Origin: Promethearchaeia archaeon
GTDB lineage: Archaea; Asgardarchaeota; Lokiarchaeia; Sigyniarchaeales; SOKP01
Assembly (NCBI GenBank): GCA_046497275.1
Contig: JAWOFX010000142.1
Location: 4,409 to 36,408, forward strand
DNA: 32,000 nt
Reading direction: 5' to 3'
Shown: piece by piece, positions 1-32,000 of the stretch
Layout of the letters: each line of letters starts with the position of its first letter
How positions within the stretch are numbered: the stretch's first letter is position 1
Program-made: the position numbers and the translations under genes
Notes under the pieces: model-generated
Database searches by the model: none
What the model was told of the DNA's origin: nothing
Seen by the model: the letters and a program-made list of their open reading frames with translations, nothing else

Positions 1-566
1 TCTGATTTTACTTCAATTTTTTCATTATTATTGGTAATAATATCTATAACTTTTTCATTGAAATGAAATACAGCTCCTAATCTCACAGCTTCCCTATAAA
101 ACGCATTTAAAGCCAATAAGGGAGATGCATGACCATCTTCAGGGCTGTAGGTCCCTCCTATAACATAATTGTTATTAATTCCAGGAATTAGTTCCTTAAT
201 CTTTTCTCTATCAATATGATTAATAACAAGTCCATGTTTTTTTTGTTTTTCAACCATTTCTATAAGAAACTTATTTTCTTCCTCATCAGATGCAACAAAT
301 GTATATCCTCCTTGTTCCCAATCTATTTCATCACTATATTTTTTTTTCCAAGATGAAAATATTTCAATAGAACGTTGAGATGCCCAAATTTTGGATCTAT
401 GAGAGTGTGTTGCTCTTATTCCACCAATAGCATGTTTATTATCTCCTTGTGCGACAGATGGTAGGGCTTCAAGAACTAAGGTTTTAAGCCCATTTTGAAT
501 ACATCGTAATGCAGTAGGTACACCAATTGATCCTGCTCCAATTATTATAACATCATACTCATCCAA
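1..566 (-). CDS. FAD-dependent oxidoreductase, DadA/sarcosine oxidase beta/proline dehydrogenase beta family (partial, runs off the window edge)
   Basis: Not in the ORF track. Manual translation from TTG at 566, preceded by GGAGG: MDEYDVIIIGAGSIGVPTA...AIGGIRATHS...EQGGY...DGHASP. Has the GxGxxG FAD motif and directly follows the alpha-type subunit. Confidence 0.8.
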   Translation of the reverse strand, partial: MDEYDVIIIGAGSIGVPTALRCIQNGLKTLVLEALPSVAQGDNKHAIGGIRATHSHRSKIWASQRSIEIFSSWKKKYSDEIDWEQGGYTFVASDEEENKFLIEMVEKQKKHGLVINHIDREKIKELIPGINNNYVIGGTYSPEDGHASPLLALNAFYREAVRLGAVFHFNEKVIDIITNNNEKIEVKS

Positions 567-571
567 GAATT

Positions 572-2659
572 TTAGCCTCCCTCCTCTGCATCTTCTTTAA
601 ATCCAGCAAAATATTTCATTGGAACTTCCATATTTATAGGACGAATTGTTCCCTCAATAATATCCTCCTTCGAAAAACCTTCATCAAGATAAAGTTTTTC
701 AATAAGTGGTTTACATGTTTTTCCTCCACATGCCCCTAAACTAGCTCTTGTAAGGGCTTTCAATTCATTAATATCAGTGACTCCCAATTTGATCCATTTT
801 CTAATCTCCCCTGCACTCACACGTTCACAACGACACACAATAGCTTCATCAGGTAAATGTGGTTTATTATACACTTTAAGTGGTTTATGATGAACGTCTG
901 GATATTTAGTTATACCAACTGCGCTTTTGGCAATATTTTTGGGAAGTTTAATGCTGACAAGTTGAGTATGGGGATATTTTTTGAGAATTTTTACGTTATT
1001 AATTTTAAATTTCCCTAATTCACCTTTGTTTGACATTACTGTTATAATATCATTTTTATCTAGTTTTGAAGCACCCATTTCATAAGCAAAAGTTACTATT
1101 GGGTTTTGTTTATCTTTGCGATAATCAATTAAAGTAATCGCCAATCCTGGACAAACTGCGACACATTCACCGCAACCTAAACATTCTTTTTCATCTTTAA
1201 AATAAGGTAATTCTGTAATTAAATTATCTTTAGTTGCGATCTGATTTTGAGGGCAAACTGTAGTACATGGATTACAAGGGATTTTCTGGTTACAATGAAA
1301 AATTGGAAAGACACCAGTTTCTTTTTTGATTGTTTTTGTTTGAATAGGATCTGGAGGTCTTTTACCAATAATTTCAGCTTTTTTATACATTTCTTCAATA
1401 TCTTCTTTGATTTCAAATCCCATATCTTTTAAAATTTTTAATCCTTCAATTTTTCCTCTGTATATTGCTGATGATGCTTCAGCTATTTCTTGAGCATCTC
1501 CGGCAATCCAAGCTTTTAATCCAAAATCTTTTGCTTTAAGATAAAATTCATTAATAGGAATTAACCCAACTGCGATTAATATTGTATCACATTCAAAGGT
1601 TTTTTCACTCGTATCTATCGGGTTCCATTTCTCATCCAATCCTGCTATAGTAATAGATTCAACTTTATTATTGCCATTAGCAGATAAAATTGTATGACGG
1701 GTATAAATAGGGACTCCTAAATTTCTTAATTTATCTTCATGAACTTTATATCCACCACATTTGGGCATAGCTTCAATTAATCCAACTACTTCTATGCCTG
1801 CTTGTAATGCGTGATAACCCGCTATTAATCCAACATTACCTCCTCCAACAATAAAAATTTTTTTTGATGGTTTTACCAGATCACGATTGACCAACGTCTG
1901 GAATGCTCCGGCACCATAAACTCCTGGTAGGGTATCACCGGGAAAGATGAGCATTTTTTCACGTGCTCCAGTAGCTATTAATATATGATCTGATTTGACT
2001 AGATAGTAAATCCCCCCATTTTTCAAAATTCCTACTTTTCCATCACTAAACACAGCAAGAGCAAGACTATTAATCCAGATATCAACATTATCATAAGCAT
2101 TTATTTTTTCATTGAGAATGCTGGCAATTTCAATCCCTCTTTTTCCTGCATATACATCCTCTTGTGAGCCAAAGAATTTATGTGTCTGAAGAATTAATTT
2201 TCCCCCTAATTGTGATTTGTCATCAACGATTATTATTTTAATTCTCTGTTTAGCTAACACATTAGCCGCGGATAATCCAGCAGGTCCTCCACCAACAATC
2301 AAAACCTGAGTTTCCAAAGTTTTGGGGTTTTTAAATTCCCCGAATTTATTAGATAATGGGATATTTGGTAATCCTTCGCAAGATTCTATATGCATTCCTT
2401 CTCGAATCTTTGTCATACAAGCTTTTTTTGGAACATCATCAACTAATATGTTACATTGAGCACATTGCCCGTTTGCGCAAAAAATACCCTGAGGTGAATT
2501 ATCTTTAATATGATGTCCAAATATATGAATATCATTCATTATTAATGCTGAAGAAATTACCATATCTTCAAAAGCAGTATATTTCTTTCCGTTGAAATAA
2601 AATTTAATTGGGTTTCTTTTCGGTATATCCAATATTGGATGATCTTTAATATAATTCAT
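572..2659 (-). CDS. Multidomain Fe-S flavoprotein, sarcosine oxidase/proline dehydrogenase alpha-like: 2Fe-2S + FAD/NAD oxidoreductase + 4Fe-4S dicluster + BFD-like 2Fe-2S
   Basis: GIFCANGQCAQC...KACM; GGGPAG and GGGNVG Rossmann motifs; CNPCTTVCP and CLGCGECVAVCP; C-terminal VCRCERV...GACGGKTC. Confidence 0.85.
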   Translation of the reverse strand: MNYIKDHPILDIPKRNPIKFYFNGKKYTAFEDMVISSALIMNDIHIFGHHIKDNSPQGIFCANGQCAQCNILVDDVPKKACMTKIREGMHIESCEGLPNIPLSNKFGEFKNPKTLETQVLIVGGGPAGLSAANVLAKQRIKIIIVDDKSQLGGKLILQTHKFFGSQEDVYAGKRGIEIASILNEKINAYDNVDIWINSLALAVFSDGKVGILKNGGIYYLVKSDHILIATGAREKMLIFPGDTLPGVYGAGAFQTLVNRDLVKPSKKIFIVGGGNVGLIAGYHALQAGIEVVGLIEAMPKCGGYKVHEDKLRNLGVPIYTRHTILSANGNNKVESITIAGLDEKWNPIDTSEKTFECDTILIAVGLIPINEFYLKAKDFGLKAWIAGDAQEIAEASSAIYRGKIEGLKILKDMGFEIKEDIEEMYKKAEIIGKRPPDPIQTKTIKKETGVFPIFHCNQKIPCNPCTTVCPQNQIATKDNLITELPYFKDEKECLGCGECVAVCPGLAITLIDYRKDKQNPIVTFAYEMGASKLDKNDIITVMSNKGELGKFKINNVKILKKYPHTQLVSIKLPKNIAKSAVGITKYPDVHHKPLKVYNKPHLPDEAIVCRCERVSAGEIRKWIKLGVTDINELKALTRASLGACGGKTCKPLIEKLYLDEGFSKEDIIEGTIRPINMEVPMKYFAGFKEDAEEGG

Positions 2660-2695
2660 TTGAAATTCTACAGCTCATCTCTAAAAAGTAATATA

Positions 2696-4876
2696 TTATT
2701 GGTAAGGAGATATAATTTCTAAAACATCTTTAAAATCTATATTTAATTTTTTAACAAACTCTAAGGTAGGACATCCTTTATTATTCCATCCTCTTTCTTT
2801 ATAGACTGCATCTTGTAAAAGACTATATTGCTTTTCACGATATTCTCGCAAAACTTTTATTTTTTCTTCAACAGATCTCCCCTCTTTTTCAAATCCTAAA
2901 TCTTTGAGTTGAGAATCATATCGTTCTTTACGACTGTTATATTCTAAAGGAGTAACTGGTCCCATTGACCTATACGGAAGATTTGAATCATGTTTTCGAA
3001 GTCCTTTCCCTTGACGAATATTAAAGATTCTTTGGAAATTATACACTCTCTCTGACATCCGAATAAGATCTTCTGATGTTGATTCTCTGCCAGTTACCGC
3101 TGAAAAATACTCTGCATACCATTCGATATGCTTTGGGATGGTTGCCCTTACCAAGGCTCCGGTATCTTCGTCCTTGATGGGATTATCCGCATTATCTGGG
3201 GGGACAATATCATTCCACGGGAGCTTGCACAATCCGCACAATCCAAACCATGTACGCCAATAAGGAAAAAACTTAAGAGCAATTGCCTTATCCTCAAAAG
3301 TTGGGATAGTATTACGGACCATATCCTCAAAGATTAACCATGCCTCGTCATGTTGAGGTCCCTTATTAGTTAAACCATACCCTCCTTGCTGAGCTAATGA
3401 TTCTTTAGTAACATATTCTGAAAATTCTAATCCTTTATGTTCCATTCCAATATCGTGTAAAAATTGAGGATCTGCATCATACTTCTCTGAAAAATATTTT
3501 TTCATATATTTTATTCCTTTTCCAACGATAACACCAAATCCGTCTCCTCTTGCCATCTGATGAATCAATTCTAAGGCAGATTCGGCATTTCCAAATTCTA
3601 GATTTAATCCCCCCGTTTTTTCTTCGTTTAGGATTCCATTTTCAAAACATTCCATAACAAATGCTATCCCTGTACCCACAGATATAGTATCTAATCCATA
3701 AGTATCGCAATAGAAATTTGCCTCAAGAACCCATTTAGGATCCCATACTCCCCAATTTGATCCACAACCCGCTATTGTTTCATATTCTGGTCCATCAACT
3801 ATAACGTTTTGACCTTTAAATGGACCTGTACGAACCATATAGCCTTCGGAATAATGTGAACAACTCACTGTACAGCCTATCCAACATCCATCCGCCCCTT
3901 GTTTCCCAGAATATATTTTTTTCCATACATCACTCGCATATGGAAAATTTTCTTCTTCTGTTTCTTCATATGCTCCAAATCTAAAATTCTCTGTAGGTAA
4001 TAAATCCGTTGCTCTCATGATTTCAGGAAGATGCCCCGTTCCAATTTCTCTCATTCGATTTTGATTTGGATCGTTTTTTACAATTTCTTTATTATGTTTT
4101 TTTCCAAATTCACGCGCTCGTTCCAGATCATCTGGATTATTCGATTTTACACTCACATTAGGAGCTCGACAAACTATTGCTTTGATTTTTTTATCAGCAA
4201 ATACTGTACCTATGCCTCCTCTGCCAGCTTGCTTGCTAGAAGCCCATTCTCTAGAATTTGTATACCAAGAAAAATTCAACATCCCCCAATTGGAATGTTT
4301 AGCTGCTGGACCTGTACTGACTACCGATATTTGGTTTTTTTCTTTTTCACTTTTCGCATATTTTTTAGTTAACTGTTGCGTTAAAAGGTGTGAATATTCT
4401 GAAAGATTTTCTCCATCCTTAACCTCTTCAATTCTGATAATATGATCAATTCCATCGATATAAATTATAACCTCTTTATCTGCTTTCCCTTGAATTTCTA
4501 ATGCGTCAAATCCAGAGAATTTTAAGTAGGGTCCAAAATAACCTCCTACATTACTATCAATAATTATGCCTGTTAGTGGTGAGATTGTAGTCACTATTGA
4601 CTTACCAGACCCTGGATAAAAAACACTTCCCCCTAAAGGTCCCGAGGATATACATATTTCATTATCAAGGCTATTCCACTTTACAATTTCGTCTTTTGGC
4701 AGACTGTTCCACATTAACCATAAATCAAATCCCTTCCCTCCGATGAAAACCTCTTTCATTTTTTCGGAGACAGGTTTTATTTCTATTTGGTTAGTTGAGA
4801 GATTAATATATAATGTTTGATTAACGTATCCCTTCTTGATTTCATTAAATGTATAACTTATGTTATTCTTAATCAA
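2696..4876 (-). CDS. aor: Tungsten-dependent aldehyde:ferredoxin oxidoreductase family protein
   Basis: FIGGKG, SNVGGYFGPYLKFSGFDAL, AGRGGIGTVF, CWIGCTVSC, DGPEYET, CDTYGLDTIS motifs; 726 aa; TTG start. Confidence 0.9.
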   Translation of the reverse strand: MIKNNISYTFNEIKKGYVNQTLYINLSTNQIEIKPVSEKMKEVFIGGKGFDLWLMWNSLPKDEIVKWNSLDNEICISSGPLGGSVFYPGSGKSIVTTISPLTGIIIDSNVGGYFGPYLKFSGFDALEIQGKADKEVIIYIDGIDHIIRIEEVKDGENLSEYSHLLTQQLTKKYAKSEKEKNQISVVSTGPAAKHSNWGMLNFSWYTNSREWASSKQAGRGGIGTVFADKKIKAIVCRAPNVSVKSNNPDDLERAREFGKKHNKEIVKNDPNQNRMREIGTGHLPEIMRATDLLPTENFRFGAYEETEEENFPYASDVWKKIYSGKQGADGCWIGCTVSCSHYSEGYMVRTGPFKGQNVIVDGPEYETIAGCGSNWGVWDPKWVLEANFYCDTYGLDTISVGTGIAFVMECFENGILNEEKTGGLNLEFGNAESALELIHQMARGDGFGVIVGKGIKYMKKYFSEKYDADPQFLHDIGMEHKGLEFSEYVTKESLAQQGGYGLTNKGPQHDEAWLIFEDMVRNTIPTFEDKAIALKFFPYWRTWFGLCGLCKLPWNDIVPPDNADNPIKDEDTGALVRATIPKHIEWYAEYFSAVTGRESTSEDLIRMSERVYNFQRIFNIRQGKGLRKHDSNLPYRSMGPVTPLEYNSRKERYDSQLKDLGFEKEGRSVEEKIKVLREYREKQYSLLQDAVYKERGWNNKGCPTLEFVKKLNIDFKDVLEIISPYQ

Positions 4877-4955
4877 AATAAATCACATTTTTTAAAAAAT
4901 ACTTGCTAATTATCAATTCTAATATAATATTTTATTGGTTAAATAGAAAATGTAT

Positions 4956-6293
4956 CTATTTAAGATATTCTTTGATAAAGTCTTCTAAAATATCTTCAAT
5001 TGTTGGTTCTCTAGTAGATTCTATATCGTAATCAACCTTCAGAATAGGTTTATTATGATTGATAAGTTTTTTAAGATCTATAGGGCTAGCGTTTATTATA
5101 AAATCACATTTTGCTTTATTTAAAGTTTCTTCTAAGTCTGAGATCTGATCATCATTATATCCCATAGCGGGTACGACTTCTTCGATCTGTGGGAAATTTT
5201 CAAAAACATCTTTCATTGATCCACTTAAATATGGTTTTGGATCAATAATCTCAGCCCCCGCGTTTTTAGAGGCGATATAACCTGCTCCAATAGACATTTC
5301 CCCATGAGTCAATGTTGGTCCATCCTCTACTACAACCACTTTTTTCCCCTTTATATCATGAGTATTATCAAGACTTACTACAGAATCTGTATATATTCGT
5401 ATGGCATTGGGATTTACTTCATCTAAATTTTTTTCTACAATCTTTACATCTGCTTGCTTTGCAGAATTCATTTTATTGATTATAAATACATCCGCGTCTC
5501 GAGCATTTACCTCACCTGGATGATAGCGTATTTCATGACCTGGTCTTAGAGGATCAACAACAATAAATAATAAATCTGGATCATAAAACGAAATTTCGTT
5601 GTTTCCACCATCAAAGACAATAACATCAGCCTCTTTTTCTGCTTCACGAATTATTTTTTCATAATCAACTCCAGAATAAATAACCAAACCCTGTTGTAAA
5701 TATGGTTCATATTCTTCTCTCTCCTCTATAGTGCAATCATATTTATCTAAATCTTCATATGTTTCAAATCTCATAACATTTTGTTGAATTAAATCACCAT
5801 AAGGCATTGGTTCCCTGATTGCCACAATTTTATATCCCTTGCTATTTAAATACCTATATACGGCTCTTGAAACTTGACTTTTTCCGCATCCCGTTCTAAC
5901 AGCACAAACTGAAATAACGGGCTTTCTTGCTTTAATTTGTGTAAATCGTTCGGAAATAAGACGAAAGTTTGCTCCTGCAGAAAGTGCTCTTGAAGCAATA
6001 TGCATAAGATTTACGTGAGAAATGTCAGAATATGCAAAAACAGCCTCATCTATTTGTTTCTTACTTATAAAATCTTCTAAATTATCCTCTGAAATCATTG
6101 GAATGCCTTTCGGATATAAATCACCCGCTAATTCAGATGGATAAAATCTCTGCGTTTCTTCTGTTGTTCCAACATTTTGCTCACCAGCAATAGTAAATGC
6201 TAAAACCTCGTAGTCTTCATTATTTTTGAAAATAGTATTAAACACATGAAAATCATACCCTAAAGCTCCGATGATTACAACTTTTTTTCTCAA
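4956..6293 (-). CDS. Cyclic 2,3-diphosphoglycerate synthetase-like P-loop GTPase (COG2403-type)
   Basis: GALGYDFHVFN N-terminus, P-loop AVRTGCGKSQ, IREPMPYG, DGGNN, VEDGPTLTHG. Confidence 0.8.
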   Translation of the reverse strand: MRKKVVIIGALGYDFHVFNTIFKNNEDYEVLAFTIAGEQNVGTTEETQRFYPSELAGDLYPKGIPMISEDNLEDFISKKQIDEAVFAYSDISHVNLMHIASRALSAGANFRLISERFTQIKARKPVISVCAVRTGCGKSQVSRAVYRYLNSKGYKIVAIREPMPYGDLIQQNVMRFETYEDLDKYDCTIEEREEYEPYLQQGLVIYSGVDYEKIIREAEKEADVIVFDGGNNEISFYDPDLLFIVVDPLRPGHEIRYHPGEVNARDADVFIINKMNSAKQADVKIVEKNLDEVNPNAIRIYTDSVVSLDNTHDIKGKKVVVVEDGPTLTHGEMSIGAGYIASKNAGAEIIDPKPYLSGSMKDVFENFPQIEEVVPAMGYNDDQISDLEETLNKAKCDFIINASPIDLKKLINHNKPILKVDYDIESTREPTIEDILEDFIKEYLK

Positions 6294-6572
6294 TTAACAT
6301 AACCTCTACTTAGTATTCTTAATTTGCTCATCATATTAAATTCATACTTTTTTATTAAAATTTTTAATTCTATGAGGGAAAGAATACCCATTTAATAGAT
6401 TTAAAGATCAAAAACATTGAAATTTATCCGAGAAAAACAGATAGGGGAATTGATCGCGAATTAGGGTTCTAATTAGAGATTATATCACTCTTAAAATGAT
6501 ATTTACTATAAATTCTCCTTAGTAAATCATTCAATAAACTAAATAGATATATAGGAATAGATTTAAAAAAAA

Positions 6573-6776
6573 TTATTTTTTATACTTCGATCTTTTTGCT
6601 CCAATTGAGTCTGGTTGGCCACCATACTTCCCTTTTTCAATGCGTTTTTCATACAATTCTCGATAACGCATTCTTGGAGGCTTTTTTGGAGTTGAATTTA
6701 CGCCCGTTTTTTCAATCTTTGGGGTTTGCATTTTGACTTTTCCTGCTTTTGTTAAACTTCCGTGTGAACCTGGCAT
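6573..6776 (-). CDS. rps30e: 30S ribosomal protein S30e
   Basis: SHGSLTKAGKVKMQTPKI signature, basic protein, GAGG upstream; no ubiquitin-like fusion. Confidence 0.95.
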   Translation of the reverse strand: MPGSHGSLTKAGKVKMQTPKIEKTGVNSTPKKPPRMRYRELYEKRIEKGKYGGQPDSIGAKRSKYKK

Positions 6777-6966
6777 ATGTTTAACCTCGTTTTCTTTTTT
6801 TTATTATTTAATTGTTTCTTAAATTTATTTCTAATATAAATAGCAATCTTAAACACTTAAATTTTAGGATTATGGTTTAACTAAAAACTGGACTCCATTC
6901 ATTTTAATTAAAATTGTAGGGATATTTAAATAATAATATCATAATGATTGAGAAGTTCATACCAAA

Positions 6967-7140
6967 ATGAAAAATGTAAAAGAAGAATCTAAGAAAAAAA
7001 ATATTGAAAAAGTGATGTTTGGCGAAGATACAATGAATTGCTTCGCTTGCGGGGAAAAACTATCTTTAAAAGATACAGAAGCTGAGCGCTGTCCATATTG
7101 TGGCACAGAAATAAATAAAAAGGATATTAAAACACAATGA
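6967..7140 (+). CDS. Small zinc-ribbon protein (57 aa), below the ORF-track size cutoff
   Basis: Manual translation: MKNVKEESKKKNIEKVMFGEDTMNCFACGEKLSLKDTEAERCPYCGTEINKKDIKTQ; CxxC-x13-CxxC. Confidence 0.8.
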   Translation: MKNVKEESKKKNIEKVMFGEDTMNCFACGEKLSLKDTEAERCPYCGTEINKKDIKTQ

Positions 7141-7227
7141 GCTTATTAATTAATATTTATAAGGAATAAAAATTTAATTCCAGCAATTTATTTATTTCTT
7201 AGAGAATAAAAAATTTTTGAAGCAAAA

Positions 7228-7737
7228 ATGAGTGTCGACTCCCCAGATACAGTAGGAAAAAGGTTAAGCTACGCATGCATTTTATCCTTGATATTATTAA
7301 GTATATTTTTAATTCTTTTGGTCTTCCAATTATTTTGGGCAATTTTATTCTTAATGTTCATAGCCCCACTTATAATGCTAGGACTAAATAGGTATTTTTT
7401 CCGCCCAGAAATTAAATGTCCTCGATGTAATGCCACCGTAAGTTCTTATAGTGATCGCTGCAGTCATTGTGGATTCCAATTAATAACTAAATGTCCTAAA
7501 TGTGGAGCTTCTATGAGATATAATGATGAAGTGTGTAATAATTGTGGTTATTCAATTAAAAAATTGATAATTCCTGAAAATGTTGAGCTTAATTTTGAAT
7601 ATAAGGAAAATGATTCTCAAAAACCTCAAAAAAAAGTAATGGAGACTCGTTTCACCTTTTGTCCTCATTGCGGATCCAAACTTAATGAAAATCAGCAGAA
7701 TTTACGGTATTGTGAGTACTGTGGGAACAAATTGTAA
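7228..7737 (+). CDS. Membrane protein with two TM helices and three zinc ribbons (double zinc ribbon-like)
   Basis: Hydrophobic residues about 15-55, then CPRC/CSHC, CPKC/CNNC, CPHC/CEYC. Confidence 0.8.
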   Translation: MSVDSPDTVGKRLSYACILSLILLSIFLILLVFQLFWAILFLMFIAPLIMLGLNRYFFRPEIKCPRCNATVSSYSDRCSHCGFQLITKCPKCGASMRYNDEVCNNCGYSIKKLIIPENVELNFEYKENDSQKPQKKVMETRFTFCPHCGSKLNENQQNLRYCEYCGNKL

Positions 7738-7756
7738 CAGAGAAGAACATAAAATA

Positions 7757-8956
7757 TTAATCATGACTCTTTAATCTCTCCTCAATAAAATTTAATTGCT
7801 GGATCATCCACGATTTAAATTTAATAAAATCTGAGATAGGAGGAATTGAATTATGATTTGACAAATCTTTCTGTTTTTCAGAAAGAACTGAATTGATGTC
7901 TCTATTTTTTAAGGACTCTTGGCTTTTTTGTTTATATTTACTTTCATTATTTATAATTTTATCAATGAAGTTGCTTTGAACTCCGAGTTTGTGTAAAATT
8001 GTTTGGAAATCCGCACGTTCTTTTTCTGAGAGCTCTCCATTCTTATTAAGGGTATCTTTCCATTGAATAAGAAAGTCTTTAGGAAATCCTTCAGACCAGT
8101 GATGCCTTCGCAAGTAATTATAGAGTCTGCTGGGTGTAAATAATTCACTGAGTTCTAAATTACTCGGATTCACATTACTCGTCCGATATTCATCGAGTTG
8201 GGTGATAAAGACTTGAAATAGATGTTTATTCTGTGATTGGATAATGTCAAATTCGTTGGTAAAATCGAGTGCTGTAGTATCTTCTGCCTTAGATTGTAGA
8301 CGGGAACCTTTTATGGAATCACCATCATTTGTATCTTCAGGAAGAATAATGTTATAATAGTTCTCGGTGAATTCAATCACCCGTTCTTGTTCTTGTAGAG
8401 TATATGCACTTGCGATCTCCTCAATATTGAGAGATTCGGGATTTGAATTCATAGCAATATAAATCTTGTTGGCAGTATTTTTAATCTCTTGAAGAGCGTC
8501 TCTGAGCATACTATAATTCTTTGCGAGTGAAAGGATCATCCTTTCCATTGTGAGATCTACATTCTCGAAATCATAATTAAGAAATTTAGTAGATTTTTTA
8601 TTATAAAAGACGAAATTACTATGGGTGGATTCGATAAGATCAGTTGCATTTTGAGTAATGTTAAGGATTGCATGAGCGTTCTCAAGATCTAGAAGCTGTT
8701 TCGCCTTCTTTTTATTAAGATTATAGATGAGGTGATAATTTGGAGTGTGAGAATAGGACTCTGCGTCGCTCCTAATCATCTCTCGGATATTATAAAGAGC
8801 AGTTGCTTCCAAGTCTATAAGGTTGTAGCCGACGGTAAATATCTCTAAGGTTCTTAGATGTTTAAGATCTACATGCGGAAATATTACAATATTTTTTTGT
8901 TTAAAAAAGATCAAATGCAAGAACTCGGGTGTGAGAAAATCATACTCTGTGTCCAT
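7757..8956 (-). CDS. Hypothetical protein (399 aa), alpha/beta N-terminal domain plus helical C-terminal region
   Basis: Long ORF; promoter motif C lies 30 nt upstream of the ATG; no family recognised. Confidence 0.75.
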   Translation of the reverse strand: MDTEYDFLTPEFLHLIFFKQKNIVIFPHVDLKHLRTLEIFTVGYNLIDLEATALYNIREMIRSDAESYSHTPNYHLIYNLNKKKAKQLLDLENAHAILNITQNATDLIESTHSNFVFYNKKSTKFLNYDFENVDLTMERMILSLAKNYSMLRDALQEIKNTANKIYIAMNSNPESLNIEEIASAYTLQEQERVIEFTENYYNIILPEDTNDGDSIKGSRLQSKAEDTTALDFTNEFDIIQSQNKHLFQVFITQLDEYRTSNVNPSNLELSELFTPSRLYNYLRRHHWSEGFPKDFLIQWKDTLNKNGELSEKERADFQTILHKLGVQSNFIDKIINNESKYKQKSQESLKNRDINSVLSEKQKDLSNHNSIPPISDFIKFKSWMIQQLNFIEERLKSHD

Positions 8957-8975
8957 ACTTGATAAAGAGGATAGG

Positions 8976-8992
8976 TATTTAAAAAGAAAAAA
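8976..8992 (-). promoter_or_regulatory. T-rich BRE/TATA motif variant
   Basis: TTTTTTC-TTTTTAAATA; C at 8986, 30 nt from ATG 8956. Confidence 0.65.
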
Positions 8993-9024
8993 GTAAGAGA
9001 AGAATCATAAAAAAACTCTTCACC

Positions 9025-9038
9025 TTTTTCTTTATATA
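9025..9038 (+). promoter_or_regulatory. T-rich BRE/TATA motif
   Basis: TTTTTCTTTATATA; C at 9030, 32 nt before ATG 9062. Confidence 0.6.
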
Positions 9039-9061
9039 TCTAAAAATTACAAAATAGTGCT

Positions 9062-9133
9062 ATGATTTCAAAACAAACTTATATATATAAAAATCAAGTT
9101 CTTACTAACGTTGTCTTTATTTCATTTTTATAG
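9062..9133 (+). CDS. Candidate 23-aa peptide MISKQTYIYKNQVLTNVVFISFL
   Basis: ATG at leaderless spacing from its own motif copy; no other support. Confidence 0.3.
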   Translation: MISKQTYIYKNQVLTNVVFISFL

Positions 9134-9146
9134 TTAAATTTATAAA

Positions 9147-9161
9147 TTTTTTCTTTATATA
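9147..9161 (+). promoter_or_regulatory. T-rich BRE/TATA motif (perfect copy)
   Basis: TTTTTTCTTTATATA upstream of 9230. Confidence 0.7.
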
Positions 9162-9229
9162 ATTCGAATCTCTTACTTATGATATCAAGATTCCTCTTGT
9201 GTAATGAGGGAATGGAGAAGTTTTGAGAA

Positions 9230-9526
9230 ATGAAGTGTGAATATTGCAAGAAAATTTTTCCCAGATCGAGCAAAAGGAGAGTGCGACATAGAAATACGCA
9301 AAGTTCTAATGGATCACTCAATTTTTGCTCGAAGAAATGCTATGAACAATGGCTTCAAGAGATCAAACACACCAATCTCCATTATTACGTAGTATGGAAA
9401 GTAATTGCTTTTTTTGGAAATTTTAAGTTTCGCAAACAGCTCATCCAAAGCGAAGGTATCATACCCGATCTTGGGCTCCCTAAAGATAATTCTCACTTTG
9501 CGCTTAACCTACAGGATGAATTTTAA
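9230..9526 (+). CDS. TRASH/treble-clef zinc-finger protein; possibly frameshifted, with the C-terminus continuing to 9639
   Basis: CEYC...FCSKKC; a protein-like -1 frame continuation ILNSLYDDPIFWANERYKKNMWKNINEGEFIIVYLNQGE spans 9520-9639. Confidence 0.6.
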   Translation: MKCEYCKKIFPRSSKRRVRHRNTQSSNGSLNFCSKKCYEQWLQEIKHTNLHYYVVWKVIAFFGNFKFRKQLIQSEGIIPDLGLPKDNSHFALNLQDEF

Positions 9527-9673
9527 ATAGTCTCTATGATGATCCCATATTTTGGGCGAATGAGAGATATAAGAAGAATATGTGGAAAAATATCAACGAG
9601 GGAGAATTCATCATTGTGTACCTTAATCAAGGAGAATAATTCATAAGGTAAAAATAAAAGAAGAATAAAATTA

Positions 9674-10327
9674 TTAAGAAAAATTGAACAAATTGAACAG
9701 CACTTGACCCAATAAATCCCGAAAGGTCTCAGCAACATTTTGTCCAGTGAGAGCAATCACGGGATACACAACGAGCGTTCCATCAGCATATTCTTCCTCT
9801 TTTGGAAGTCCTAATTGCTTCTTAAACTCATCAATATTTATCTTAGTCTGAATATCGCGCTTATTGAGTTGGATTATGTAGGGTATGCGTCGAGGGCTTG
9901 CAAAACTCAGCAACTCTCGGAAACTCCTTTTATTCTGCTCTAAAAGTTCTGGCTGAGAATCAGCAACAAACATGATCCCATCGGCACCTTCTAGTACATA
10001 CTCTCTTGTAGAGAGAAAGCGCTCTTGCCCTGTGCAAGTAACTACATGCACGATGATTATATACTCTTGCGTATTAATGGTAGCTTCAAAGGAAAGAAAC
10101 ATAGAATCCTGCCATAGAGTTCTACCGTCTTTAGTTTCAATAGAATAACCTTTAGTGACTCTGTGACTGTCAAATTTTTCTTTAAGACGAAGGAAGTTGG
10201 TGGTTTTGCCCGATTCCCCAGGGCCCCAATAGACGATCTTTAATTGGATCATATTGCCAAGAATCACCCCCCCTGTATTAGTATGGATACTATCATACTC
10301 CGATTCTTCGATTTCATTTCTGAGCAT
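9674..10327 (-). CDS. MglA-like small GTPase (Ras superfamily); alternative in-frame start at 10252
   Basis: LKIVYWGPGESGKTTN (G1), DGRTLW (switch I Arg), TCTGQERF (TxxG as in MglA), QLNKRD (G4). Confidence 0.9.
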   Translation of the reverse strand: MLRNEIEESEYDSIHTNTGGVILGNMIQLKIVYWGPGESGKTTNFLRLKEKFDSHRVTKGYSIETKDGRTLWQDSMFLSFEATINTQEYIIIVHVVTCTGQERFLSTREYVLEGADGIMFVADSQPELLEQNKRSFRELLSFASPRRIPYIIQLNKRDIQTKINIDEFKKQLGLPKEEEYADGTLVVYPVIALTGQNVAETFRDLLGQVLFNLFNFS

Positions 10328-10345
10328 TGGTATGTATTCACCCCC

Positions 10346-10894
10346 TCAATCTAAAGAAATTATTTTATTACCGAATATTTCACTTTTTAGTATCTTAATG
10401 TGTTCTTTCAGCTCTTTTTCGTTCATCTTTAAAGTACTTTTAATCGAACCTGAGTTTTCGATTTCCTTTTTAATTTTCATTGCGAAGCGTTGCATTTGTA
10501 AGACTGCTACGCCGATATTCACTTCATTATCCGATAGAAGGATGATGAGAACCTCTCGCTTTTCTTGTTGATTAAGCTCTACGTTGGTAATTGACTTAAC
10601 AAACAATCGTAGATTATTATAGATAATAGAAGCACGATCCAAATAATCAGCATCGAAAAAATCTTGTCCTTGTCGCGCAACACCATAAAGCGCCGCACCA
10701 ATGGAAGAGAGGTCCCAATAATTCAGATTTCTATCAAATCGCGAATCGACTGCGATAATTTTAGCATCTTGATCAACCGCGATGAGGCCATATACGTACC
10801 CCTTTCGAGTAAGCGTGCCATAGCTATTTCGAATCTCGTCTAAAATAGTACTAATACTGTTCTTATACAAAACTTTTGGTATGGTAATGGTCAT
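10346..10894 (-). CDS. Roadblock/LC7 (MglB-like) protein; start revised to ATG 10894
   Basis: YGLIAVDQDAKIIA...LSSIGAALYGVA roadblock pattern; adjacent to the MglA-like gene. The track extension to 10990 spans the promoter motif. Confidence 0.8.
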   Translation of the reverse strand: MTITIPKVLYKNSISTILDEIRNSYGTLTRKGYVYGLIAVDQDAKIIAVDSRFDRNLNYWDLSSIGAALYGVARQGQDFFDADYLDRASIIYNNLRLFVKSITNVELNQQEKREVLIILLSDNEVNIGVAVLQMQRFAMKIKKEIENSGSIKSTLKMNEKELKEHIKILKSEIFGNKIISLD

Positions 10895-10945
10895 ATATGT
10901 TATTATTCCATTTTTTAATTGATTAGAAGAAAAATAGAATAAAAC

Positions 10946-10960
10946 TATATAAAGAAAAAA
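10946..10960 (-). promoter_or_regulatory. T-rich BRE/TATA motif (perfect copy)
   Basis: TTTTTTCTTTATATA upstream of the roadblock-GTPase pair. Confidence 0.7.
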
Positions 10961-10986
10961 CATATTCAAGAAACAGTAAATTTTCC

Positions 10987-11922
10987 TCAAAACATTTTTA
11001 AGATTGATTTTTTAGTAAAATGAAGTTCTTTTCTCTTATTATAATCATTCTTTTCGATAAAAATACTCTTTAATTTAATAAGCATTCCATTTTCAATGAT
11101 GCGGAGAATCTCGATTGCCTGCATTCCCCATACCAATACATTGATAGCTCCAGTCTCATCGCTTATCATAAATTTCAATAAAAAGGATTTGTCTCCATCT
11201 TCAGAATCAAATTCTTTCAACTCATCTATCTTTACTATGCCTGAGATTTCTTTTACAAATCCATCCTTCTGATACAGATCTCGTATTTTTAATTCTTCCT
11301 GAGCCTCTCTTGAAGAAAACTCATTTTTTCTGGCATTAGATACCTCAATTTTTTGCAATTCCACTTTTATTTTTTTAGGAATATTATCAGGATTTAATTG
11401 TACCTTTCCTTGTTTTGAGAGATGCACTTCTAACCGATCTTTCAATCCTTTCTTACAATAGCAATTTATAACTCTAATAATTGTTCCGATCTTGAAAAAT
11501 TCAGTCTGCATAATCTTGGTATGATCATCCCAAAGCACGATTTTGGTAGTTCCTGAGGTATCTGATATCAAAAACGAACCAACATTACCTGAAGTACCGT
11601 CTTTTCGCATGAATTCATTTATGGGAAAAATACGTTTAATCTTTCCCAACAGAACAATATTTGAAAGATTTTCACGTAGATCCGATATGAGGATTATAAA
11701 TTCATTATAATCAATTTCTTGATTTGCTTCTTCGTAGAGTTCAGGATCGATTTGAGCTGACCGAATCTCGATCCCATTTTCTTTTGCGATGAGGAAAAGA
11801 GCGCCTTGAGGAGTTATAAATCCCTTAAACTCAAGTTCTTTGCGTTTTAGTTCCTCTTTTATCTCTTGTTCTGATAGTCCTGCTTCGGTCAGTTTTTGGT
11901 ATACATCTTGGGCATCACTCAT
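10987..11922 (-). CDS. RPA/SSB-like protein: N-terminal helical domain plus two OB folds
   Basis: FITPQGALFLIAKENGI N-domain; EFMRKDGTSGNVGSFLISDTSGTTKIVLW and KFMISDETGAINVLVW OB folds. Confidence 0.85.
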   Translation of the reverse strand: MSDAQDVYQKLTEAGLSEQEIKEELKRKELEFKGFITPQGALFLIAKENGIEIRSAQIDPELYEEANQEIDYNEFIILISDLRENLSNIVLLGKIKRIFPINEFMRKDGTSGNVGSFLISDTSGTTKIVLWDDHTKIMQTEFFKIGTIIRVINCYCKKGLKDRLEVHLSKQGKVQLNPDNIPKKIKVELQKIEVSNARKNEFSSREAQEELKIRDLYQKDGFVKEISGIVKIDELKEFDSEDGDKSFLLKFMISDETGAINVLVWGMQAIEILRIIENGMLIKLKSIFIEKNDYNKRKELHFTKKSILKMF

Positions 11923-12523
11923 TTTTTTTTAATACACCTTTTTCAATCATTATATTTTTAGTACGATAAAAGGCATAGGCAGAACAATCCATAAGCACTC
12001 GGATATTTTGCATTAACAAATTTTTTGTAGATAAAGGATCGTTCAAATCAGTGAGATAGATAACTATCGCAAGTTGCGTGGATATTCGTGGCCAAAAACT
12101 CGCAATTTGGAAAAATTGCTGAAGAATTTTCAGGTTAGTTTTTGCTCGGGGATAATCGAATACTGGAGCCAATTTATAGACTTTATGTAAATAGATTCTT
12201 ACTTTGGAATAAATACGATTCTGTTTATATCTCCACTGGATATGCGATCTTTTCCAAAATTTTCTAAAGTAATAAAACTGAGCAAAAAATTTTTCTATTA
12301 TGTCCCTAACCAGAAACTCTTGAATATTGGATTCTTCAGAGATTTGACGATAAGTATCATCAGAAAGCATATCTAGCAGAACCGTCTCATCTCCGTCTTT
12401 AGTAATTGGATGACCTCGAAAAAGCGTCTTTAATACTTTCTGCCTAATCTTTCCGAAATATAAAGAGTATTTTAACTCATGGGCAGTTTTTTCCTTAATG
12501 GTTATACTAAATACATTGGTCAT
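11915..12523 (-). CDS. Hypothetical protein with a possible single degenerate TFIIB/cyclin repeat at the C-terminus
   Basis: WPRISTQLAIVIYLT...LMQNIRVLMDCSAYAFYRTK resembles the TFIIB pattern GRSPxSxAAAxIYxA...TQxEIxxxxxVxxxTIR; stop overlaps the RPA start. Confidence 0.6.
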   Translation of the reverse strand: MTNVFSITIKEKTAHELKYSLYFGKIRQKVLKTLFRGHPITKDGDETVLLDMLSDDTYRQISEESNIQEFLVRDIIEKFFAQFYYFRKFWKRSHIQWRYKQNRIYSKVRIYLHKVYKLAPVFDYPRAKTNLKILQQFFQIASFWPRISTQLAIVIYLTDLNDPLSTKNLLMQNIRVLMDCSAYAFYRTKNIMIEKGVLKKNE

Positions 12524-12582
12524 GACTTGAACGCAAAAACTTTTTCATTCCTATTATTTTTGGATTTTTAACATATTGAGAA

Positions 12583-12597
12583 TATTTAAATAAAAAA
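12583..12597 (-). promoter_or_regulatory. T-rich BRE/TATA motif variant
   Basis: TTTTTTATTTAAATA upstream of 12523. Confidence 0.55.
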
Positions 12598-12659
12598 TAG
12601 AATGAAAATTTTAATGGAATGATTTTGAATGTAGGAGATTCATTTAAGAGAAATTTTTT

Positions 12660-13757
12660 TCAAAATATCATATCCAATGTCTTTTGAACGGTGCTAGGAC
12701 GATTCAAATCATACTGAAAAAATCGTAAGCATTCGTAAAAGTTCTCATTAAGTTTTTTTGAATGCTTTTCTACTCGTTCTGGGTTTAAATGATGATCCTT
12801 GCATAATAACTTAAAAATTCTCATTTTATCAGGTGGATTCCAACATAAATAATCAAATGAATCTAATACTTCAGGTAAAAGGAAAATTTTCCGAACTTCT
12901 GAAATAAGATCTCGGTCTAACTTTGAAAAGTCAAATTCATTGTGCTTTTTCGATTTTATTTTCTCGATAGTTTGATATTTTTTAATTAATTTGAGTGCTG
13001 TTTTAGGCCCGATTCCTTTAATACCTTGGAAATAATCAGTCTCAAGCATAAATGCGAGATCAACTAGTTGAAAGCGATCAATTCCTAACAATTCTAAATT
13101 ATGTTGTATATCTATTACCAATGGAACTAAACGAGTATATGTCCATTTATTTTGCACTTTTCTCCTCAGAGATTTTGATAAGTTTTGAATTAGAAATGGG
13201 CACCCAAACAGCAATGAATCAAAATCCTGCGAATTAGAAAAGTTAGCGATACCTTTTTTGACTAAGTGGGCACATTGCGATTCTGCTGAGGCGGGCGATT
13301 CGACTACGGGAACCCCAATCGCATGAAGAAGCTCTTTCGATTCTTTCATGATATTCGGCCATAAGTATTCTTTTGAAAGAGCGATAGTCCTTGCTAATTC
13401 TCTATTTCCGCTATTTATAGCATTTTTATATCGCTTTTGGGTGAACAAAAAATCATTAAGTTGATTTTTAGTAATTTTTCGCTTTAGTGGAGAAACTCTG
13501 CCATCAAAACAAAAAATTGGAAGGATGTTTTTGCTGTAATAAAATTTGATCCTGTAGAGAATTCCGTATAAATGAGAAATGACTCGTTGCGTACGATCAA
13601 GAATTAAATTAGTTTCTGTATTTAATGTTGGATTTTTATGGCTGAAGTTGAGCAATCCCATGATTATGTTCGGTGCATCAACAGAAATTATTTTTCCCTT
13701 TAATTCTTGGAAAGTAATTTTTCTTCGCTGAATAATAGGATCTAATTTGATTCCCAT
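12660..13757 (-). CDS. fen: Divergent flap endonuclease-1 (FEN1) paralog
   Basis: MGIKL, VDA, FDG, SQDFDSLLFG, TDY-GIKGIGPKTA (H3TH), PIP-like QKTLDMIF; several conserved residues are substituted. Confidence 0.9.
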   Translation of the reverse strand: MGIKLDPIIQRRKITFQELKGKIISVDAPNIIMGLLNFSHKNPTLNTETNLILDRTQRVISHLYGILYRIKFYYSKNILPIFCFDGRVSPLKRKITKNQLNDFLFTQKRYKNAINSGNRELARTIALSKEYLWPNIMKESKELLHAIGVPVVESPASAESQCAHLVKKGIANFSNSQDFDSLLFGCPFLIQNLSKSLRRKVQNKWTYTRLVPLVIDIQHNLELLGIDRFQLVDLAFMLETDYFQGIKGIGPKTALKLIKKYQTIEKIKSKKHNEFDFSKLDRDLISEVRKIFLLPEVLDSFDYLCWNPPDKMRIFKLLCKDHHLNPERVEKHSKKLNENFYECLRFFQYDLNRPSTVQKTLDMIF

Positions 13758-13777
13758 AGATTTTTTATTAAATATAG

Positions 13778-13793
13778 AAATAAAAAGAAAAAA
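13778..13793 (-). promoter_or_regulatory. T-rich BRE/TATA motif variant
   Basis: TTTTTTCTTTTTATTT; C at 13787, 30 nt from ATG 13757. Confidence 0.6.
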
Positions 13794-13968
13794 TAGAAAT
13801 ATAAGAAATATATTTTATTTATAAAATGCCAATTGGCGTTAATTTCAACAATTAAAGCATCTATCTAACTAAATTAGAGTTAATTCATTAAAATCATTAT
13901 TTAAGGGGATTTTTTCATAGATGCTTAAATTCGATATTAATCGTATTAAATTTTATCCAAAAAAAAAA

Positions 13969-13982
13969 TTTTTCTTTAAATA
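13969..13982 (+). promoter_or_regulatory. T-rich BRE/TATA motif
   Basis: TTTTTCTTTAAATA upstream of 14039. Confidence 0.65.
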
Positions 13983-14038
13983 AAGTCAAAATGTTGTATC
14001 TTTATATTAATAAAATATTCTATAATGAGGGAACATTA

Positions 14039-14401
14039 ATGGGAGAAGATATAGTGTTTTATGATGAACCTGGCAGGAGTAAAAAATATGTAAAAATCAT
14101 ATTTATTGGGATCTTAGCATTTATTGCAATCTATTTTCCACTTTTCGGAAATAATCTGCGGTATCAGATCGGAGGGATGCTTGATACACTCTTTAATTTT
14201 ATTGGGATTATCTGCTTGTTCTTAGGGGGAATAAATATTGCCATCGGATTTTTAGGACTAGTTGCAAAAAAATTCTATTTGGGAAATGTGGTCATAGGGG
14301 CACTCTTACTGTGGATAGGATGTTGGCTTACAGGGATTGTGATAAATTTATTCGGAGTAATTTTTGGCGGCTCCGAAGTTTCTAATCCTGGATATCATTA
14401 A
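14039..14401 (+). CDS. Small integral membrane protein (120 aa, about 3 TM helices); start revised to ATG 14039
   Basis: GAGGGA 6 nt before the ATG; Gly-rich hydrophobic helices. The track ATG at 13991 is too close to the promoter motif. Confidence 0.75.
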   Translation: MGEDIVFYDEPGRSKKYVKIIFIGILAFIAIYFPLFGNNLRYQIGGMLDTLFNFIGIICLFLGGINIAIGFLGLVAKKFYLGNVVIGALLLWIGCWLTGIVINLFGVIFGGSEVSNPGYH

Positions 14402-14480
14402 AATTAGTCTTTTTCTTTTTTTCTAATTTAATCTAATTGTAACAAGAGAGAAAAAAATAGTGTATTTATGAATTTTGAAT

Positions 14481-14705
14481 TTAAACACCTATTCGAAAAT
14501 ATCTCATCCCTGTTTGGAGTCCACAAACTGCAATTAAGAGTATAGAAATGCCTAACACAAAGTACATACTACTCCTTTTATAACGTGGAAGGGTCATCAT
14601 TCCGAGTACTCCGATGATAAGCCCTAGCACCCCCATGATCGAGCCGAAAGCGATCAAAAACTCTATTGCTTCTCCAATCATATCAAAATAGTTATTATAA
14701 ATCAT
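14481..14705 (-). CDS. Small two-helix membrane protein, possibly VirB2/TrbC/CedA1-type pilin-like
   Basis: 74 aa, two hydrophobic segments separated by a basic loop (PRYKRS). Confidence 0.65.
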   Translation of the reverse strand: MIYNNYFDMIGEAIEFLIAFGSIMGVLGLIIGVLGMMTLPRYKRSSMYFVLGISILLIAVCGLQTGMRYFRIGV

Positions 14706-14729
14706 AATGTACTAATATTCTGTTAAATC

Positions 14730-14744
14730 TATATAAAAAAAAAA
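14730..14744 (-). promoter_or_regulatory. T-rich BRE/TATA motif variant
   Basis: TTTTTTTTTTATATA ending 25 nt from ATG 14705. Confidence 0.55.
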
Positions 14745-14780
14745 TTAATAGTTTTTATCTTGGAAGTTTTATTATTGCTA

Positions 14781-14795
14781 TTTTTTCTTTAAATA
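14781..14795 (+). promoter_or_regulatory. T-rich BRE/TATA motif (perfect copy)
   Basis: TTTTTTCTTTAAATA upstream of 14841. Confidence 0.7.
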
Positions 14796-14840
14796 GCCAA
14801 ACATATTCACTTCATTAAATATAGTTATTTGAAAAAAAAT

Positions 14841-15179
14841 ATGCGACAAATTGAAGAAATAGGGATCTGTCCTAATTGCGACTGCTCGTTAATGATTTAT
14901 AAGACTTCAAACTATAAGCGGTTTGTTAAGTGCGAAATTTGTGGCCATTCCTACCCTCTTCCCAAACGAGGGCATATTGATAATTCAGCACTTATATGTC
15001 CCTTGCGAGGGTATCCTATTTTAATTGTTCAAAAACGAGACAGTAAAGCATATTTCTGGACAGATAGACCATGTTTTAGCTGCGTCCATATGGGCACATG
15101 CGAGCCTGTCAAGCAATTAGAAGAAGAATTTACTGAATTGGGAGTGTATGGATATGATCAAGCAGGGCAAAACACATAA
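14841..15179 (+). CDS. Stand-alone topoisomerase IA C4 zinc-ribbon-like protein
   Basis: GICPNCDCSL...KRFVKCEICGHSYPLP...ICPLRGYPIL...CFSC resembles the archaeal TopA C-terminal tail; start may be TTG 14829. Confidence 0.75.
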   Translation: MRQIEEIGICPNCDCSLMIYKTSNYKRFVKCEICGHSYPLPKRGHIDNSALICPLRGYPILIVQKRDSKAYFWTDRPCFSCVHMGTCEPVKQLEEEFTELGVYGYDQAGQNT

Positions 15180-16161
15180 ACACAATCTCCCTATTATCAT
15201 TAGCATTTTGTGTATACTAAGTTTATGCTATCTCCTATCACTTCCTCAGCACGATCCCAATTCACCTGTAATAAAAGGATCTGACTTTCTTTCTGATGAT
15301 GATCTTTTAATTGATAAAGTCTATACATTTCATTCTGGCTCCCCAAGTTTAATTATCACTAATCTTACCTTTGAGAGAGAATTCACCTATAATATTAAGA
15401 TGGCAGTGGTGACTGATGAGCACGAGTGCCATATGGAAGTGAATTTATTTGATCCAGAGGGTGATCTCTACGAACTGTTTAGTTCGCAGGAGCCAATGAC
15501 ATATGATGAGTATTTTGACATCCCTTTTGGTGCGGCACTCAGCGGAGTCTATAATCTCAATTTCACGAAATTGGATGGTCCTAATCTGAATATCCATATT
15601 ATCATTCGGAAGGGAGAATTATGTTTTCGGGAATTTGTGTCAGGAGATGCGAATCATGTCTATGAAATACGGAAATTTGCTCGGATTCCTTCCGGTAAAT
15701 CATATCGTCCCTATTATTATTTTAAAGATCAATGGTGCTATCACATCTATCTCTGCAGAGTCTCTCCCATCAGCGCAAATCGGTCAAACCAAATAAATTT
15801 AGACCATAATGTGGTGGATCCTTCCGTAGAGGGAATTTCTTTTCCCATCTATACTAATCATTCATTGGGACAGATTTGGGACCCACGCAACTATGAATTT
15901 GGCACGGCAATGGCGGGTGAATATCTGTTAAATTTTACTTTTTATCAAGATCCCGAGTTTATTAATGTGATGTTTTTGATAACCGATGAAGGACGATTAG
16001 CAGCGGGAGAAGATGCAGGCTCTATCAACGAAACTACTGCTCCAACACCTATTATGTGGGTTCCTCTGGAAGCGCAAGTAGGGATATCTCTAGGAGTAGG
16101 AGCATTAGTATTAGTAGGTCTTATAATTATGATCTATACCAAACGACACTCTAATATTTAA
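15148..16161 (+). CDS. Membrane-anchored surface protein with two tandem beta-sandwich repeats
   Basis: N- and C-terminal TM helices; internal repeat DPEG...FGAALSGVYNLNF / DPSVEG...FGTAMAGEYLLNF; start may be 15154. Confidence 0.75.
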   Translation: MDMIKQGKTHKHNLPIIISILCILSLCYLLSLPQHDPNSPVIKGSDFLSDDDLLIDKVYTFHSGSPSLIITNLTFEREFTYNIKMAVVTDEHECHMEVNLFDPEGDLYELFSSQEPMTYDEYFDIPFGAALSGVYNLNFTKLDGPNLNIHIIIRKGELCFREFVSGDANHVYEIRKFARIPSGKSYRPYYYFKDQWCYHIYLCRVSPISANRSNQINLDHNVVDPSVEGISFPIYTNHSLGQIWDPRNYEFGTAMAGEYLLNFTFYQDPEFINVMFLITDEGRLAAGEDAGSINETTAPTPIMWVPLEAQVGISLGVGALVLVGLIIMIYTKRHSNI

Positions 16162-16240
16162 TTCTTTTTTTCTCTATTTTTTAGATAAAAAGTAATTTTA
16201 ATTATTTTATTAATAGAATTAGATGAAAAAAAATAAAAAA
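16162..16240. terminator. Convergent oligo-T terminator zone
   Basis: T-tract 16162-16182 on + after 16161 and A-tract 16226-16240 (T on -) after radA. Confidence 0.5.
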
Positions 16241-16268
16241 GAGATAGTAAAAAAGGATAATTCAATTT

Positions 16269-17489
16269 TTATAGGTTTTGGGCGTAATTTTGCCACTCTT
16301 CTATCATCGATTTTGAGATTCCACTGACTTTTTCAGCTAAATCCTTGGGATCTTTATCCAGTAAGTCATCAATTGTTTCAATTCCATGTTCTTTTAGAGT
16401 ATTAAGGGTTCCTTTCCCTATTCCTTTGATATCTGTGAGAGAAGGAGTGTTTCCTTGGTTGATCTCGTCATTATTATCATCATCATTATCTTCATATAAT
16501 TCTTCAATTTCAAAGTCTAATCCTTTTCTATTAGGAATTTCCACTTCTTCGGAATCCGCAACACCTGCATGTGTGATAAAGAATTCACACTCTTCTGGGG
16601 GAAGATCGGGTGCATCTACGATCACTGCTCTTCTTTTGAGTGAACTATTTGCAGAGAATCCTTTCGTCTTAAACATAATACGGAAATGACACCCATGTGC
16701 GACGATATTTCCGCCAATCGCATCATCCGCAGAAAACATACCTTTCATCTGTGTGGCTACTTGGTTGGTAAGCAGAACTGCAGCATTATATGTCTCTGCG
16801 ATCCGTGATAATCCATGAATCATATTGTTGAGAACGCATTGTCGTGAAGCAAGCATTCCAATCCCGACATATTCCGCTCGCAAAAGTGCCATTAAACTGT
16901 CAAGGATTATTAAACGCACATTACGAGTTTCACAGAGTGTTTCTGCCTTAAGAATCATCTGATCTTGATGGTCAGAACTATAGATCCTGGCGTGAAATAT
17001 CTTAGCAAGAACTTCTTCAGGATCCAAATTAAATCTAAGTGCGATACGTTTAATTTTACTCCGTGAAAAGGTATTTTCAGTATCAATATAGGCAACAGAG
17101 CTTTCTAATCCTCCTTTCTCCTTCGGAAGCTGGATTGTTACAGCGATTGTATGTGCTAAATTTGTCTTTCCGGATTTAAAGGGACCATATACTTCAGTGA
17201 GCTTTCCTGTCTGCATCCCCCCTCCAAGGATTCGATCTAATTCAGAAGATCCTGTGGTAAACATTTCGATATGTTCGTCGATTTCAGCAGCAGGAATAAA
17301 TTCAGTCATTCCAAGTGTGTTCCTCGCATTCCAGATAAGTTTTTTGGCTGTTTTATCCCCAAGTCCTTTGATATCTGCCACCAATTTTTGTGACGACATG
17401 GCAAGCATTTCGGCAGTAGAAATACCACTTTCTCGTAAAAGCTTAATATGACGAGAATTAATTCCTTTAATCTGGCTTAAATCTGATAT
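16269..17489 (-). CDS. radA: RadA recombinase paralog with N-terminal and extra C-terminal HhH domains; probable ATA start at 17489 (406 aa)
   Basis: GPFKSGKT, YIDTENTF, LIILDS, TNQV, IGGNIVAH. The frame is open upstream of track ATG 17408 and encodes DLSQIKGINSRHIKLLRESGISTAE (RadA N-domain); GGAGGTG lies 9 nt before the ATA. Confidence 0.9.
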   Translation of the reverse strand: MSDLSQIKGINSRHIKLLRESGISTAEMLAMSSQKLVADIKGLGDKTAKKLIWNARNTLGMTEFIPAAEIDEHIEMFTTGSSELDRILGGGMQTGKLTEVYGPFKSGKTNLAHTIAVTIQLPKEKGGLESSVAYIDTENTFSRSKIKRIALRFNLDPEEVLAKIFHARIYSSDHQDQMILKAETLCETRNVRLIILDSLMALLRAEYVGIGMLASRQCVLNNMIHGLSRIAETYNAAVLLTNQVATQMKGMFSADDAIGGNIVAHGCHFRIMFKTKGFSANSSLKRRAVIVDAPDLPPEECEFFITHAGVADSEEVEIPNRKGLDFEIEELYEDNDDDNNDEINQGNTPSLTDIKGIGKGTLNTLKEHGIETIDDLLDKDPKDLAEKVSGISKSMIEEWQNYAQNL

Positions 17490-17498
17490 TGTGTTTTA

Positions 17499-17505
17499 CA
17501 CCTCC
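17499..17505 (-). promoter_or_regulatory. Shine-Dalgarno GGAGGTG
   Basis: Strong SD followed by TAAAACACA then ATA. Confidence 0.7.
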
Positions 17506-17542
17506 TGTGCATAATTATATTATTAAAATTACAAGCTCATCA

Positions 17543-17557
17543 TATATAAAGAAAAAA
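17543..17557 (-). promoter_or_regulatory. T-rich BRE/TATA motif (perfect copy)
   Basis: TTTTTTCTTTATATA upstream of radA. Confidence 0.7.
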
Positions 17558-17673
17558 TAAAATGTCTAATTATTAAACAATCAAACACATTTTAAACGAG
17601 AAATTAAGTGGTAAAACTTAGAAAAATTAAATTTTAAAAGTTATCTTGAAAAAAAGGAGAAAAAAATAATAAA

Positions 17674-18042
17674 CTATGAAAGGATTTCTCTTAATCGAGA
17701 AATATATTCTTTGGGAGTGATTCCGTGAAGAAACGCTGCATGCATCATACGAATATTAATCTCTTCTACTTGCGTTTTCATACTCTCCCCCTCTATTCCT
17801 AAGCTTTTAAGTATAATTGGAAGTGAGAATTCTTCTTTAGGATACTTTCCAAAATGACCACCATATGCAAGAAACATATTTAAAATCAAATTAATATCAG
17901 CCTTTGAAAAAATTCTTCGACAATTTTCACATACTGGGATGTAAAGAATCTTAGATTGATAAACTGAAGAGGGATTGTTAATAATATGGTGACAAATTCC
18001 ACATCGAAGGGGATAATTATTATTTTTCGCTAATGAGTTCAT
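17674..18042 (-). CDS. Hypothetical zinc-finger protein (122 aa)
   Basis: CGIC-x20-CENC; AYGGHFG and LHGITP motifs. Confidence 0.75.
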   Translation of the reverse strand: MNSLAKNNNYPLRCGICHHIINNPSSVYQSKILYIPVCENCRRIFSKADINLILNMFLAYGGHFGKYPKEEFSLPIILKSLGIEGESMKTQVEEINIRMMHAAFLHGITPKEYISRLREILS

Positions 18043-18063
18043 ATATGATAGTGTATATAGACT

Positions 18064-18077
18064 TATTTAAAGAAAAA
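18064..18077 (-). promoter_or_regulatory. T-rich BRE/TATA motif
   Basis: TTTTTCTTTAAATA; C at 18072, 30 nt from ATG 18042. Confidence 0.7.
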
Positions 18078-18106
18078 GATCTTTACTTCATTAGATTAAA
18101 TCGTTA

Positions 18107-18826
18107 TCAAGTGTTAGGAAGGATGTTTATTCCTTTTTGCCGCAAGAGATATTCATATGAAGTGGATTTTGTATCGGTGTGAAATTTTATAAAATATTTT
18201 TTTTGAAATTGATCTTTTTGTAAAGCAATATTTAGGCCATTCAATCTACTGAATAGCTGATCATTGAACATTACTGTCCTATCTTGGGTAGGATCATAAG
18301 AAACCTCATGGATAAGGATTAAAATAATCTTATTATACTCGCAAAAAAAGATTAGAGGAATAATAGTAGAATCGAAAAAATCATCGAGAATCGCAACTTT
18401 ATCGTTGATCAGATGAAATTGTGATAATTCAAATCGTAAATGGTGAGAGATATTATCAATTACAAGAATTCTAGTTTTTGGGGGTATTCTCAACGCGCCA
18501 TCTGAAATACCGGCTAATATCTTATTTTGCTCATAATAATCAAAAGGAGGGTGGATTTTTGGAATGATAAAGATATGGTCAAAAAGAAAGGTTAAGAGTC
18601 CTTGATCATTTAAATATAAACTCTTTAATCGTTTTTTTGGGAAAGTTTCGCTAGCTTGAACCCATACACTTACATTTTGTGCTTTTTCGTGGTGACTAAG
18701 AAAGATAGAGATAAATTGAAGCGCCAAGGTAGTTTTACCTGTTCCTGCTTTGCCGTAAATATTAATAAATGAAAAATGATCTAAGATATTTTGCAATATT
18801 TCTGTATTCGTATCATATTTATTCAT
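18107..18826 (-). CDS. RecA-fold ATPase, RadB/Rad51-paralog-like (no N-terminal domain)
   Basis: INIYGKAGTGKTT, WVQASETF (equivalent of YIDTEGTF), ILVIDNIS, LIHEV. Confidence 0.8.
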   Translation of the reverse strand: MNKYDTNTEILQNILDHFSFINIYGKAGTGKTTLALQFISIFLSHHEKAQNVSVWVQASETFPKKRLKSLYLNDQGLLTFLFDHIFIIPKIHPPFDYYEQNKILAGISDGALRIPPKTRILVIDNISHHLRFELSQFHLINDKVAILDDFFDSTIIPLIFFCEYNKIILILIHEVSYDPTQDRTVMFNDQLFSRLNGLNIALQKDQFQKKYFIKFHTDTKSTSYEYLLRQKGINILPNT

Positions 18827-19185
18827 AAATCTTCACTCTCTAATAGCTTTAACACTTCTTGTTTGATCTGTTCTACCTCATCAATACTGTTTTGAGAATC
18901 ATCATTAGAGTTGCTTGATTCTTGAGAATTATGTATGTCTCCTGTATTTAATTGCTCAAGCATTAAAAATGTGAGTAGTGAATCACTCATCACATTCTGA
19001 CTTGAACGGGATTTTCGAAAAGAAAAATATCCCGTTGTCTTAGCCCCTGAAGATGATTTCTTTCTTGCCCGTAAAAACAAAAACAGCCCAATACCAATTC
19101 CTAAAACAAGTAATGAGATGGTTGGATCTTTATTATAGAACATAATAAAAACTAATACTAATGTTAAATAGCAAAATGCCTTCAT
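18823..19185 (-). CDS. Small membrane protein with N-terminal TM hairpin and acidic tail
   Basis: Two hydrophobic segments, then basic and acidic regions; coupled to both neighbours; start may be GTG 19194. Confidence 0.7.
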   Translation of the reverse strand: MKAFCYLTLVLVFIMFYNKDPTISLLVLGIGIGLFLFLRARKKSSSGAKTTGYFSFRKSRSSQNVMSDSLLTFLMLEQLNTGDIHNSQESSNSNDDSQNSIDEVEQIKQEVLKLLESEDL

Positions 19186-19187
19186 AC

Positions 19188-19925
19188 TCACCACTGCCCT
19201 CGTTCAATTTTTTGTGATTTTTTCTTTTTCGGAGAATGGCGTCTACGATATAGTTCAGAGGATCTAATGGAAGATCCTTGTTTTGAGATTTTTAATCTAA
19301 TGTATTCAATAATTTTTCGTATTCCAATGAATGAATATTTGAATATATAATATCCAATCCCAATCAGTATATAAAAGAGAAAGCTGTAATAATAGGGAAT
19401 GATTATATACCAACTAGCCGAATATACAATCAGTGTTGAAAAAAGGACTAATCCAATTTGGTAGATGGAATAGCGAGGATCGTTATTAAATACTCTCCCT
19501 ATGTTATATATATCTGTACCTGAGGGTGAAGATCCTATTAAAAAAGAAACCAAACAAAATGCGGCAATAACTCTATAAATATCCTCAAAAGCAGGTGAAA
19601 GAAAAACGAATAAACAATAAAATGCTAAATAACTAATAATAAGTAATGGAGCTATCCCTGTTAAAAAGGATTGAAGAAAAGTCATACGTTTAAAATCTTT
19701 TAGTTCTACACTTCCATTTAAGCGTCTATAACTAACTTTAAAACGACCAGGGGTTCCGCCGGTTATCAAAAGCATTACAAAATGACTGAGTTCATGTATA
19801 AAGATTCCAAGCACTCCTAAAATTTTAACGATAACCGTAAGTTTGCGATTTTTATTATATATTAAGTATCTTACTAATAAGCCTGACGTAAATACGATCG
19901 GAAATAAGATAAGATCTTCAAACAT
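19188..19925 (-). CDS. Intramembrane zinc metallopeptidase, M50B-like
   Basis: FIHELSH (HExxH) within a TM region, IAP, SPSGTD, multiple TM helices. Confidence 0.8.
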   Translation of the reverse strand: MFEDLILFPIVFTSGLLVRYLIYNKNRKLTVIVKILGVLGIFIHELSHFVMLLITGGTPGRFKVSYRRLNGSVELKDFKRMTFLQSFLTGIAPLLIISYLAFYCLFVFLSPAFEDIYRVIAAFCLVSFLIGSSPSGTDIYNIGRVFNNDPRYSIYQIGLVLFSTLIVYSASWYIIIPYYYSFLFYILIGIGYYIFKYSFIGIRKIIEYIRLKISKQGSSIRSSELYRRRHSPKKKKSQKIERGQW

Positions 19926-19946
19926 AATGCTAAAATAAGCTTAGAT

Positions 19947-19961
19947 TATATAAAGAAAAAA
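19947..19961 (-). promoter_or_regulatory. T-rich BRE/TATA motif (perfect copy)
   Basis: TTTTTTCTTTATATA; C at 19955, 30 nt from ATG 19925. Confidence 0.75.
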
Positions 19962-20393
19962 TAATAGTATAAATGATGGATATAGAAAATGTATGAGTTA
20001 TGAATAGATTAAGATTTGTTAATCTTATTAAATAAATAATTATAACATTTACCAGTGCTACAAATTTTTGAAAATTATAAGGAAAACATTTACCTCGAGT
20101 TAGATCGCTCTAAATTTTTATGAAAAGAATCCTTTTCTCATTTTCAAGAGGGGTAGTCTAGATTAAGTGATCTGCAAGTTTTTATTTGAGAATTCTTTAT
20201 ATTTTTATCTGTAAACAAAATTAAGAACCATTTATATTATATATAAAAAATGTTCAACTGTTCTATAAATCTGATTATAATTTTCTAAAATTTATTCAAT
20301 AACAGTAATATTTAAAAAGACTACTCCCACTCTCTTCTATCTTAAGTTAATTTGAAAACATGATCAAAAAAATAGAAAAAGTGTTCAAAAAGT

Positions 20394-21653
20394 ATGGCAT
20401 CACAAGATTATCCTAAAAATTTTTCAGTGGGAGATTTAGACTTAGAATGTGAAATATGTCATTCTTCAGAAATTAAAGAGACAGAGCAAGGTTATGTATG
20501 TGCTGATTGTGGGCTTGTATTAGAAATTCAGAAAATGGAATATCATCATCCATACAAAGAGGAGCGAATACAGCACGCAGTATTAGACAGAACTCAAATT
20601 GGTAATACGCGTGAACGGTATCAAAATCAATTCTCGCGAAAATTTCATAAACTCAATAAAATAAATCATACTTCATCACGGGAAGATCCCATATATATGA
20701 GAGCAAAAGTAGAGATTTCCAGACTCATTAATGGACTTGAAATGTCGTCTAATATCAAGCGAAGTATACTAGAAAAGTATAAAAATGCACGGGATGAACT
20801 TGCTTCGGGTACAAAATTTCGCAATCCCGATAAATTAGTCCCTGGAGTGATGTACTATCATACAAAGATGAATGGCCAGCCGCTTGATGAGTCACAACTT
20901 CTGGATGTTTCAAAATTAGATAAAAAAGATTTTAATCGTCTTAAATTGAAGATTGGTGAATTTATGCCGGAATATTATTCACGTGATCGAAAAGAATACA
21001 TTTCTAATCGCATAATGCAAATTCGTGAAGAATTTGAACTTGATATGGGCTTTTATCATAAAGCACAAGCGATACTTGAAAAATTATGGGAGGAAATTAA
21101 ATGTACGAAAGATGACGTCGTGGCGGGGTTAGTAGGTTCAATAGTTGCATTATGCCACTATCAAGATGAAGTGAATGTAAATTCTATTTGTAAAGCCCTT
21201 CACATTCAAATGAGCACTATACAGTCTCAAGTAAAACGCAGAATCATTGATCAATTTCATGTACCAGGATTTCAGAGCTTAGTACGCTCTGCTGATCTAT
21301 TAAAAAAAATCATGGTGAAATTAGGATTTTTCACAAAAAAAGATGCTGGAGTCTCAAAATTCTCAAAAAAAGATGAAGAAAAGAAAAATGGGCAAAACGA
21401 AGATGAAAAATATTTGGATTCAGAGATAGTATATATCGAATTACCGAAAGTGATGCCAGATACTCATTCTAGTCAACCTTTTGATCATTCCATATTCGCT
21501 GTACGAGATGAAAATTCGTGTGATCCTACTATCCTCACGATTTCGCTCTTATATAGCCTAAAACAAAAACCGCAAAAAGCACAAAAACAAAAGATTAAAT
21601 TCGAAATATCTCGCTACCACTATCCAAAAGGTCCCCCGATTTTGTATTGTTAA
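20394..21653 (+). CDS. Divergent transcription initiation factor IIB (TFB) paralog with C-terminal extension
   Basis: Zn ribbon CEIC...GYVCADCGLV; two cyclin-like repeats (FRNPDKLVPGVMYY; VNSICKALHIQMSTIQSQVK). Confidence 0.8.
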   Translation: MASQDYPKNFSVGDLDLECEICHSSEIKETEQGYVCADCGLVLEIQKMEYHHPYKEERIQHAVLDRTQIGNTRERYQNQFSRKFHKLNKINHTSSREDPIYMRAKVEISRLINGLEMSSNIKRSILEKYKNARDELASGTKFRNPDKLVPGVMYYHTKMNGQPLDESQLLDVSKLDKKDFNRLKLKIGEFMPEYYSRDRKEYISNRIMQIREEFELDMGFYHKAQAILEKLWEEIKCTKDDVVAGLVGSIVALCHYQDEVNVNSICKALHIQMSTIQSQVKRRIIDQFHVPGFQSLVRSADLLKKIMVKLGFFTKKDAGVSKFSKKDEEKKNGQNEDEKYLDSEIVYIELPKVMPDTHSSQPFDHSIFAVRDENSCDPTILTISLLYSLKQKPQKAQKQKIKFEISRYHYPKGPPILYC

Positions 21654-21750
21654 GTTTTATGAAGTTCAGGAAAACTTAAATAATCCTGATCTAGTGTTTC
21701 AAGGTTTTTTTAATTTTTGTTTCTATACGAGATTTTTAATTGATTATCTG

Positions 21751-21765
21751 TTTTTTCTTTAAATA
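21751..21765 (+). promoter_or_regulatory. T-rich BRE/TATA motif (perfect copy)
   Basis: TTTTTTCTTTAAATA upstream of 21816. Confidence 0.7.
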
Positions 21766-21815
21766 CTCTGAGGAGAAGGGAATCACAATAAAATAATTAT
21801 ACAAGTATAATTTTT

Positions 21816-24800
21816 ATGACAAAACCAAAATTTTCTAGAAAACCGCTATTAATAATAACAGTTTTAGTATGTTGCTTTTTAATATCTTCTTTAAACTTCA
21901 AACCAAAAAGAGAACAGATAAATGGAGAATTCAGAGAAAATATTCACCCTTCTGGAGATATGAACAATTATGATTTTATTTCTACAGTGATGGATGACTT
22001 AACCAATATATATGGAGAATATGGATATTTTCCTACATATTATGAACCTTCTATTCAAAGCACATATTTTGCACTTCAAAGTTATTTATCATTAGGCAGA
22101 ATAAGTGATCTCAATGAAACAGAGATTATATCCTTTCTAATAGATCATTATGATACAGAGCAAGGATATTTTATTGATGACTATGCGATTCGGTATTTGG
22201 ATACTGATTTTGAGGCATTTTATCTTCCTTTAAACACTTTACTGGAAGTAAACTGCTATGCGCTTCTCTCTTTAAAAATCCTTAACCGATTAGATTTGAT
22301 CAACAATCAAAGTTTTATTGATTTTATTTGGAGTTGTTTTAATTCTGATGAAGGCGCATTTATAGGACAACCATATGATGTAGATCTTCATCCTAAATTC
22401 AAAATTCCTACATTAGATAATACCTATTATGCAGTGAAAATACTTGATCTCCTACTCGATACTTGGGATGAATATTATCCTCAAAGATCTCAATTAATTA
22501 CGTTTATTGAAGATTGCCAAACATTTATCACAAAAGAAGCGCAATATGGAGGATTTAAGAATGATCTGGTAAGCGGGTTTAGTTCATTGAGAATAACAGA
22601 TCCAAATATGCTCTCCTCGTTTTATGCATTGGAGACTCTTAATACTTTCAATGCGTTGGAAGCCATTAATATTGACGCTTTCAATCAATTCTTGAAAGAT
22701 CTATACAATATAGAAAATTTCTTTTTTGAATTATCATGGTTTCCTGACCTTCCTACTCATGGCAGACCATTTGCAACCAGTATTGGATTATCTCTCTCAT
22801 TGCTCACTGGTTATAACGAAATCAATGAAATGGGAATAGTTAATTATCTAAAAAGTATTCGCAACAATATTGGAGTATGGAAGAGCTCAATAAATGATCT
22901 CCAATTTGAATTGATTGATACATTCCAAGTACTTCGCTCTCTATATGACTCGAGGCATATTAATGATTTCACAAATGGCGAGAAGGATGCGATTGCAGAT
23001 GGACTTGAACATTTTAAGAGTTACCAGAGTTATTGCAATACACCCACCGATTATATGAGTATATCTGCTCTTTCATCCATAGCAAAATCATTCAAAATTT
23101 TTAATAGAGAAACAGATTTAGAGATCCAAGAATTATTTGTGTATTTGCGTGATGCATATATTAGTGATCCTGAAAATGAACCGCGAAGTTTTTATGGATA
23201 TACAAATATGGATGCTAAATATTTATTTTTCAGAATCTATCCTATTGAATATTACAATTTGGGAACTTATTCTTCTCTGGAATATATAGATTACTTATTT
23301 AATCATAAATTCGTTTATCAGGCCCTTACAGCTTTAAAAGATTTATACAAACTAGATGATTTTGACACTTTCTATGCTCTTAATGAATTGCTTGATCAAA
23401 CAGTTTTAGCACAAATTATTAATCCCAATTCAGATAAATTTGGAGCATTTCTTCCTAATTCTCTTTTACTTAATTTTGATCAAGATCTTCAAGACAAAAC
23501 GGTATTTTTAGAGCAATCATTTTATGCGATTCGTACTATGGAATTACTTAGAGATTATTTGGAATTAGGATCCTTAGAGGAATTATTATTGGATTCTGAG
23601 GCTTTAAAAGTATATATATTTAATACTTTTGAGGCACCGGGATCTTATTGCTATTCCATGCCCCGTGCGACCAGTGACGTGAATATCATTCTTAAAAACA
23701 CTTATTATGCTAGTTATATAATGAAATCTCTTGACTCATTTACACAAGATACGCAAAAAATCAAGAATTATATTATGGATCATCTTGACTACAATGATAT
23801 TGAAAACATTTATTATTCTTATCTCCTCGATCAATTGTTAGAGTTAGATATAGAATTTCCTATTGAATCAGTCCAGGCTTTAATCCAGGAACTTTATTGC
23901 GAGGATTTGAATTGTTTTTATCTAACTACAGAAAAAAATAAGATTAATCAACAGATACTATATTGGATCTGTGATATGGCTAAAAATGATAAATACCGTT
24001 ATAACATTAATTTCGATGATGTTATTCTCTTGGATTCATATTCTATGATCACTGTAGAAATACAAAATCTTATCTTAAATAGCATTGGTCAATATGGTTC
24101 TCTCAAGTTCGAAAGTGACCAATTGGGGGAATATGCCTTTACTGAATTTGGTGAAGGAGTGTTCCGATGTAATGTTTTTGTGCCATTTGATGTTTCTAAT
24201 TATCCTACAATTGAAGGAAATATCTCGCGCTATGAATTTTCTACGAAACAAGAGGTGATTCCTATTAGTTTTAACACAACTTATGAACTCTTCTCAGAGA
24301 TTAACTTCTTAGAAAATGCTAATACAATCAATATTGAAATTAACTGTTCATTGAATATCGCCTCAGGAAGTAGAAATTTACCAGATGGAGAATCATTTAT
24401 GCATATTTATCATGAAGGAGAATATATTGCCACAGATAGTCTCTCGTATCAACAAAACGGTGATTATACAAAGTATTTTTTAGAGTATGAATATACTCAG
24501 TTCGGAAACTATTCTTTTGAATTATACGTGAATGATGGCCTTAACGAAAGCGATCATTTCATTGGAAAAATTATGACACAACATAGCTACCAACTGATCT
24601 CTGAAGTGTCAATTTCCCGCATTAACACTACCATTAATTTTATTATCAACGCGTCTATGATGGTGGAAGGGAGTGAAATCCAACCATTCTCATACGGTTC
24701 AGCATTTTTAAAAATATATAGAGAAGGTACTTATATTCAACAAAAAAATTTTATTGGAGAAGACCGCGACACTTATACTCATTTTGAGACTACATATATG

Positions 24801-25058
24801 ATGATCCAAACAGGAAATTATTCATTTGAACTTTATCTTGATGATGGATTGAATCCAAGCCAGAATCTGATCTACGAATATTTTACCTCCTATGGAAATG
24901 AACCACAAGATCCAACCGATCCACAACCCAATGGAACAAATGAACCTCAAATTCCACTAATTCTTTTCTATCCTATCATACTCCTCCCCTTATTTGGATC
25001 CTCTGGAGCAATTGCATTTACATTTCTGAAGAAAAAGCAACTGAAAACTCTAAAATAA
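21816..25058 (+). CDS. Large membrane-anchored surface protein with prenyltransferase/squalene-cyclase-like alpha-toroid repeats and two Ig-like repeats
   Basis: Signal peptide; repeats STYFAL, TYYAV, SFYAL, SFYAI, TYYAS; duplicated GNYSFELYxxDGLN; PQD linker; C-terminal TM plus basic tail. Confidence 0.75.
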   Translation: MTKPKFSRKPLLIITVLVCCFLISSLNFKPKREQINGEFRENIHPSGDMNNYDFISTVMDDLTNIYGEYGYFPTYYEPSIQSTYFALQSYLSLGRISDLNETEIISFLIDHYDTEQGYFIDDYAIRYLDTDFEAFYLPLNTLLEVNCYALLSLKILNRLDLINNQSFIDFIWSCFNSDEGAFIGQPYDVDLHPKFKIPTLDNTYYAVKILDLLLDTWDEYYPQRSQLITFIEDCQTFITKEAQYGGFKNDLVSGFSSLRITDPNMLSSFYALETLNTFNALEAINIDAFNQFLKDLYNIENFFFELSWFPDLPTHGRPFATSIGLSLSLLTGYNEINEMGIVNYLKSIRNNIGVWKSSINDLQFELIDTFQVLRSLYDSRHINDFTNGEKDAIADGLEHFKSYQSYCNTPTDYMSISALSSIAKSFKIFNRETDLEIQELFVYLRDAYISDPENEPRSFYGYTNMDAKYLFFRIYPIEYYNLGTYSSLEYIDYLFNHKFVYQALTALKDLYKLDDFDTFYALNELLDQTVLAQIINPNSDKFGAFLPNSLLLNFDQDLQDKTVFLEQSFYAIRTMELLRDYLELGSLEELLLDSEALKVYIFNTFEAPGSYCYSMPRATSDVNIILKNTYYASYIMKSLDSFTQDTQKIKNYIMDHLDYNDIENIYYSYLLDQLLELDIEFPIESVQALIQELYCEDLNCFYLTTEKNKINQQILYWICDMAKNDKYRYNINFDDVILLDSYSMITVEIQNLILNSIGQYGSLKFESDQLGEYAFTEFGEGVFRCNVFVPFDVSNYPTIEGNISRYEFSTKQEVIPISFNTTYELFSEINFLENANTINIEINCSLNIASGSRNLPDGESFMHIYHEGEYIATDSLSYQQNGDYTKYFLEYEYTQFGNYSFELYVNDGLNESDHFIGKIMTQHSYQLISEVSISRINTTINFIINASMMVEGSEIQPFSYGSAFLKIYREGTYIQQKNFIGEDRDTYTHFETTYMMIQTGNYSFELYLDDGLNPSQNLIYEYFTSYGNEPQDPTDPQPNGTNEPQIPLILFYPIILLPLFGSSGAIAFTFLKKKQLKTLK

Positions 25059-25084
25059 ATTTTTTTCACCTTTTCTTTTTCTGA

Positions 25085-25099
25085 TTTTTTCTTTTTATG
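25085..25099 (+). promoter_or_regulatory. T-rich BRE/TATA motif variant
   Basis: TTTTTTCTTTTTATG; implies the start is ATG 25130 rather than 25097. Confidence 0.45.
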
Positions 25100-25129
25100 C
25101 AACTTCATTCTAATCTAATAGAGAATATT

Positions 25130-25786
25130 ATGAATTATTCTGACTTTTTAGATAAGGATGAAAAAGAGTACTCCAAAGATCTGAATACAAGATCTACCAC
25201 CCAAAAATCAACGATATATGAGACCATCCACACTATTCTCAAAATTCTTAACATTTTTCATGGTAATTATGACAAGAAGCTTAACCTCGAAAAATTATTT
25301 AATAAGATTAGTATTCCTGTCCAAGAGAGAGAAGATTATCTCAGACTTATTCTGGAATTTCAAGCCCTCTTTCATACTACTTTCTACACTCATTCGCTTG
25401 AAGTAAAAGAAATCAATTCAACTATGTATCTTGTCTGTAGACATTTTAAAAATGCCTTACAAAATAATCCAAAAAAAAGTCAGGACCCTAAACAAATCAC
25501 AATCTCATCTCGCGATCTCTCTTTATTAAATGATATTGTCTATATGTTTACTAATATTAAGCGTGGGAGGGGGTTTGATCTCAAAGAAGACTCTTCAGAA
25601 ATCGTAAAAGGAATAAAAAGATTACGAAAAAATCACCCTTACATTTTTTTTTCGAATGGTCATGGATATATATATCCTACAGAGTTTGGTGTCAAATTAG
25701 GGCAAAAAACTAATACTTATTTAAAATGTAATCGCCCTATTGACACATTTATTATCGAGGATTGTACAATTACAATTGAGGAATAA
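25130..25786 (+). CDS. Hypothetical protein, possible C-terminal winged helix
   Basis: KRLRKNHPYIF...YIYPTEFGVKLG resembles a wing motif; the ORF track starts at 25097. Confidence 0.7.
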   Translation: MNYSDFLDKDEKEYSKDLNTRSTTQKSTIYETIHTILKILNIFHGNYDKKLNLEKLFNKISIPVQEREDYLRLILEFQALFHTTFYTHSLEVKEINSTMYLVCRHFKNALQNNPKKSQDPKQITISSRDLSLLNDIVYMFTNIKRGRGFDLKEDSSEIVKGIKRLRKNHPYIFFSNGHGYIYPTEFGVKLGQKTNTYLKCNRPIDTFIIEDCTITIEE

Positions 25787-25805
25787 GGATGAGCGAATGT
25801 ATTGA

Positions 25806-25820
25806 TTTTTTCTTTTAATA
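25806..25820 (+). promoter_or_regulatory. T-rich BRE/TATA motif variant
   Basis: TTTTTTCTTTTAATA upstream of hef. Confidence 0.6.
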
Positions 25821-25865
25821 TATATGTTTTATAGTTTCACTACTCTTAATAGGATATGATTGTTA

Positions 25866-28022
25866 ATGAGTCATTCCCAAGAAAATATGTTGCCATTGCA
25901 AATAAAAAGTACTTATCTTCACGAGGATAAGATAGAACCTCGGAAGTATCAAGTCGATATTGCCTTACAATGCATAGCAAAAAACTCGCTGGTGGTCATT
26001 CCTACAGGGCTTGGAAAAACAATCATCGCCATCTTAGTTGCTGCTAAAACTTTAGAGATATCTCCACCAAGTAGTAAAGTAATTATAATGGCTCCCACTC
26101 GACCATTAATTAACCAACATTACGAAACATTCCTTCAATTTTTTACAATACCAGAAGATCAATATGCTATTTTGACGGGAAAAATTTCTCCTGACGATCG
26201 TCCTAAAGAGTTTCGATCCCATAAAATGCTATTTTTTACTCCGCAAACGTTACGGAATGATTTAGTGTCTGGCAATTATTTGTTAGATAATACAAGTTTA
26301 CTAATCTTTGATGAGGCACATCACGCTTCTGGGGATTATCCCTATACGATGATTGCAGATCTGTATGAAACGCAAAACCCAGATGGGACCATCTTAGGAT
26401 TAACTGCCTCTCCGGGATCTTCTCAACAAGCGATAAATGATCTCTGTCTAAATCTCCATATTCCTTCCAACAATATCCATATTCGTAAACGCAAAGATGT
26501 CGATGTCAAAGGATACATAAAACCGATGGATATTTATAAGATCGGAGTAAATTTGACCTCACTTATGGAAGATGTAAGAAAAGTATTATATATGATCTTA
26601 GAAGAGCGACTTCGGTATCTTTCCCAATTAGGATTTTTAAAGGTCCACACAGACAAATTATATGAAAAAATCATTCGAAAAGATCTTCTAGAATTGAATC
26701 GAAAGTTACTGGCAATCATTCAAGGGGATGGAGAAAAGACGGGAGCCTATAAATCCTTATCTATCAACGCTCAAGGACTCATTTTGTATCATATGTTGGA
26801 ATTAGTGGAACAGCAAGGCTTAGATGTATTGCTCAAGTATTTGGAAAAACTCCAGAAAGATGCTCATAAGAAAAATAGTTCTAAAGCAAATCGAATTTTA
26901 GCAACAGATCCCCGAATTCGAAGAATTGATTTAGAACTGCGAAAACACTATGAATTTGAGCCTAACAGCTTATTGCATCCGAAACTGAAAGTATTGAAAA
27001 GTGTGCTTTCTGATGAATTTAGTAAAAACCCAGAATCAAAAATATTAGTATTTGTAAAGCTTCGAGCTTCCGTAAAAAATATCGTAAAAAAATTAGAATC
27101 TTCTCAAACTATACGACCTGTACGATTTGTAGGACAAGCAACAAAATCTGACGATGATAAGGGACTTTCCCAAAAAAAGCAAATCGAGATTTTGGATAAA
27201 TTCAAGCAAGGAATCTTTAATGTATTAGTGAGTACCAATGTGGGAGAGGAAGGCTTGGATATTGCCGAATGCGATTTAGTGATCTTTTATGATGTGGTCG
27301 CCTCTGAAATTCGTCTTATTCAAAGAAAGGGACGAACAGCGCGTCATCGTGAAGGAAGAGTGATCATTCTCTACTGTCGCAATACGAATGATGAAGTCTA
27401 TTTACAGATTGCGATGAATAAGTTAAAACGTATGCAGAGAAATCTGCAAAATCCGCAAACGAAGAAAAAGAGTGAATTTTCTCGTTTTACCGTTAAAAAA
27501 GGATCTGAATTAGAAAAGGAAGTGAAAGGAAGAACCCAAAAGAAGCAATTTAATTTGGTTGATTTTGTCAATACACAAGAACAAGAAAATCATACAAAGG
27601 TATTGGAACAGGAAAAAGAGGGAGATATCATTTTAAATTCTAATTTGGATATGAAATATGGGTTGCGAAAAAATCTTAACGCGGCAAGTATCGAATTTTT
27701 AGTAAAACAGTCTGAATATTCCCTCGTGGTATTTGAGAAGATTCTCATCCAGATTATAGATCCTCGTGAGAGCAATAAATCTGAACTTTTAAAGTTCTAT
27801 GAAGAATGGAAAACAAAATTTGAGTTAGTGGTTCTGGTGATTGATTTTATAGAGTTTAAAGAAACATTCCTTGATGAAAATCGACTTTTAAAGCAAAAAT
27901 TTGTAGATTTTGGAAAGAACAAAAACATCCAAATAGTTACCATTGATACACTTGAGGAATTATTTTTCCTTGTAAAAAATGTCTTCGACTATAATACTCA
28001 AAGATCAGAGAGGGAGATGTGA
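25866..28022 (+). CDS. hef: Hef/FANCM/Mph1-family SF2 helicase with degenerate ERCC4 nuclease-like C-terminal domain
   Basis: EPRKYQ, PTGLGKT, DEAHHA, TAS, STNVGEEGLDI, IQRKGRTAR; start ATG 25866 or TTG 25860. Confidence 0.9.
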   Translation: MSHSQENMLPLQIKSTYLHEDKIEPRKYQVDIALQCIAKNSLVVIPTGLGKTIIAILVAAKTLEISPPSSKVIIMAPTRPLINQHYETFLQFFTIPEDQYAILTGKISPDDRPKEFRSHKMLFFTPQTLRNDLVSGNYLLDNTSLLIFDEAHHASGDYPYTMIADLYETQNPDGTILGLTASPGSSQQAINDLCLNLHIPSNNIHIRKRKDVDVKGYIKPMDIYKIGVNLTSLMEDVRKVLYMILEERLRYLSQLGFLKVHTDKLYEKIIRKDLLELNRKLLAIIQGDGEKTGAYKSLSINAQGLILYHMLELVEQQGLDVLLKYLEKLQKDAHKKNSSKANRILATDPRIRRIDLELRKHYEFEPNSLLHPKLKVLKSVLSDEFSKNPESKILVFVKLRASVKNIVKKLESSQTIRPVRFVGQATKSDDDKGLSQKKQIEILDKFKQGIFNVLVSTNVGEEGLDIAECDLVIFYDVVASEIRLIQRKGRTARHREGRVIILYCRNTNDEVYLQIAMNKLKRMQRNLQNPQTKKKSEFSRFTVKKGSELEKEVKGRTQKKQFNLVDFVNTQEQENHTKVLEQEKEGDIILNSNLDMKYGLRKNLNAASIEFLVKQSEYSLVVFEKILIQIIDPRESNKSELLKFYEEWKTKFELVVLVIDFIEFKETFLDENRLLKQKFVDFGKNKNIQIVTIDTLEELFFLVKNVFDYNTQRSEREM

Positions 28023-28025
28023 AGA

Positions 28026-28529
28026 ATGGAAGATGATGAAACTGGGATTACAAAGGATGAAAAACCGTATTTAATTTTTCGTTGTAGCAAGTGTGAGCAG
28101 TATATGTATGTCAAACCCACTCAAAAACAGAAAAAATGTCTCAGGTGTGGTAGGACGCACACTGTTGCTAAATTAGATGTCGTAGATGAAGTAAAAGGGA
28201 TGACTACAGCGGTGAATCGAGTAAAAGAATTACAAAATACATTAGGGGGAGAGCCAAACCTAAGAGGATCAGGTGAATTCTCTGTTGCTTTGTCTAATGC
28301 TGGTGTAAACAAGATCAAAAATATTATGAATGAATCTGAACTAGAGATCCAATTCTATGATCTTTTACACAATTTAGCACAACAATATACAAAGTTTCCG
28401 TATTATATGATTGAATTAATGGCCCAAGAAAGTCAGTTTGACTTAAATGAAGTACAATTATTCTTAAGAAAATTCATAAAAGAAGGCGTTTTACGGCAAC
28501 TAGATCACAATTATTATACTCTGTTATAA
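28026..28529 (+). CDS. Zinc-ribbon (DUF1922-like) protein with probable C-terminal winged helix
   Basis: FRCSKCEQYMYV...KKCLRCG; C-terminal VQLFLRKFIKEGVLRQLDHNYY; GAGGGAG upstream; 3 nt after the hef stop. Confidence 0.7.
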   Translation: MEDDETGITKDEKPYLIFRCSKCEQYMYVKPTQKQKKCLRCGRTHTVAKLDVVDEVKGMTTAVNRVKELQNTLGGEPNLRGSGEFSVALSNAGVNKIKNIMNESELEIQFYDLLHNLAQQYTKFPYYMIELMAQESQFDLNEVQLFLRKFIKEGVLRQLDHNYYTLL

Positions 28530-28540
28530 ATTAATACCGA

Positions 28541-28555
28541 TTTTTTCTTTTTATA
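28541..28555 (+). promoter_or_regulatory. T-rich BRE/TATA motif variant
   Basis: TTTTTTCTTTTTATA upstream of the small ORF at 28603. Confidence 0.5.
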
Positions 28556-28602
28556 ATTCTTGAGTATTTTTCTATAAAATATCATAAAGAGGAACATACA
28601 TT

Positions 28603-28752
28603 ATGAATTCCCTACTCATTTCAGAAAAGGAGAAAACGAAGCATGAAAAAGATACATTAGAAGAGGTGTGCGAAGTTTTAGAAGCCGTAAAAACAATCGG
28701 GCGCATGCTCGTTGTATATTATACTAATGTAAAAAAAGAAAGAGATAATTAA
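28603..28752 (+). CDS. Small protein (49 aa), below the ORF-track size cutoff
   Basis: MNSLLISEKEKTKHEKDTLEEVCEVLEAVKTIGRMLVVYYTNVKKERDN; GAGGA 9 nt upstream; stop interlocks (TTAA) with the stop of the convergent gene. Confidence 0.55.
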   Translation: MNSLLISEKEKTKHEKDTLEEVCEVLEAVKTIGRMLVVYYTNVKKERDN

Positions 28753-28976
28753 GAAGAGAGCTCTTTTTTGAGAATCTCTTTTATTTCTTTTTTCGTGAGC
28801 TCCTTCTCGTTAGAATCATCTAAAAACTCTAGATCAGAGATATATTTCAATACATGAAAATTATCAAACCGAATAGCAATTCGTTTAATGAAGGATTGAA
28901 ACTCCAAATCCTCTTCTGTTTGAGTCTCTCTTTTTTTAATTTCTGTACTTCTATTCTTTTGTGATTCAGTACTCAT
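28749..28976 (-). CDS. Small hypothetical protein (75 aa)
   Basis: ORF with a motif copy 34 nt upstream. Confidence 0.65.
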   Translation of the reverse strand: MSTESQKNRSTEIKKRETQTEEDLEFQSFIKRIAIRFDNFHVLKYISDLEFLDDSNEKELTKKEIKEILKKELSS

Positions 28977-29000
28977 AATGAATAACTCAGGCGATGAATC

Positions 29001-29014
29001 TATTTAAAAGAAAA
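29001..29014 (-). promoter_or_regulatory. T-rich BRE/TATA motif variant
   Basis: TTTTCTTTTAAATA; C at 29010. Confidence 0.6.
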
Positions 29015-29043
29015 TTCTTCAAATCTTTGAAATTACATTTAAT

Positions 29044-29319
29044 TTACTCTTGAGTGATACTATCCAGATATAATTTCATGAAATACCGCTGGCTTTTACA
29101 ATAATCTCGCCGTTGTGCGTCTGTAATGGAATGAGAATTCAATAGTATATTCAATTTTTTGAGGATTTCTAGATATTCTTGGGTAGATTTCTGCGGTTCT
29201 CGTTTAATTTCAACTTTTAACTTTTGGTTCCTTGTATTCGGATTTTGGGGATGGATCTGAGGGATAATAAATGATAATTTCCTCTCTTTTTCTTTTTCAG
29301 AATCAGAATCTAATTCCAT
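29044..29319 (-). CDS. Small hypothetical protein (91 aa)
   Basis: ORF with a motif copy 39 nt upstream. Confidence 0.65.
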   Translation of the reverse strand: MELDSDSEKEKERKLSFIIPQIHPQNPNTRNQKLKVEIKREPQKSTQEYLEILKKLNILLNSHSITDAQRRDYCKSQRYFMKLYLDSITQE

Positions 29320-29349
29320 CGCAGATCTACAAAATAATAAGAGTGAGAA

Positions 29350-29364
29350 AATATAAAGAAAAAA
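29350..29364 (-). promoter_or_regulatory. T-rich BRE/TATA motif
   Basis: TTTTTTCTTTATATT; C at 29358. Confidence 0.65.
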
Positions 29365-29373
29365 TCACACAAC

Positions 29374-31929
29374 TTATGCCTTTTTCTTTAAAGCATATTT
29401 TTTGGCACTCTCTACAATAGTTTTACATAATTTCACGCCTAATCCTGTTTTCCTATTCAATCGGTAGGGCGACTCTTTCGCAACTTGAGAGGAAGTATGA
29501 TACCCCGCATCATAGAGAATCCGTGCCCTCACCCGTGCTACATTCTCTAATCTGACTACCAAGTCAAATAATTCTTCACGGATTCCGTAATGAATACGAA
29601 TACGCAAAGTTTCTGCCATCTCGGCAATTGTCACCATATCATTATGAATATCCTTTCCCGAGGAACTTAGATGAGTAGCAATAATCCCTACAAATGTGAT
29701 AATTCGTTCCAAATTCTCTTTGACAGACATTAGGTCTCCTGCCATAATATGATACCTTTCCAAAATATCGTTAATCGCCTCCTCATCTGCCCATTCGATT
29801 ATCGGATCTAAAAGTTTGTAATCCCTTACTCTCCCTTCTGAAATTAGAATATCATAAGACTCTCTCAATAAGTCTTGGTAGGATGAGATTTCACGATTTT
29901 CCAGTTTGCTTCTGATTAGTACACCTGAAACGGGATATAAATATAATCGAATAATTAATTTTCCAAATTGAGAACAAATGATTTTATTCTCCTCATCTTC
30001 TTTTAAGATTAACCCTTTTTCAAACAAATAATTGAGTATATACTGATTTTTAATGGATTTGGGAATAATATCCTTTACTGCTCTTTGAATATTTTTATCG
30101 GGAAATTGTATTAAGTAGACAAGAAAAGCGGTGATATGACCGCAGAATTCAAAGGCAAAAGTATTATTTACGAAATTATCGGAAATACCATTCTCAAACC
30201 CACACGAGCACCGAATACCGTTATCCAAATCAAACTCACAGAAAAACACTCCGTACGTAGTTTTAATATACCCAGAAATATTTGAGGAGGTAAGTTTCGA
30301 AATCTTTATTTGATAGTCACTTTCCTTGGCTTTTTTAACTTTTTTGGGATCTGCATGAAGTTTTAAAATGTTTAAGGGGGTGATCTCTTTAATCATCAAC
30401 AACTCTTCGATCGGAATAGGGGATTTCATTTTATGCGTAATGACATACCAGAAATAGGTCTTCTTAAAAAAACGTGTTAATTCCTCAAGCGTAATGGTCT
30501 TTTCTTCATAGACTCGTAATAAGACTTGTTCTTTAAGGGTATTGACGGTGTTAAGGCCAGAGTCTAAATCTTCATACTGAGGAATGAGTTTATCATTCAG
30601 AAAATCGATTGAGAAATAATGATCTTCTATCCATGCTTTTTCCTCTAAATTATTGACAAGTAAGACTCCATAGCCGACGGTATCTAACCCAGGGCGCCCA
30701 GCTCGTCCTAACATCTGGAAGGTTTCATTGGCAGAAAAGGGGAGGAAATATGAAAATCCATCCCCATTCTCAAAAAAACCCTTAAAATTCTTGATATTAT
30801 ACCCAGAGGTTACATAGCGCTTAAAATCTTTGAGGATGACTACTCGTGCAGGCATATTAATTCCCGCAGATAATGTAGTAGTACAGCAAATCACCTTAAT
30901 AATTCGCTTTCGATAATGCTCTTCTACTAATCTTCGTTCTTTGGGAAGCAAGCCTGCATGATGAAAGGCGATCCCATGCTTTATTACTTTTTGCAGATCA
31001 TTATGCCCTCCCCGGACTGATCGTAACTTTTTTTCGATGGATTTACATGTGTCTTTTTCCTTCTCGTCAAGAAACTTAGTAATGGTAGAATATAGACTAT
31101 TTGCCATCTTTTGCGTTGCTTTTCTGGTATTAAGAAAAATTAAAACTTGCCCATTTTTCTCCAAAATATTATTGAGAATTTTTTTAATGGTTGCATTTTT
31201 GTTTTGGGATACTTCAATCTTATAATGTAAGGGTACGGGACGAGAGTTTGATTTAATGAGAGTTGTATTATTGCCTAACTTATTAAGCCAAGAGTTAAAA
31301 AATTCGGGATTGCGAATCGTTGCAGAGAGTCCAATAATCTGGGGAGTGTGTAAAAATTCATTCATCCGTACGATTAATGATTCAAGACGTGGTCCTCTGG
31401 AACTTTCTCCAATGAAATGGATTTCATCAATAATCACGGTGGCAATCTCAAATATCCATTCTTTATCGTAGAAATTGCGAATAATAGAATCCATTTTCTC
31501 ATAGGTGGTAATGATAATATCTGCCGTGGCAAGTTTTTTATCATCCACATCGAAATCTCCGATAGAAAGCTCTACGTCTATGTGGAAACGAGTATAGGCC
31601 TTTTTAAAATGATAATATTTTTCAGTAGCAAGTGCTTTAAATGGGACTAAATAGATAGATTTCCCGTACTTCTGAAAAATATTATGGACGGCGCAAATCT
31701 CTCCTACCAAGGTTTTCCCACTACCTGAGGGAGCACAAATTAAAAATGATTTTCGGAAAAAAAGTCCTTTCTTGATTGCTAGTTTTTGGATCCCTCTCAG
31801 TTCGAAAATATTATGTTCAAACAGAACTCGCAAGATTCGTTTATCAGGTATTAATTTAAAGATTTCTTTATCACGATAGTCATCAAGATCATTCTGCTTA
31901 TTTTGGTCAGTATATTCATCAATTGTAAT
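29374..31929 (-). CDS. Hel308/Ski2-like SF2 helicase paralog with inserted SWIM zinc finger; probable ATT start at 31929 (851 aa; track TTG 31833)
   Basis: LRGIQ, APSGSGKT, DEIH, SAT, FHHAGL, QMLGRAGRPG, C-terminal RVRARILYDAGY; CSC...FCGHITA. The frame is open 32 codons upstream to ATT, 6 nt after AGGTGA. Confidence 0.88.
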   Translation of the reverse strand: MTIDEYTDQNKQNDLDDYRDKEIFKLIPDKRILRVLFEHNIFELRGIQKLAIKKGLFFRKSFLICAPSGSGKTLVGEICAVHNIFQKYGKSIYLVPFKALATEKYYHFKKAYTRFHIDVELSIGDFDVDDKKLATADIIITTYEKMDSIIRNFYDKEWIFEIATVIIDEIHFIGESSRGPRLESLIVRMNEFLHTPQIIGLSATIRNPEFFNSWLNKLGNNTTLIKSNSRPVPLHYKIEVSQNKNATIKKILNNILEKNGQVLIFLNTRKATQKMANSLYSTITKFLDEKEKDTCKSIEKKLRSVRGGHNDLQKVIKHGIAFHHAGLLPKERRLVEEHYRKRIIKVICCTTTLSAGINMPARVVILKDFKRYVTSGYNIKNFKGFFENGDGFSYFLPFSANETFQMLGRAGRPGLDTVGYGVLLVNNLEEKAWIEDHYFSIDFLNDKLIPQYEDLDSGLNTVNTLKEQVLLRVYEEKTITLEELTRFFKKTYFWYVITHKMKSPIPIEELLMIKEITPLNILKLHADPKKVKKAKESDYQIKISKLTSSNISGYIKTTYGVFFCEFDLDNGIRCSCGFENGISDNFVNNTFAFEFCGHITAFLVYLIQFPDKNIQRAVKDIIPKSIKNQYILNYLFEKGLILKEDEENKIICSQFGKLIIRLYLYPVSGVLIRSKLENREISSYQDLLRESYDILISEGRVRDYKLLDPIIEWADEEAINDILERYHIMAGDLMSVKENLERIITFVGIIATHLSSSGKDIHNDMVTIAEMAETLRIRIHYGIREELFDLVVRLENVARVRARILYDAGYHTSSQVAKESPYRLNRKTGLGVKLCKTIVESAKKYALKKKA

Positions 31930-31935
31930 GTTCTA

Positions 31936-32000
31936 TCACCTAAGTATAAAAAATTCCTTTAATATGGATTTGACCATTTTTTCAAAAGCTCTTGAAATGT
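31936..32000 (-). CDS. C-terminal end of an upstream gene (partial)
   Basis: ...ISRAFEKMVKSILKEFFILR-stop; the stop TGA lies inside the SD of the helicase gene. Confidence 0.55.
   Translation of the reverse strand, partial: ISRAFEKMVKSILKEFFILR

Follow-up and report, generated by a model that had tools for sequence, protein, structure and literature searches.

One family of Loki-type Asgard archaea hosts a discrete and conserved genomic island of about 36 kb (36-40 kb), roughly two thirds of which lie in the DNA analysed here, a 32,000-nt stretch that we call the window. Our preferred explanation, a tentative one, is that a TFB paralog switches the island on as a regulon in which specialised recombination is coupled to functions of the envelope or of DNA transfer. 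The original prediction, of an inducible module of recombination paralogs, signalling genes and surface genes for processing incoming or partner DNA, is partly supported. The cluster that it delimited at positions 7757-32000 is real, but position 32000 is only the end of the contig, and the island is larger, running on into contigs C42 and C158.

The conservation anticipated across Asgard genomes is borne out. By synteny comparison, a near-complete gene set is found in the same order across genera of the family, and in at least eight genera the promoter motif is kept along with the cluster. Island markers co-occur among the 70 family genomes and are found in about 45 of them. The RadA paralog and the Roadblock-like gene are both present in 31 genomes, both missing from 11 and discordant in 8, which favours the regulon reading. 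Against it, the island is absent from about a third of the family genomes, some of them 98-100% complete, and its chromosomal site differs between genomes, which would fit a selfish element too. By its behaviour the island is a dispensable, relocating unit, and its inheritance is largely genus-congruent.

Table 1. Features of the island within the window. Each motif position is that of the copy's first base, in window coordinates (contig C13 coordinate minus 4408), except where a range is given; weak matches are marked.
Feature	Position	Strand	Evidence and associated motif
Acidic protein, 399 aa	7757-8956	-	weak POLQ_helical match only; motif 8979-8991(-)
Ras-superfamily small GTPase	9674-10327	-	Arf 3e-10, Ras 2e-6 (Pfam); Walker A GPGESGKT
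Roadblock/LC7-like putative GTPase partner, 182 aa	10346-10894	-	Robl_LC7 clusters 0.91 (Atlas feature search)
RPA-like ssDNA-binding protein, two OB folds	10987-11922	-	CDC24_OB3 2e-10, tRNA_anti-codon 3e-8 (Pfam)
Basic protein, 202 aa	11915-12523	-	reading frame overlaps RPA-like gene
FEN1/XPG-family 5'-flap nuclease paralog	12660-13757	-	XPG_I 4e-19; motif 13780-13792(-)
Small protein, several predicted membrane helices	13991-14401	+	hydropathy; motif 13969(+), 22 nt before ATG
Two-helix membrane hairpin, 74 aa, pilin-like by layout only	14481-14705	-	hydropathy; orthologs 42-51%
Cys-rich zinc-ribbon protein	14829-15179	+	Zn_ribbon_Top1 E 1e-3 (weak); motif 14782(+)
Type-I surface protein, 337 aa	15148-16161	+	hydropathy: N-terminal signal or anchor, C-terminal anchor
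Third RadA/Rad51-type recombinase	16269-17495	-	Rad51 2e-71 (Pfam); motif 17544-17556(-)
Protein with two CxxC pairs, 122 aa	17674-18042	-	motif 18065-18077(-)
RadB/KaiC-like P-loop ATPase	18107-18826	-	RadB 1e-9 (NCBIfam); Walker A GKAGTGKT
2-TM protein	18823-19194	-	hydropathy
5-TM zincin-like protein	19188-19925	-	DUF3267 3e-4 (weak); hydropathy; motif 19948-19960(-)
Highly divergent TFB/TFIIB-like protein, candidate master regulator	20394-21653	+	Zn_Ribbon_TF 2e-4 (Pfam)
Very acidic surface protein, 1080 aa	21816-25058	+	Prenyltrans toroid 6e-15 (Pfam); motif 21752(+)
229-aa protein opening Hef operon	operon 25097-28529	+	operon motifs 25086(+) and 25807(+)
Hef-type helicase	25860-28022	+	DEAD, Helicase_C, RNA_helicase_helical (Pfam); Hef model 567 bits (NCBIfam)
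DUF1922 zinc-ribbon protein, Hef operon	28026-28529	+	DUF1922 3e-12 (Pfam)
Two small conserved ORFs, 75 and 91 aa	28749-29319	-	motif 29351-29363(-)
Hel308/Ski2-type helicase paralog	29374-31833	-	Hel308-type models 414 bits (NCBIfam)
Motif TTTTTTCTTTAWATA, 15 copies pointing toward gene starts	8979-29363	both	
Motif copies, minus strand	8991, 10959, 13792, 17556, 18077, 19960, 29363	-	
Motif copies, plus strand	9025, 9148, 13969, 14782, 21752, 25086, 25807, 28542	+	

Between positions 7757 and 32000 the window encodes additional, divergent members of six families (Table 1): RPA, FEN1, RadA, RadB (as a RadB-like ATPase), Hef (without its nuclease) and Hel308 (with a finger). Each gene class named in the original prediction was recovered in its place with Pfam and NCBIfam, and the paralogs are indeed additional: whole-genome tblastn and Pfam searches located canonical counterparts of all six families elsewhere, namely RadA twice (C56 and C46), RadB (C69), FEN1 (C156), RPA (C34), Hef with its nuclease (C156, plus C59) and Hel308 (C169). 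The window copies are 25-41% identical to these, and the presence of the canonical set argues for the regulon reading. The RPA-like protein scores 98 bits against the NCBIfam replication factor A models, below the cut-off of 362, and is 32% identical to its canonical copy; the basic protein beside it is kept there in four other genomes and matched no family. The FEN1 paralog likewise falls under the cut-off of its NCBIfam model (fen_arch, 270 bits against 352), with 32% identity to the canonical enzyme and 54-70% to its orthologs. Because its match to the Hef model spans only positions 5-595 of 781, the Hef paralog lacks the ERCC4 domain; a Pfam search found PF02732 in the genome only on C156 and C71. 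A stand-alone ERCC4 nuclease gene outside the island (C71:29020-29772) also bears the promoter motif described below. The match of the Hel308 paralog is confined to residues 1-465 (414 bits against a cut-off of 887), and at residues 542-566 the protein carries a SWIM-like finger, CxC-x19-CxH, that is conserved in 30 of 30 orthologs. This paralog is 31% identical to the canonical Hel308 and occurs in 45 of 70 family genomes, with 57-74% identity between orthologs.

The recombinase is the third RadA/Rad51-type protein of the genome. Its first ATG lies at 17408, and the reading frame stays open upstream to 17495. Its N-terminal domain and ATPase core are followed by an additional HhH domain at the C-terminus (HHH_5, residues 324-374), and over its whole length the 408-aa frame can be aligned with yeast Rad51 (225 bits), with Dmc1 (217) and with Pyrococcus RadA (216). 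It scores 329 against the NCBIfam RadA model PRK04301, above the cut-off of 259, and at least 120 ortholog clusters were found at 68-96% identity. The original prediction had drawn a parallel with meiosis, offered as an analogy, and an analogy it stays: two trees placed the paralog beside eukaryotic Rad51/DMC1, but with weak support (62/78), and an AU test did not reject its grouping with the host RadAs (p 0.37).

Most transcription units of the island stand behind the motif TTTTTTCTTTAWATA, which precedes at least 12 of them and few genes elsewhere. Ordinary upstream regions of this genome are A-rich, not T-rich; the motif instead places a T-rich TTTTTTC directly upstream of a TTTAWATA box. 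The shared motif of the original prediction is well substantiated. The genome has 28 copies of the strict form, and 11 of them fall inside the 35.9-kb island against 0.16 expected (P about 4e-17; the enrichment P ranges from 8e-16 to 4e-17), which speaks for a regulon, and the loose 13-mer form is enriched 10-fold on the contig. The motif is kept before orthologous genes in G006, G007, G016, G020, G004, G005, G012 and G232, and the intergenic sequence around the kept copies has diverged between genomes. Counting against the regulon reading, genome-wide counts of the loose motif do not separate island-bearing from island-free genomes.

A candidate reader of this promoter lies mid-island. The TFB-like protein consists of a Zn ribbon, a cyclin repeat and a C-terminal extension, and a profile built from 11 orthologs matches the TFB core from Pyrococcus (1d3u_B/1ais_B; E 5e-5), a point for the regulon reading. 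Its divergence is considerable: it scores 19 bits against NCBIfam TFIIB (cut-off 384), and Pfam TFIIB detects nine other TFB genes in the genome and misses this one. Homologs (E 1e-48 or better) were found in about 19 of 24 sampled family genomes, often in multiple copies. No copy of the motif was found upstream of the gene itself. In most loci examined it adjoins the gene for the 1080-aa surface protein, which has a signal, an alpha/alpha-toroid domain and a C-terminal anchor, a net charge of -80 and, by hydropathy, a membrane helix at both ends. This protein evolves fast, its orthologs being 31-41% identical.

By hydropathy, 11 island proteins are predicted to be membrane or surface proteins, a further point for the regulon reading. 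Among them, the small protein at 13991-14401 is conserved in G006, G007, G016 and G232, and the 337-aa surface protein is fast-evolving (25-41% identity) and had no match in a family search. Three overlapping minus-strand genes (18107-19925) encode the zincin-like, 2-TM and RadB-like proteins in an order retained in six genomes; the first had been called an M50B-like protease, for which there is only the weak DUF3267 zincin match. The same is true of the topoisomerase-type Zn ribbon, which is where it was predicted but matches its family only weakly; it has three CxxC pairs and an ortholog identity of 52-69%. As for the proposed MglA/roadblock pair, the GTPase belongs to the Ras superfamily, with 61-75% identity in orthologous islands and five genomic paralogs elsewhere at 29-35%. 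Its neighbour had no Pfam match and no PDB sequence match, and we treat the Atlas feature score as a lead only. This Roadblock-like protein, whose true start is the ATG at 10894 behind a motif at 10947-10959(-), is the best-conserved unknown of the island (60-79% identity). The gene for the 399-aa acidic protein forms the island edge in G000 (the genome studied), G006 and G020; its orthologs are 43-52% identical, and it had no match in PDB, PHROG, padloc or Atlas. A paralog of the 122-aa CxxC protein lies on C33 (46%), the 91-aa ORF has orthologs with 38-62% identity, and a near-copy of the motif lies upstream of the 75-aa ORF.

The continuation of the island on C42 and C158 adds a four-gene membrane operon, including a gene for a 1297-aa protein that is split between the ends of these contigs. 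The soluble domain of this protein has a predicted HerA/VirB4/VirD4 fold (Z 22-26, core pLDDT 70-90), its structural matches including DndH-C (Z 25.6), VirB4 (23.3), HerA (22.6) and TrwB (22.5), and hydropathy suggests that four to five helices anchor it in the membrane. The search of the flanks for a HerA/VirB4/CedB ATPase that accompanied the original prediction found such a fold just past the window end, but not a canonical ATPase: in 7 of 7 orthologs I-T-N-G-[ST]-x-x-x-R-E replaces GxxGxGK[ST], the Walker A lysine is absent and Walker B is degenerate. The degenerate P-loop counts against the regulon reading, as does the finding of no further membrane motor ATPase beyond this protein. A VirB6/CedA identity was considered for the 5-TM polytopic protein of the operon and rejected; it is claudin/TARP-like instead, which again counts against the regulon reading.

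The main rival explanation, unlikely but deserving serious weight, is that a mobile element of conjugative-like type or plasmid origin has integrated and has perhaps been domesticated. The TFB-like factor and the motif would then be the element's private transcription system, the VirB4/VirD4-like operon and surface proteins its transfer apparatus, and RadA/RPA/FEN1/Hef/Hel308 would serve recombination-dependent replication or integration by homologous recombination; a comparable set in T4-like phages, made up of UvsX, gp32, RNase H and UvsW, counts in its favour. So does the congener G006, in which a 39.8-kb island lies between orthologs of C41:984-2099 and C41:2464-2829, two genes that are neighbours in G000, where the site is thus empty. 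On either side of the island in G006 stands an imperfect direct repeat, about 180 nt long, that takes in the promoter and 5' end of the flanking gene (its alignment scores 121, against 37 for the best of 20 shuffles); no direct repeat was found at the presumed island ends in G000. Patchy presence within genera, extra copies or extra TFB-plus-surface-protein pairs in some genomes, the many genes without a known family and a promoter unlike the host's all fit an element, and archaeal conjugative elements without recognisable relaxases and pilins are known (PMC9905601). On the other side, Pfam, PHROGs and NCBIfam searches of the island genes revealed no integrase, transposase, relaxase, replication initiator, polymerase, primase, capsid or terminase, and IMG/VR yielded no relative of the TFB-like protein and a single RadA, at 40%. 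The Hel308-paralog tree follows genus boundaries with eight genus changes, the minimum possible, which points to long vertical residence. The enzymes are also strongly constrained, island RadA being 62-80% identical across genera, about the level of flanking housekeeping genes, and in G232 the island occupies two loci 170 kb apart with genes and motif retained.

We consider improbable a purely intracellular regulon for DNA damage or replication stress, in which an alternative TFB induces back-up fork-repair enzymes, envelope remodelling or an arrest of division falls to the membrane and surface genes, and no DNA passes between cells. Archaea process stalled forks and carry out recombination with Hef, Hel308, RadA, RadB, FEN1 and RPA, and this explanation also gains from the missing ATPase motifs of the HerA/VirB4-like protein, from a tetraspan protein that is not VirB6-like and from the motif on the ERCC4 nuclease gene. 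It sits awkwardly with an island of which about a third encodes membrane or surface proteins, with a fast-evolving giant surface protein beside the TFB-like gene, with a HerA-superfamily domain anchored in the membrane and with the dispensability of the island in many complete genomes. It is very improbable that the island serves in defence against viruses or plasmids, with a Hachiman-like Hel308/HamB helicase and a HerA-type module at its core: padloc HamB models match the Hel308 paralog (E 1.6e-45), SIR2-HerA, DUF4297-HerA and DndH complexes are among the top Foldseek matches of the 1297-aa domain and the distribution is island-like and patchy, but HamB is itself related to Hel308, whose models score 414 bits on the paralog against 153 for HamB, searches of the neighbours found no HamA/DUF1837, SIR2, DUF4297, Dnd or other effector, the nine other proteins scanned had no meaningful padloc match, and no known defence system includes a GTPase/Roadblock pair, a TFB-like protein, RPA, FEN1 or a full-length Rad51-type recombinase.

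Under the TFB-switched regulon that we favour, the island would be self-contained. The TFB-like protein, which we infer reads the motif, would direct RNA polymerase to the promoter variant, and the island genes would be co-induced; our case for their co-regulation comes from the motif alone. Once switched on, the island would yield an envelope apparatus and a specialised recombination set together, accompanied by the GTPase/Roadblock switch. The apparatus would comprise the giant acidic surface protein, the type-I surface protein, the small membrane hairpins and the four-gene operon with its claudin-like tetraspan and membrane-anchored HerA/VirB4/VirD4-fold protein, and DNA may cross the envelope via these products. 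The recombination set would comprise the RPA-like binder, the FEN1-like flap nuclease, the Rad51-type recombinase with its extra HhH, the RadB-like ATPase, the nuclease-less Hef helicase and the Hel308 with its SWIM-like finger.

In Sulfolobales, Ups and Ced are activated by TFB3 after DNA damage (PMC6101594, PMC6101591), a response with the logic proposed here but different parts. Ced and Ted systems derive from VirB4, VirB6 and VirB2, and Rad50 and HerA genes also occur in Ted loci (PMC9905601). Under the regulon reading, the most likely function of the island would be to transfer or take up DNA upon cell contact, in an inducible manner, and to feed that DNA directly into recombination. If this is true, the archaea closest to eukaryotes would possess a DNA-exchange programme that can be switched on.

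The source genome, G000 (3.85 Mb in 188 contigs, Asgard), contains the window at positions 4409-36408 of contig C13. The original prediction was that 7757-32000 hold a second set of recombination and repair paralogs interleaved with signalling and surface genes, and every gene class that it named was recovered there by ORF listing and by Pfam and NCBIfam scans (see table). We refer to this gene cluster and its continuation on other contigs as the island. For the 182-aa neighbour of the GTPase, a language-model search that placed it among Roadblock/LC7-like clusters gives a first lead to its identity. Several window proteins are predicted from hydropathy to be membrane or surface proteins, including one of 1080 aa that is predicted to have a signal and to be anchored at its C-terminus, and whose net charge is -80, and two ORFs (14481-14705 and 13991-14401) are, on hydropathy alone, candidate two-helix VirB2/CedA1-like pilins. 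The left flank of the window (1-6293), outside the island, is a catabolic cluster of FAD oxidoreductases and an aldehyde:ferredoxin oxidoreductase. Further upstream, beyond the window, the flanking gene at C13:1876-2778 has an ortholog that lies near the island in the related genome G007 too.

Recombination, repair and signalling genes found between positions 7757 and 32000 of the window
Feature	Position	Remarks
Ras-superfamily GTPase	9674-10327	adjoins the 182-aa Roadblock/LC7 candidate
RPA-like protein, two OB folds	10987-11922	
FEN1-family nuclease	12660-13757	
Zinc ribbon, topoisomerase-type	14829-15179	weak match
Rad51-family recombinase	16269-17408	Pfam Rad51 2e-71; additional HhH domain C-terminal to the ATPase core
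RadB/KaiC-like P-loop protein	18107-18826	frame overlaps two membrane-protein genes upstream
Hef-type helicase	25860-28022	Hef positions 5-595 of 781 covered
Hel308-type helicase	29374-31833	

These genes are indeed additional copies, as had been claimed, since tblastn and family searches located housekeeping copies elsewhere in G000. Two canonical RadA genes, on C56 and C46, are each 41% identical to the window copy (tblastn against G000) and 66% identical to one another. Housekeeping copies of RadB (C69, whole-genome search of G000), FEN1 (C156, 32% identical to the window paralog), RPA (C34, 32%) and Hel308 (C169, 31%) were also found, as were, for Hef, a nuclease-bearing copy (C156, 41%) and one more helicase of that type (C59). 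With the exception of RadA, all of the window paralogs fall short of the NCBI equivalog cut-offs. The FEN1 paralog matched XPG_I (4e-19) and XPG_N (2e-5) and scored 270 bits against fen_arch, for which the cut-off is 352; we class it as a member of the FEN1 family that is distinct from the housekeeping ortholog on C156. A fragment of ~80 aa that is 56% identical to the FEN1 paralog is encoded on a separate small contig (C159:740-955), and could represent either a variant of the assembly or another, partial copy. The Hel308 paralog scored 414 bits over a helicase core of residues 1-465, below the cut-off of 887, its matches to Helicase_dom4_arc (1e-5) and HHH_5 (2e-3) are weak, and a CxC..CxH finger is inserted at residues 542-566. 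The Hef paralog contains DEAD, Helicase_C and RNA_helicase_helical, the last being the Hef-specific helical insert, and scored 567 bits against NCBIfam Hef, slightly below the cut-off of 610. Because its match ends at Hef position 595, it lacks the ERCC4 nuclease; neither the C-terminal ERCC4 nuclease nor (HhH)2 was found in it, and PF02732 occurs in G000 only on C156 and C71. At C71:29020-32037 (locus L049:520-3537), far from the island, we observed two genes that each follow a copy of the island promoter motif, one for a stand-alone ERCC4 nuclease of 250 aa and one for a zinc-finger protein of 683 aa. This nuclease could be a source of the activity missing from the Hef paralog.

The island RadA covers positions 7-243 of the 244-position Pfam Rad51 profile, has the Walker A motif GPFKSGKT, and scored 329 bits against NCBIfam RadA PRK04301 (cut-off 259). 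Its frame, 16269-17495, is open for 408 codons, and its orthologs have ordinary starts and lengths of 400-415 aa. The 408-codon frame aligns full-length, from residues 4-7, with yeast Rad51, Dmc1 and Pyrococcus RadA, so it includes the N-terminal HhH domain and the protein is a complete Rad51-type recombinase, not a RadB. That domain is encoded 5' of the first ATG (17408-17495, minus strand), which places the real start upstream; either the start is non-canonical or the window gene is mis-started. The usual two-domain layout is not kept, as an additional HHH_5 lies at residues 324-374 of the 379-aa form, and HHH_5 is among the Pfam domains of all 120 island-RadA orthologs listed. Public data hold at least 120 distinct clusters of this protein at 90% identity, every one of them annotated as plain RadA.

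In an exhaustive search of 1.8 billion representatives, the island RadA clade scored 431-650 bits, against at most 228 bits for all other sequences. Trees of 98 sequences supported this clade at 100/100, with a stem length of 1.27, and its sister was a clade containing fungal and nematode Rad51 and plant DMC1, rather than the canonical RadAs of the host. An LG+G4 quick tree grouped the island RadA with the eukaryotic sequences and with three unnamed ones in a clade with an SH-aLRT of 95%, and under LG+C20+F+G4 the sister pairing with the eukaryotic Rad51/DMC1 clade was supported at 62/78. The trees place the island clade outside the host RadAs, but an AU test did not reject a topology that unites the two (delta lnL 13.8, p 0.37). 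Given this p value and the 62/78 support, the placement is vulnerable to long-branch attraction and is not firm. Published trees set eukaryotic Rad51/DMC1 apart from all Asgard RadA, the sequences removed beforehand including highly divergent ones (PMC12722695). The same study describes two Asgard RadA clades, in agreement with the two canonical RadA genes that we found in all 70 family genomes, one with a frame of ~420-440 aa and the other of ~335 aa.

We next turn to the transcriptional features of the island. The motif TTTTTTCTTTAWATA is common to the island upstream regions, where it points toward the genes and ends 20-60 nt before most starts. In its loose 13-mer form it has 164 genomic copies in G000, 16 of them on the 36-kb window contig, and in its strict form 11 of the 28 genomic copies fall within the 35.9-kb reconstructed island, where 0.16 would be expected (Poisson P 4e-17). 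Because upstream regions in G000 are generically A-rich, a T-rich element at the BRE position is unusual. No exact copy was found before the TFB-like gene, Hel308 or the RPA operon, and outside the island copies precede the two C71 genes, among others. Counts of a loose 14-mer in five carrier and five island-free genomes consisted mostly of background and failed to tell the two groups apart. At one ORF, 25097-25786, a motif copy (25086-25098, plus strand) extends into the called ATG, and the alignment with orthologs begins only at about residue 14-44; the gene probably starts further downstream.

The ORF at 20394-21653 matched Zn_Ribbon_TF (Pfam, 2e-4), and a profile of 11 of its orthologs matched the first cyclin repeat of Pyrococcus TFB and human TFIIB with E values of 5e-5 to 5e-4. 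A second cyclin repeat, B-reader and B-linker were not detected in the protein. A Pfam TFIIB search of G000 missed this gene and found nine other TFB genes; we consider it a very divergent tenth TFB paralog. The nine canonical genes, with two TFIIB repeats each, lie on contigs C34, C1, C136, C31, C47, C178, C51, C124 and C44, and together with the island paralog they make an unusually large TFB family. The motif, with its T-rich element at the BRE position, accompanies the TFB-like gene in every island examined, and from this co-occurrence we infer that the TFB-like protein may be what reads it.

The island continues beyond the window. In relatives, Hel308 is followed by a tightly coupled four-gene membrane operon (534-690, ~247, ~309 and ~1297 aa) and then by further genes, and their G000 counterparts are on C42 and C158. 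The gene for the 1297-aa protein is divided between the ends of these two contigs, with an overlap of residues 489-551, which gives the contig order C13 - C42 (reversed) - C158 (reversed) and an island of ~36 kb. Apart from ThiF, none of the four operon proteins or the further C42 and C158 proteins had a Pfam, PHROG or padloc match. The island tail (C158:22713-27006, L051:2713-7006) encodes a ThiF/E1-like enzyme, the only one found by Pfam, an 8-TM protein, and basic proteins of 387 and 417 aa in which we noted putative GNAT-like motifs by eye.

The original prediction had proposed a search of the flanks for HerA, VirB4 or CedB ATPases. In the 1297-aa protein we noticed HerA-like sequence patterns, and we modelled its soluble domain with seven orthologs (core pLDDT 70-90). 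Foldseek matched the model to Sulfolobus HerA with an E value of 1e-10, and VIA-align gave Z scores of 25.6 for DndH-C, 23.3 for VirB4, 22.6 for HerA and 22.5 for the coupling protein TrwB. The domain was invisible to Pfam, PHROGs, padloc and a PDB profile search, and was revealed by the fold search only. Hydropathy predicts 4-5 membrane helices at the N-terminus of this protein. A VirB4/HerA fold of the kind to be sought is thus predicted, but its Walker motifs are degenerate: in all seven orthologs the residues at the P-loop are I-T-N-G-[ST]-x-x-x-R-E and those at Walker B are IIPNxD, neither motif being intact, and the protein is probably without canonical ATPase chemistry. The 5-TM protein of the operon (C42:2498-3202, L047:498-1202, minus strand) was modelled by AF2 (pLDDT 82) as a tetraspan with an extracellular beta-sheet; like that of the 1297-aa domain, this model was built on a shallow alignment of 7-8 sequences. 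Foldseek searches of PDB and AFDB did not support a VirB6/CedA identity for it, as they returned claudin/TARP/MARVEL-type tetraspans (E 5e-4 to 1e-2) and no VirB6. The claudin/TARP-like fold is best known from cell-junction proteins of animals.

Among known systems, we regard the TFB3-Ups-Ced response of Sulfolobales to DNA damage, where Ups pili and the Ced importer of DNA are turned on by TFB3, a paralog of TFB (PMC6101594, PMC6101591), as the closest functional analogue of the island. In both, an extra TFB paralog appears tied to membrane or DNA-exchange genes and to homologous recombination (PMC6101594, PMC6101591, PMC9905601, PMC11868833). Both also have a promoter element common to the genes, and a membrane-bound VirB4/HerA-superfamily protein with small two-helix membrane proteins, which in the island are predicted from the genes. 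The differences are considerable: TFB3 is a truncated TFB, whereas that of the island is full-size, carries an extension at its C-terminus and has diverged far more; the genes for Ced and Ups are dispersed and rely on the normal RadA of the cell, whereas the island is a single unit with RadA, RPA, FEN1, Hef and Hel308 paralogs to itself; and the ATPase motifs of CedB are intact, whereas the P-loop of the island protein is degenerate. No genes for type IV pili were found in the island, which has neither a demonstrated pilin nor a demonstrated channel, and the GTPase/Roadblock switch is a feature of the island.

Ced and Ted are both T4SS derivatives with a VirB4-like ATPase (PMC9905601). The Ted loci of Thermoproteales (TedA/B/C with Rad50, HerA and ParA) resemble the island in that a T4SS-derived membrane ATPase homolog is clustered with chromosomal recombination and repair genes (PMC9905601). 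However, the proteins share no sequence similarity, VirB6- or VirB2-like folds are not demonstrated in the island, the repair partners are Rad50 and HerA in one case and RadA, Hef, Hel308 and FEN1 in the other, and the island, unlike Ted, comes with its own transcription factor as well as a GTPase/Roadblock pair. Of the features expected of a Ced/Ted/T4SS-like system, then, the 1297-aa protein is predicted to have the membrane-associated ATPase fold, and it lacks intact Walker A and B motifs. The TFB paralog would switch the envelope and DNA-transfer genes together with the recombination genes of the island, and the reading that we put forward, tentatively and as something short of probable, is that the island is a TFB-switched regulon of envelope and DNA-transfer plus recombination functions.

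We then considered how the island is distributed. TFB-like homologs (E 1e-48 or better, 31-48% identity) were found in ~19 of 24 sampled family genomes, and nearly the whole gene set is syntenic around them in seven related genomes (G006, G020, G007, G016, G004, G005 and G012). In an eighth, G232, the island is rearranged into two loci 170 kb apart. The cluster is therefore conserved, as the original prediction required, and the motif is kept before orthologous genes in all eight. Ortholog identities are 62-80% for RadA, 57-74% for Hel308, 54-70% for FEN1 and 52-60% for Hef, and the TFB-like, surface and small proteins reach only 25-48%. Among genomes sampled across the phylum, the Roadblock-like gene occurs at 55% identity or more in 45 of 68 family genomes and at 42-49% in three of seven genomes of the sister family, with only remote relatives (23-33%) elsewhere. 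The island RadA is present in ~45 of 70 family genomes and the island Hel308 in 45 of 70; for RadA and Roadblock, presence matches in 42 of the 50 genomes that allow a comparison, and several of the mismatches are fragments. The island is absent from many genomes that are 98-100% complete, and some genomes have additional island copies or additional TFB-plus-surface-protein pairs.

Such a distribution, with absences and extra copies, is also in keeping with the island being an integrated conjugative-like element, which we hold to be unlikely but far from negligible. In G006, a genome of the same genus in 10 contigs, a complete 39.8-kb island (C11:84344-124194; loci L054, L029 and L030) is flanked by orthologs of two genes that are adjacent on G000 C41, with the gap at C41:2099-2464 as the empty site. 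As these genes are adjacent in G000, that genome shows the empty site and carries its island elsewhere, beside an arginine-catabolism cluster. The G006 island is bounded by an imperfect direct repeat of ~180 nt (alignment score 121; best of 20 shuffles 37), each copy of which holds the first codons and promoter of the neighbouring gene (the 5' end of the left flanking gene). G006 C11 and G000 C41 thus show what is expected of an integrative element, a repeat-bounded insertion and a relative whose site is empty. At the presumed island ends of G000 itself, the best direct repeat was a chance-level match (score 34; shuffles reach 48). Against active mobility also stands that Pfam, PHROGs and NCBIfam detected no integrase, transposase or mobility recombinase, although for at least 10 of the island proteins no fold can be assigned. 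Relaxase, replication and virion genes were not detected either. The 399-aa edge protein, tried as an integrase, had no PDB profile match, and its Atlas model was poor (pTM 0.18) with no meaningful neighbour.

Phylogeny and chromosome structure likewise count against mobility. The gene phylogeny incongruent with the host that an integrative element should show was not seen: the Hel308-paralog tree of 30 genomes is congruent with genera, requiring the minimum of 8 genus changes, with G004 grouping with G020 as a possible exception. The neighbourhood of the flanking aldehyde:ferredoxin oxidoreductase (AFOR) gene differs in each of four congeners and the host chromosome is heavily rearranged from one congener to another, so variable location alone is weak evidence of mobility. 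Archaeal conjugative elements include the pNOB8 and pING types of Sulfolobales. Thaumarchaeal integrated elements are further archaeal integrative elements (PMC6563490). The island resembles archaeal integrative-conjugative elements in its size of tens of kb, its direct-repeat-bounded insertion beside a relative's empty site, its VirB4/VirD4-fold membrane protein, its many family-less genes and its patchy distribution. It differs in having no integrase, intact VirB4/TraG ATPase motifs or replication genes, in a phylogeny that follows genera, and in a complete Rad51-type tool-kit and basal transcription factor that are not reported for such elements. The Asgard mobile elements described in PMC11529989 bear no resemblance to it.

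A virus was rejected, as none of 20 island proteins scanned against PHROGs matched a structural or packaging family, and IMG/VR holds no relative of the TFB-like protein and one of RadA, at 40%. T4-like phages have a recombination-dependent replication set of UvsX, gp32, RNase H and UvsW/Dda, and the island is similar in uniting a recombinase, single-strand binding protein, FEN-type nuclease and helicases in one possibly mobile unit. However, it has no polymerase, primase, capsid or packaging genes, its proteins are of archaeal/eukaryotic type, and viral contig collections hold none of its relatives beyond that single RadA. Altogether, we read the island as old and mostly vertically inherited, yet dispensable and relocatable; it may have had a mobile origin, or may occasionally be transferred through homologous recombination. 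If it is a mobile element after all, it would be of an archaeal kind that we did not find described, lacking an integrase and equipped with a TFB-like factor of its own and a full tool-kit of Rad51 type.

Other readings are less probable. That the island is a stress-repair regulon acting purely inside the cell seems improbable to us. Slightly more doubtful still is a TFB-switched mating-like programme, in which surface and membrane-junction proteins would join cells, the VirB4-derived scaffold and helicases would pass DNA, and the specialised Rad51-type recombinase would recombine it. On that view the island RadA would be the closest archaeal relative of the eukaryotic Rad51/DMC1 pair. Eukaryotes have meiosis-specific paralogs in Dmc1, Mer3/HFM1, FANCM, MEIOB/RPA-like proteins and the SWIM protein SWS1, and the same families (Rad51, Ski2/Hel308, Hef/FANCM, RPA-like OB, SWIM-like finger) are duplicated in the island into a specialised and putatively separately regulated set. 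However, the parallel is one of analogy, and the island RadA is sister, weakly, to Rad51 and DMC1 together. Were the mating-like programme real, it would be a prokaryotic precursor to the division of recombination machinery into a general and a sexual kind. A defence system is very unlikely, because the match of Hachiman HamB models to the Hel308 paralog (1.6e-45) is explained by Hel308 ancestry and an effector is absent, no island gene encoding the HamA (DUF1837) domain that would complete the HamA and HamB pair.

We found no description of this cluster in the literature. If our reading of it as a TFB-switched regulon holds, the island would provide Asgard archaea with their first candidate for a sigma-like pairing of TFB and promoter whose regulon is defined, and would also contribute a derivative of HerA/VirB4 in which the nucleotide site is remodelled. 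Two recombination machineries would then exist in the archaea most closely related to eukaryotes, one for housekeeping and a second that is switched on its own and grouped with cell-surface and DNA-transfer-like genes, under a basal transcription factor that serves it alone. The origin of meiotic-type paralogs and of regulated genetic exchange before eukaryotes would thereby become testable in Asgard cultures or metatranscriptomes.

Follow-up and report, generated by a model that had tools for sequence, protein, structure and literature searches.

A T-rich promoter element of an accessory island in Lokiarchaeia and a divergent TFB paralog as its candidate reader

We analyzed a 32,000-nt stretch of DNA (hereafter, the window) from a Promethearchaeia archaeon, which together with contigs C158 and C42 makes up the source genome's copy of an accessory island of ~36–40 kb that occurs in one GTDB family of Lokiarchaeia (Asgard archaea) and is syntenic across many genera. 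The island encodes paralogs of repair and recombination proteins (RadA, RadB-like, FEN1, RPA-like, Hef-like and Hel308-like), about ten membrane or surface proteins, a small GTPase, an E1-like enzyme and a divergent TFB, P0001. Of the 34 island genes, nineteen possess a site of their own for a 15-mer, TTTTTTCTTTAWATA, in which six T residues and a C (T6C) directly precede TTTAWATA (Table 1). For the Hel308-like helicase, a motif copy lies 128–465 nt upstream of the gene in relatives.

Table 1. Motif sites and associated genes, in window coordinates.
Feature	Coordinates	Strand	Associated genes and remarks
Variant site, T6C + TTTTTAAATA	8976..8992	-	399-aa gene 7757-8956; C-to-ATG 30 nt, leaderless geometry
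Site CTTTTTCTTTATATA	9024..9038	+	19.6 bits; target uncertain because the sole ORF (23 aa) starts 23 nt downstream
Exact site	9147..9161	+	68 nt 5' of 98-aa Zn-ribbon gene 9230-9526
Exact site	10946..10960	-	operon: unk214 (10346-10963), Arf/Ras-like small GTPase (9674-10327)
Site, C to A	12583..12597	-	operon: unk202 (11915-12523), RPA-like OB-fold gene (10987-11922)
Site	13779..13793	-	FEN1/XPG paralog 12660-13757; C-to-ATG 30 nt
Site	13968..13982	+	3-TM small membrane protein (13991/14039-14401)
Site	14730..14744	-	74-aa 2-TM protein 14481-14705; TATA-to-ATG 24 nt
Exact site	14781..14795	+	Zn-ribbon protein (14841-15179), 337-aa bitopic membrane protein (15148-16161)
Exact site	17543..17557	-	RadA/Rad51 paralog 16269-17408; real start probably a non-ATG codon near 17489, preceded by GGAGG
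Site	18064..18078	-	122-aa Cys-rich protein 17674-18042; C-to-ATG 30 nt
Exact site	19947..19961	-	operon: 6-TM protein (19188-19925), unk123 (18823-19194), RadB-like ATPase (18107-18826); C-to-ATG 30 nt
TFB paralog's own promoter	20310..20330	+	ATTTAAAAAG, then conserved ACTCCYWCC box; ~75 nt 5' of ATG
Divergent TFB paralog P0001	20394..21653	+	419 aa; recognition helix MSTIQSQVKR, residues 273-282
Exact site	21751..21765	+	1080-aa acidic surface protein with alpha/alpha-toroid domain (21816-25058)
Weaker site TTTTTTCTTTTTATG	25085..25099	+	unk229 (25097/25127-25786)
Site	25806..25820	+	Hef-like SF2 helicase (25866-28022), DUF1922 protein (28026-28529)
Site	28541..28555	+	19.6 bits; target uncertain because the sole ORF (49 aa) starts 47 nt downstream
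Degenerate copy AATTTTC-TTTTAAATA	29001..29016	-	5' of 75-aa ORF 28749-28976
Site	29350..29364	-	91-aa gene 29044-29319
Hel308-like helicase, island gene	29374..31833	-	promoter at or past contig end

All six exact copies listed in the first-pass annotation were recovered with their coordinates and strands, compared with none expected from dinucleotide shuffles. With near-copies included the window holds ~18, and at up to two mismatches there were 20 matches, compared with 3.4 expected and a shuffle maximum of 9. The near-copies lay within 1 nt of where they had been placed (the first at 8976/8978), except that the one claimed at 29001 is present just as a degenerate minus-strand copy shifted by 1 nt. 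All sites are intergenic and aimed at an ORF start 0–135 nt downstream, which bears out the orientation described earlier, and the spacing taken to indicate leaderless transcription also held, with exactly 30 nt between the motif C and the A of the ATG in the genes starting at 8956, 13757, 18042 and 19925. The motif had been called absent upstream of 6293, 6776, 6967 and 7228, and there were indeed no PWM matches of at least 11 bits between 6000 and 7900.

Genome-wide (3.85 Mb), the exact 15-mer occurs 14 times, and ten of these copies fall in the island, which makes up 36.4 kb or 0.94% of the genome (binomial p = 5 × 10−18). Intergenic PWM matches of at least 16 bits numbered 29 per 10 kb in the island versus 0.42 per 10 kb outside it, where about a dozen sites occupy promoter positions ahead of genes without orthologs in relatives. 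Genome G006 served as an independent replicate, with 17 PWM matches within its 40 kb island versus 3 in 60 kb of flanks. Where TTTAWA lies at leaderless distance elsewhere (n = 208), the upstream sequence is weakly A-rich (69 purine-rich, 12 pyrimidine-rich), and in tRNA upstream regions A-runs precede the TATA box. T6C is not the upstream pattern of ordinary TATA boxes or of tRNA promoters, and the motif is thus not a generic promoter, the outcome that the first-pass annotation had anticipated for a comparison with housekeeping promoters. The canonical BRE signal is weak in this AT-rich genome, so that calling T6C non-canonical draws a contrast with a soft consensus.

Among 104 sites in relatives, the unselected flanks show T (0.55) then A (0.72) at positions 36/37, 22 nt past the end of the TATA sequence, and this initiator signal places T6C at −36 to −30, the BRE position. 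At these sites T6 is invariant, its register to the TATA sequence is fixed, and 84% of them retain the C at −30. The 15-mer appears to be the core of a dedicated promoter class, with TTTAWATA as the predicted TATA box at −29 to −22 and T6C directly 5' of it. Transcription would begin 22 nt past the TATA box, and for four window genes the start would be the ATG itself.

As expected if orthologs in other Lokiarchaeia share the element, the 15-mer occupies orthologous promoters of at least 12 genomes spanning several genera, with only 30–70% identity among the encoded proteins, and 15 of 15 bases are conserved across genera next to intergenic DNA that is not alignable. The island itself was found in 30 of 40 family genomes and is missing in congeners; genomes with it hold 5–27 exact motif copies, versus 2–6 in those without. 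The regulon had been proposed for the whole locus, but this locus is an accessory, possibly relocatable island that reaches past the window onto the two further contigs, so that the regulon would essentially coincide with the island and is not dispersed. The adjacency best conserved across relatives runs from the TFB paralog through the motif to the toroid gene, and mini-modules reduced to these two genes keep the motif. Co-occurrence of motif and paralog, also predicted in the first-pass annotation, was evident in a density of 2.0 motifs per 10 kb within 1.5 kb of 29 paralog copies, compared with none around canonical TFB loci and 0.26 around the loci of housekeeping RadA/Hef. In G038, from a sister family, the paralog is 24% identical and has the helix TASTVYSHIKN, and the promoters of its cluster read T8-10-GC-TTTTATAAAC; this G-containing variant occurs three times in 4.3 Mb, each time within the cluster. 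The link from protein to motif comes from this association and from G038 as one co-varying outgroup, and since both the motif and the paralog belong to the island, they could occur together through shared descent of the island rather than through recognition.

The gene at 20394 encodes a genuine TFB, albeit a divergent one, in which a C4 Zn ribbon and two cyclin repeats are followed by a C-terminal tail of ~100 aa. Aligned with the canonical TFBs of the genome (hhalign), it matched over residues 15–283 with 98.8% probability (E = 1 × 10−16), and the best core match of its predicted structure (Foldseek) was the P. woesei TFB (1d3u_B; TM 0.76, rmsd 3.0 Å); the B-reader region is poorly modelled (pLDDT <50 at residues 46–65). 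Some databases label family members 'Brf1/TFIIB'. P0001 does share with Brf1 and Brf2 a layout in which a Zn ribbon and two cyclin repeats are joined by a C-terminal extension, and Brf2 and Pol III TFIIIB chains appeared in the Foldseek search as well, but these matches are weaker than those to TFIIB/TFB (E 1e-3 to 1e-2 vs 1e-6), and homology between the tail and the Brf homology blocks was not detectable. Archaea have a single RNA polymerase, unlike the Brf context. The recognition helix aligns as MSTIQSQVKR in P0001 versus TEVTxRxRYK in canonical TFBs; the latter is invariant in five genomic TFBs, the former invariant or nearly so in 32 family members and secondary copies. In P0001 the second cyclin repeat has thus had its BRE-reading helix replaced: the two canonical arginines are gone and the helix is Ser/Gln-rich. 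The promoter of the paralog itself, conserved in six genomes, does not contain T6C. The source genome also encodes ~9 full canonical TFBs and one marginal TFB-like ORF.

We propose, with somewhat better than even confidence, that the island TFB paralog reads T6C as the dedicated initiation factor of the island promoters. A single TBP would bind the TATA box, and the island TFB, not a canonical TFB, would read the T6C duplex and recruit RNA polymerase. An alternative TFB had been suggested in the first-pass annotation; an island-specific motif, its conservation, the co-occurrence and a real TFB with a replaced helix speak for it, although the ~9 other full TFBs and other regulators leave room for a different reader. 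We infer that the paralog binds TBP and T6C and that the island is inducible, and likewise infer the island's role.

We consider it rather unlikely that T6C is instead the operator of a separate activator or repressor overlapping the BRE, with a canonical TFB initiating and the paralog acting, for example, as a general co-activator like TFB3 or as a decoy. Archaeal regulators often cover BRE and TATA box, canonical TFBs are available for initiation, and the island encodes several uncharacterised Zn-ribbon and basic proteins, any small one of which would be a candidate. The other candidate is an Orc1-2-like protein, as NTTTC inside T6C resembles the Orc1-2 element of Sulfolobales, the DDRE 5'-ANTTTC-3' (PMC12490963), but the defining A of the DDRE is misplaced, the A in the motif lying 8 nt before the TATA box. 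The element is also non-palindromic and fused to the TATA box at invariant spacing, as befits a core promoter element better than an operator; the mini-modules keep the motif but lack the Zn-ribbon genes; and the paralog's recognition helix is strongly conserved in a family-specific manner and changes with the motif in G038. That no dedicated protein reads the element seems to us very improbable. The T-tract would then act through DNA properties (archaeal histone exclusion, curvature or an oligo-T terminator/insulator) alongside a near-consensus TATA box, and the promoters would resemble one another through duplication and common descent inside the island. Oligo-T signals intrinsic termination in archaea, poly(dA:dT) is a poor substrate for histone wrapping, a co-directional gene precedes many sites, and the G038 variant retains mainly the long T-run. 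However, the widely kept C and invariant T6 in fixed TATA register argue against such a passive tract, preservation of the full 15-mer amid unalignable DNA points to sequence-specific selection, and the facing sites 8976/9024, 13779/13968 and 14730/14781 lie in divergent intergenic regions with no gene end to terminate.

The same mechanism would serve a different biology if the island were an integrated mobile element (virus, plasmid or ICE-like) or its domesticated remnant, with motif and TFB as its own transcription system, comparable to the promoter/factor pairs of large viruses; we regard this as unlikely. The G006 island sits between orthologs of the G000 neighbours C41:981-2099 and C41:2341-2898 and is flanked by a 175-bp imperfect direct repeat (74% identity, E = 9 × 10−28) that overlaps the 5' end of the flanking gene, the island is patchily present among genomes, the RadA, FEN1, RPA and helicase genes that it carries are additional paralogs, and some genomes hold 2–6 copies of the TFB paralog. 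Yet no integrase, replication initiator, polymerase, capsid or terminase was found in the scanned ORFs (Pfam and PHROGs), and within-island gene order is broadly conserved across genera, as vertical inheritance with loss predicts. Variable island location is weak evidence because gene order in the adjacent chromosome is shuffled in any case, the AFOR flank occurring in three different contexts in congeners.

Reading the paralog as a dedicated initiation factor invites comparison with TFB2 of Sulfolobus acidocaldarius, a full-length paralog with a cyclin core that occupies and drives a defined gene set, namely its own gene and dispersed cell-division genes, from TATA boxes common with the housekeeping TFB and a BRE similar to that of TFB1, BRE-TATA spacing alone differing (bioRxiv 10.64898/2026.09.06.749720). 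P0001 is likewise a full-length cyclin-core TFB paralog tied to a gene programme, but the sequence at the BRE position itself differs, its own promoter falls outside the class and its predicted targets form one contiguous island. In the DNA-damage response of Sulfolobales, damage induces TFB3, a general activator dependent on Orc1-2, and recognition of the DDRE falls to an Orc1/Cdc6 protein rather than to a TFB (PMC12490963). That response resembles the island in joining a TFB paralog to repair or recombination and cell-surface functions (there, aggregation and DNA transfer) and in using at its promoters a short T-rich element that ends in TTTC; among the island genes we saw none of Orc1 type. 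TFB3 is generally described as lacking the cyclin core, whereas P0001 has both cyclin repeats and the HTH. Haloarchaea are said, in work by Turkarslan and co-workers from 2011, to have multiple TFB and TBP families, expanded general factors whose paralogs partition promoters. An expansion of general transcription factors is common to both cases. The haloarchaeal paralogs have canonical sequences and control dispersed regulons, whereas P0001 is divergent and its promoter class island-bound; we know of no description in haloarchaea of an island-restricted promoter with a BRE of inverted polarity.

Bacterial alternative sigma regulons, such as ComX with the competence cin-box, pair a dedicated initiation factor with a distinct core-promoter element. 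The likeness lies in a factor made from an ordinary promoter and an element common to DNA-transaction and envelope genes, and it is an analogy only, since protein families and promoter architecture are unrelated. Because the promoter of the TFB paralog is ordinary and different from those of the other island genes, whatever controls it would switch on the whole island in a sigma-factor-like cascade. The island is thus probably turned on as a whole, in the manner of a bacterial alternative-sigma regulon.

The first-pass annotation had described six exact copies of the 15-mer TTTTTTCTTTAWATA, in which a T-rich element (T6C) is fused upstream of a TATA box (TTTAWATA), and all six were recovered at the same coordinates and on the same strands, with none in shuffled sequences. 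Allowing up to two mismatches, the window contained 20 matches against 3.4 expected. The near-copies it had listed were likewise present, each within 1 nt of the position given, although the one at 29001 was found only in a degenerate, shifted form. Each site was intergenic and faced an ORF start, the distance from the C to the ATG was exactly 30 nt for the ATGs at 8956, 13757, 18042, and 19925, and nothing comparable was found upstream of 6293–7228, all as had been claimed. The motif is thus confirmed, at a frequency far beyond chance.

We analyzed the distribution of the motif across the whole G000 assembly (3.85 Mb, 188 contigs, 30% GC) by counting exact copies and by scanning with a position weight matrix (PWM) built from 17 window sites, using a cut-off of 16 bits. 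Only 14 exact copies were found in the genome, and 79 PWM matches scored at least 16 bits, 16 of them on C13, the contig that contains the window (C13:4409–36408). With the accessory gene set around the TFB paralog (hereafter, the island) taken as 36.4 kb, or 0.94% of the genome, 10 of the 14 exact copies fell inside it (p = 5e-18), and intergenic PWM matches reached a density of 29 per 10 kb, compared to 0.42 outside. These counts rule out the motif as the generic promoter of this genome and bear out the earlier view of a locus-specific signal. A motif site of their own was present for 19 of the 34 island genes; the remaining genes look operonic.

In the rest of the genome, TTTAWATA boxes located upstream of genes showed no preference for T6C. 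Anchoring on all TTTAWATA octamers to find the canonical BRE, the element upstream of the TATA box, gave a composition near background because most such octamers arise by chance at 30% GC. At leaderless distance from genes elsewhere (n = 208), the sequence before TTTAWA was weakly A-rich, with 69 purine-rich and 12 pyrimidine-rich cases, and tRNA genes carried A-runs before TATA-like boxes, an anecdotal view since aragorn detected only 13 tRNAs. PWM matches of 15–17 bits before metabolic genes and genes for Hsp20, topoisomerase, and Ogg were treated as probable chance, and two candidate targets outside the island, a zinc-finger protein on C71 and a 129-aa protein on C11, had no orthologs in five relatives. 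An island-specific promoter class is, in our judgment, almost certainly real.

At least 12 genomes, representing several genera of one GTDB family, share the gene order of the whole island, and the 15-mer is kept at the corresponding promoters even where the encoded proteins are only 30–70% identical. In the relative G006 (10 contigs), the island occupies ~84.3–124.2 kb of contig C11 and includes orthologs of genes at C158:22.7–29.8 kb and on C42 of G000, indicating that the other strong sites of G000, three exact copies on C158 and one on C42, belong to the same island, split by the assembly. By synteny with G006 and G016, the contig ends that are part of it comprise C158:22.6–29.9 kb and the end of C42, which encode a ThiF/E1-like enzyme, an 8-TM protein, and several ORFans. 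A 100-kb stretch of G006 contained 17 PWM matches in the island and 3 outside.

The motif and the TFB paralog (P0001, 419 aa, encoded at 20394–21653) are also linked across genomes. P0001 homologs are encoded by 30 of the 40 genomes sampled from this GTDB family and, at E ≤1e-25, by none of 160 genomes representing 26 further families in the phylum. All named database matches were from Lokiarchaeota/Promethearchaeota. Exact motifs in other genera were concentrated on the contigs that carry the paralog. Counting PWM matches up to 1.5 kb from each of 29 paralog copies gave 2.0 per 10 kb, compared to 0 at canonical TFB genes and 0.26 at housekeeping RadA/Hef loci, so the co-occurrence expected from the first-pass annotation was found. 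Small secondary modules, consisting only of the paralog and the gene for a toroid-domain protein, still have the motif.

Ordinary metabolic genes (AFOR and oxidoreductases) fill the leftmost 6.3 kb of the window, and the island encodes a set of recombination and repair proteins (see table), together with ~10 membrane or surface proteins. Where the TFB paralog is missing from a genome of the family, only distant copies of the repair genes are present, which indicates that the repair set of the window is accessory and paralogous. Among the island's uncharacterised proteins, NCBIfam gave only the RadB-like match, and a protein atlas search with the toroid protein gave no usable match. Two small convergent genes at 13991–14401 (+) and 14481–14705 (−), each with one motif copy and conserved in relatives, encode hydrophobic proteins with three and two TM segments, respectively. 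The RadA paralog has a conserved N-terminal HhH segment (ISDLSQIKGINSRHIKLL...; 17408–17500, −) that precedes the first ATG in the same frame; it comes after a TAA, and none of ATG, GTG, or TTG intervenes. GGAGG is located ~9 nt before an ATA codon. The same pattern occurs with ATT or ATA in G004 and G019, and an ordinary ATG is present in G016. As a C-terminal HHH_5 domain is also present, this protein has two HhH modules.

Features of the accessory island, the promoter of its TFB gene, and the sister-family cluster
Feature	Location	Strand	Source of assignment	Other copies in G000 (contig, identity)	Conservation
RadA/Rad51 protein	window		Pfam	C56, C46 (41%)	
FEN1/XPG nuclease	window		Pfam	C156 (32%)	
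RPA-like OB-fold protein	window		Pfam	C34 (32%)	
Hef-like SF2 helicase	window		Pfam	C156 (41%), C59 (37%)	
Hel308-like SF2 helicase	window		Pfam	C169 (31%)	
DUF1922 protein	window		Pfam		
Arf/Ras-like GTPase	window		Pfam		
1080-aa protein with alpha/alpha-toroid domain	window		Pfam		
RadB-like ATPase, 239 aa			NCBIfam		
TFB paralog promoter: ATTTAAAAAG, then ACTCCYWCC box	window 20310–20330	+			six genomes
Diverged cluster of sister-family genome G038	G038 C1:1.730–1.762 Mb				

One comparison may point to insertion. In G006, the ~40-kb island separates the orthologs of a gene pair that is contiguous in G000 (gap at C41:2099–2341) and is bracketed by an imperfect direct repeat of 175 bp (74% identity, E = 9e-28; contig C11 84170–84344 and 124023–124195) that overlaps the flanking gene at its 5′ end. 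The two loci would form an insertion and empty-site pair, although this is a single case against generally scrambled synteny. A mobile element would be compatible with the other mechanisms considered here, but searches of the G000 and G006 island ORFs with Pfam and PHROGs, in which many ORFs had no family, found no integrase or recombinase and no replication or structural hallmark genes, and local synteny is scrambled so generally that a variable position is weak evidence. With no integrase or viral hallmark gene found, and with synteny around the G000 junction scrambled in all congeners, we give mobility a low probability. A virus or provirus, lacking hallmark genes by the same two databases, is retained only as a low-confidence rival. 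At the left junction of the G000 island, a reciprocal search for an empty site met a different context around the AFOR flank in every congener and so carried no information. The AFOR gene flanking the island (2696–4876, −) has a different neighbourhood in each of three congeners, reflecting either frequent small-scale rearrangement or movement of the AFOR gene itself.

Promoter geometry was derived from 104 pooled sites in relatives, using only flanks that had played no part in site selection. An initiator-like T (0.55) followed by A (0.72) appeared at positions 36/37, 22 nt past the last TATA base. In addition, position 21 favoured A, and positions 26–29 were rich in A/T. This initiator signal places the TATA box at −29 to −22 and T6C at −36 to −30, which is the BRE position. 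The four leaderless genes of the window have their ATG exactly at motif position 37. The sites resemble archaeal core promoters in having a TATA box ~22–29 nt before the predicted start and a pyrimidine–purine initiator, but there is no purine-rich BRE directly before the TATA box: T6C consists of pyrimidines only, and the same positions in the ordinary promoters of G000 lean towards A.

P0001 has the N-terminal C4 zinc ribbon (C19, C22, C36, and C39, invariant in 32 homologs) and the two cyclin-fold repeats of the TFB/TFIIB family, but it falls short of the curated thresholds: PF08271 matched at E = 2e-4, under its cut-off, NF001658 reached 19 bits where 384 are required, and PF00382 gave no match. 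Its ribbon was aligned to canonical TFB ribbons by hhalign, which, against five canonical TFBs of G000, aligned residues 15–283, covering the ribbon and both cyclin repeats (98.8% probability, E = 1e-16). A profile of the 32 homologs matched the first cyclin repeat of TFIIB, and an AlphaFold model (core pLDDT ~88) superimposed on Pyrococcus woesei TFB (1d3u_B/1ais_B) with a TM score of 0.76 and an rmsd of 3.0–3.4 Å over 196 columns in Foldseek. The B-reader residues Y50, P53, Y54, T67, G70, E74, and R75 are conserved, yet the region is poorly modelled. The canonical recognition helix, which reads the BRE, is missing. In the hhalign alignment, TEVTxRxRYK, in which T, E, T, R, R, and K are invariant among the five canonical TFBs, is replaced by MSTIQSQVKR with the loss of both arginines, and M273, S274, T275, I276, Q279, and V280 are fully or almost fully conserved in the family; secondary paralog copies keep the helix as well. 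P0001 is a divergent TFB paralog and not a canonical TFB. A model of the G000 TBP with the P0001 cyclin core (residues 90–315) scored 0.08 against a mark of 0.32 and says nothing either way about binding. The ~100-aa tail (residues 320–419, window 21351–21653) has two predicted beta hairpins at residues 364–385 and a nearly invariant KGPP motif at its very end.

About nine full-length canonical TFBs (C34, C1, C136, C31, C47, C178, C51, C124, and C44) and a single TBP (C172:65.9–66.4 kb) are encoded in G000. A further, marginal TFB lies at C1:39.1–39.6 kb. For a non-halophile, about nine TFBs alongside one TBP represent a large expansion of the TFB family. The paralog gene has a different promoter from that of its neighbours: no T6C was found in its upstream region, ~440–470 nt long in most aligned genomes, in any of six genomes, and a TATA-like ATTTAAAAAG is followed directly by an ACTCCYWCC box. 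A T6C-free promoter fits a cascade, with the box as a candidate operator for the cascade's controller.

The closed 4.3-Mb genome of a sister family, G038, has a diverged version of the cluster (RadA 66%, Hel308 36%, FEN1 36%, GTPase 48%, and TFB-like protein 24% identity). T6C-TTTAWATA is absent from G038, and the cluster promoters instead read T8-10-GC-TTTTATAAAC at leaderless distance. The genome has three occurrences of this G-containing variant, none of them more than 15 kb from the cluster. The helix of the G038 paralog is TASTVYSHIKN. This joint change of helix and promoter may point to a recognition link, and it is only suggestive because it comes from one independent lineage.

We propose that the island's TFB paralog reads T6C, the best-supported mechanism and one we consider slightly more likely than not. 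A separate regulator acting on T6C would account for the same promoter class and seems to us rather unlikely, and effects of the T-tract that require no factor are more improbable still.

TFB paralogs that partition promoters are known, including TFB2 and TFB3 of Sulfolobus and the haloarchaeal TFBs, and the DNA code separating them has been hard to pin down. TFB3 has a Zn ribbon without a cyclin core. To our knowledge, almost nothing is known of transcription regulation in Asgard archaea, and our literature search found nothing on Asgard promoter classes, the P0001 family, or an Asgard Brf/TFB-like family. Sulfolobus TFB2 is a cyclin-core paralog that drives a cell-division regulon; its BRE is reported to be similar to that of TFB1 with different spacing (bioRxiv 10.64898/2026.09.06.749720), and the Sulfolobales damage response combines Orc1-2, acting on ANTTTC, with TFB3 and couples repair to aggregation and DNA transfer (PMC12490963). 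Unlike the TFB3/Orc1-2 system, P0001 has both cyclin repeats, and searches of the island revealed no Orc1-type gene; T6C contains TTTTC, but its A lies 8 nt before the TATA box and not at position 1 of the DDRE hexamer. Compared to both precedents, the element at the BRE position here is sequence-distinct and pyrimidine, the paralog is full-length with a rewritten helix, and the target set is a single accessory island. We group the case with TFB-paralog regulons.

This locus offers an unusually clean pair, a 15-nt promoter almost exclusive to one island and a TFB with a rewritten, conserved recognition helix. A sister lineage changes both halves. A direct test of whether an archaeal TFIIB homolog selects promoters in a sigma-like manner thus becomes feasible. 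The island itself is a large, uncharacterised accessory system with Rad51-family recombinases and surface proteins. A speculative reading, to which we give little credence, is that it forms a self-contained, relocatable unit with which Asgard archaea exchange and recombine DNA. The surface and membrane proteins would bring about contact between cells or the transfer of DNA, the island's private Rad51-type recombinases, RPA, FEN1, and helicases would act on that DNA, and the entire unit would be triggered by its own TFB through an inverted-polarity BRE. If true, archaea of the lineage closest to eukaryotes would possess a counterpart to competence or mating programmes.

Follow-up and report, generated by a model that had tools for sequence, protein, structure and literature searches.

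A RadA-type recombinase paralog of a Sigyniarchaeales archaeon with a probable ATA start codon

A gene for a RadA-type recombinase on contig JAWOFX010000142.1 raises the question of where its translation begins, in that part of its N-terminal domain is encoded ahead of the first canonical start codon. The window, by which is meant the whole stretch of 32,000 nt analysed here, covers positions 4,409–36,408 of this contig (assembly GCA_046497275.1), from a Promethearchaeia archaeon of the order Sigyniarchaeales. The assembly is metagenome-derived and represents an uncultured archaeon (3.85 Mb in 188 contigs, ~30 % GC), whose database relatives bear names of Lokiarchaeota/Promethearchaeota. An earlier note on this DNA had proposed that the gene starts at a non-canonical ATA codon behind a strong Shine–Dalgarno (SD) sequence. 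Reading of the minus strand confirmed the placing of TAA 17498, ATA 17489, ATG 17408 and ATG 17512, and of GGAGGTG 9 nt before the ATA. The N-domain peptide that the note quoted is indeed encoded before the first canonical start, ATG 17408, and the out-of-frame upstream ORF (uORF) that it described was found as stated. The features of the region are listed below, where L038 and L039 denote orthologous loci from two other metagenomes, with proteins 96–97 % identical to that encoded here.

16269–17489, minus strand: coding sequence of the RadA paralog, 406 codons from the proposed ATA start to the stop codon
17406–17408, minus strand: first canonical start codon, ATG, within the HhH domain; Met28 counted from the ATA, and the codon from which gene finders begin the gene
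17477–17512, minus strand: out-of-frame uORF of 11 codons, from ATG 17512 to TAA 17479–17477, overlapping the SD sequence and the ATA
17487–17489, minus strand: near-cognate codon ATA, the proposed start; aligned with ATG in 56 of 100 loci and common to L038 and L039
17496–17498, minus strand: in-frame TAA, closing the frame two codons before the ATA; also found in L038 and L039
17499–17505, minus strand: SD sequence GGAGGTG, 9 nt from the ATA and a perfect 7-nt complement of a relative's 16S rRNA 3' end
17543–17550, minus strand: TATA-like box TTTATATA, following a T-rich stretch; a likely promoter

Gene, product and start region

On its sequence, the gene is a diverged RadA paralog and the third RadA-type recombinase gene of the genome. 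The other two are full-length RadA genes, ~67 % identical to each other and 40–41 % identical to the paralog. From N- to C-terminus, the product comprises an HhH domain, a Rad51-type ATPase core, an acidic linker and a further HhH module. In the stop-to-stop translation (P0001), Pfam places HHH_5 (PF14520) at residues 4–58 (3.5e-22) and Rad51 (PF08423) at residues 78–314 (2.2e-71), with a second HhH-type match near the C-terminus. The Rad51-type ATPase core and N-terminal HhH domain that define the RadA/Rad51/Dmc1 family are thus both present. The score against the NCBIfam RadA model NF003301 is above its cut-off (329 bits, cut-off 259), while that against the RadA model TIGR02236 is below (289 bits, cut-off 361). 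Alignments with solved chains of RadA, Rad51 and Dmc1 begin at query residues 3–7, and the sequence before Met 17408 therefore belongs to the structured N-domain.

The order of codons on the minus strand is TAA (17498–17496), AAC, ACA, ATA (17489–17487), TCA, GAT and TTA. A GTG codon at 17501–17499 is in frame immediately before the TAA and forms part of the SD sequence. Between TAA 17498 and ATG 17408, which lies 27 codons past the ATA, there is no in-frame ATG, GTG or TTG. A run of 27 codons without a canonical start is unremarkable alone; it gains weight here through the domain homology and the comparative data.

The start position in orthologous loci

The codon aligned to ATA 17489 was read in 100 loci, the window's own included, from relatives' genomes and metagenome contigs. 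It is ATG in 56 loci, ATT in 17, ATA in 15, ACG in three, TTG in three, GTG in two and another codon in four; the loci are kin to one another, so that these counts, like the Mann–Whitney tests applied to the same loci, overstate independence. The four loci with other codons are distant: three are offset by one codon, with ATG next, and the fourth is too diverged to place. ATG is the common state at this position, since most database orthologs begin with M-[A/S]-[D/E]-L. The start codons of orthologs, to which the earlier note looked for a check on its reading, bear it out: 35 of the 100 loci have a near-cognate codon (ATT, ATA or ACG), in every case one base from ATG, and the closest relatives lack ATG here.

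No canonical in-frame codon occurs from the upstream stop to the start position in 28 of these 35 near-cognate loci. The upstream stop is frequently just 2–5 codons off, and the next canonical codon is typically 27–30 codons downstream; in many near-cognate orthologs Met 17408 is replaced by Ala, which moves the next canonical codon to 30 codons in. The other seven have an in-frame GTG or TTG upstream, either 3–4 codons away and inside an SD-like motif or, in one case, 15 codons away, and may use this as a shifted canonical start. The entries for the close database relatives P0003–P0005 are annotated from such an upstream GTG or TTG.

On a maximum-likelihood tree of 99 orthologs, the codon has to change class (canonical or near-cognate) at least seven times, with three of these changes forced by well-supported branches; when the six codon states are considered separately, 16 changes are needed. 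The window's own sequence falls in a well-supported eight-member group in which ATG occurs once and the other seven codons are near-cognate; another large group has 28 near-cognate and 14 canonical members. The near-cognate state is therefore old and persistent, and has been repeatedly exchanged with ATG, GTG and TTG. As the tree is unrooted, gains and losses of the near-cognate codon look alike on it.

Other genes behave differently. For the canonical RadA paralog, none of 30 loci in relatives' genomes lacks a canonical start before the alignment begins. Four syntenic neighbour genes on the same contigs were flagged in 1/35, 0/32, 2/16 (both marginal) and 0/13 loci. Compared with these controls, the 35 of 100 loci found here indicate that this RadA paralog family is unusually prone to near-cognate starts.

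Variation within the stretch itself is of coding type. Over codons 2–27 of the 35 near-cognate loci, mean dN is 0.118 and mean dS 1.62 (dN/dS 0.07), and column entropy at codon positions 1, 2 and 3 is 0.39, 0.21 and 1.28 bits. Ungapped identity among the near-cognate loci is 73 % in the coding stretch vs 39 % in the 78 nt upstream. On this pattern of substitution, codons 2–27 are translated and are under strong purifying selection. The window's own gene and that of L038 differ over codons 1–29 by just two synonymous changes and one non-synonymous change, too few to be informative. An indel also separates these two genes.

Ribosome-binding site, promoter and rival readings

The genome's own 16S rRNA gene is cut at a contig end (model positions 4–828 only), and the anti-SD sequence was therefore read from the complete 16S of a genome of the same order. 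This ends in GGATCACCTCCT, from which the expected SD sequence is GGAGGTGATCC. With the relative's anti-SD sequence, the GGAGGTG in the window pairs perfectly over 7 nt, at a predicted −13.9 kcal/mol; of the candidate near-cognate starts in the genome, only one has a stronger duplex. The 9-nt spacing to the ATA is within the range of the genome's SD-bearing ATG starts. Among orthologs, the mean duplex energy is −9.5 kcal/mol for near-cognate loci vs −6.2 kcal/mol for canonical loci (Mann–Whitney p = 0.0014, for loci that are phylogenetically non-independent). An SD duplex of −8 kcal/mol or stronger is present in 84 % of the near-cognate and 49 % of the canonical orthologs.

Further upstream, the TATA-like box has a counterpart in the orthologs, a conserved motif tttttCTTTA[AT]ATA that begins at a median distance of 62 nt from the start codon (72 loci). 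Archaeal TATA boxes are normally centred ~26–27 nt before the transcription start, and this spacing, with the position of the box, suggests a leader of ~30 nt. The predicted RNA fold of the start region is not unusual (z-score 0.21) and makes no case for a structural switch.

Several other readings of the region have to be weighed. Translation could start at ATG 17408, the first canonical start, so that 27 residues of the HhH N-domain are lost and the upstream stretch is an untranslated leader. Two database relatives, P0002 and P0006, are annotated from the homologous Met, and P0007 and P0017 from Met codons farther downstream. These annotations are what gene finders give when no canonical start is available. 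A leader would not be expected to vary as a coding sequence does, with a dN/dS of 0.07 in loci that lack a canonical start, nor to align with the structured N-domain of RadA/Rad51. There is also no SD sequence ahead of ATG 17408, while a perfect one suits the ATA, and the Met itself is Ala in many near-cognate orthologs. A start at ATG 17408 is thus unlikely.

It is more improbable still that the gene is a decaying pseudogene which has lost its ATG and its expression. The 406-codon frame is intact, with all Pfam domains complete, and the SD sequence and promoter motif are retained. In addition, the near-cognate state spans deep branches, with strong purifying selection on the N-terminal stretch. 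The paralog was not found in the same-genus genomes G001–G003 (61–95 % complete). This absence speaks for the pseudogene reading, in that the gene is dispensable in some lineages.

An error of sequencing or assembly could have replaced a true ATG at 17489, or removed a base that joins ATG 17512 to the frame. The fragmented metagenomic assembly and a run of four As between the ATG 17512 and ATA sites would make such an error conceivable. In L038 and L039, however, which come from other metagenomes, the TAA, the ATA and the 23-nt spacing to the ATG all recur unchanged, and 32 further orthologs have ATT, ATA or ACG at this position. An N-terminal extension from ATG 17512 is found in no ortholog and would put the SD sequence inside the coding sequence. 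The earlier note had named two observations that could overturn its reading. The first, an ATG here in orthologs, fails with the closest relatives; the second, a missing base that joins ATG 17512 in frame, fails with the 23-nt spacing in two other assemblies and the absence of the uORF elsewhere. An error at this site is accordingly hard to credit.

Recoding, either by a frameshift out of the uORF that overlaps the start region or by initiation at GTG 17501, in frame right before TAA 17498, with read-through of that stop, is equally far-fetched. The uORF is confined to the near-identical L038 and L039. The same-genus ortholog L009 has two consecutive in-frame stops (TGA TAG), and the 60 nt that precede its bounding stop are free of ATG. 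Nothing like a conserved slippery site came to light, the GTG belongs to the SD sequence and has none of its own, and the RNA structure is ordinary. Programmed frameshifting or uORF-coupled expression was likewise considered as a known mechanism and rejected, there being no conserved upstream ORF or shift site.

Initiation at ATA 17489 is the reading that best accommodates these observations, and its probability is put at about 0.85 from sequence comparison. It is strongly supported by the homology of the codon to ATG, by the near-cognate state of 35 of 100 loci, by purifying selection downstream and by the strong SD sequence. The features that mark a near-cognate start are found together here: conserved coding sequence upstream of the first canonical codon, a closed frame, a codon one base from ATG at the site of the orthologs' ATG, and an SD sequence within working distance.

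A mechanism can be proposed. The TATA-like box at 17550–17543 probably drives an mRNA with a short leader of about the length given above. GGAGGTG would pair with the 3' end of the 16S rRNA and hold the small subunit with the ATA in the P site, where the initiator Met-tRNA would presumably read the codon with a third-base mismatch and supply Met. The product would be of full length, 406 residues with a complete N-terminal HhH domain, at a yield probably below that from ATG. Initiator pairing at two of three bases, with a lower yield, is established for near-cognate initiation in bacteria and eukaryotes. A search with aragorn found 13–19 tRNAs, none with a CAU anticodon; such tRNAs were probably missed owing to introns. 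Start selection in archaea depends on aIF1 and aIF2, not on IF3. Archaeal aIF1 has been reported to favour discrimination against non-canonical starts (PMC6237735).

The earlier note suggested that the weak codon serves to limit translation. It is plausible that it does so, and that it keeps the level of a second recombinase low. Selection for low recombinase and mere tolerance of the codon, by drift under AT mutation pressure in a lineage whose initiation apparatus puts up with near-cognate starts anchored by an SD sequence, are about equally likely explanations of its persistence.

Near-cognate starts in the genome and comparison with known systems

To place the gene in its genome, 2,727 ORFs that do not overlap and span 150 codons or more were considered, of which 209 have at least 20 codons before the first canonical start. 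By a dicodon score, 64 of these are coding-like extensions and 116 non-coding-like. Among the first three codons after the bounding stop, the coding-like set is enriched in ATT (30 vs 10.5 expected, p = 2.5e-7), ATA (18 vs 7.7, p = 8e-4) and ACG (5 vs 0.7, p = 6e-4). Control codons show no excess in this set, and ATT and ATA show none in the 116 non-coding-like extensions (32 ORFs vs 43.9 expected). The three codons enriched genome-wide are those of the RadA ortholog series.

Of 20 candidate ORFs scanned with Pfam, 14 have a domain that begins well before the first canonical start; they include a short-chain dehydrogenase, pirin, an XPD-type helicase, GDPD, phosphoglucomutase, thiolase, an Lrp/AsnC regulator and a DegT aminotransferase. 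One of the remainder is a gene fragment, and five gave no clear outcome. An SD duplex of −8 kcal/mol or stronger precedes 36 % of the candidate near-cognate starts, compared with 8 % of unambiguous ATG starts, 5 % of internal ATT/ATA codons and 0 % of post-stop ATT/ATA/ACG codons in non-coding-like extensions. In this genome, then, an SD sequence is a mark of near-cognate starts much more than of ATG starts. A simple 5-mer test for SD sequences is weak (13 % of clear ATG starts vs 4.7 % inside genes) and was replaced by the dicodon score and duplex energies.

In 400 kb of a same-genus genome, near-cognate codons were found in 5/10 cases vs 2.8 expected, a non-significant trend in a small sample. 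A genome from another family of the order, again sampled on a small scale (800 kb), gave no enrichment (4/14 vs 4.5 expected). The raw number of extensions is not evidence, since the coding-like share is similar in all three genomes, and it is the codon enrichment and the Pfam checks that carry the genome-wide claim. From these sequence data, a start at ATT, ATA or ACG preceded by an SD sequence appears to be a habit of the window's genome, shared by dozens of its genes. Acceptance of near-cognate codons behind SD sequences seems uneven within the order. There is an even chance that, in this lokiarchaeial family, ribosomes positioned by a strong SD sequence accept AUU, AUA and ACG as the sole start of at least a percent of genes, recombination and repair genes included, while AUG is mostly used without SD. 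If true, a close relative of eukaryotes would have two modes of initiation that differ in codon stringency. No known group is closer to eukaryotes than the Asgard archaea, and in eukaryotes near-cognate initiation is widespread and regulated; because of this kinship the stringency of Asgard start selection is of wider interest.

There is also a consequence for annotation. Gene finders of the standard kind take no start codons other than ATG, GTG and TTG, and for this reason the RadA paralog and at least four close public relatives are shortened by at least 27 residues, at the cost of half of the DNA-binding domain. Dozens of this genome's genes are likely to be affected in the same way, and such errors would spread into structural and evolutionary work on Asgard proteins. 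In addition, a recombinase paralog that switches among ATG, ATT, ATA and ACG behind an SD sequence offers a natural series on the strictness of aIF1 and aIF2 in start selection, and one that bears on translational tuning of recombinase dosage.

As in canonical archaeal RadA and eukaryotic Rad51 and Dmc1, an N-terminal HhH domain is followed by a Rad51-type core in the RadA paralog. It differs from canonical RadA in its extra acidic linker and C-terminal HhH module, in its score below the TIGR02236 cut-off, in its patchy presence among relatives, and in its near-cognate start, where all 30 canonical paralogs have a canonical one.

The classic cases of near-cognate initiation are the AUU-initiated genes pcnB and infC of E. 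coli, which are served by SD sequences and give a low yield; the pcnB product is harmful in excess. The RadA paralog likewise has a codon one base from AUG that is served by an SD sequence. Autoregulation of infC rests on its product, IF3, being itself the factor that discriminates against AUU, whereas the product of the RadA paralog is a recombinase and not an initiation factor. In pcnB and infC, moreover, the weak codon is a conserved state, while the RadA paralog has ATG in more than half of its loci and has switched repeatedly. An autoregulated weak start of the infC type was rejected on these grounds, namely a RadA/Rad51-type product, ATG in 56 of 100 orthologs and at least seven switches.

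Within the Asgard archaea, an upstream ATT, described by the authors as 'rare', has been proposed as the start of the AtubA tubulin gene of Kariarchaeaceae; it restores the conserved first strand and is at a plausible distance from a ribosome-binding site (PMC13394414). That proposal concerns one gene in another Asgard class and was made without comparative or genome-wide analysis, whereas the RadA paralog is assessed here with 100 orthologs, control genes and a genome scan. In Haloferax, transcripts are mostly leaderless. Ribosome profiling of Haloferax volcanii found that ~30 % of putative alternative initiation sites were near-cognate, and these were set aside as possible false positives (PMC7261190). 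Such sites are mostly alternative or internal, unlike the ATA of the RadA paralog, which would be the sole start of a conserved gene. Reviews of archaeal initiation give AUG, GUG and UUG as start codons (PMC7531240), and for Asgard archaea a literature search of incomplete coverage recovered the tubulin case alone, with no systematic treatment of ATT or ATA starts. Set beside these systems, the RadA paralog is a well-supported addition to the genes with near-cognate starts and of a kind already known, while the family-wide, SD-linked pattern in which it takes part may be a broader trait.

ACG codons in orthologs and other near-cognate candidates

ACG occupies the start position in three orthologs of the RadA paralog, L016 (in the related genome G011), L067 and L079. 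In the ortholog tree, L067 and L079 are nested within the ATT group; two bases must change to turn ATT into ACG, for example via ATG.

One further ORF in the window may have a near-cognate start:

29377-31932, (-) strand, DEAD/ResIII helicase ORF of 852 codons

Here 33 codons precede the first canonical start, and ATT is the second codon past an in-frame TAG. The SD duplex energy is -9.7 kcal/mol. The Pfam domain runs from residue 43 on, downstream of the first canonical start.

Another candidate, L182, lies elsewhere in the same assembly (G000):

G000:C44:20767-21267, (+) strand, aminoglycoside 3-N-acetyltransferase-like ORF

This ORF matches only positions 71-231 of the 232 in the Pfam profile, and the match starts directly after an in-frame TAA. 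It is a gene fragment or interrupted gene and was rejected as a near-cognate start.

SD usage, rRNA and tRNA in the genome

Genome-wide, the SD signal at unambiguous ATG starts is almost nil, with a mean duplex energy of -3.46 kcal/mol vs -3.42 kcal/mol for internal codons. The majority of ATG-initiated genes may be leaderless, or SD-independent in some other way. Candidate ATT, ATA and ACG starts show a strong association with SD sequences, as judged by duplex energy.

The sole 16S rRNA match in the assembly (G000:C106:3345-4170) is limited to model positions 4-828, which leaves the assembly without the 3' half and its anti-SD tail. Aragorn predicted 13 tRNAs, or 19 when introns were allowed, and found none with a CAU anticodon in this genome, which is rated 98.9% complete. 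The missing tRNAs may be concealed by introns of an unusual kind or by splitting of their genes.

Distribution and neighbourhood of the RadA paralog

Each of the 41 genomes searched carries both canonical RadA genes. The third paralog, the one in the window, was found in the relatives G004-G006; with it as query, there was no match in the same-genus genomes G001, G002 and G003 (95, 93 and 61% complete, respectively).

Two genes on the strand of the RadA paralog lie immediately upstream of it:

17674-18042, (-) strand, 122-aa Cys-rich protein without a Pfam match
18107-18826, (-) strand, P-loop ATPase, weakly RadB/KaiC-like

This neighbourhood is maintained in approximately 40 of the related loci, although identity is just 35-50%, and may constitute a conserved recombination module.
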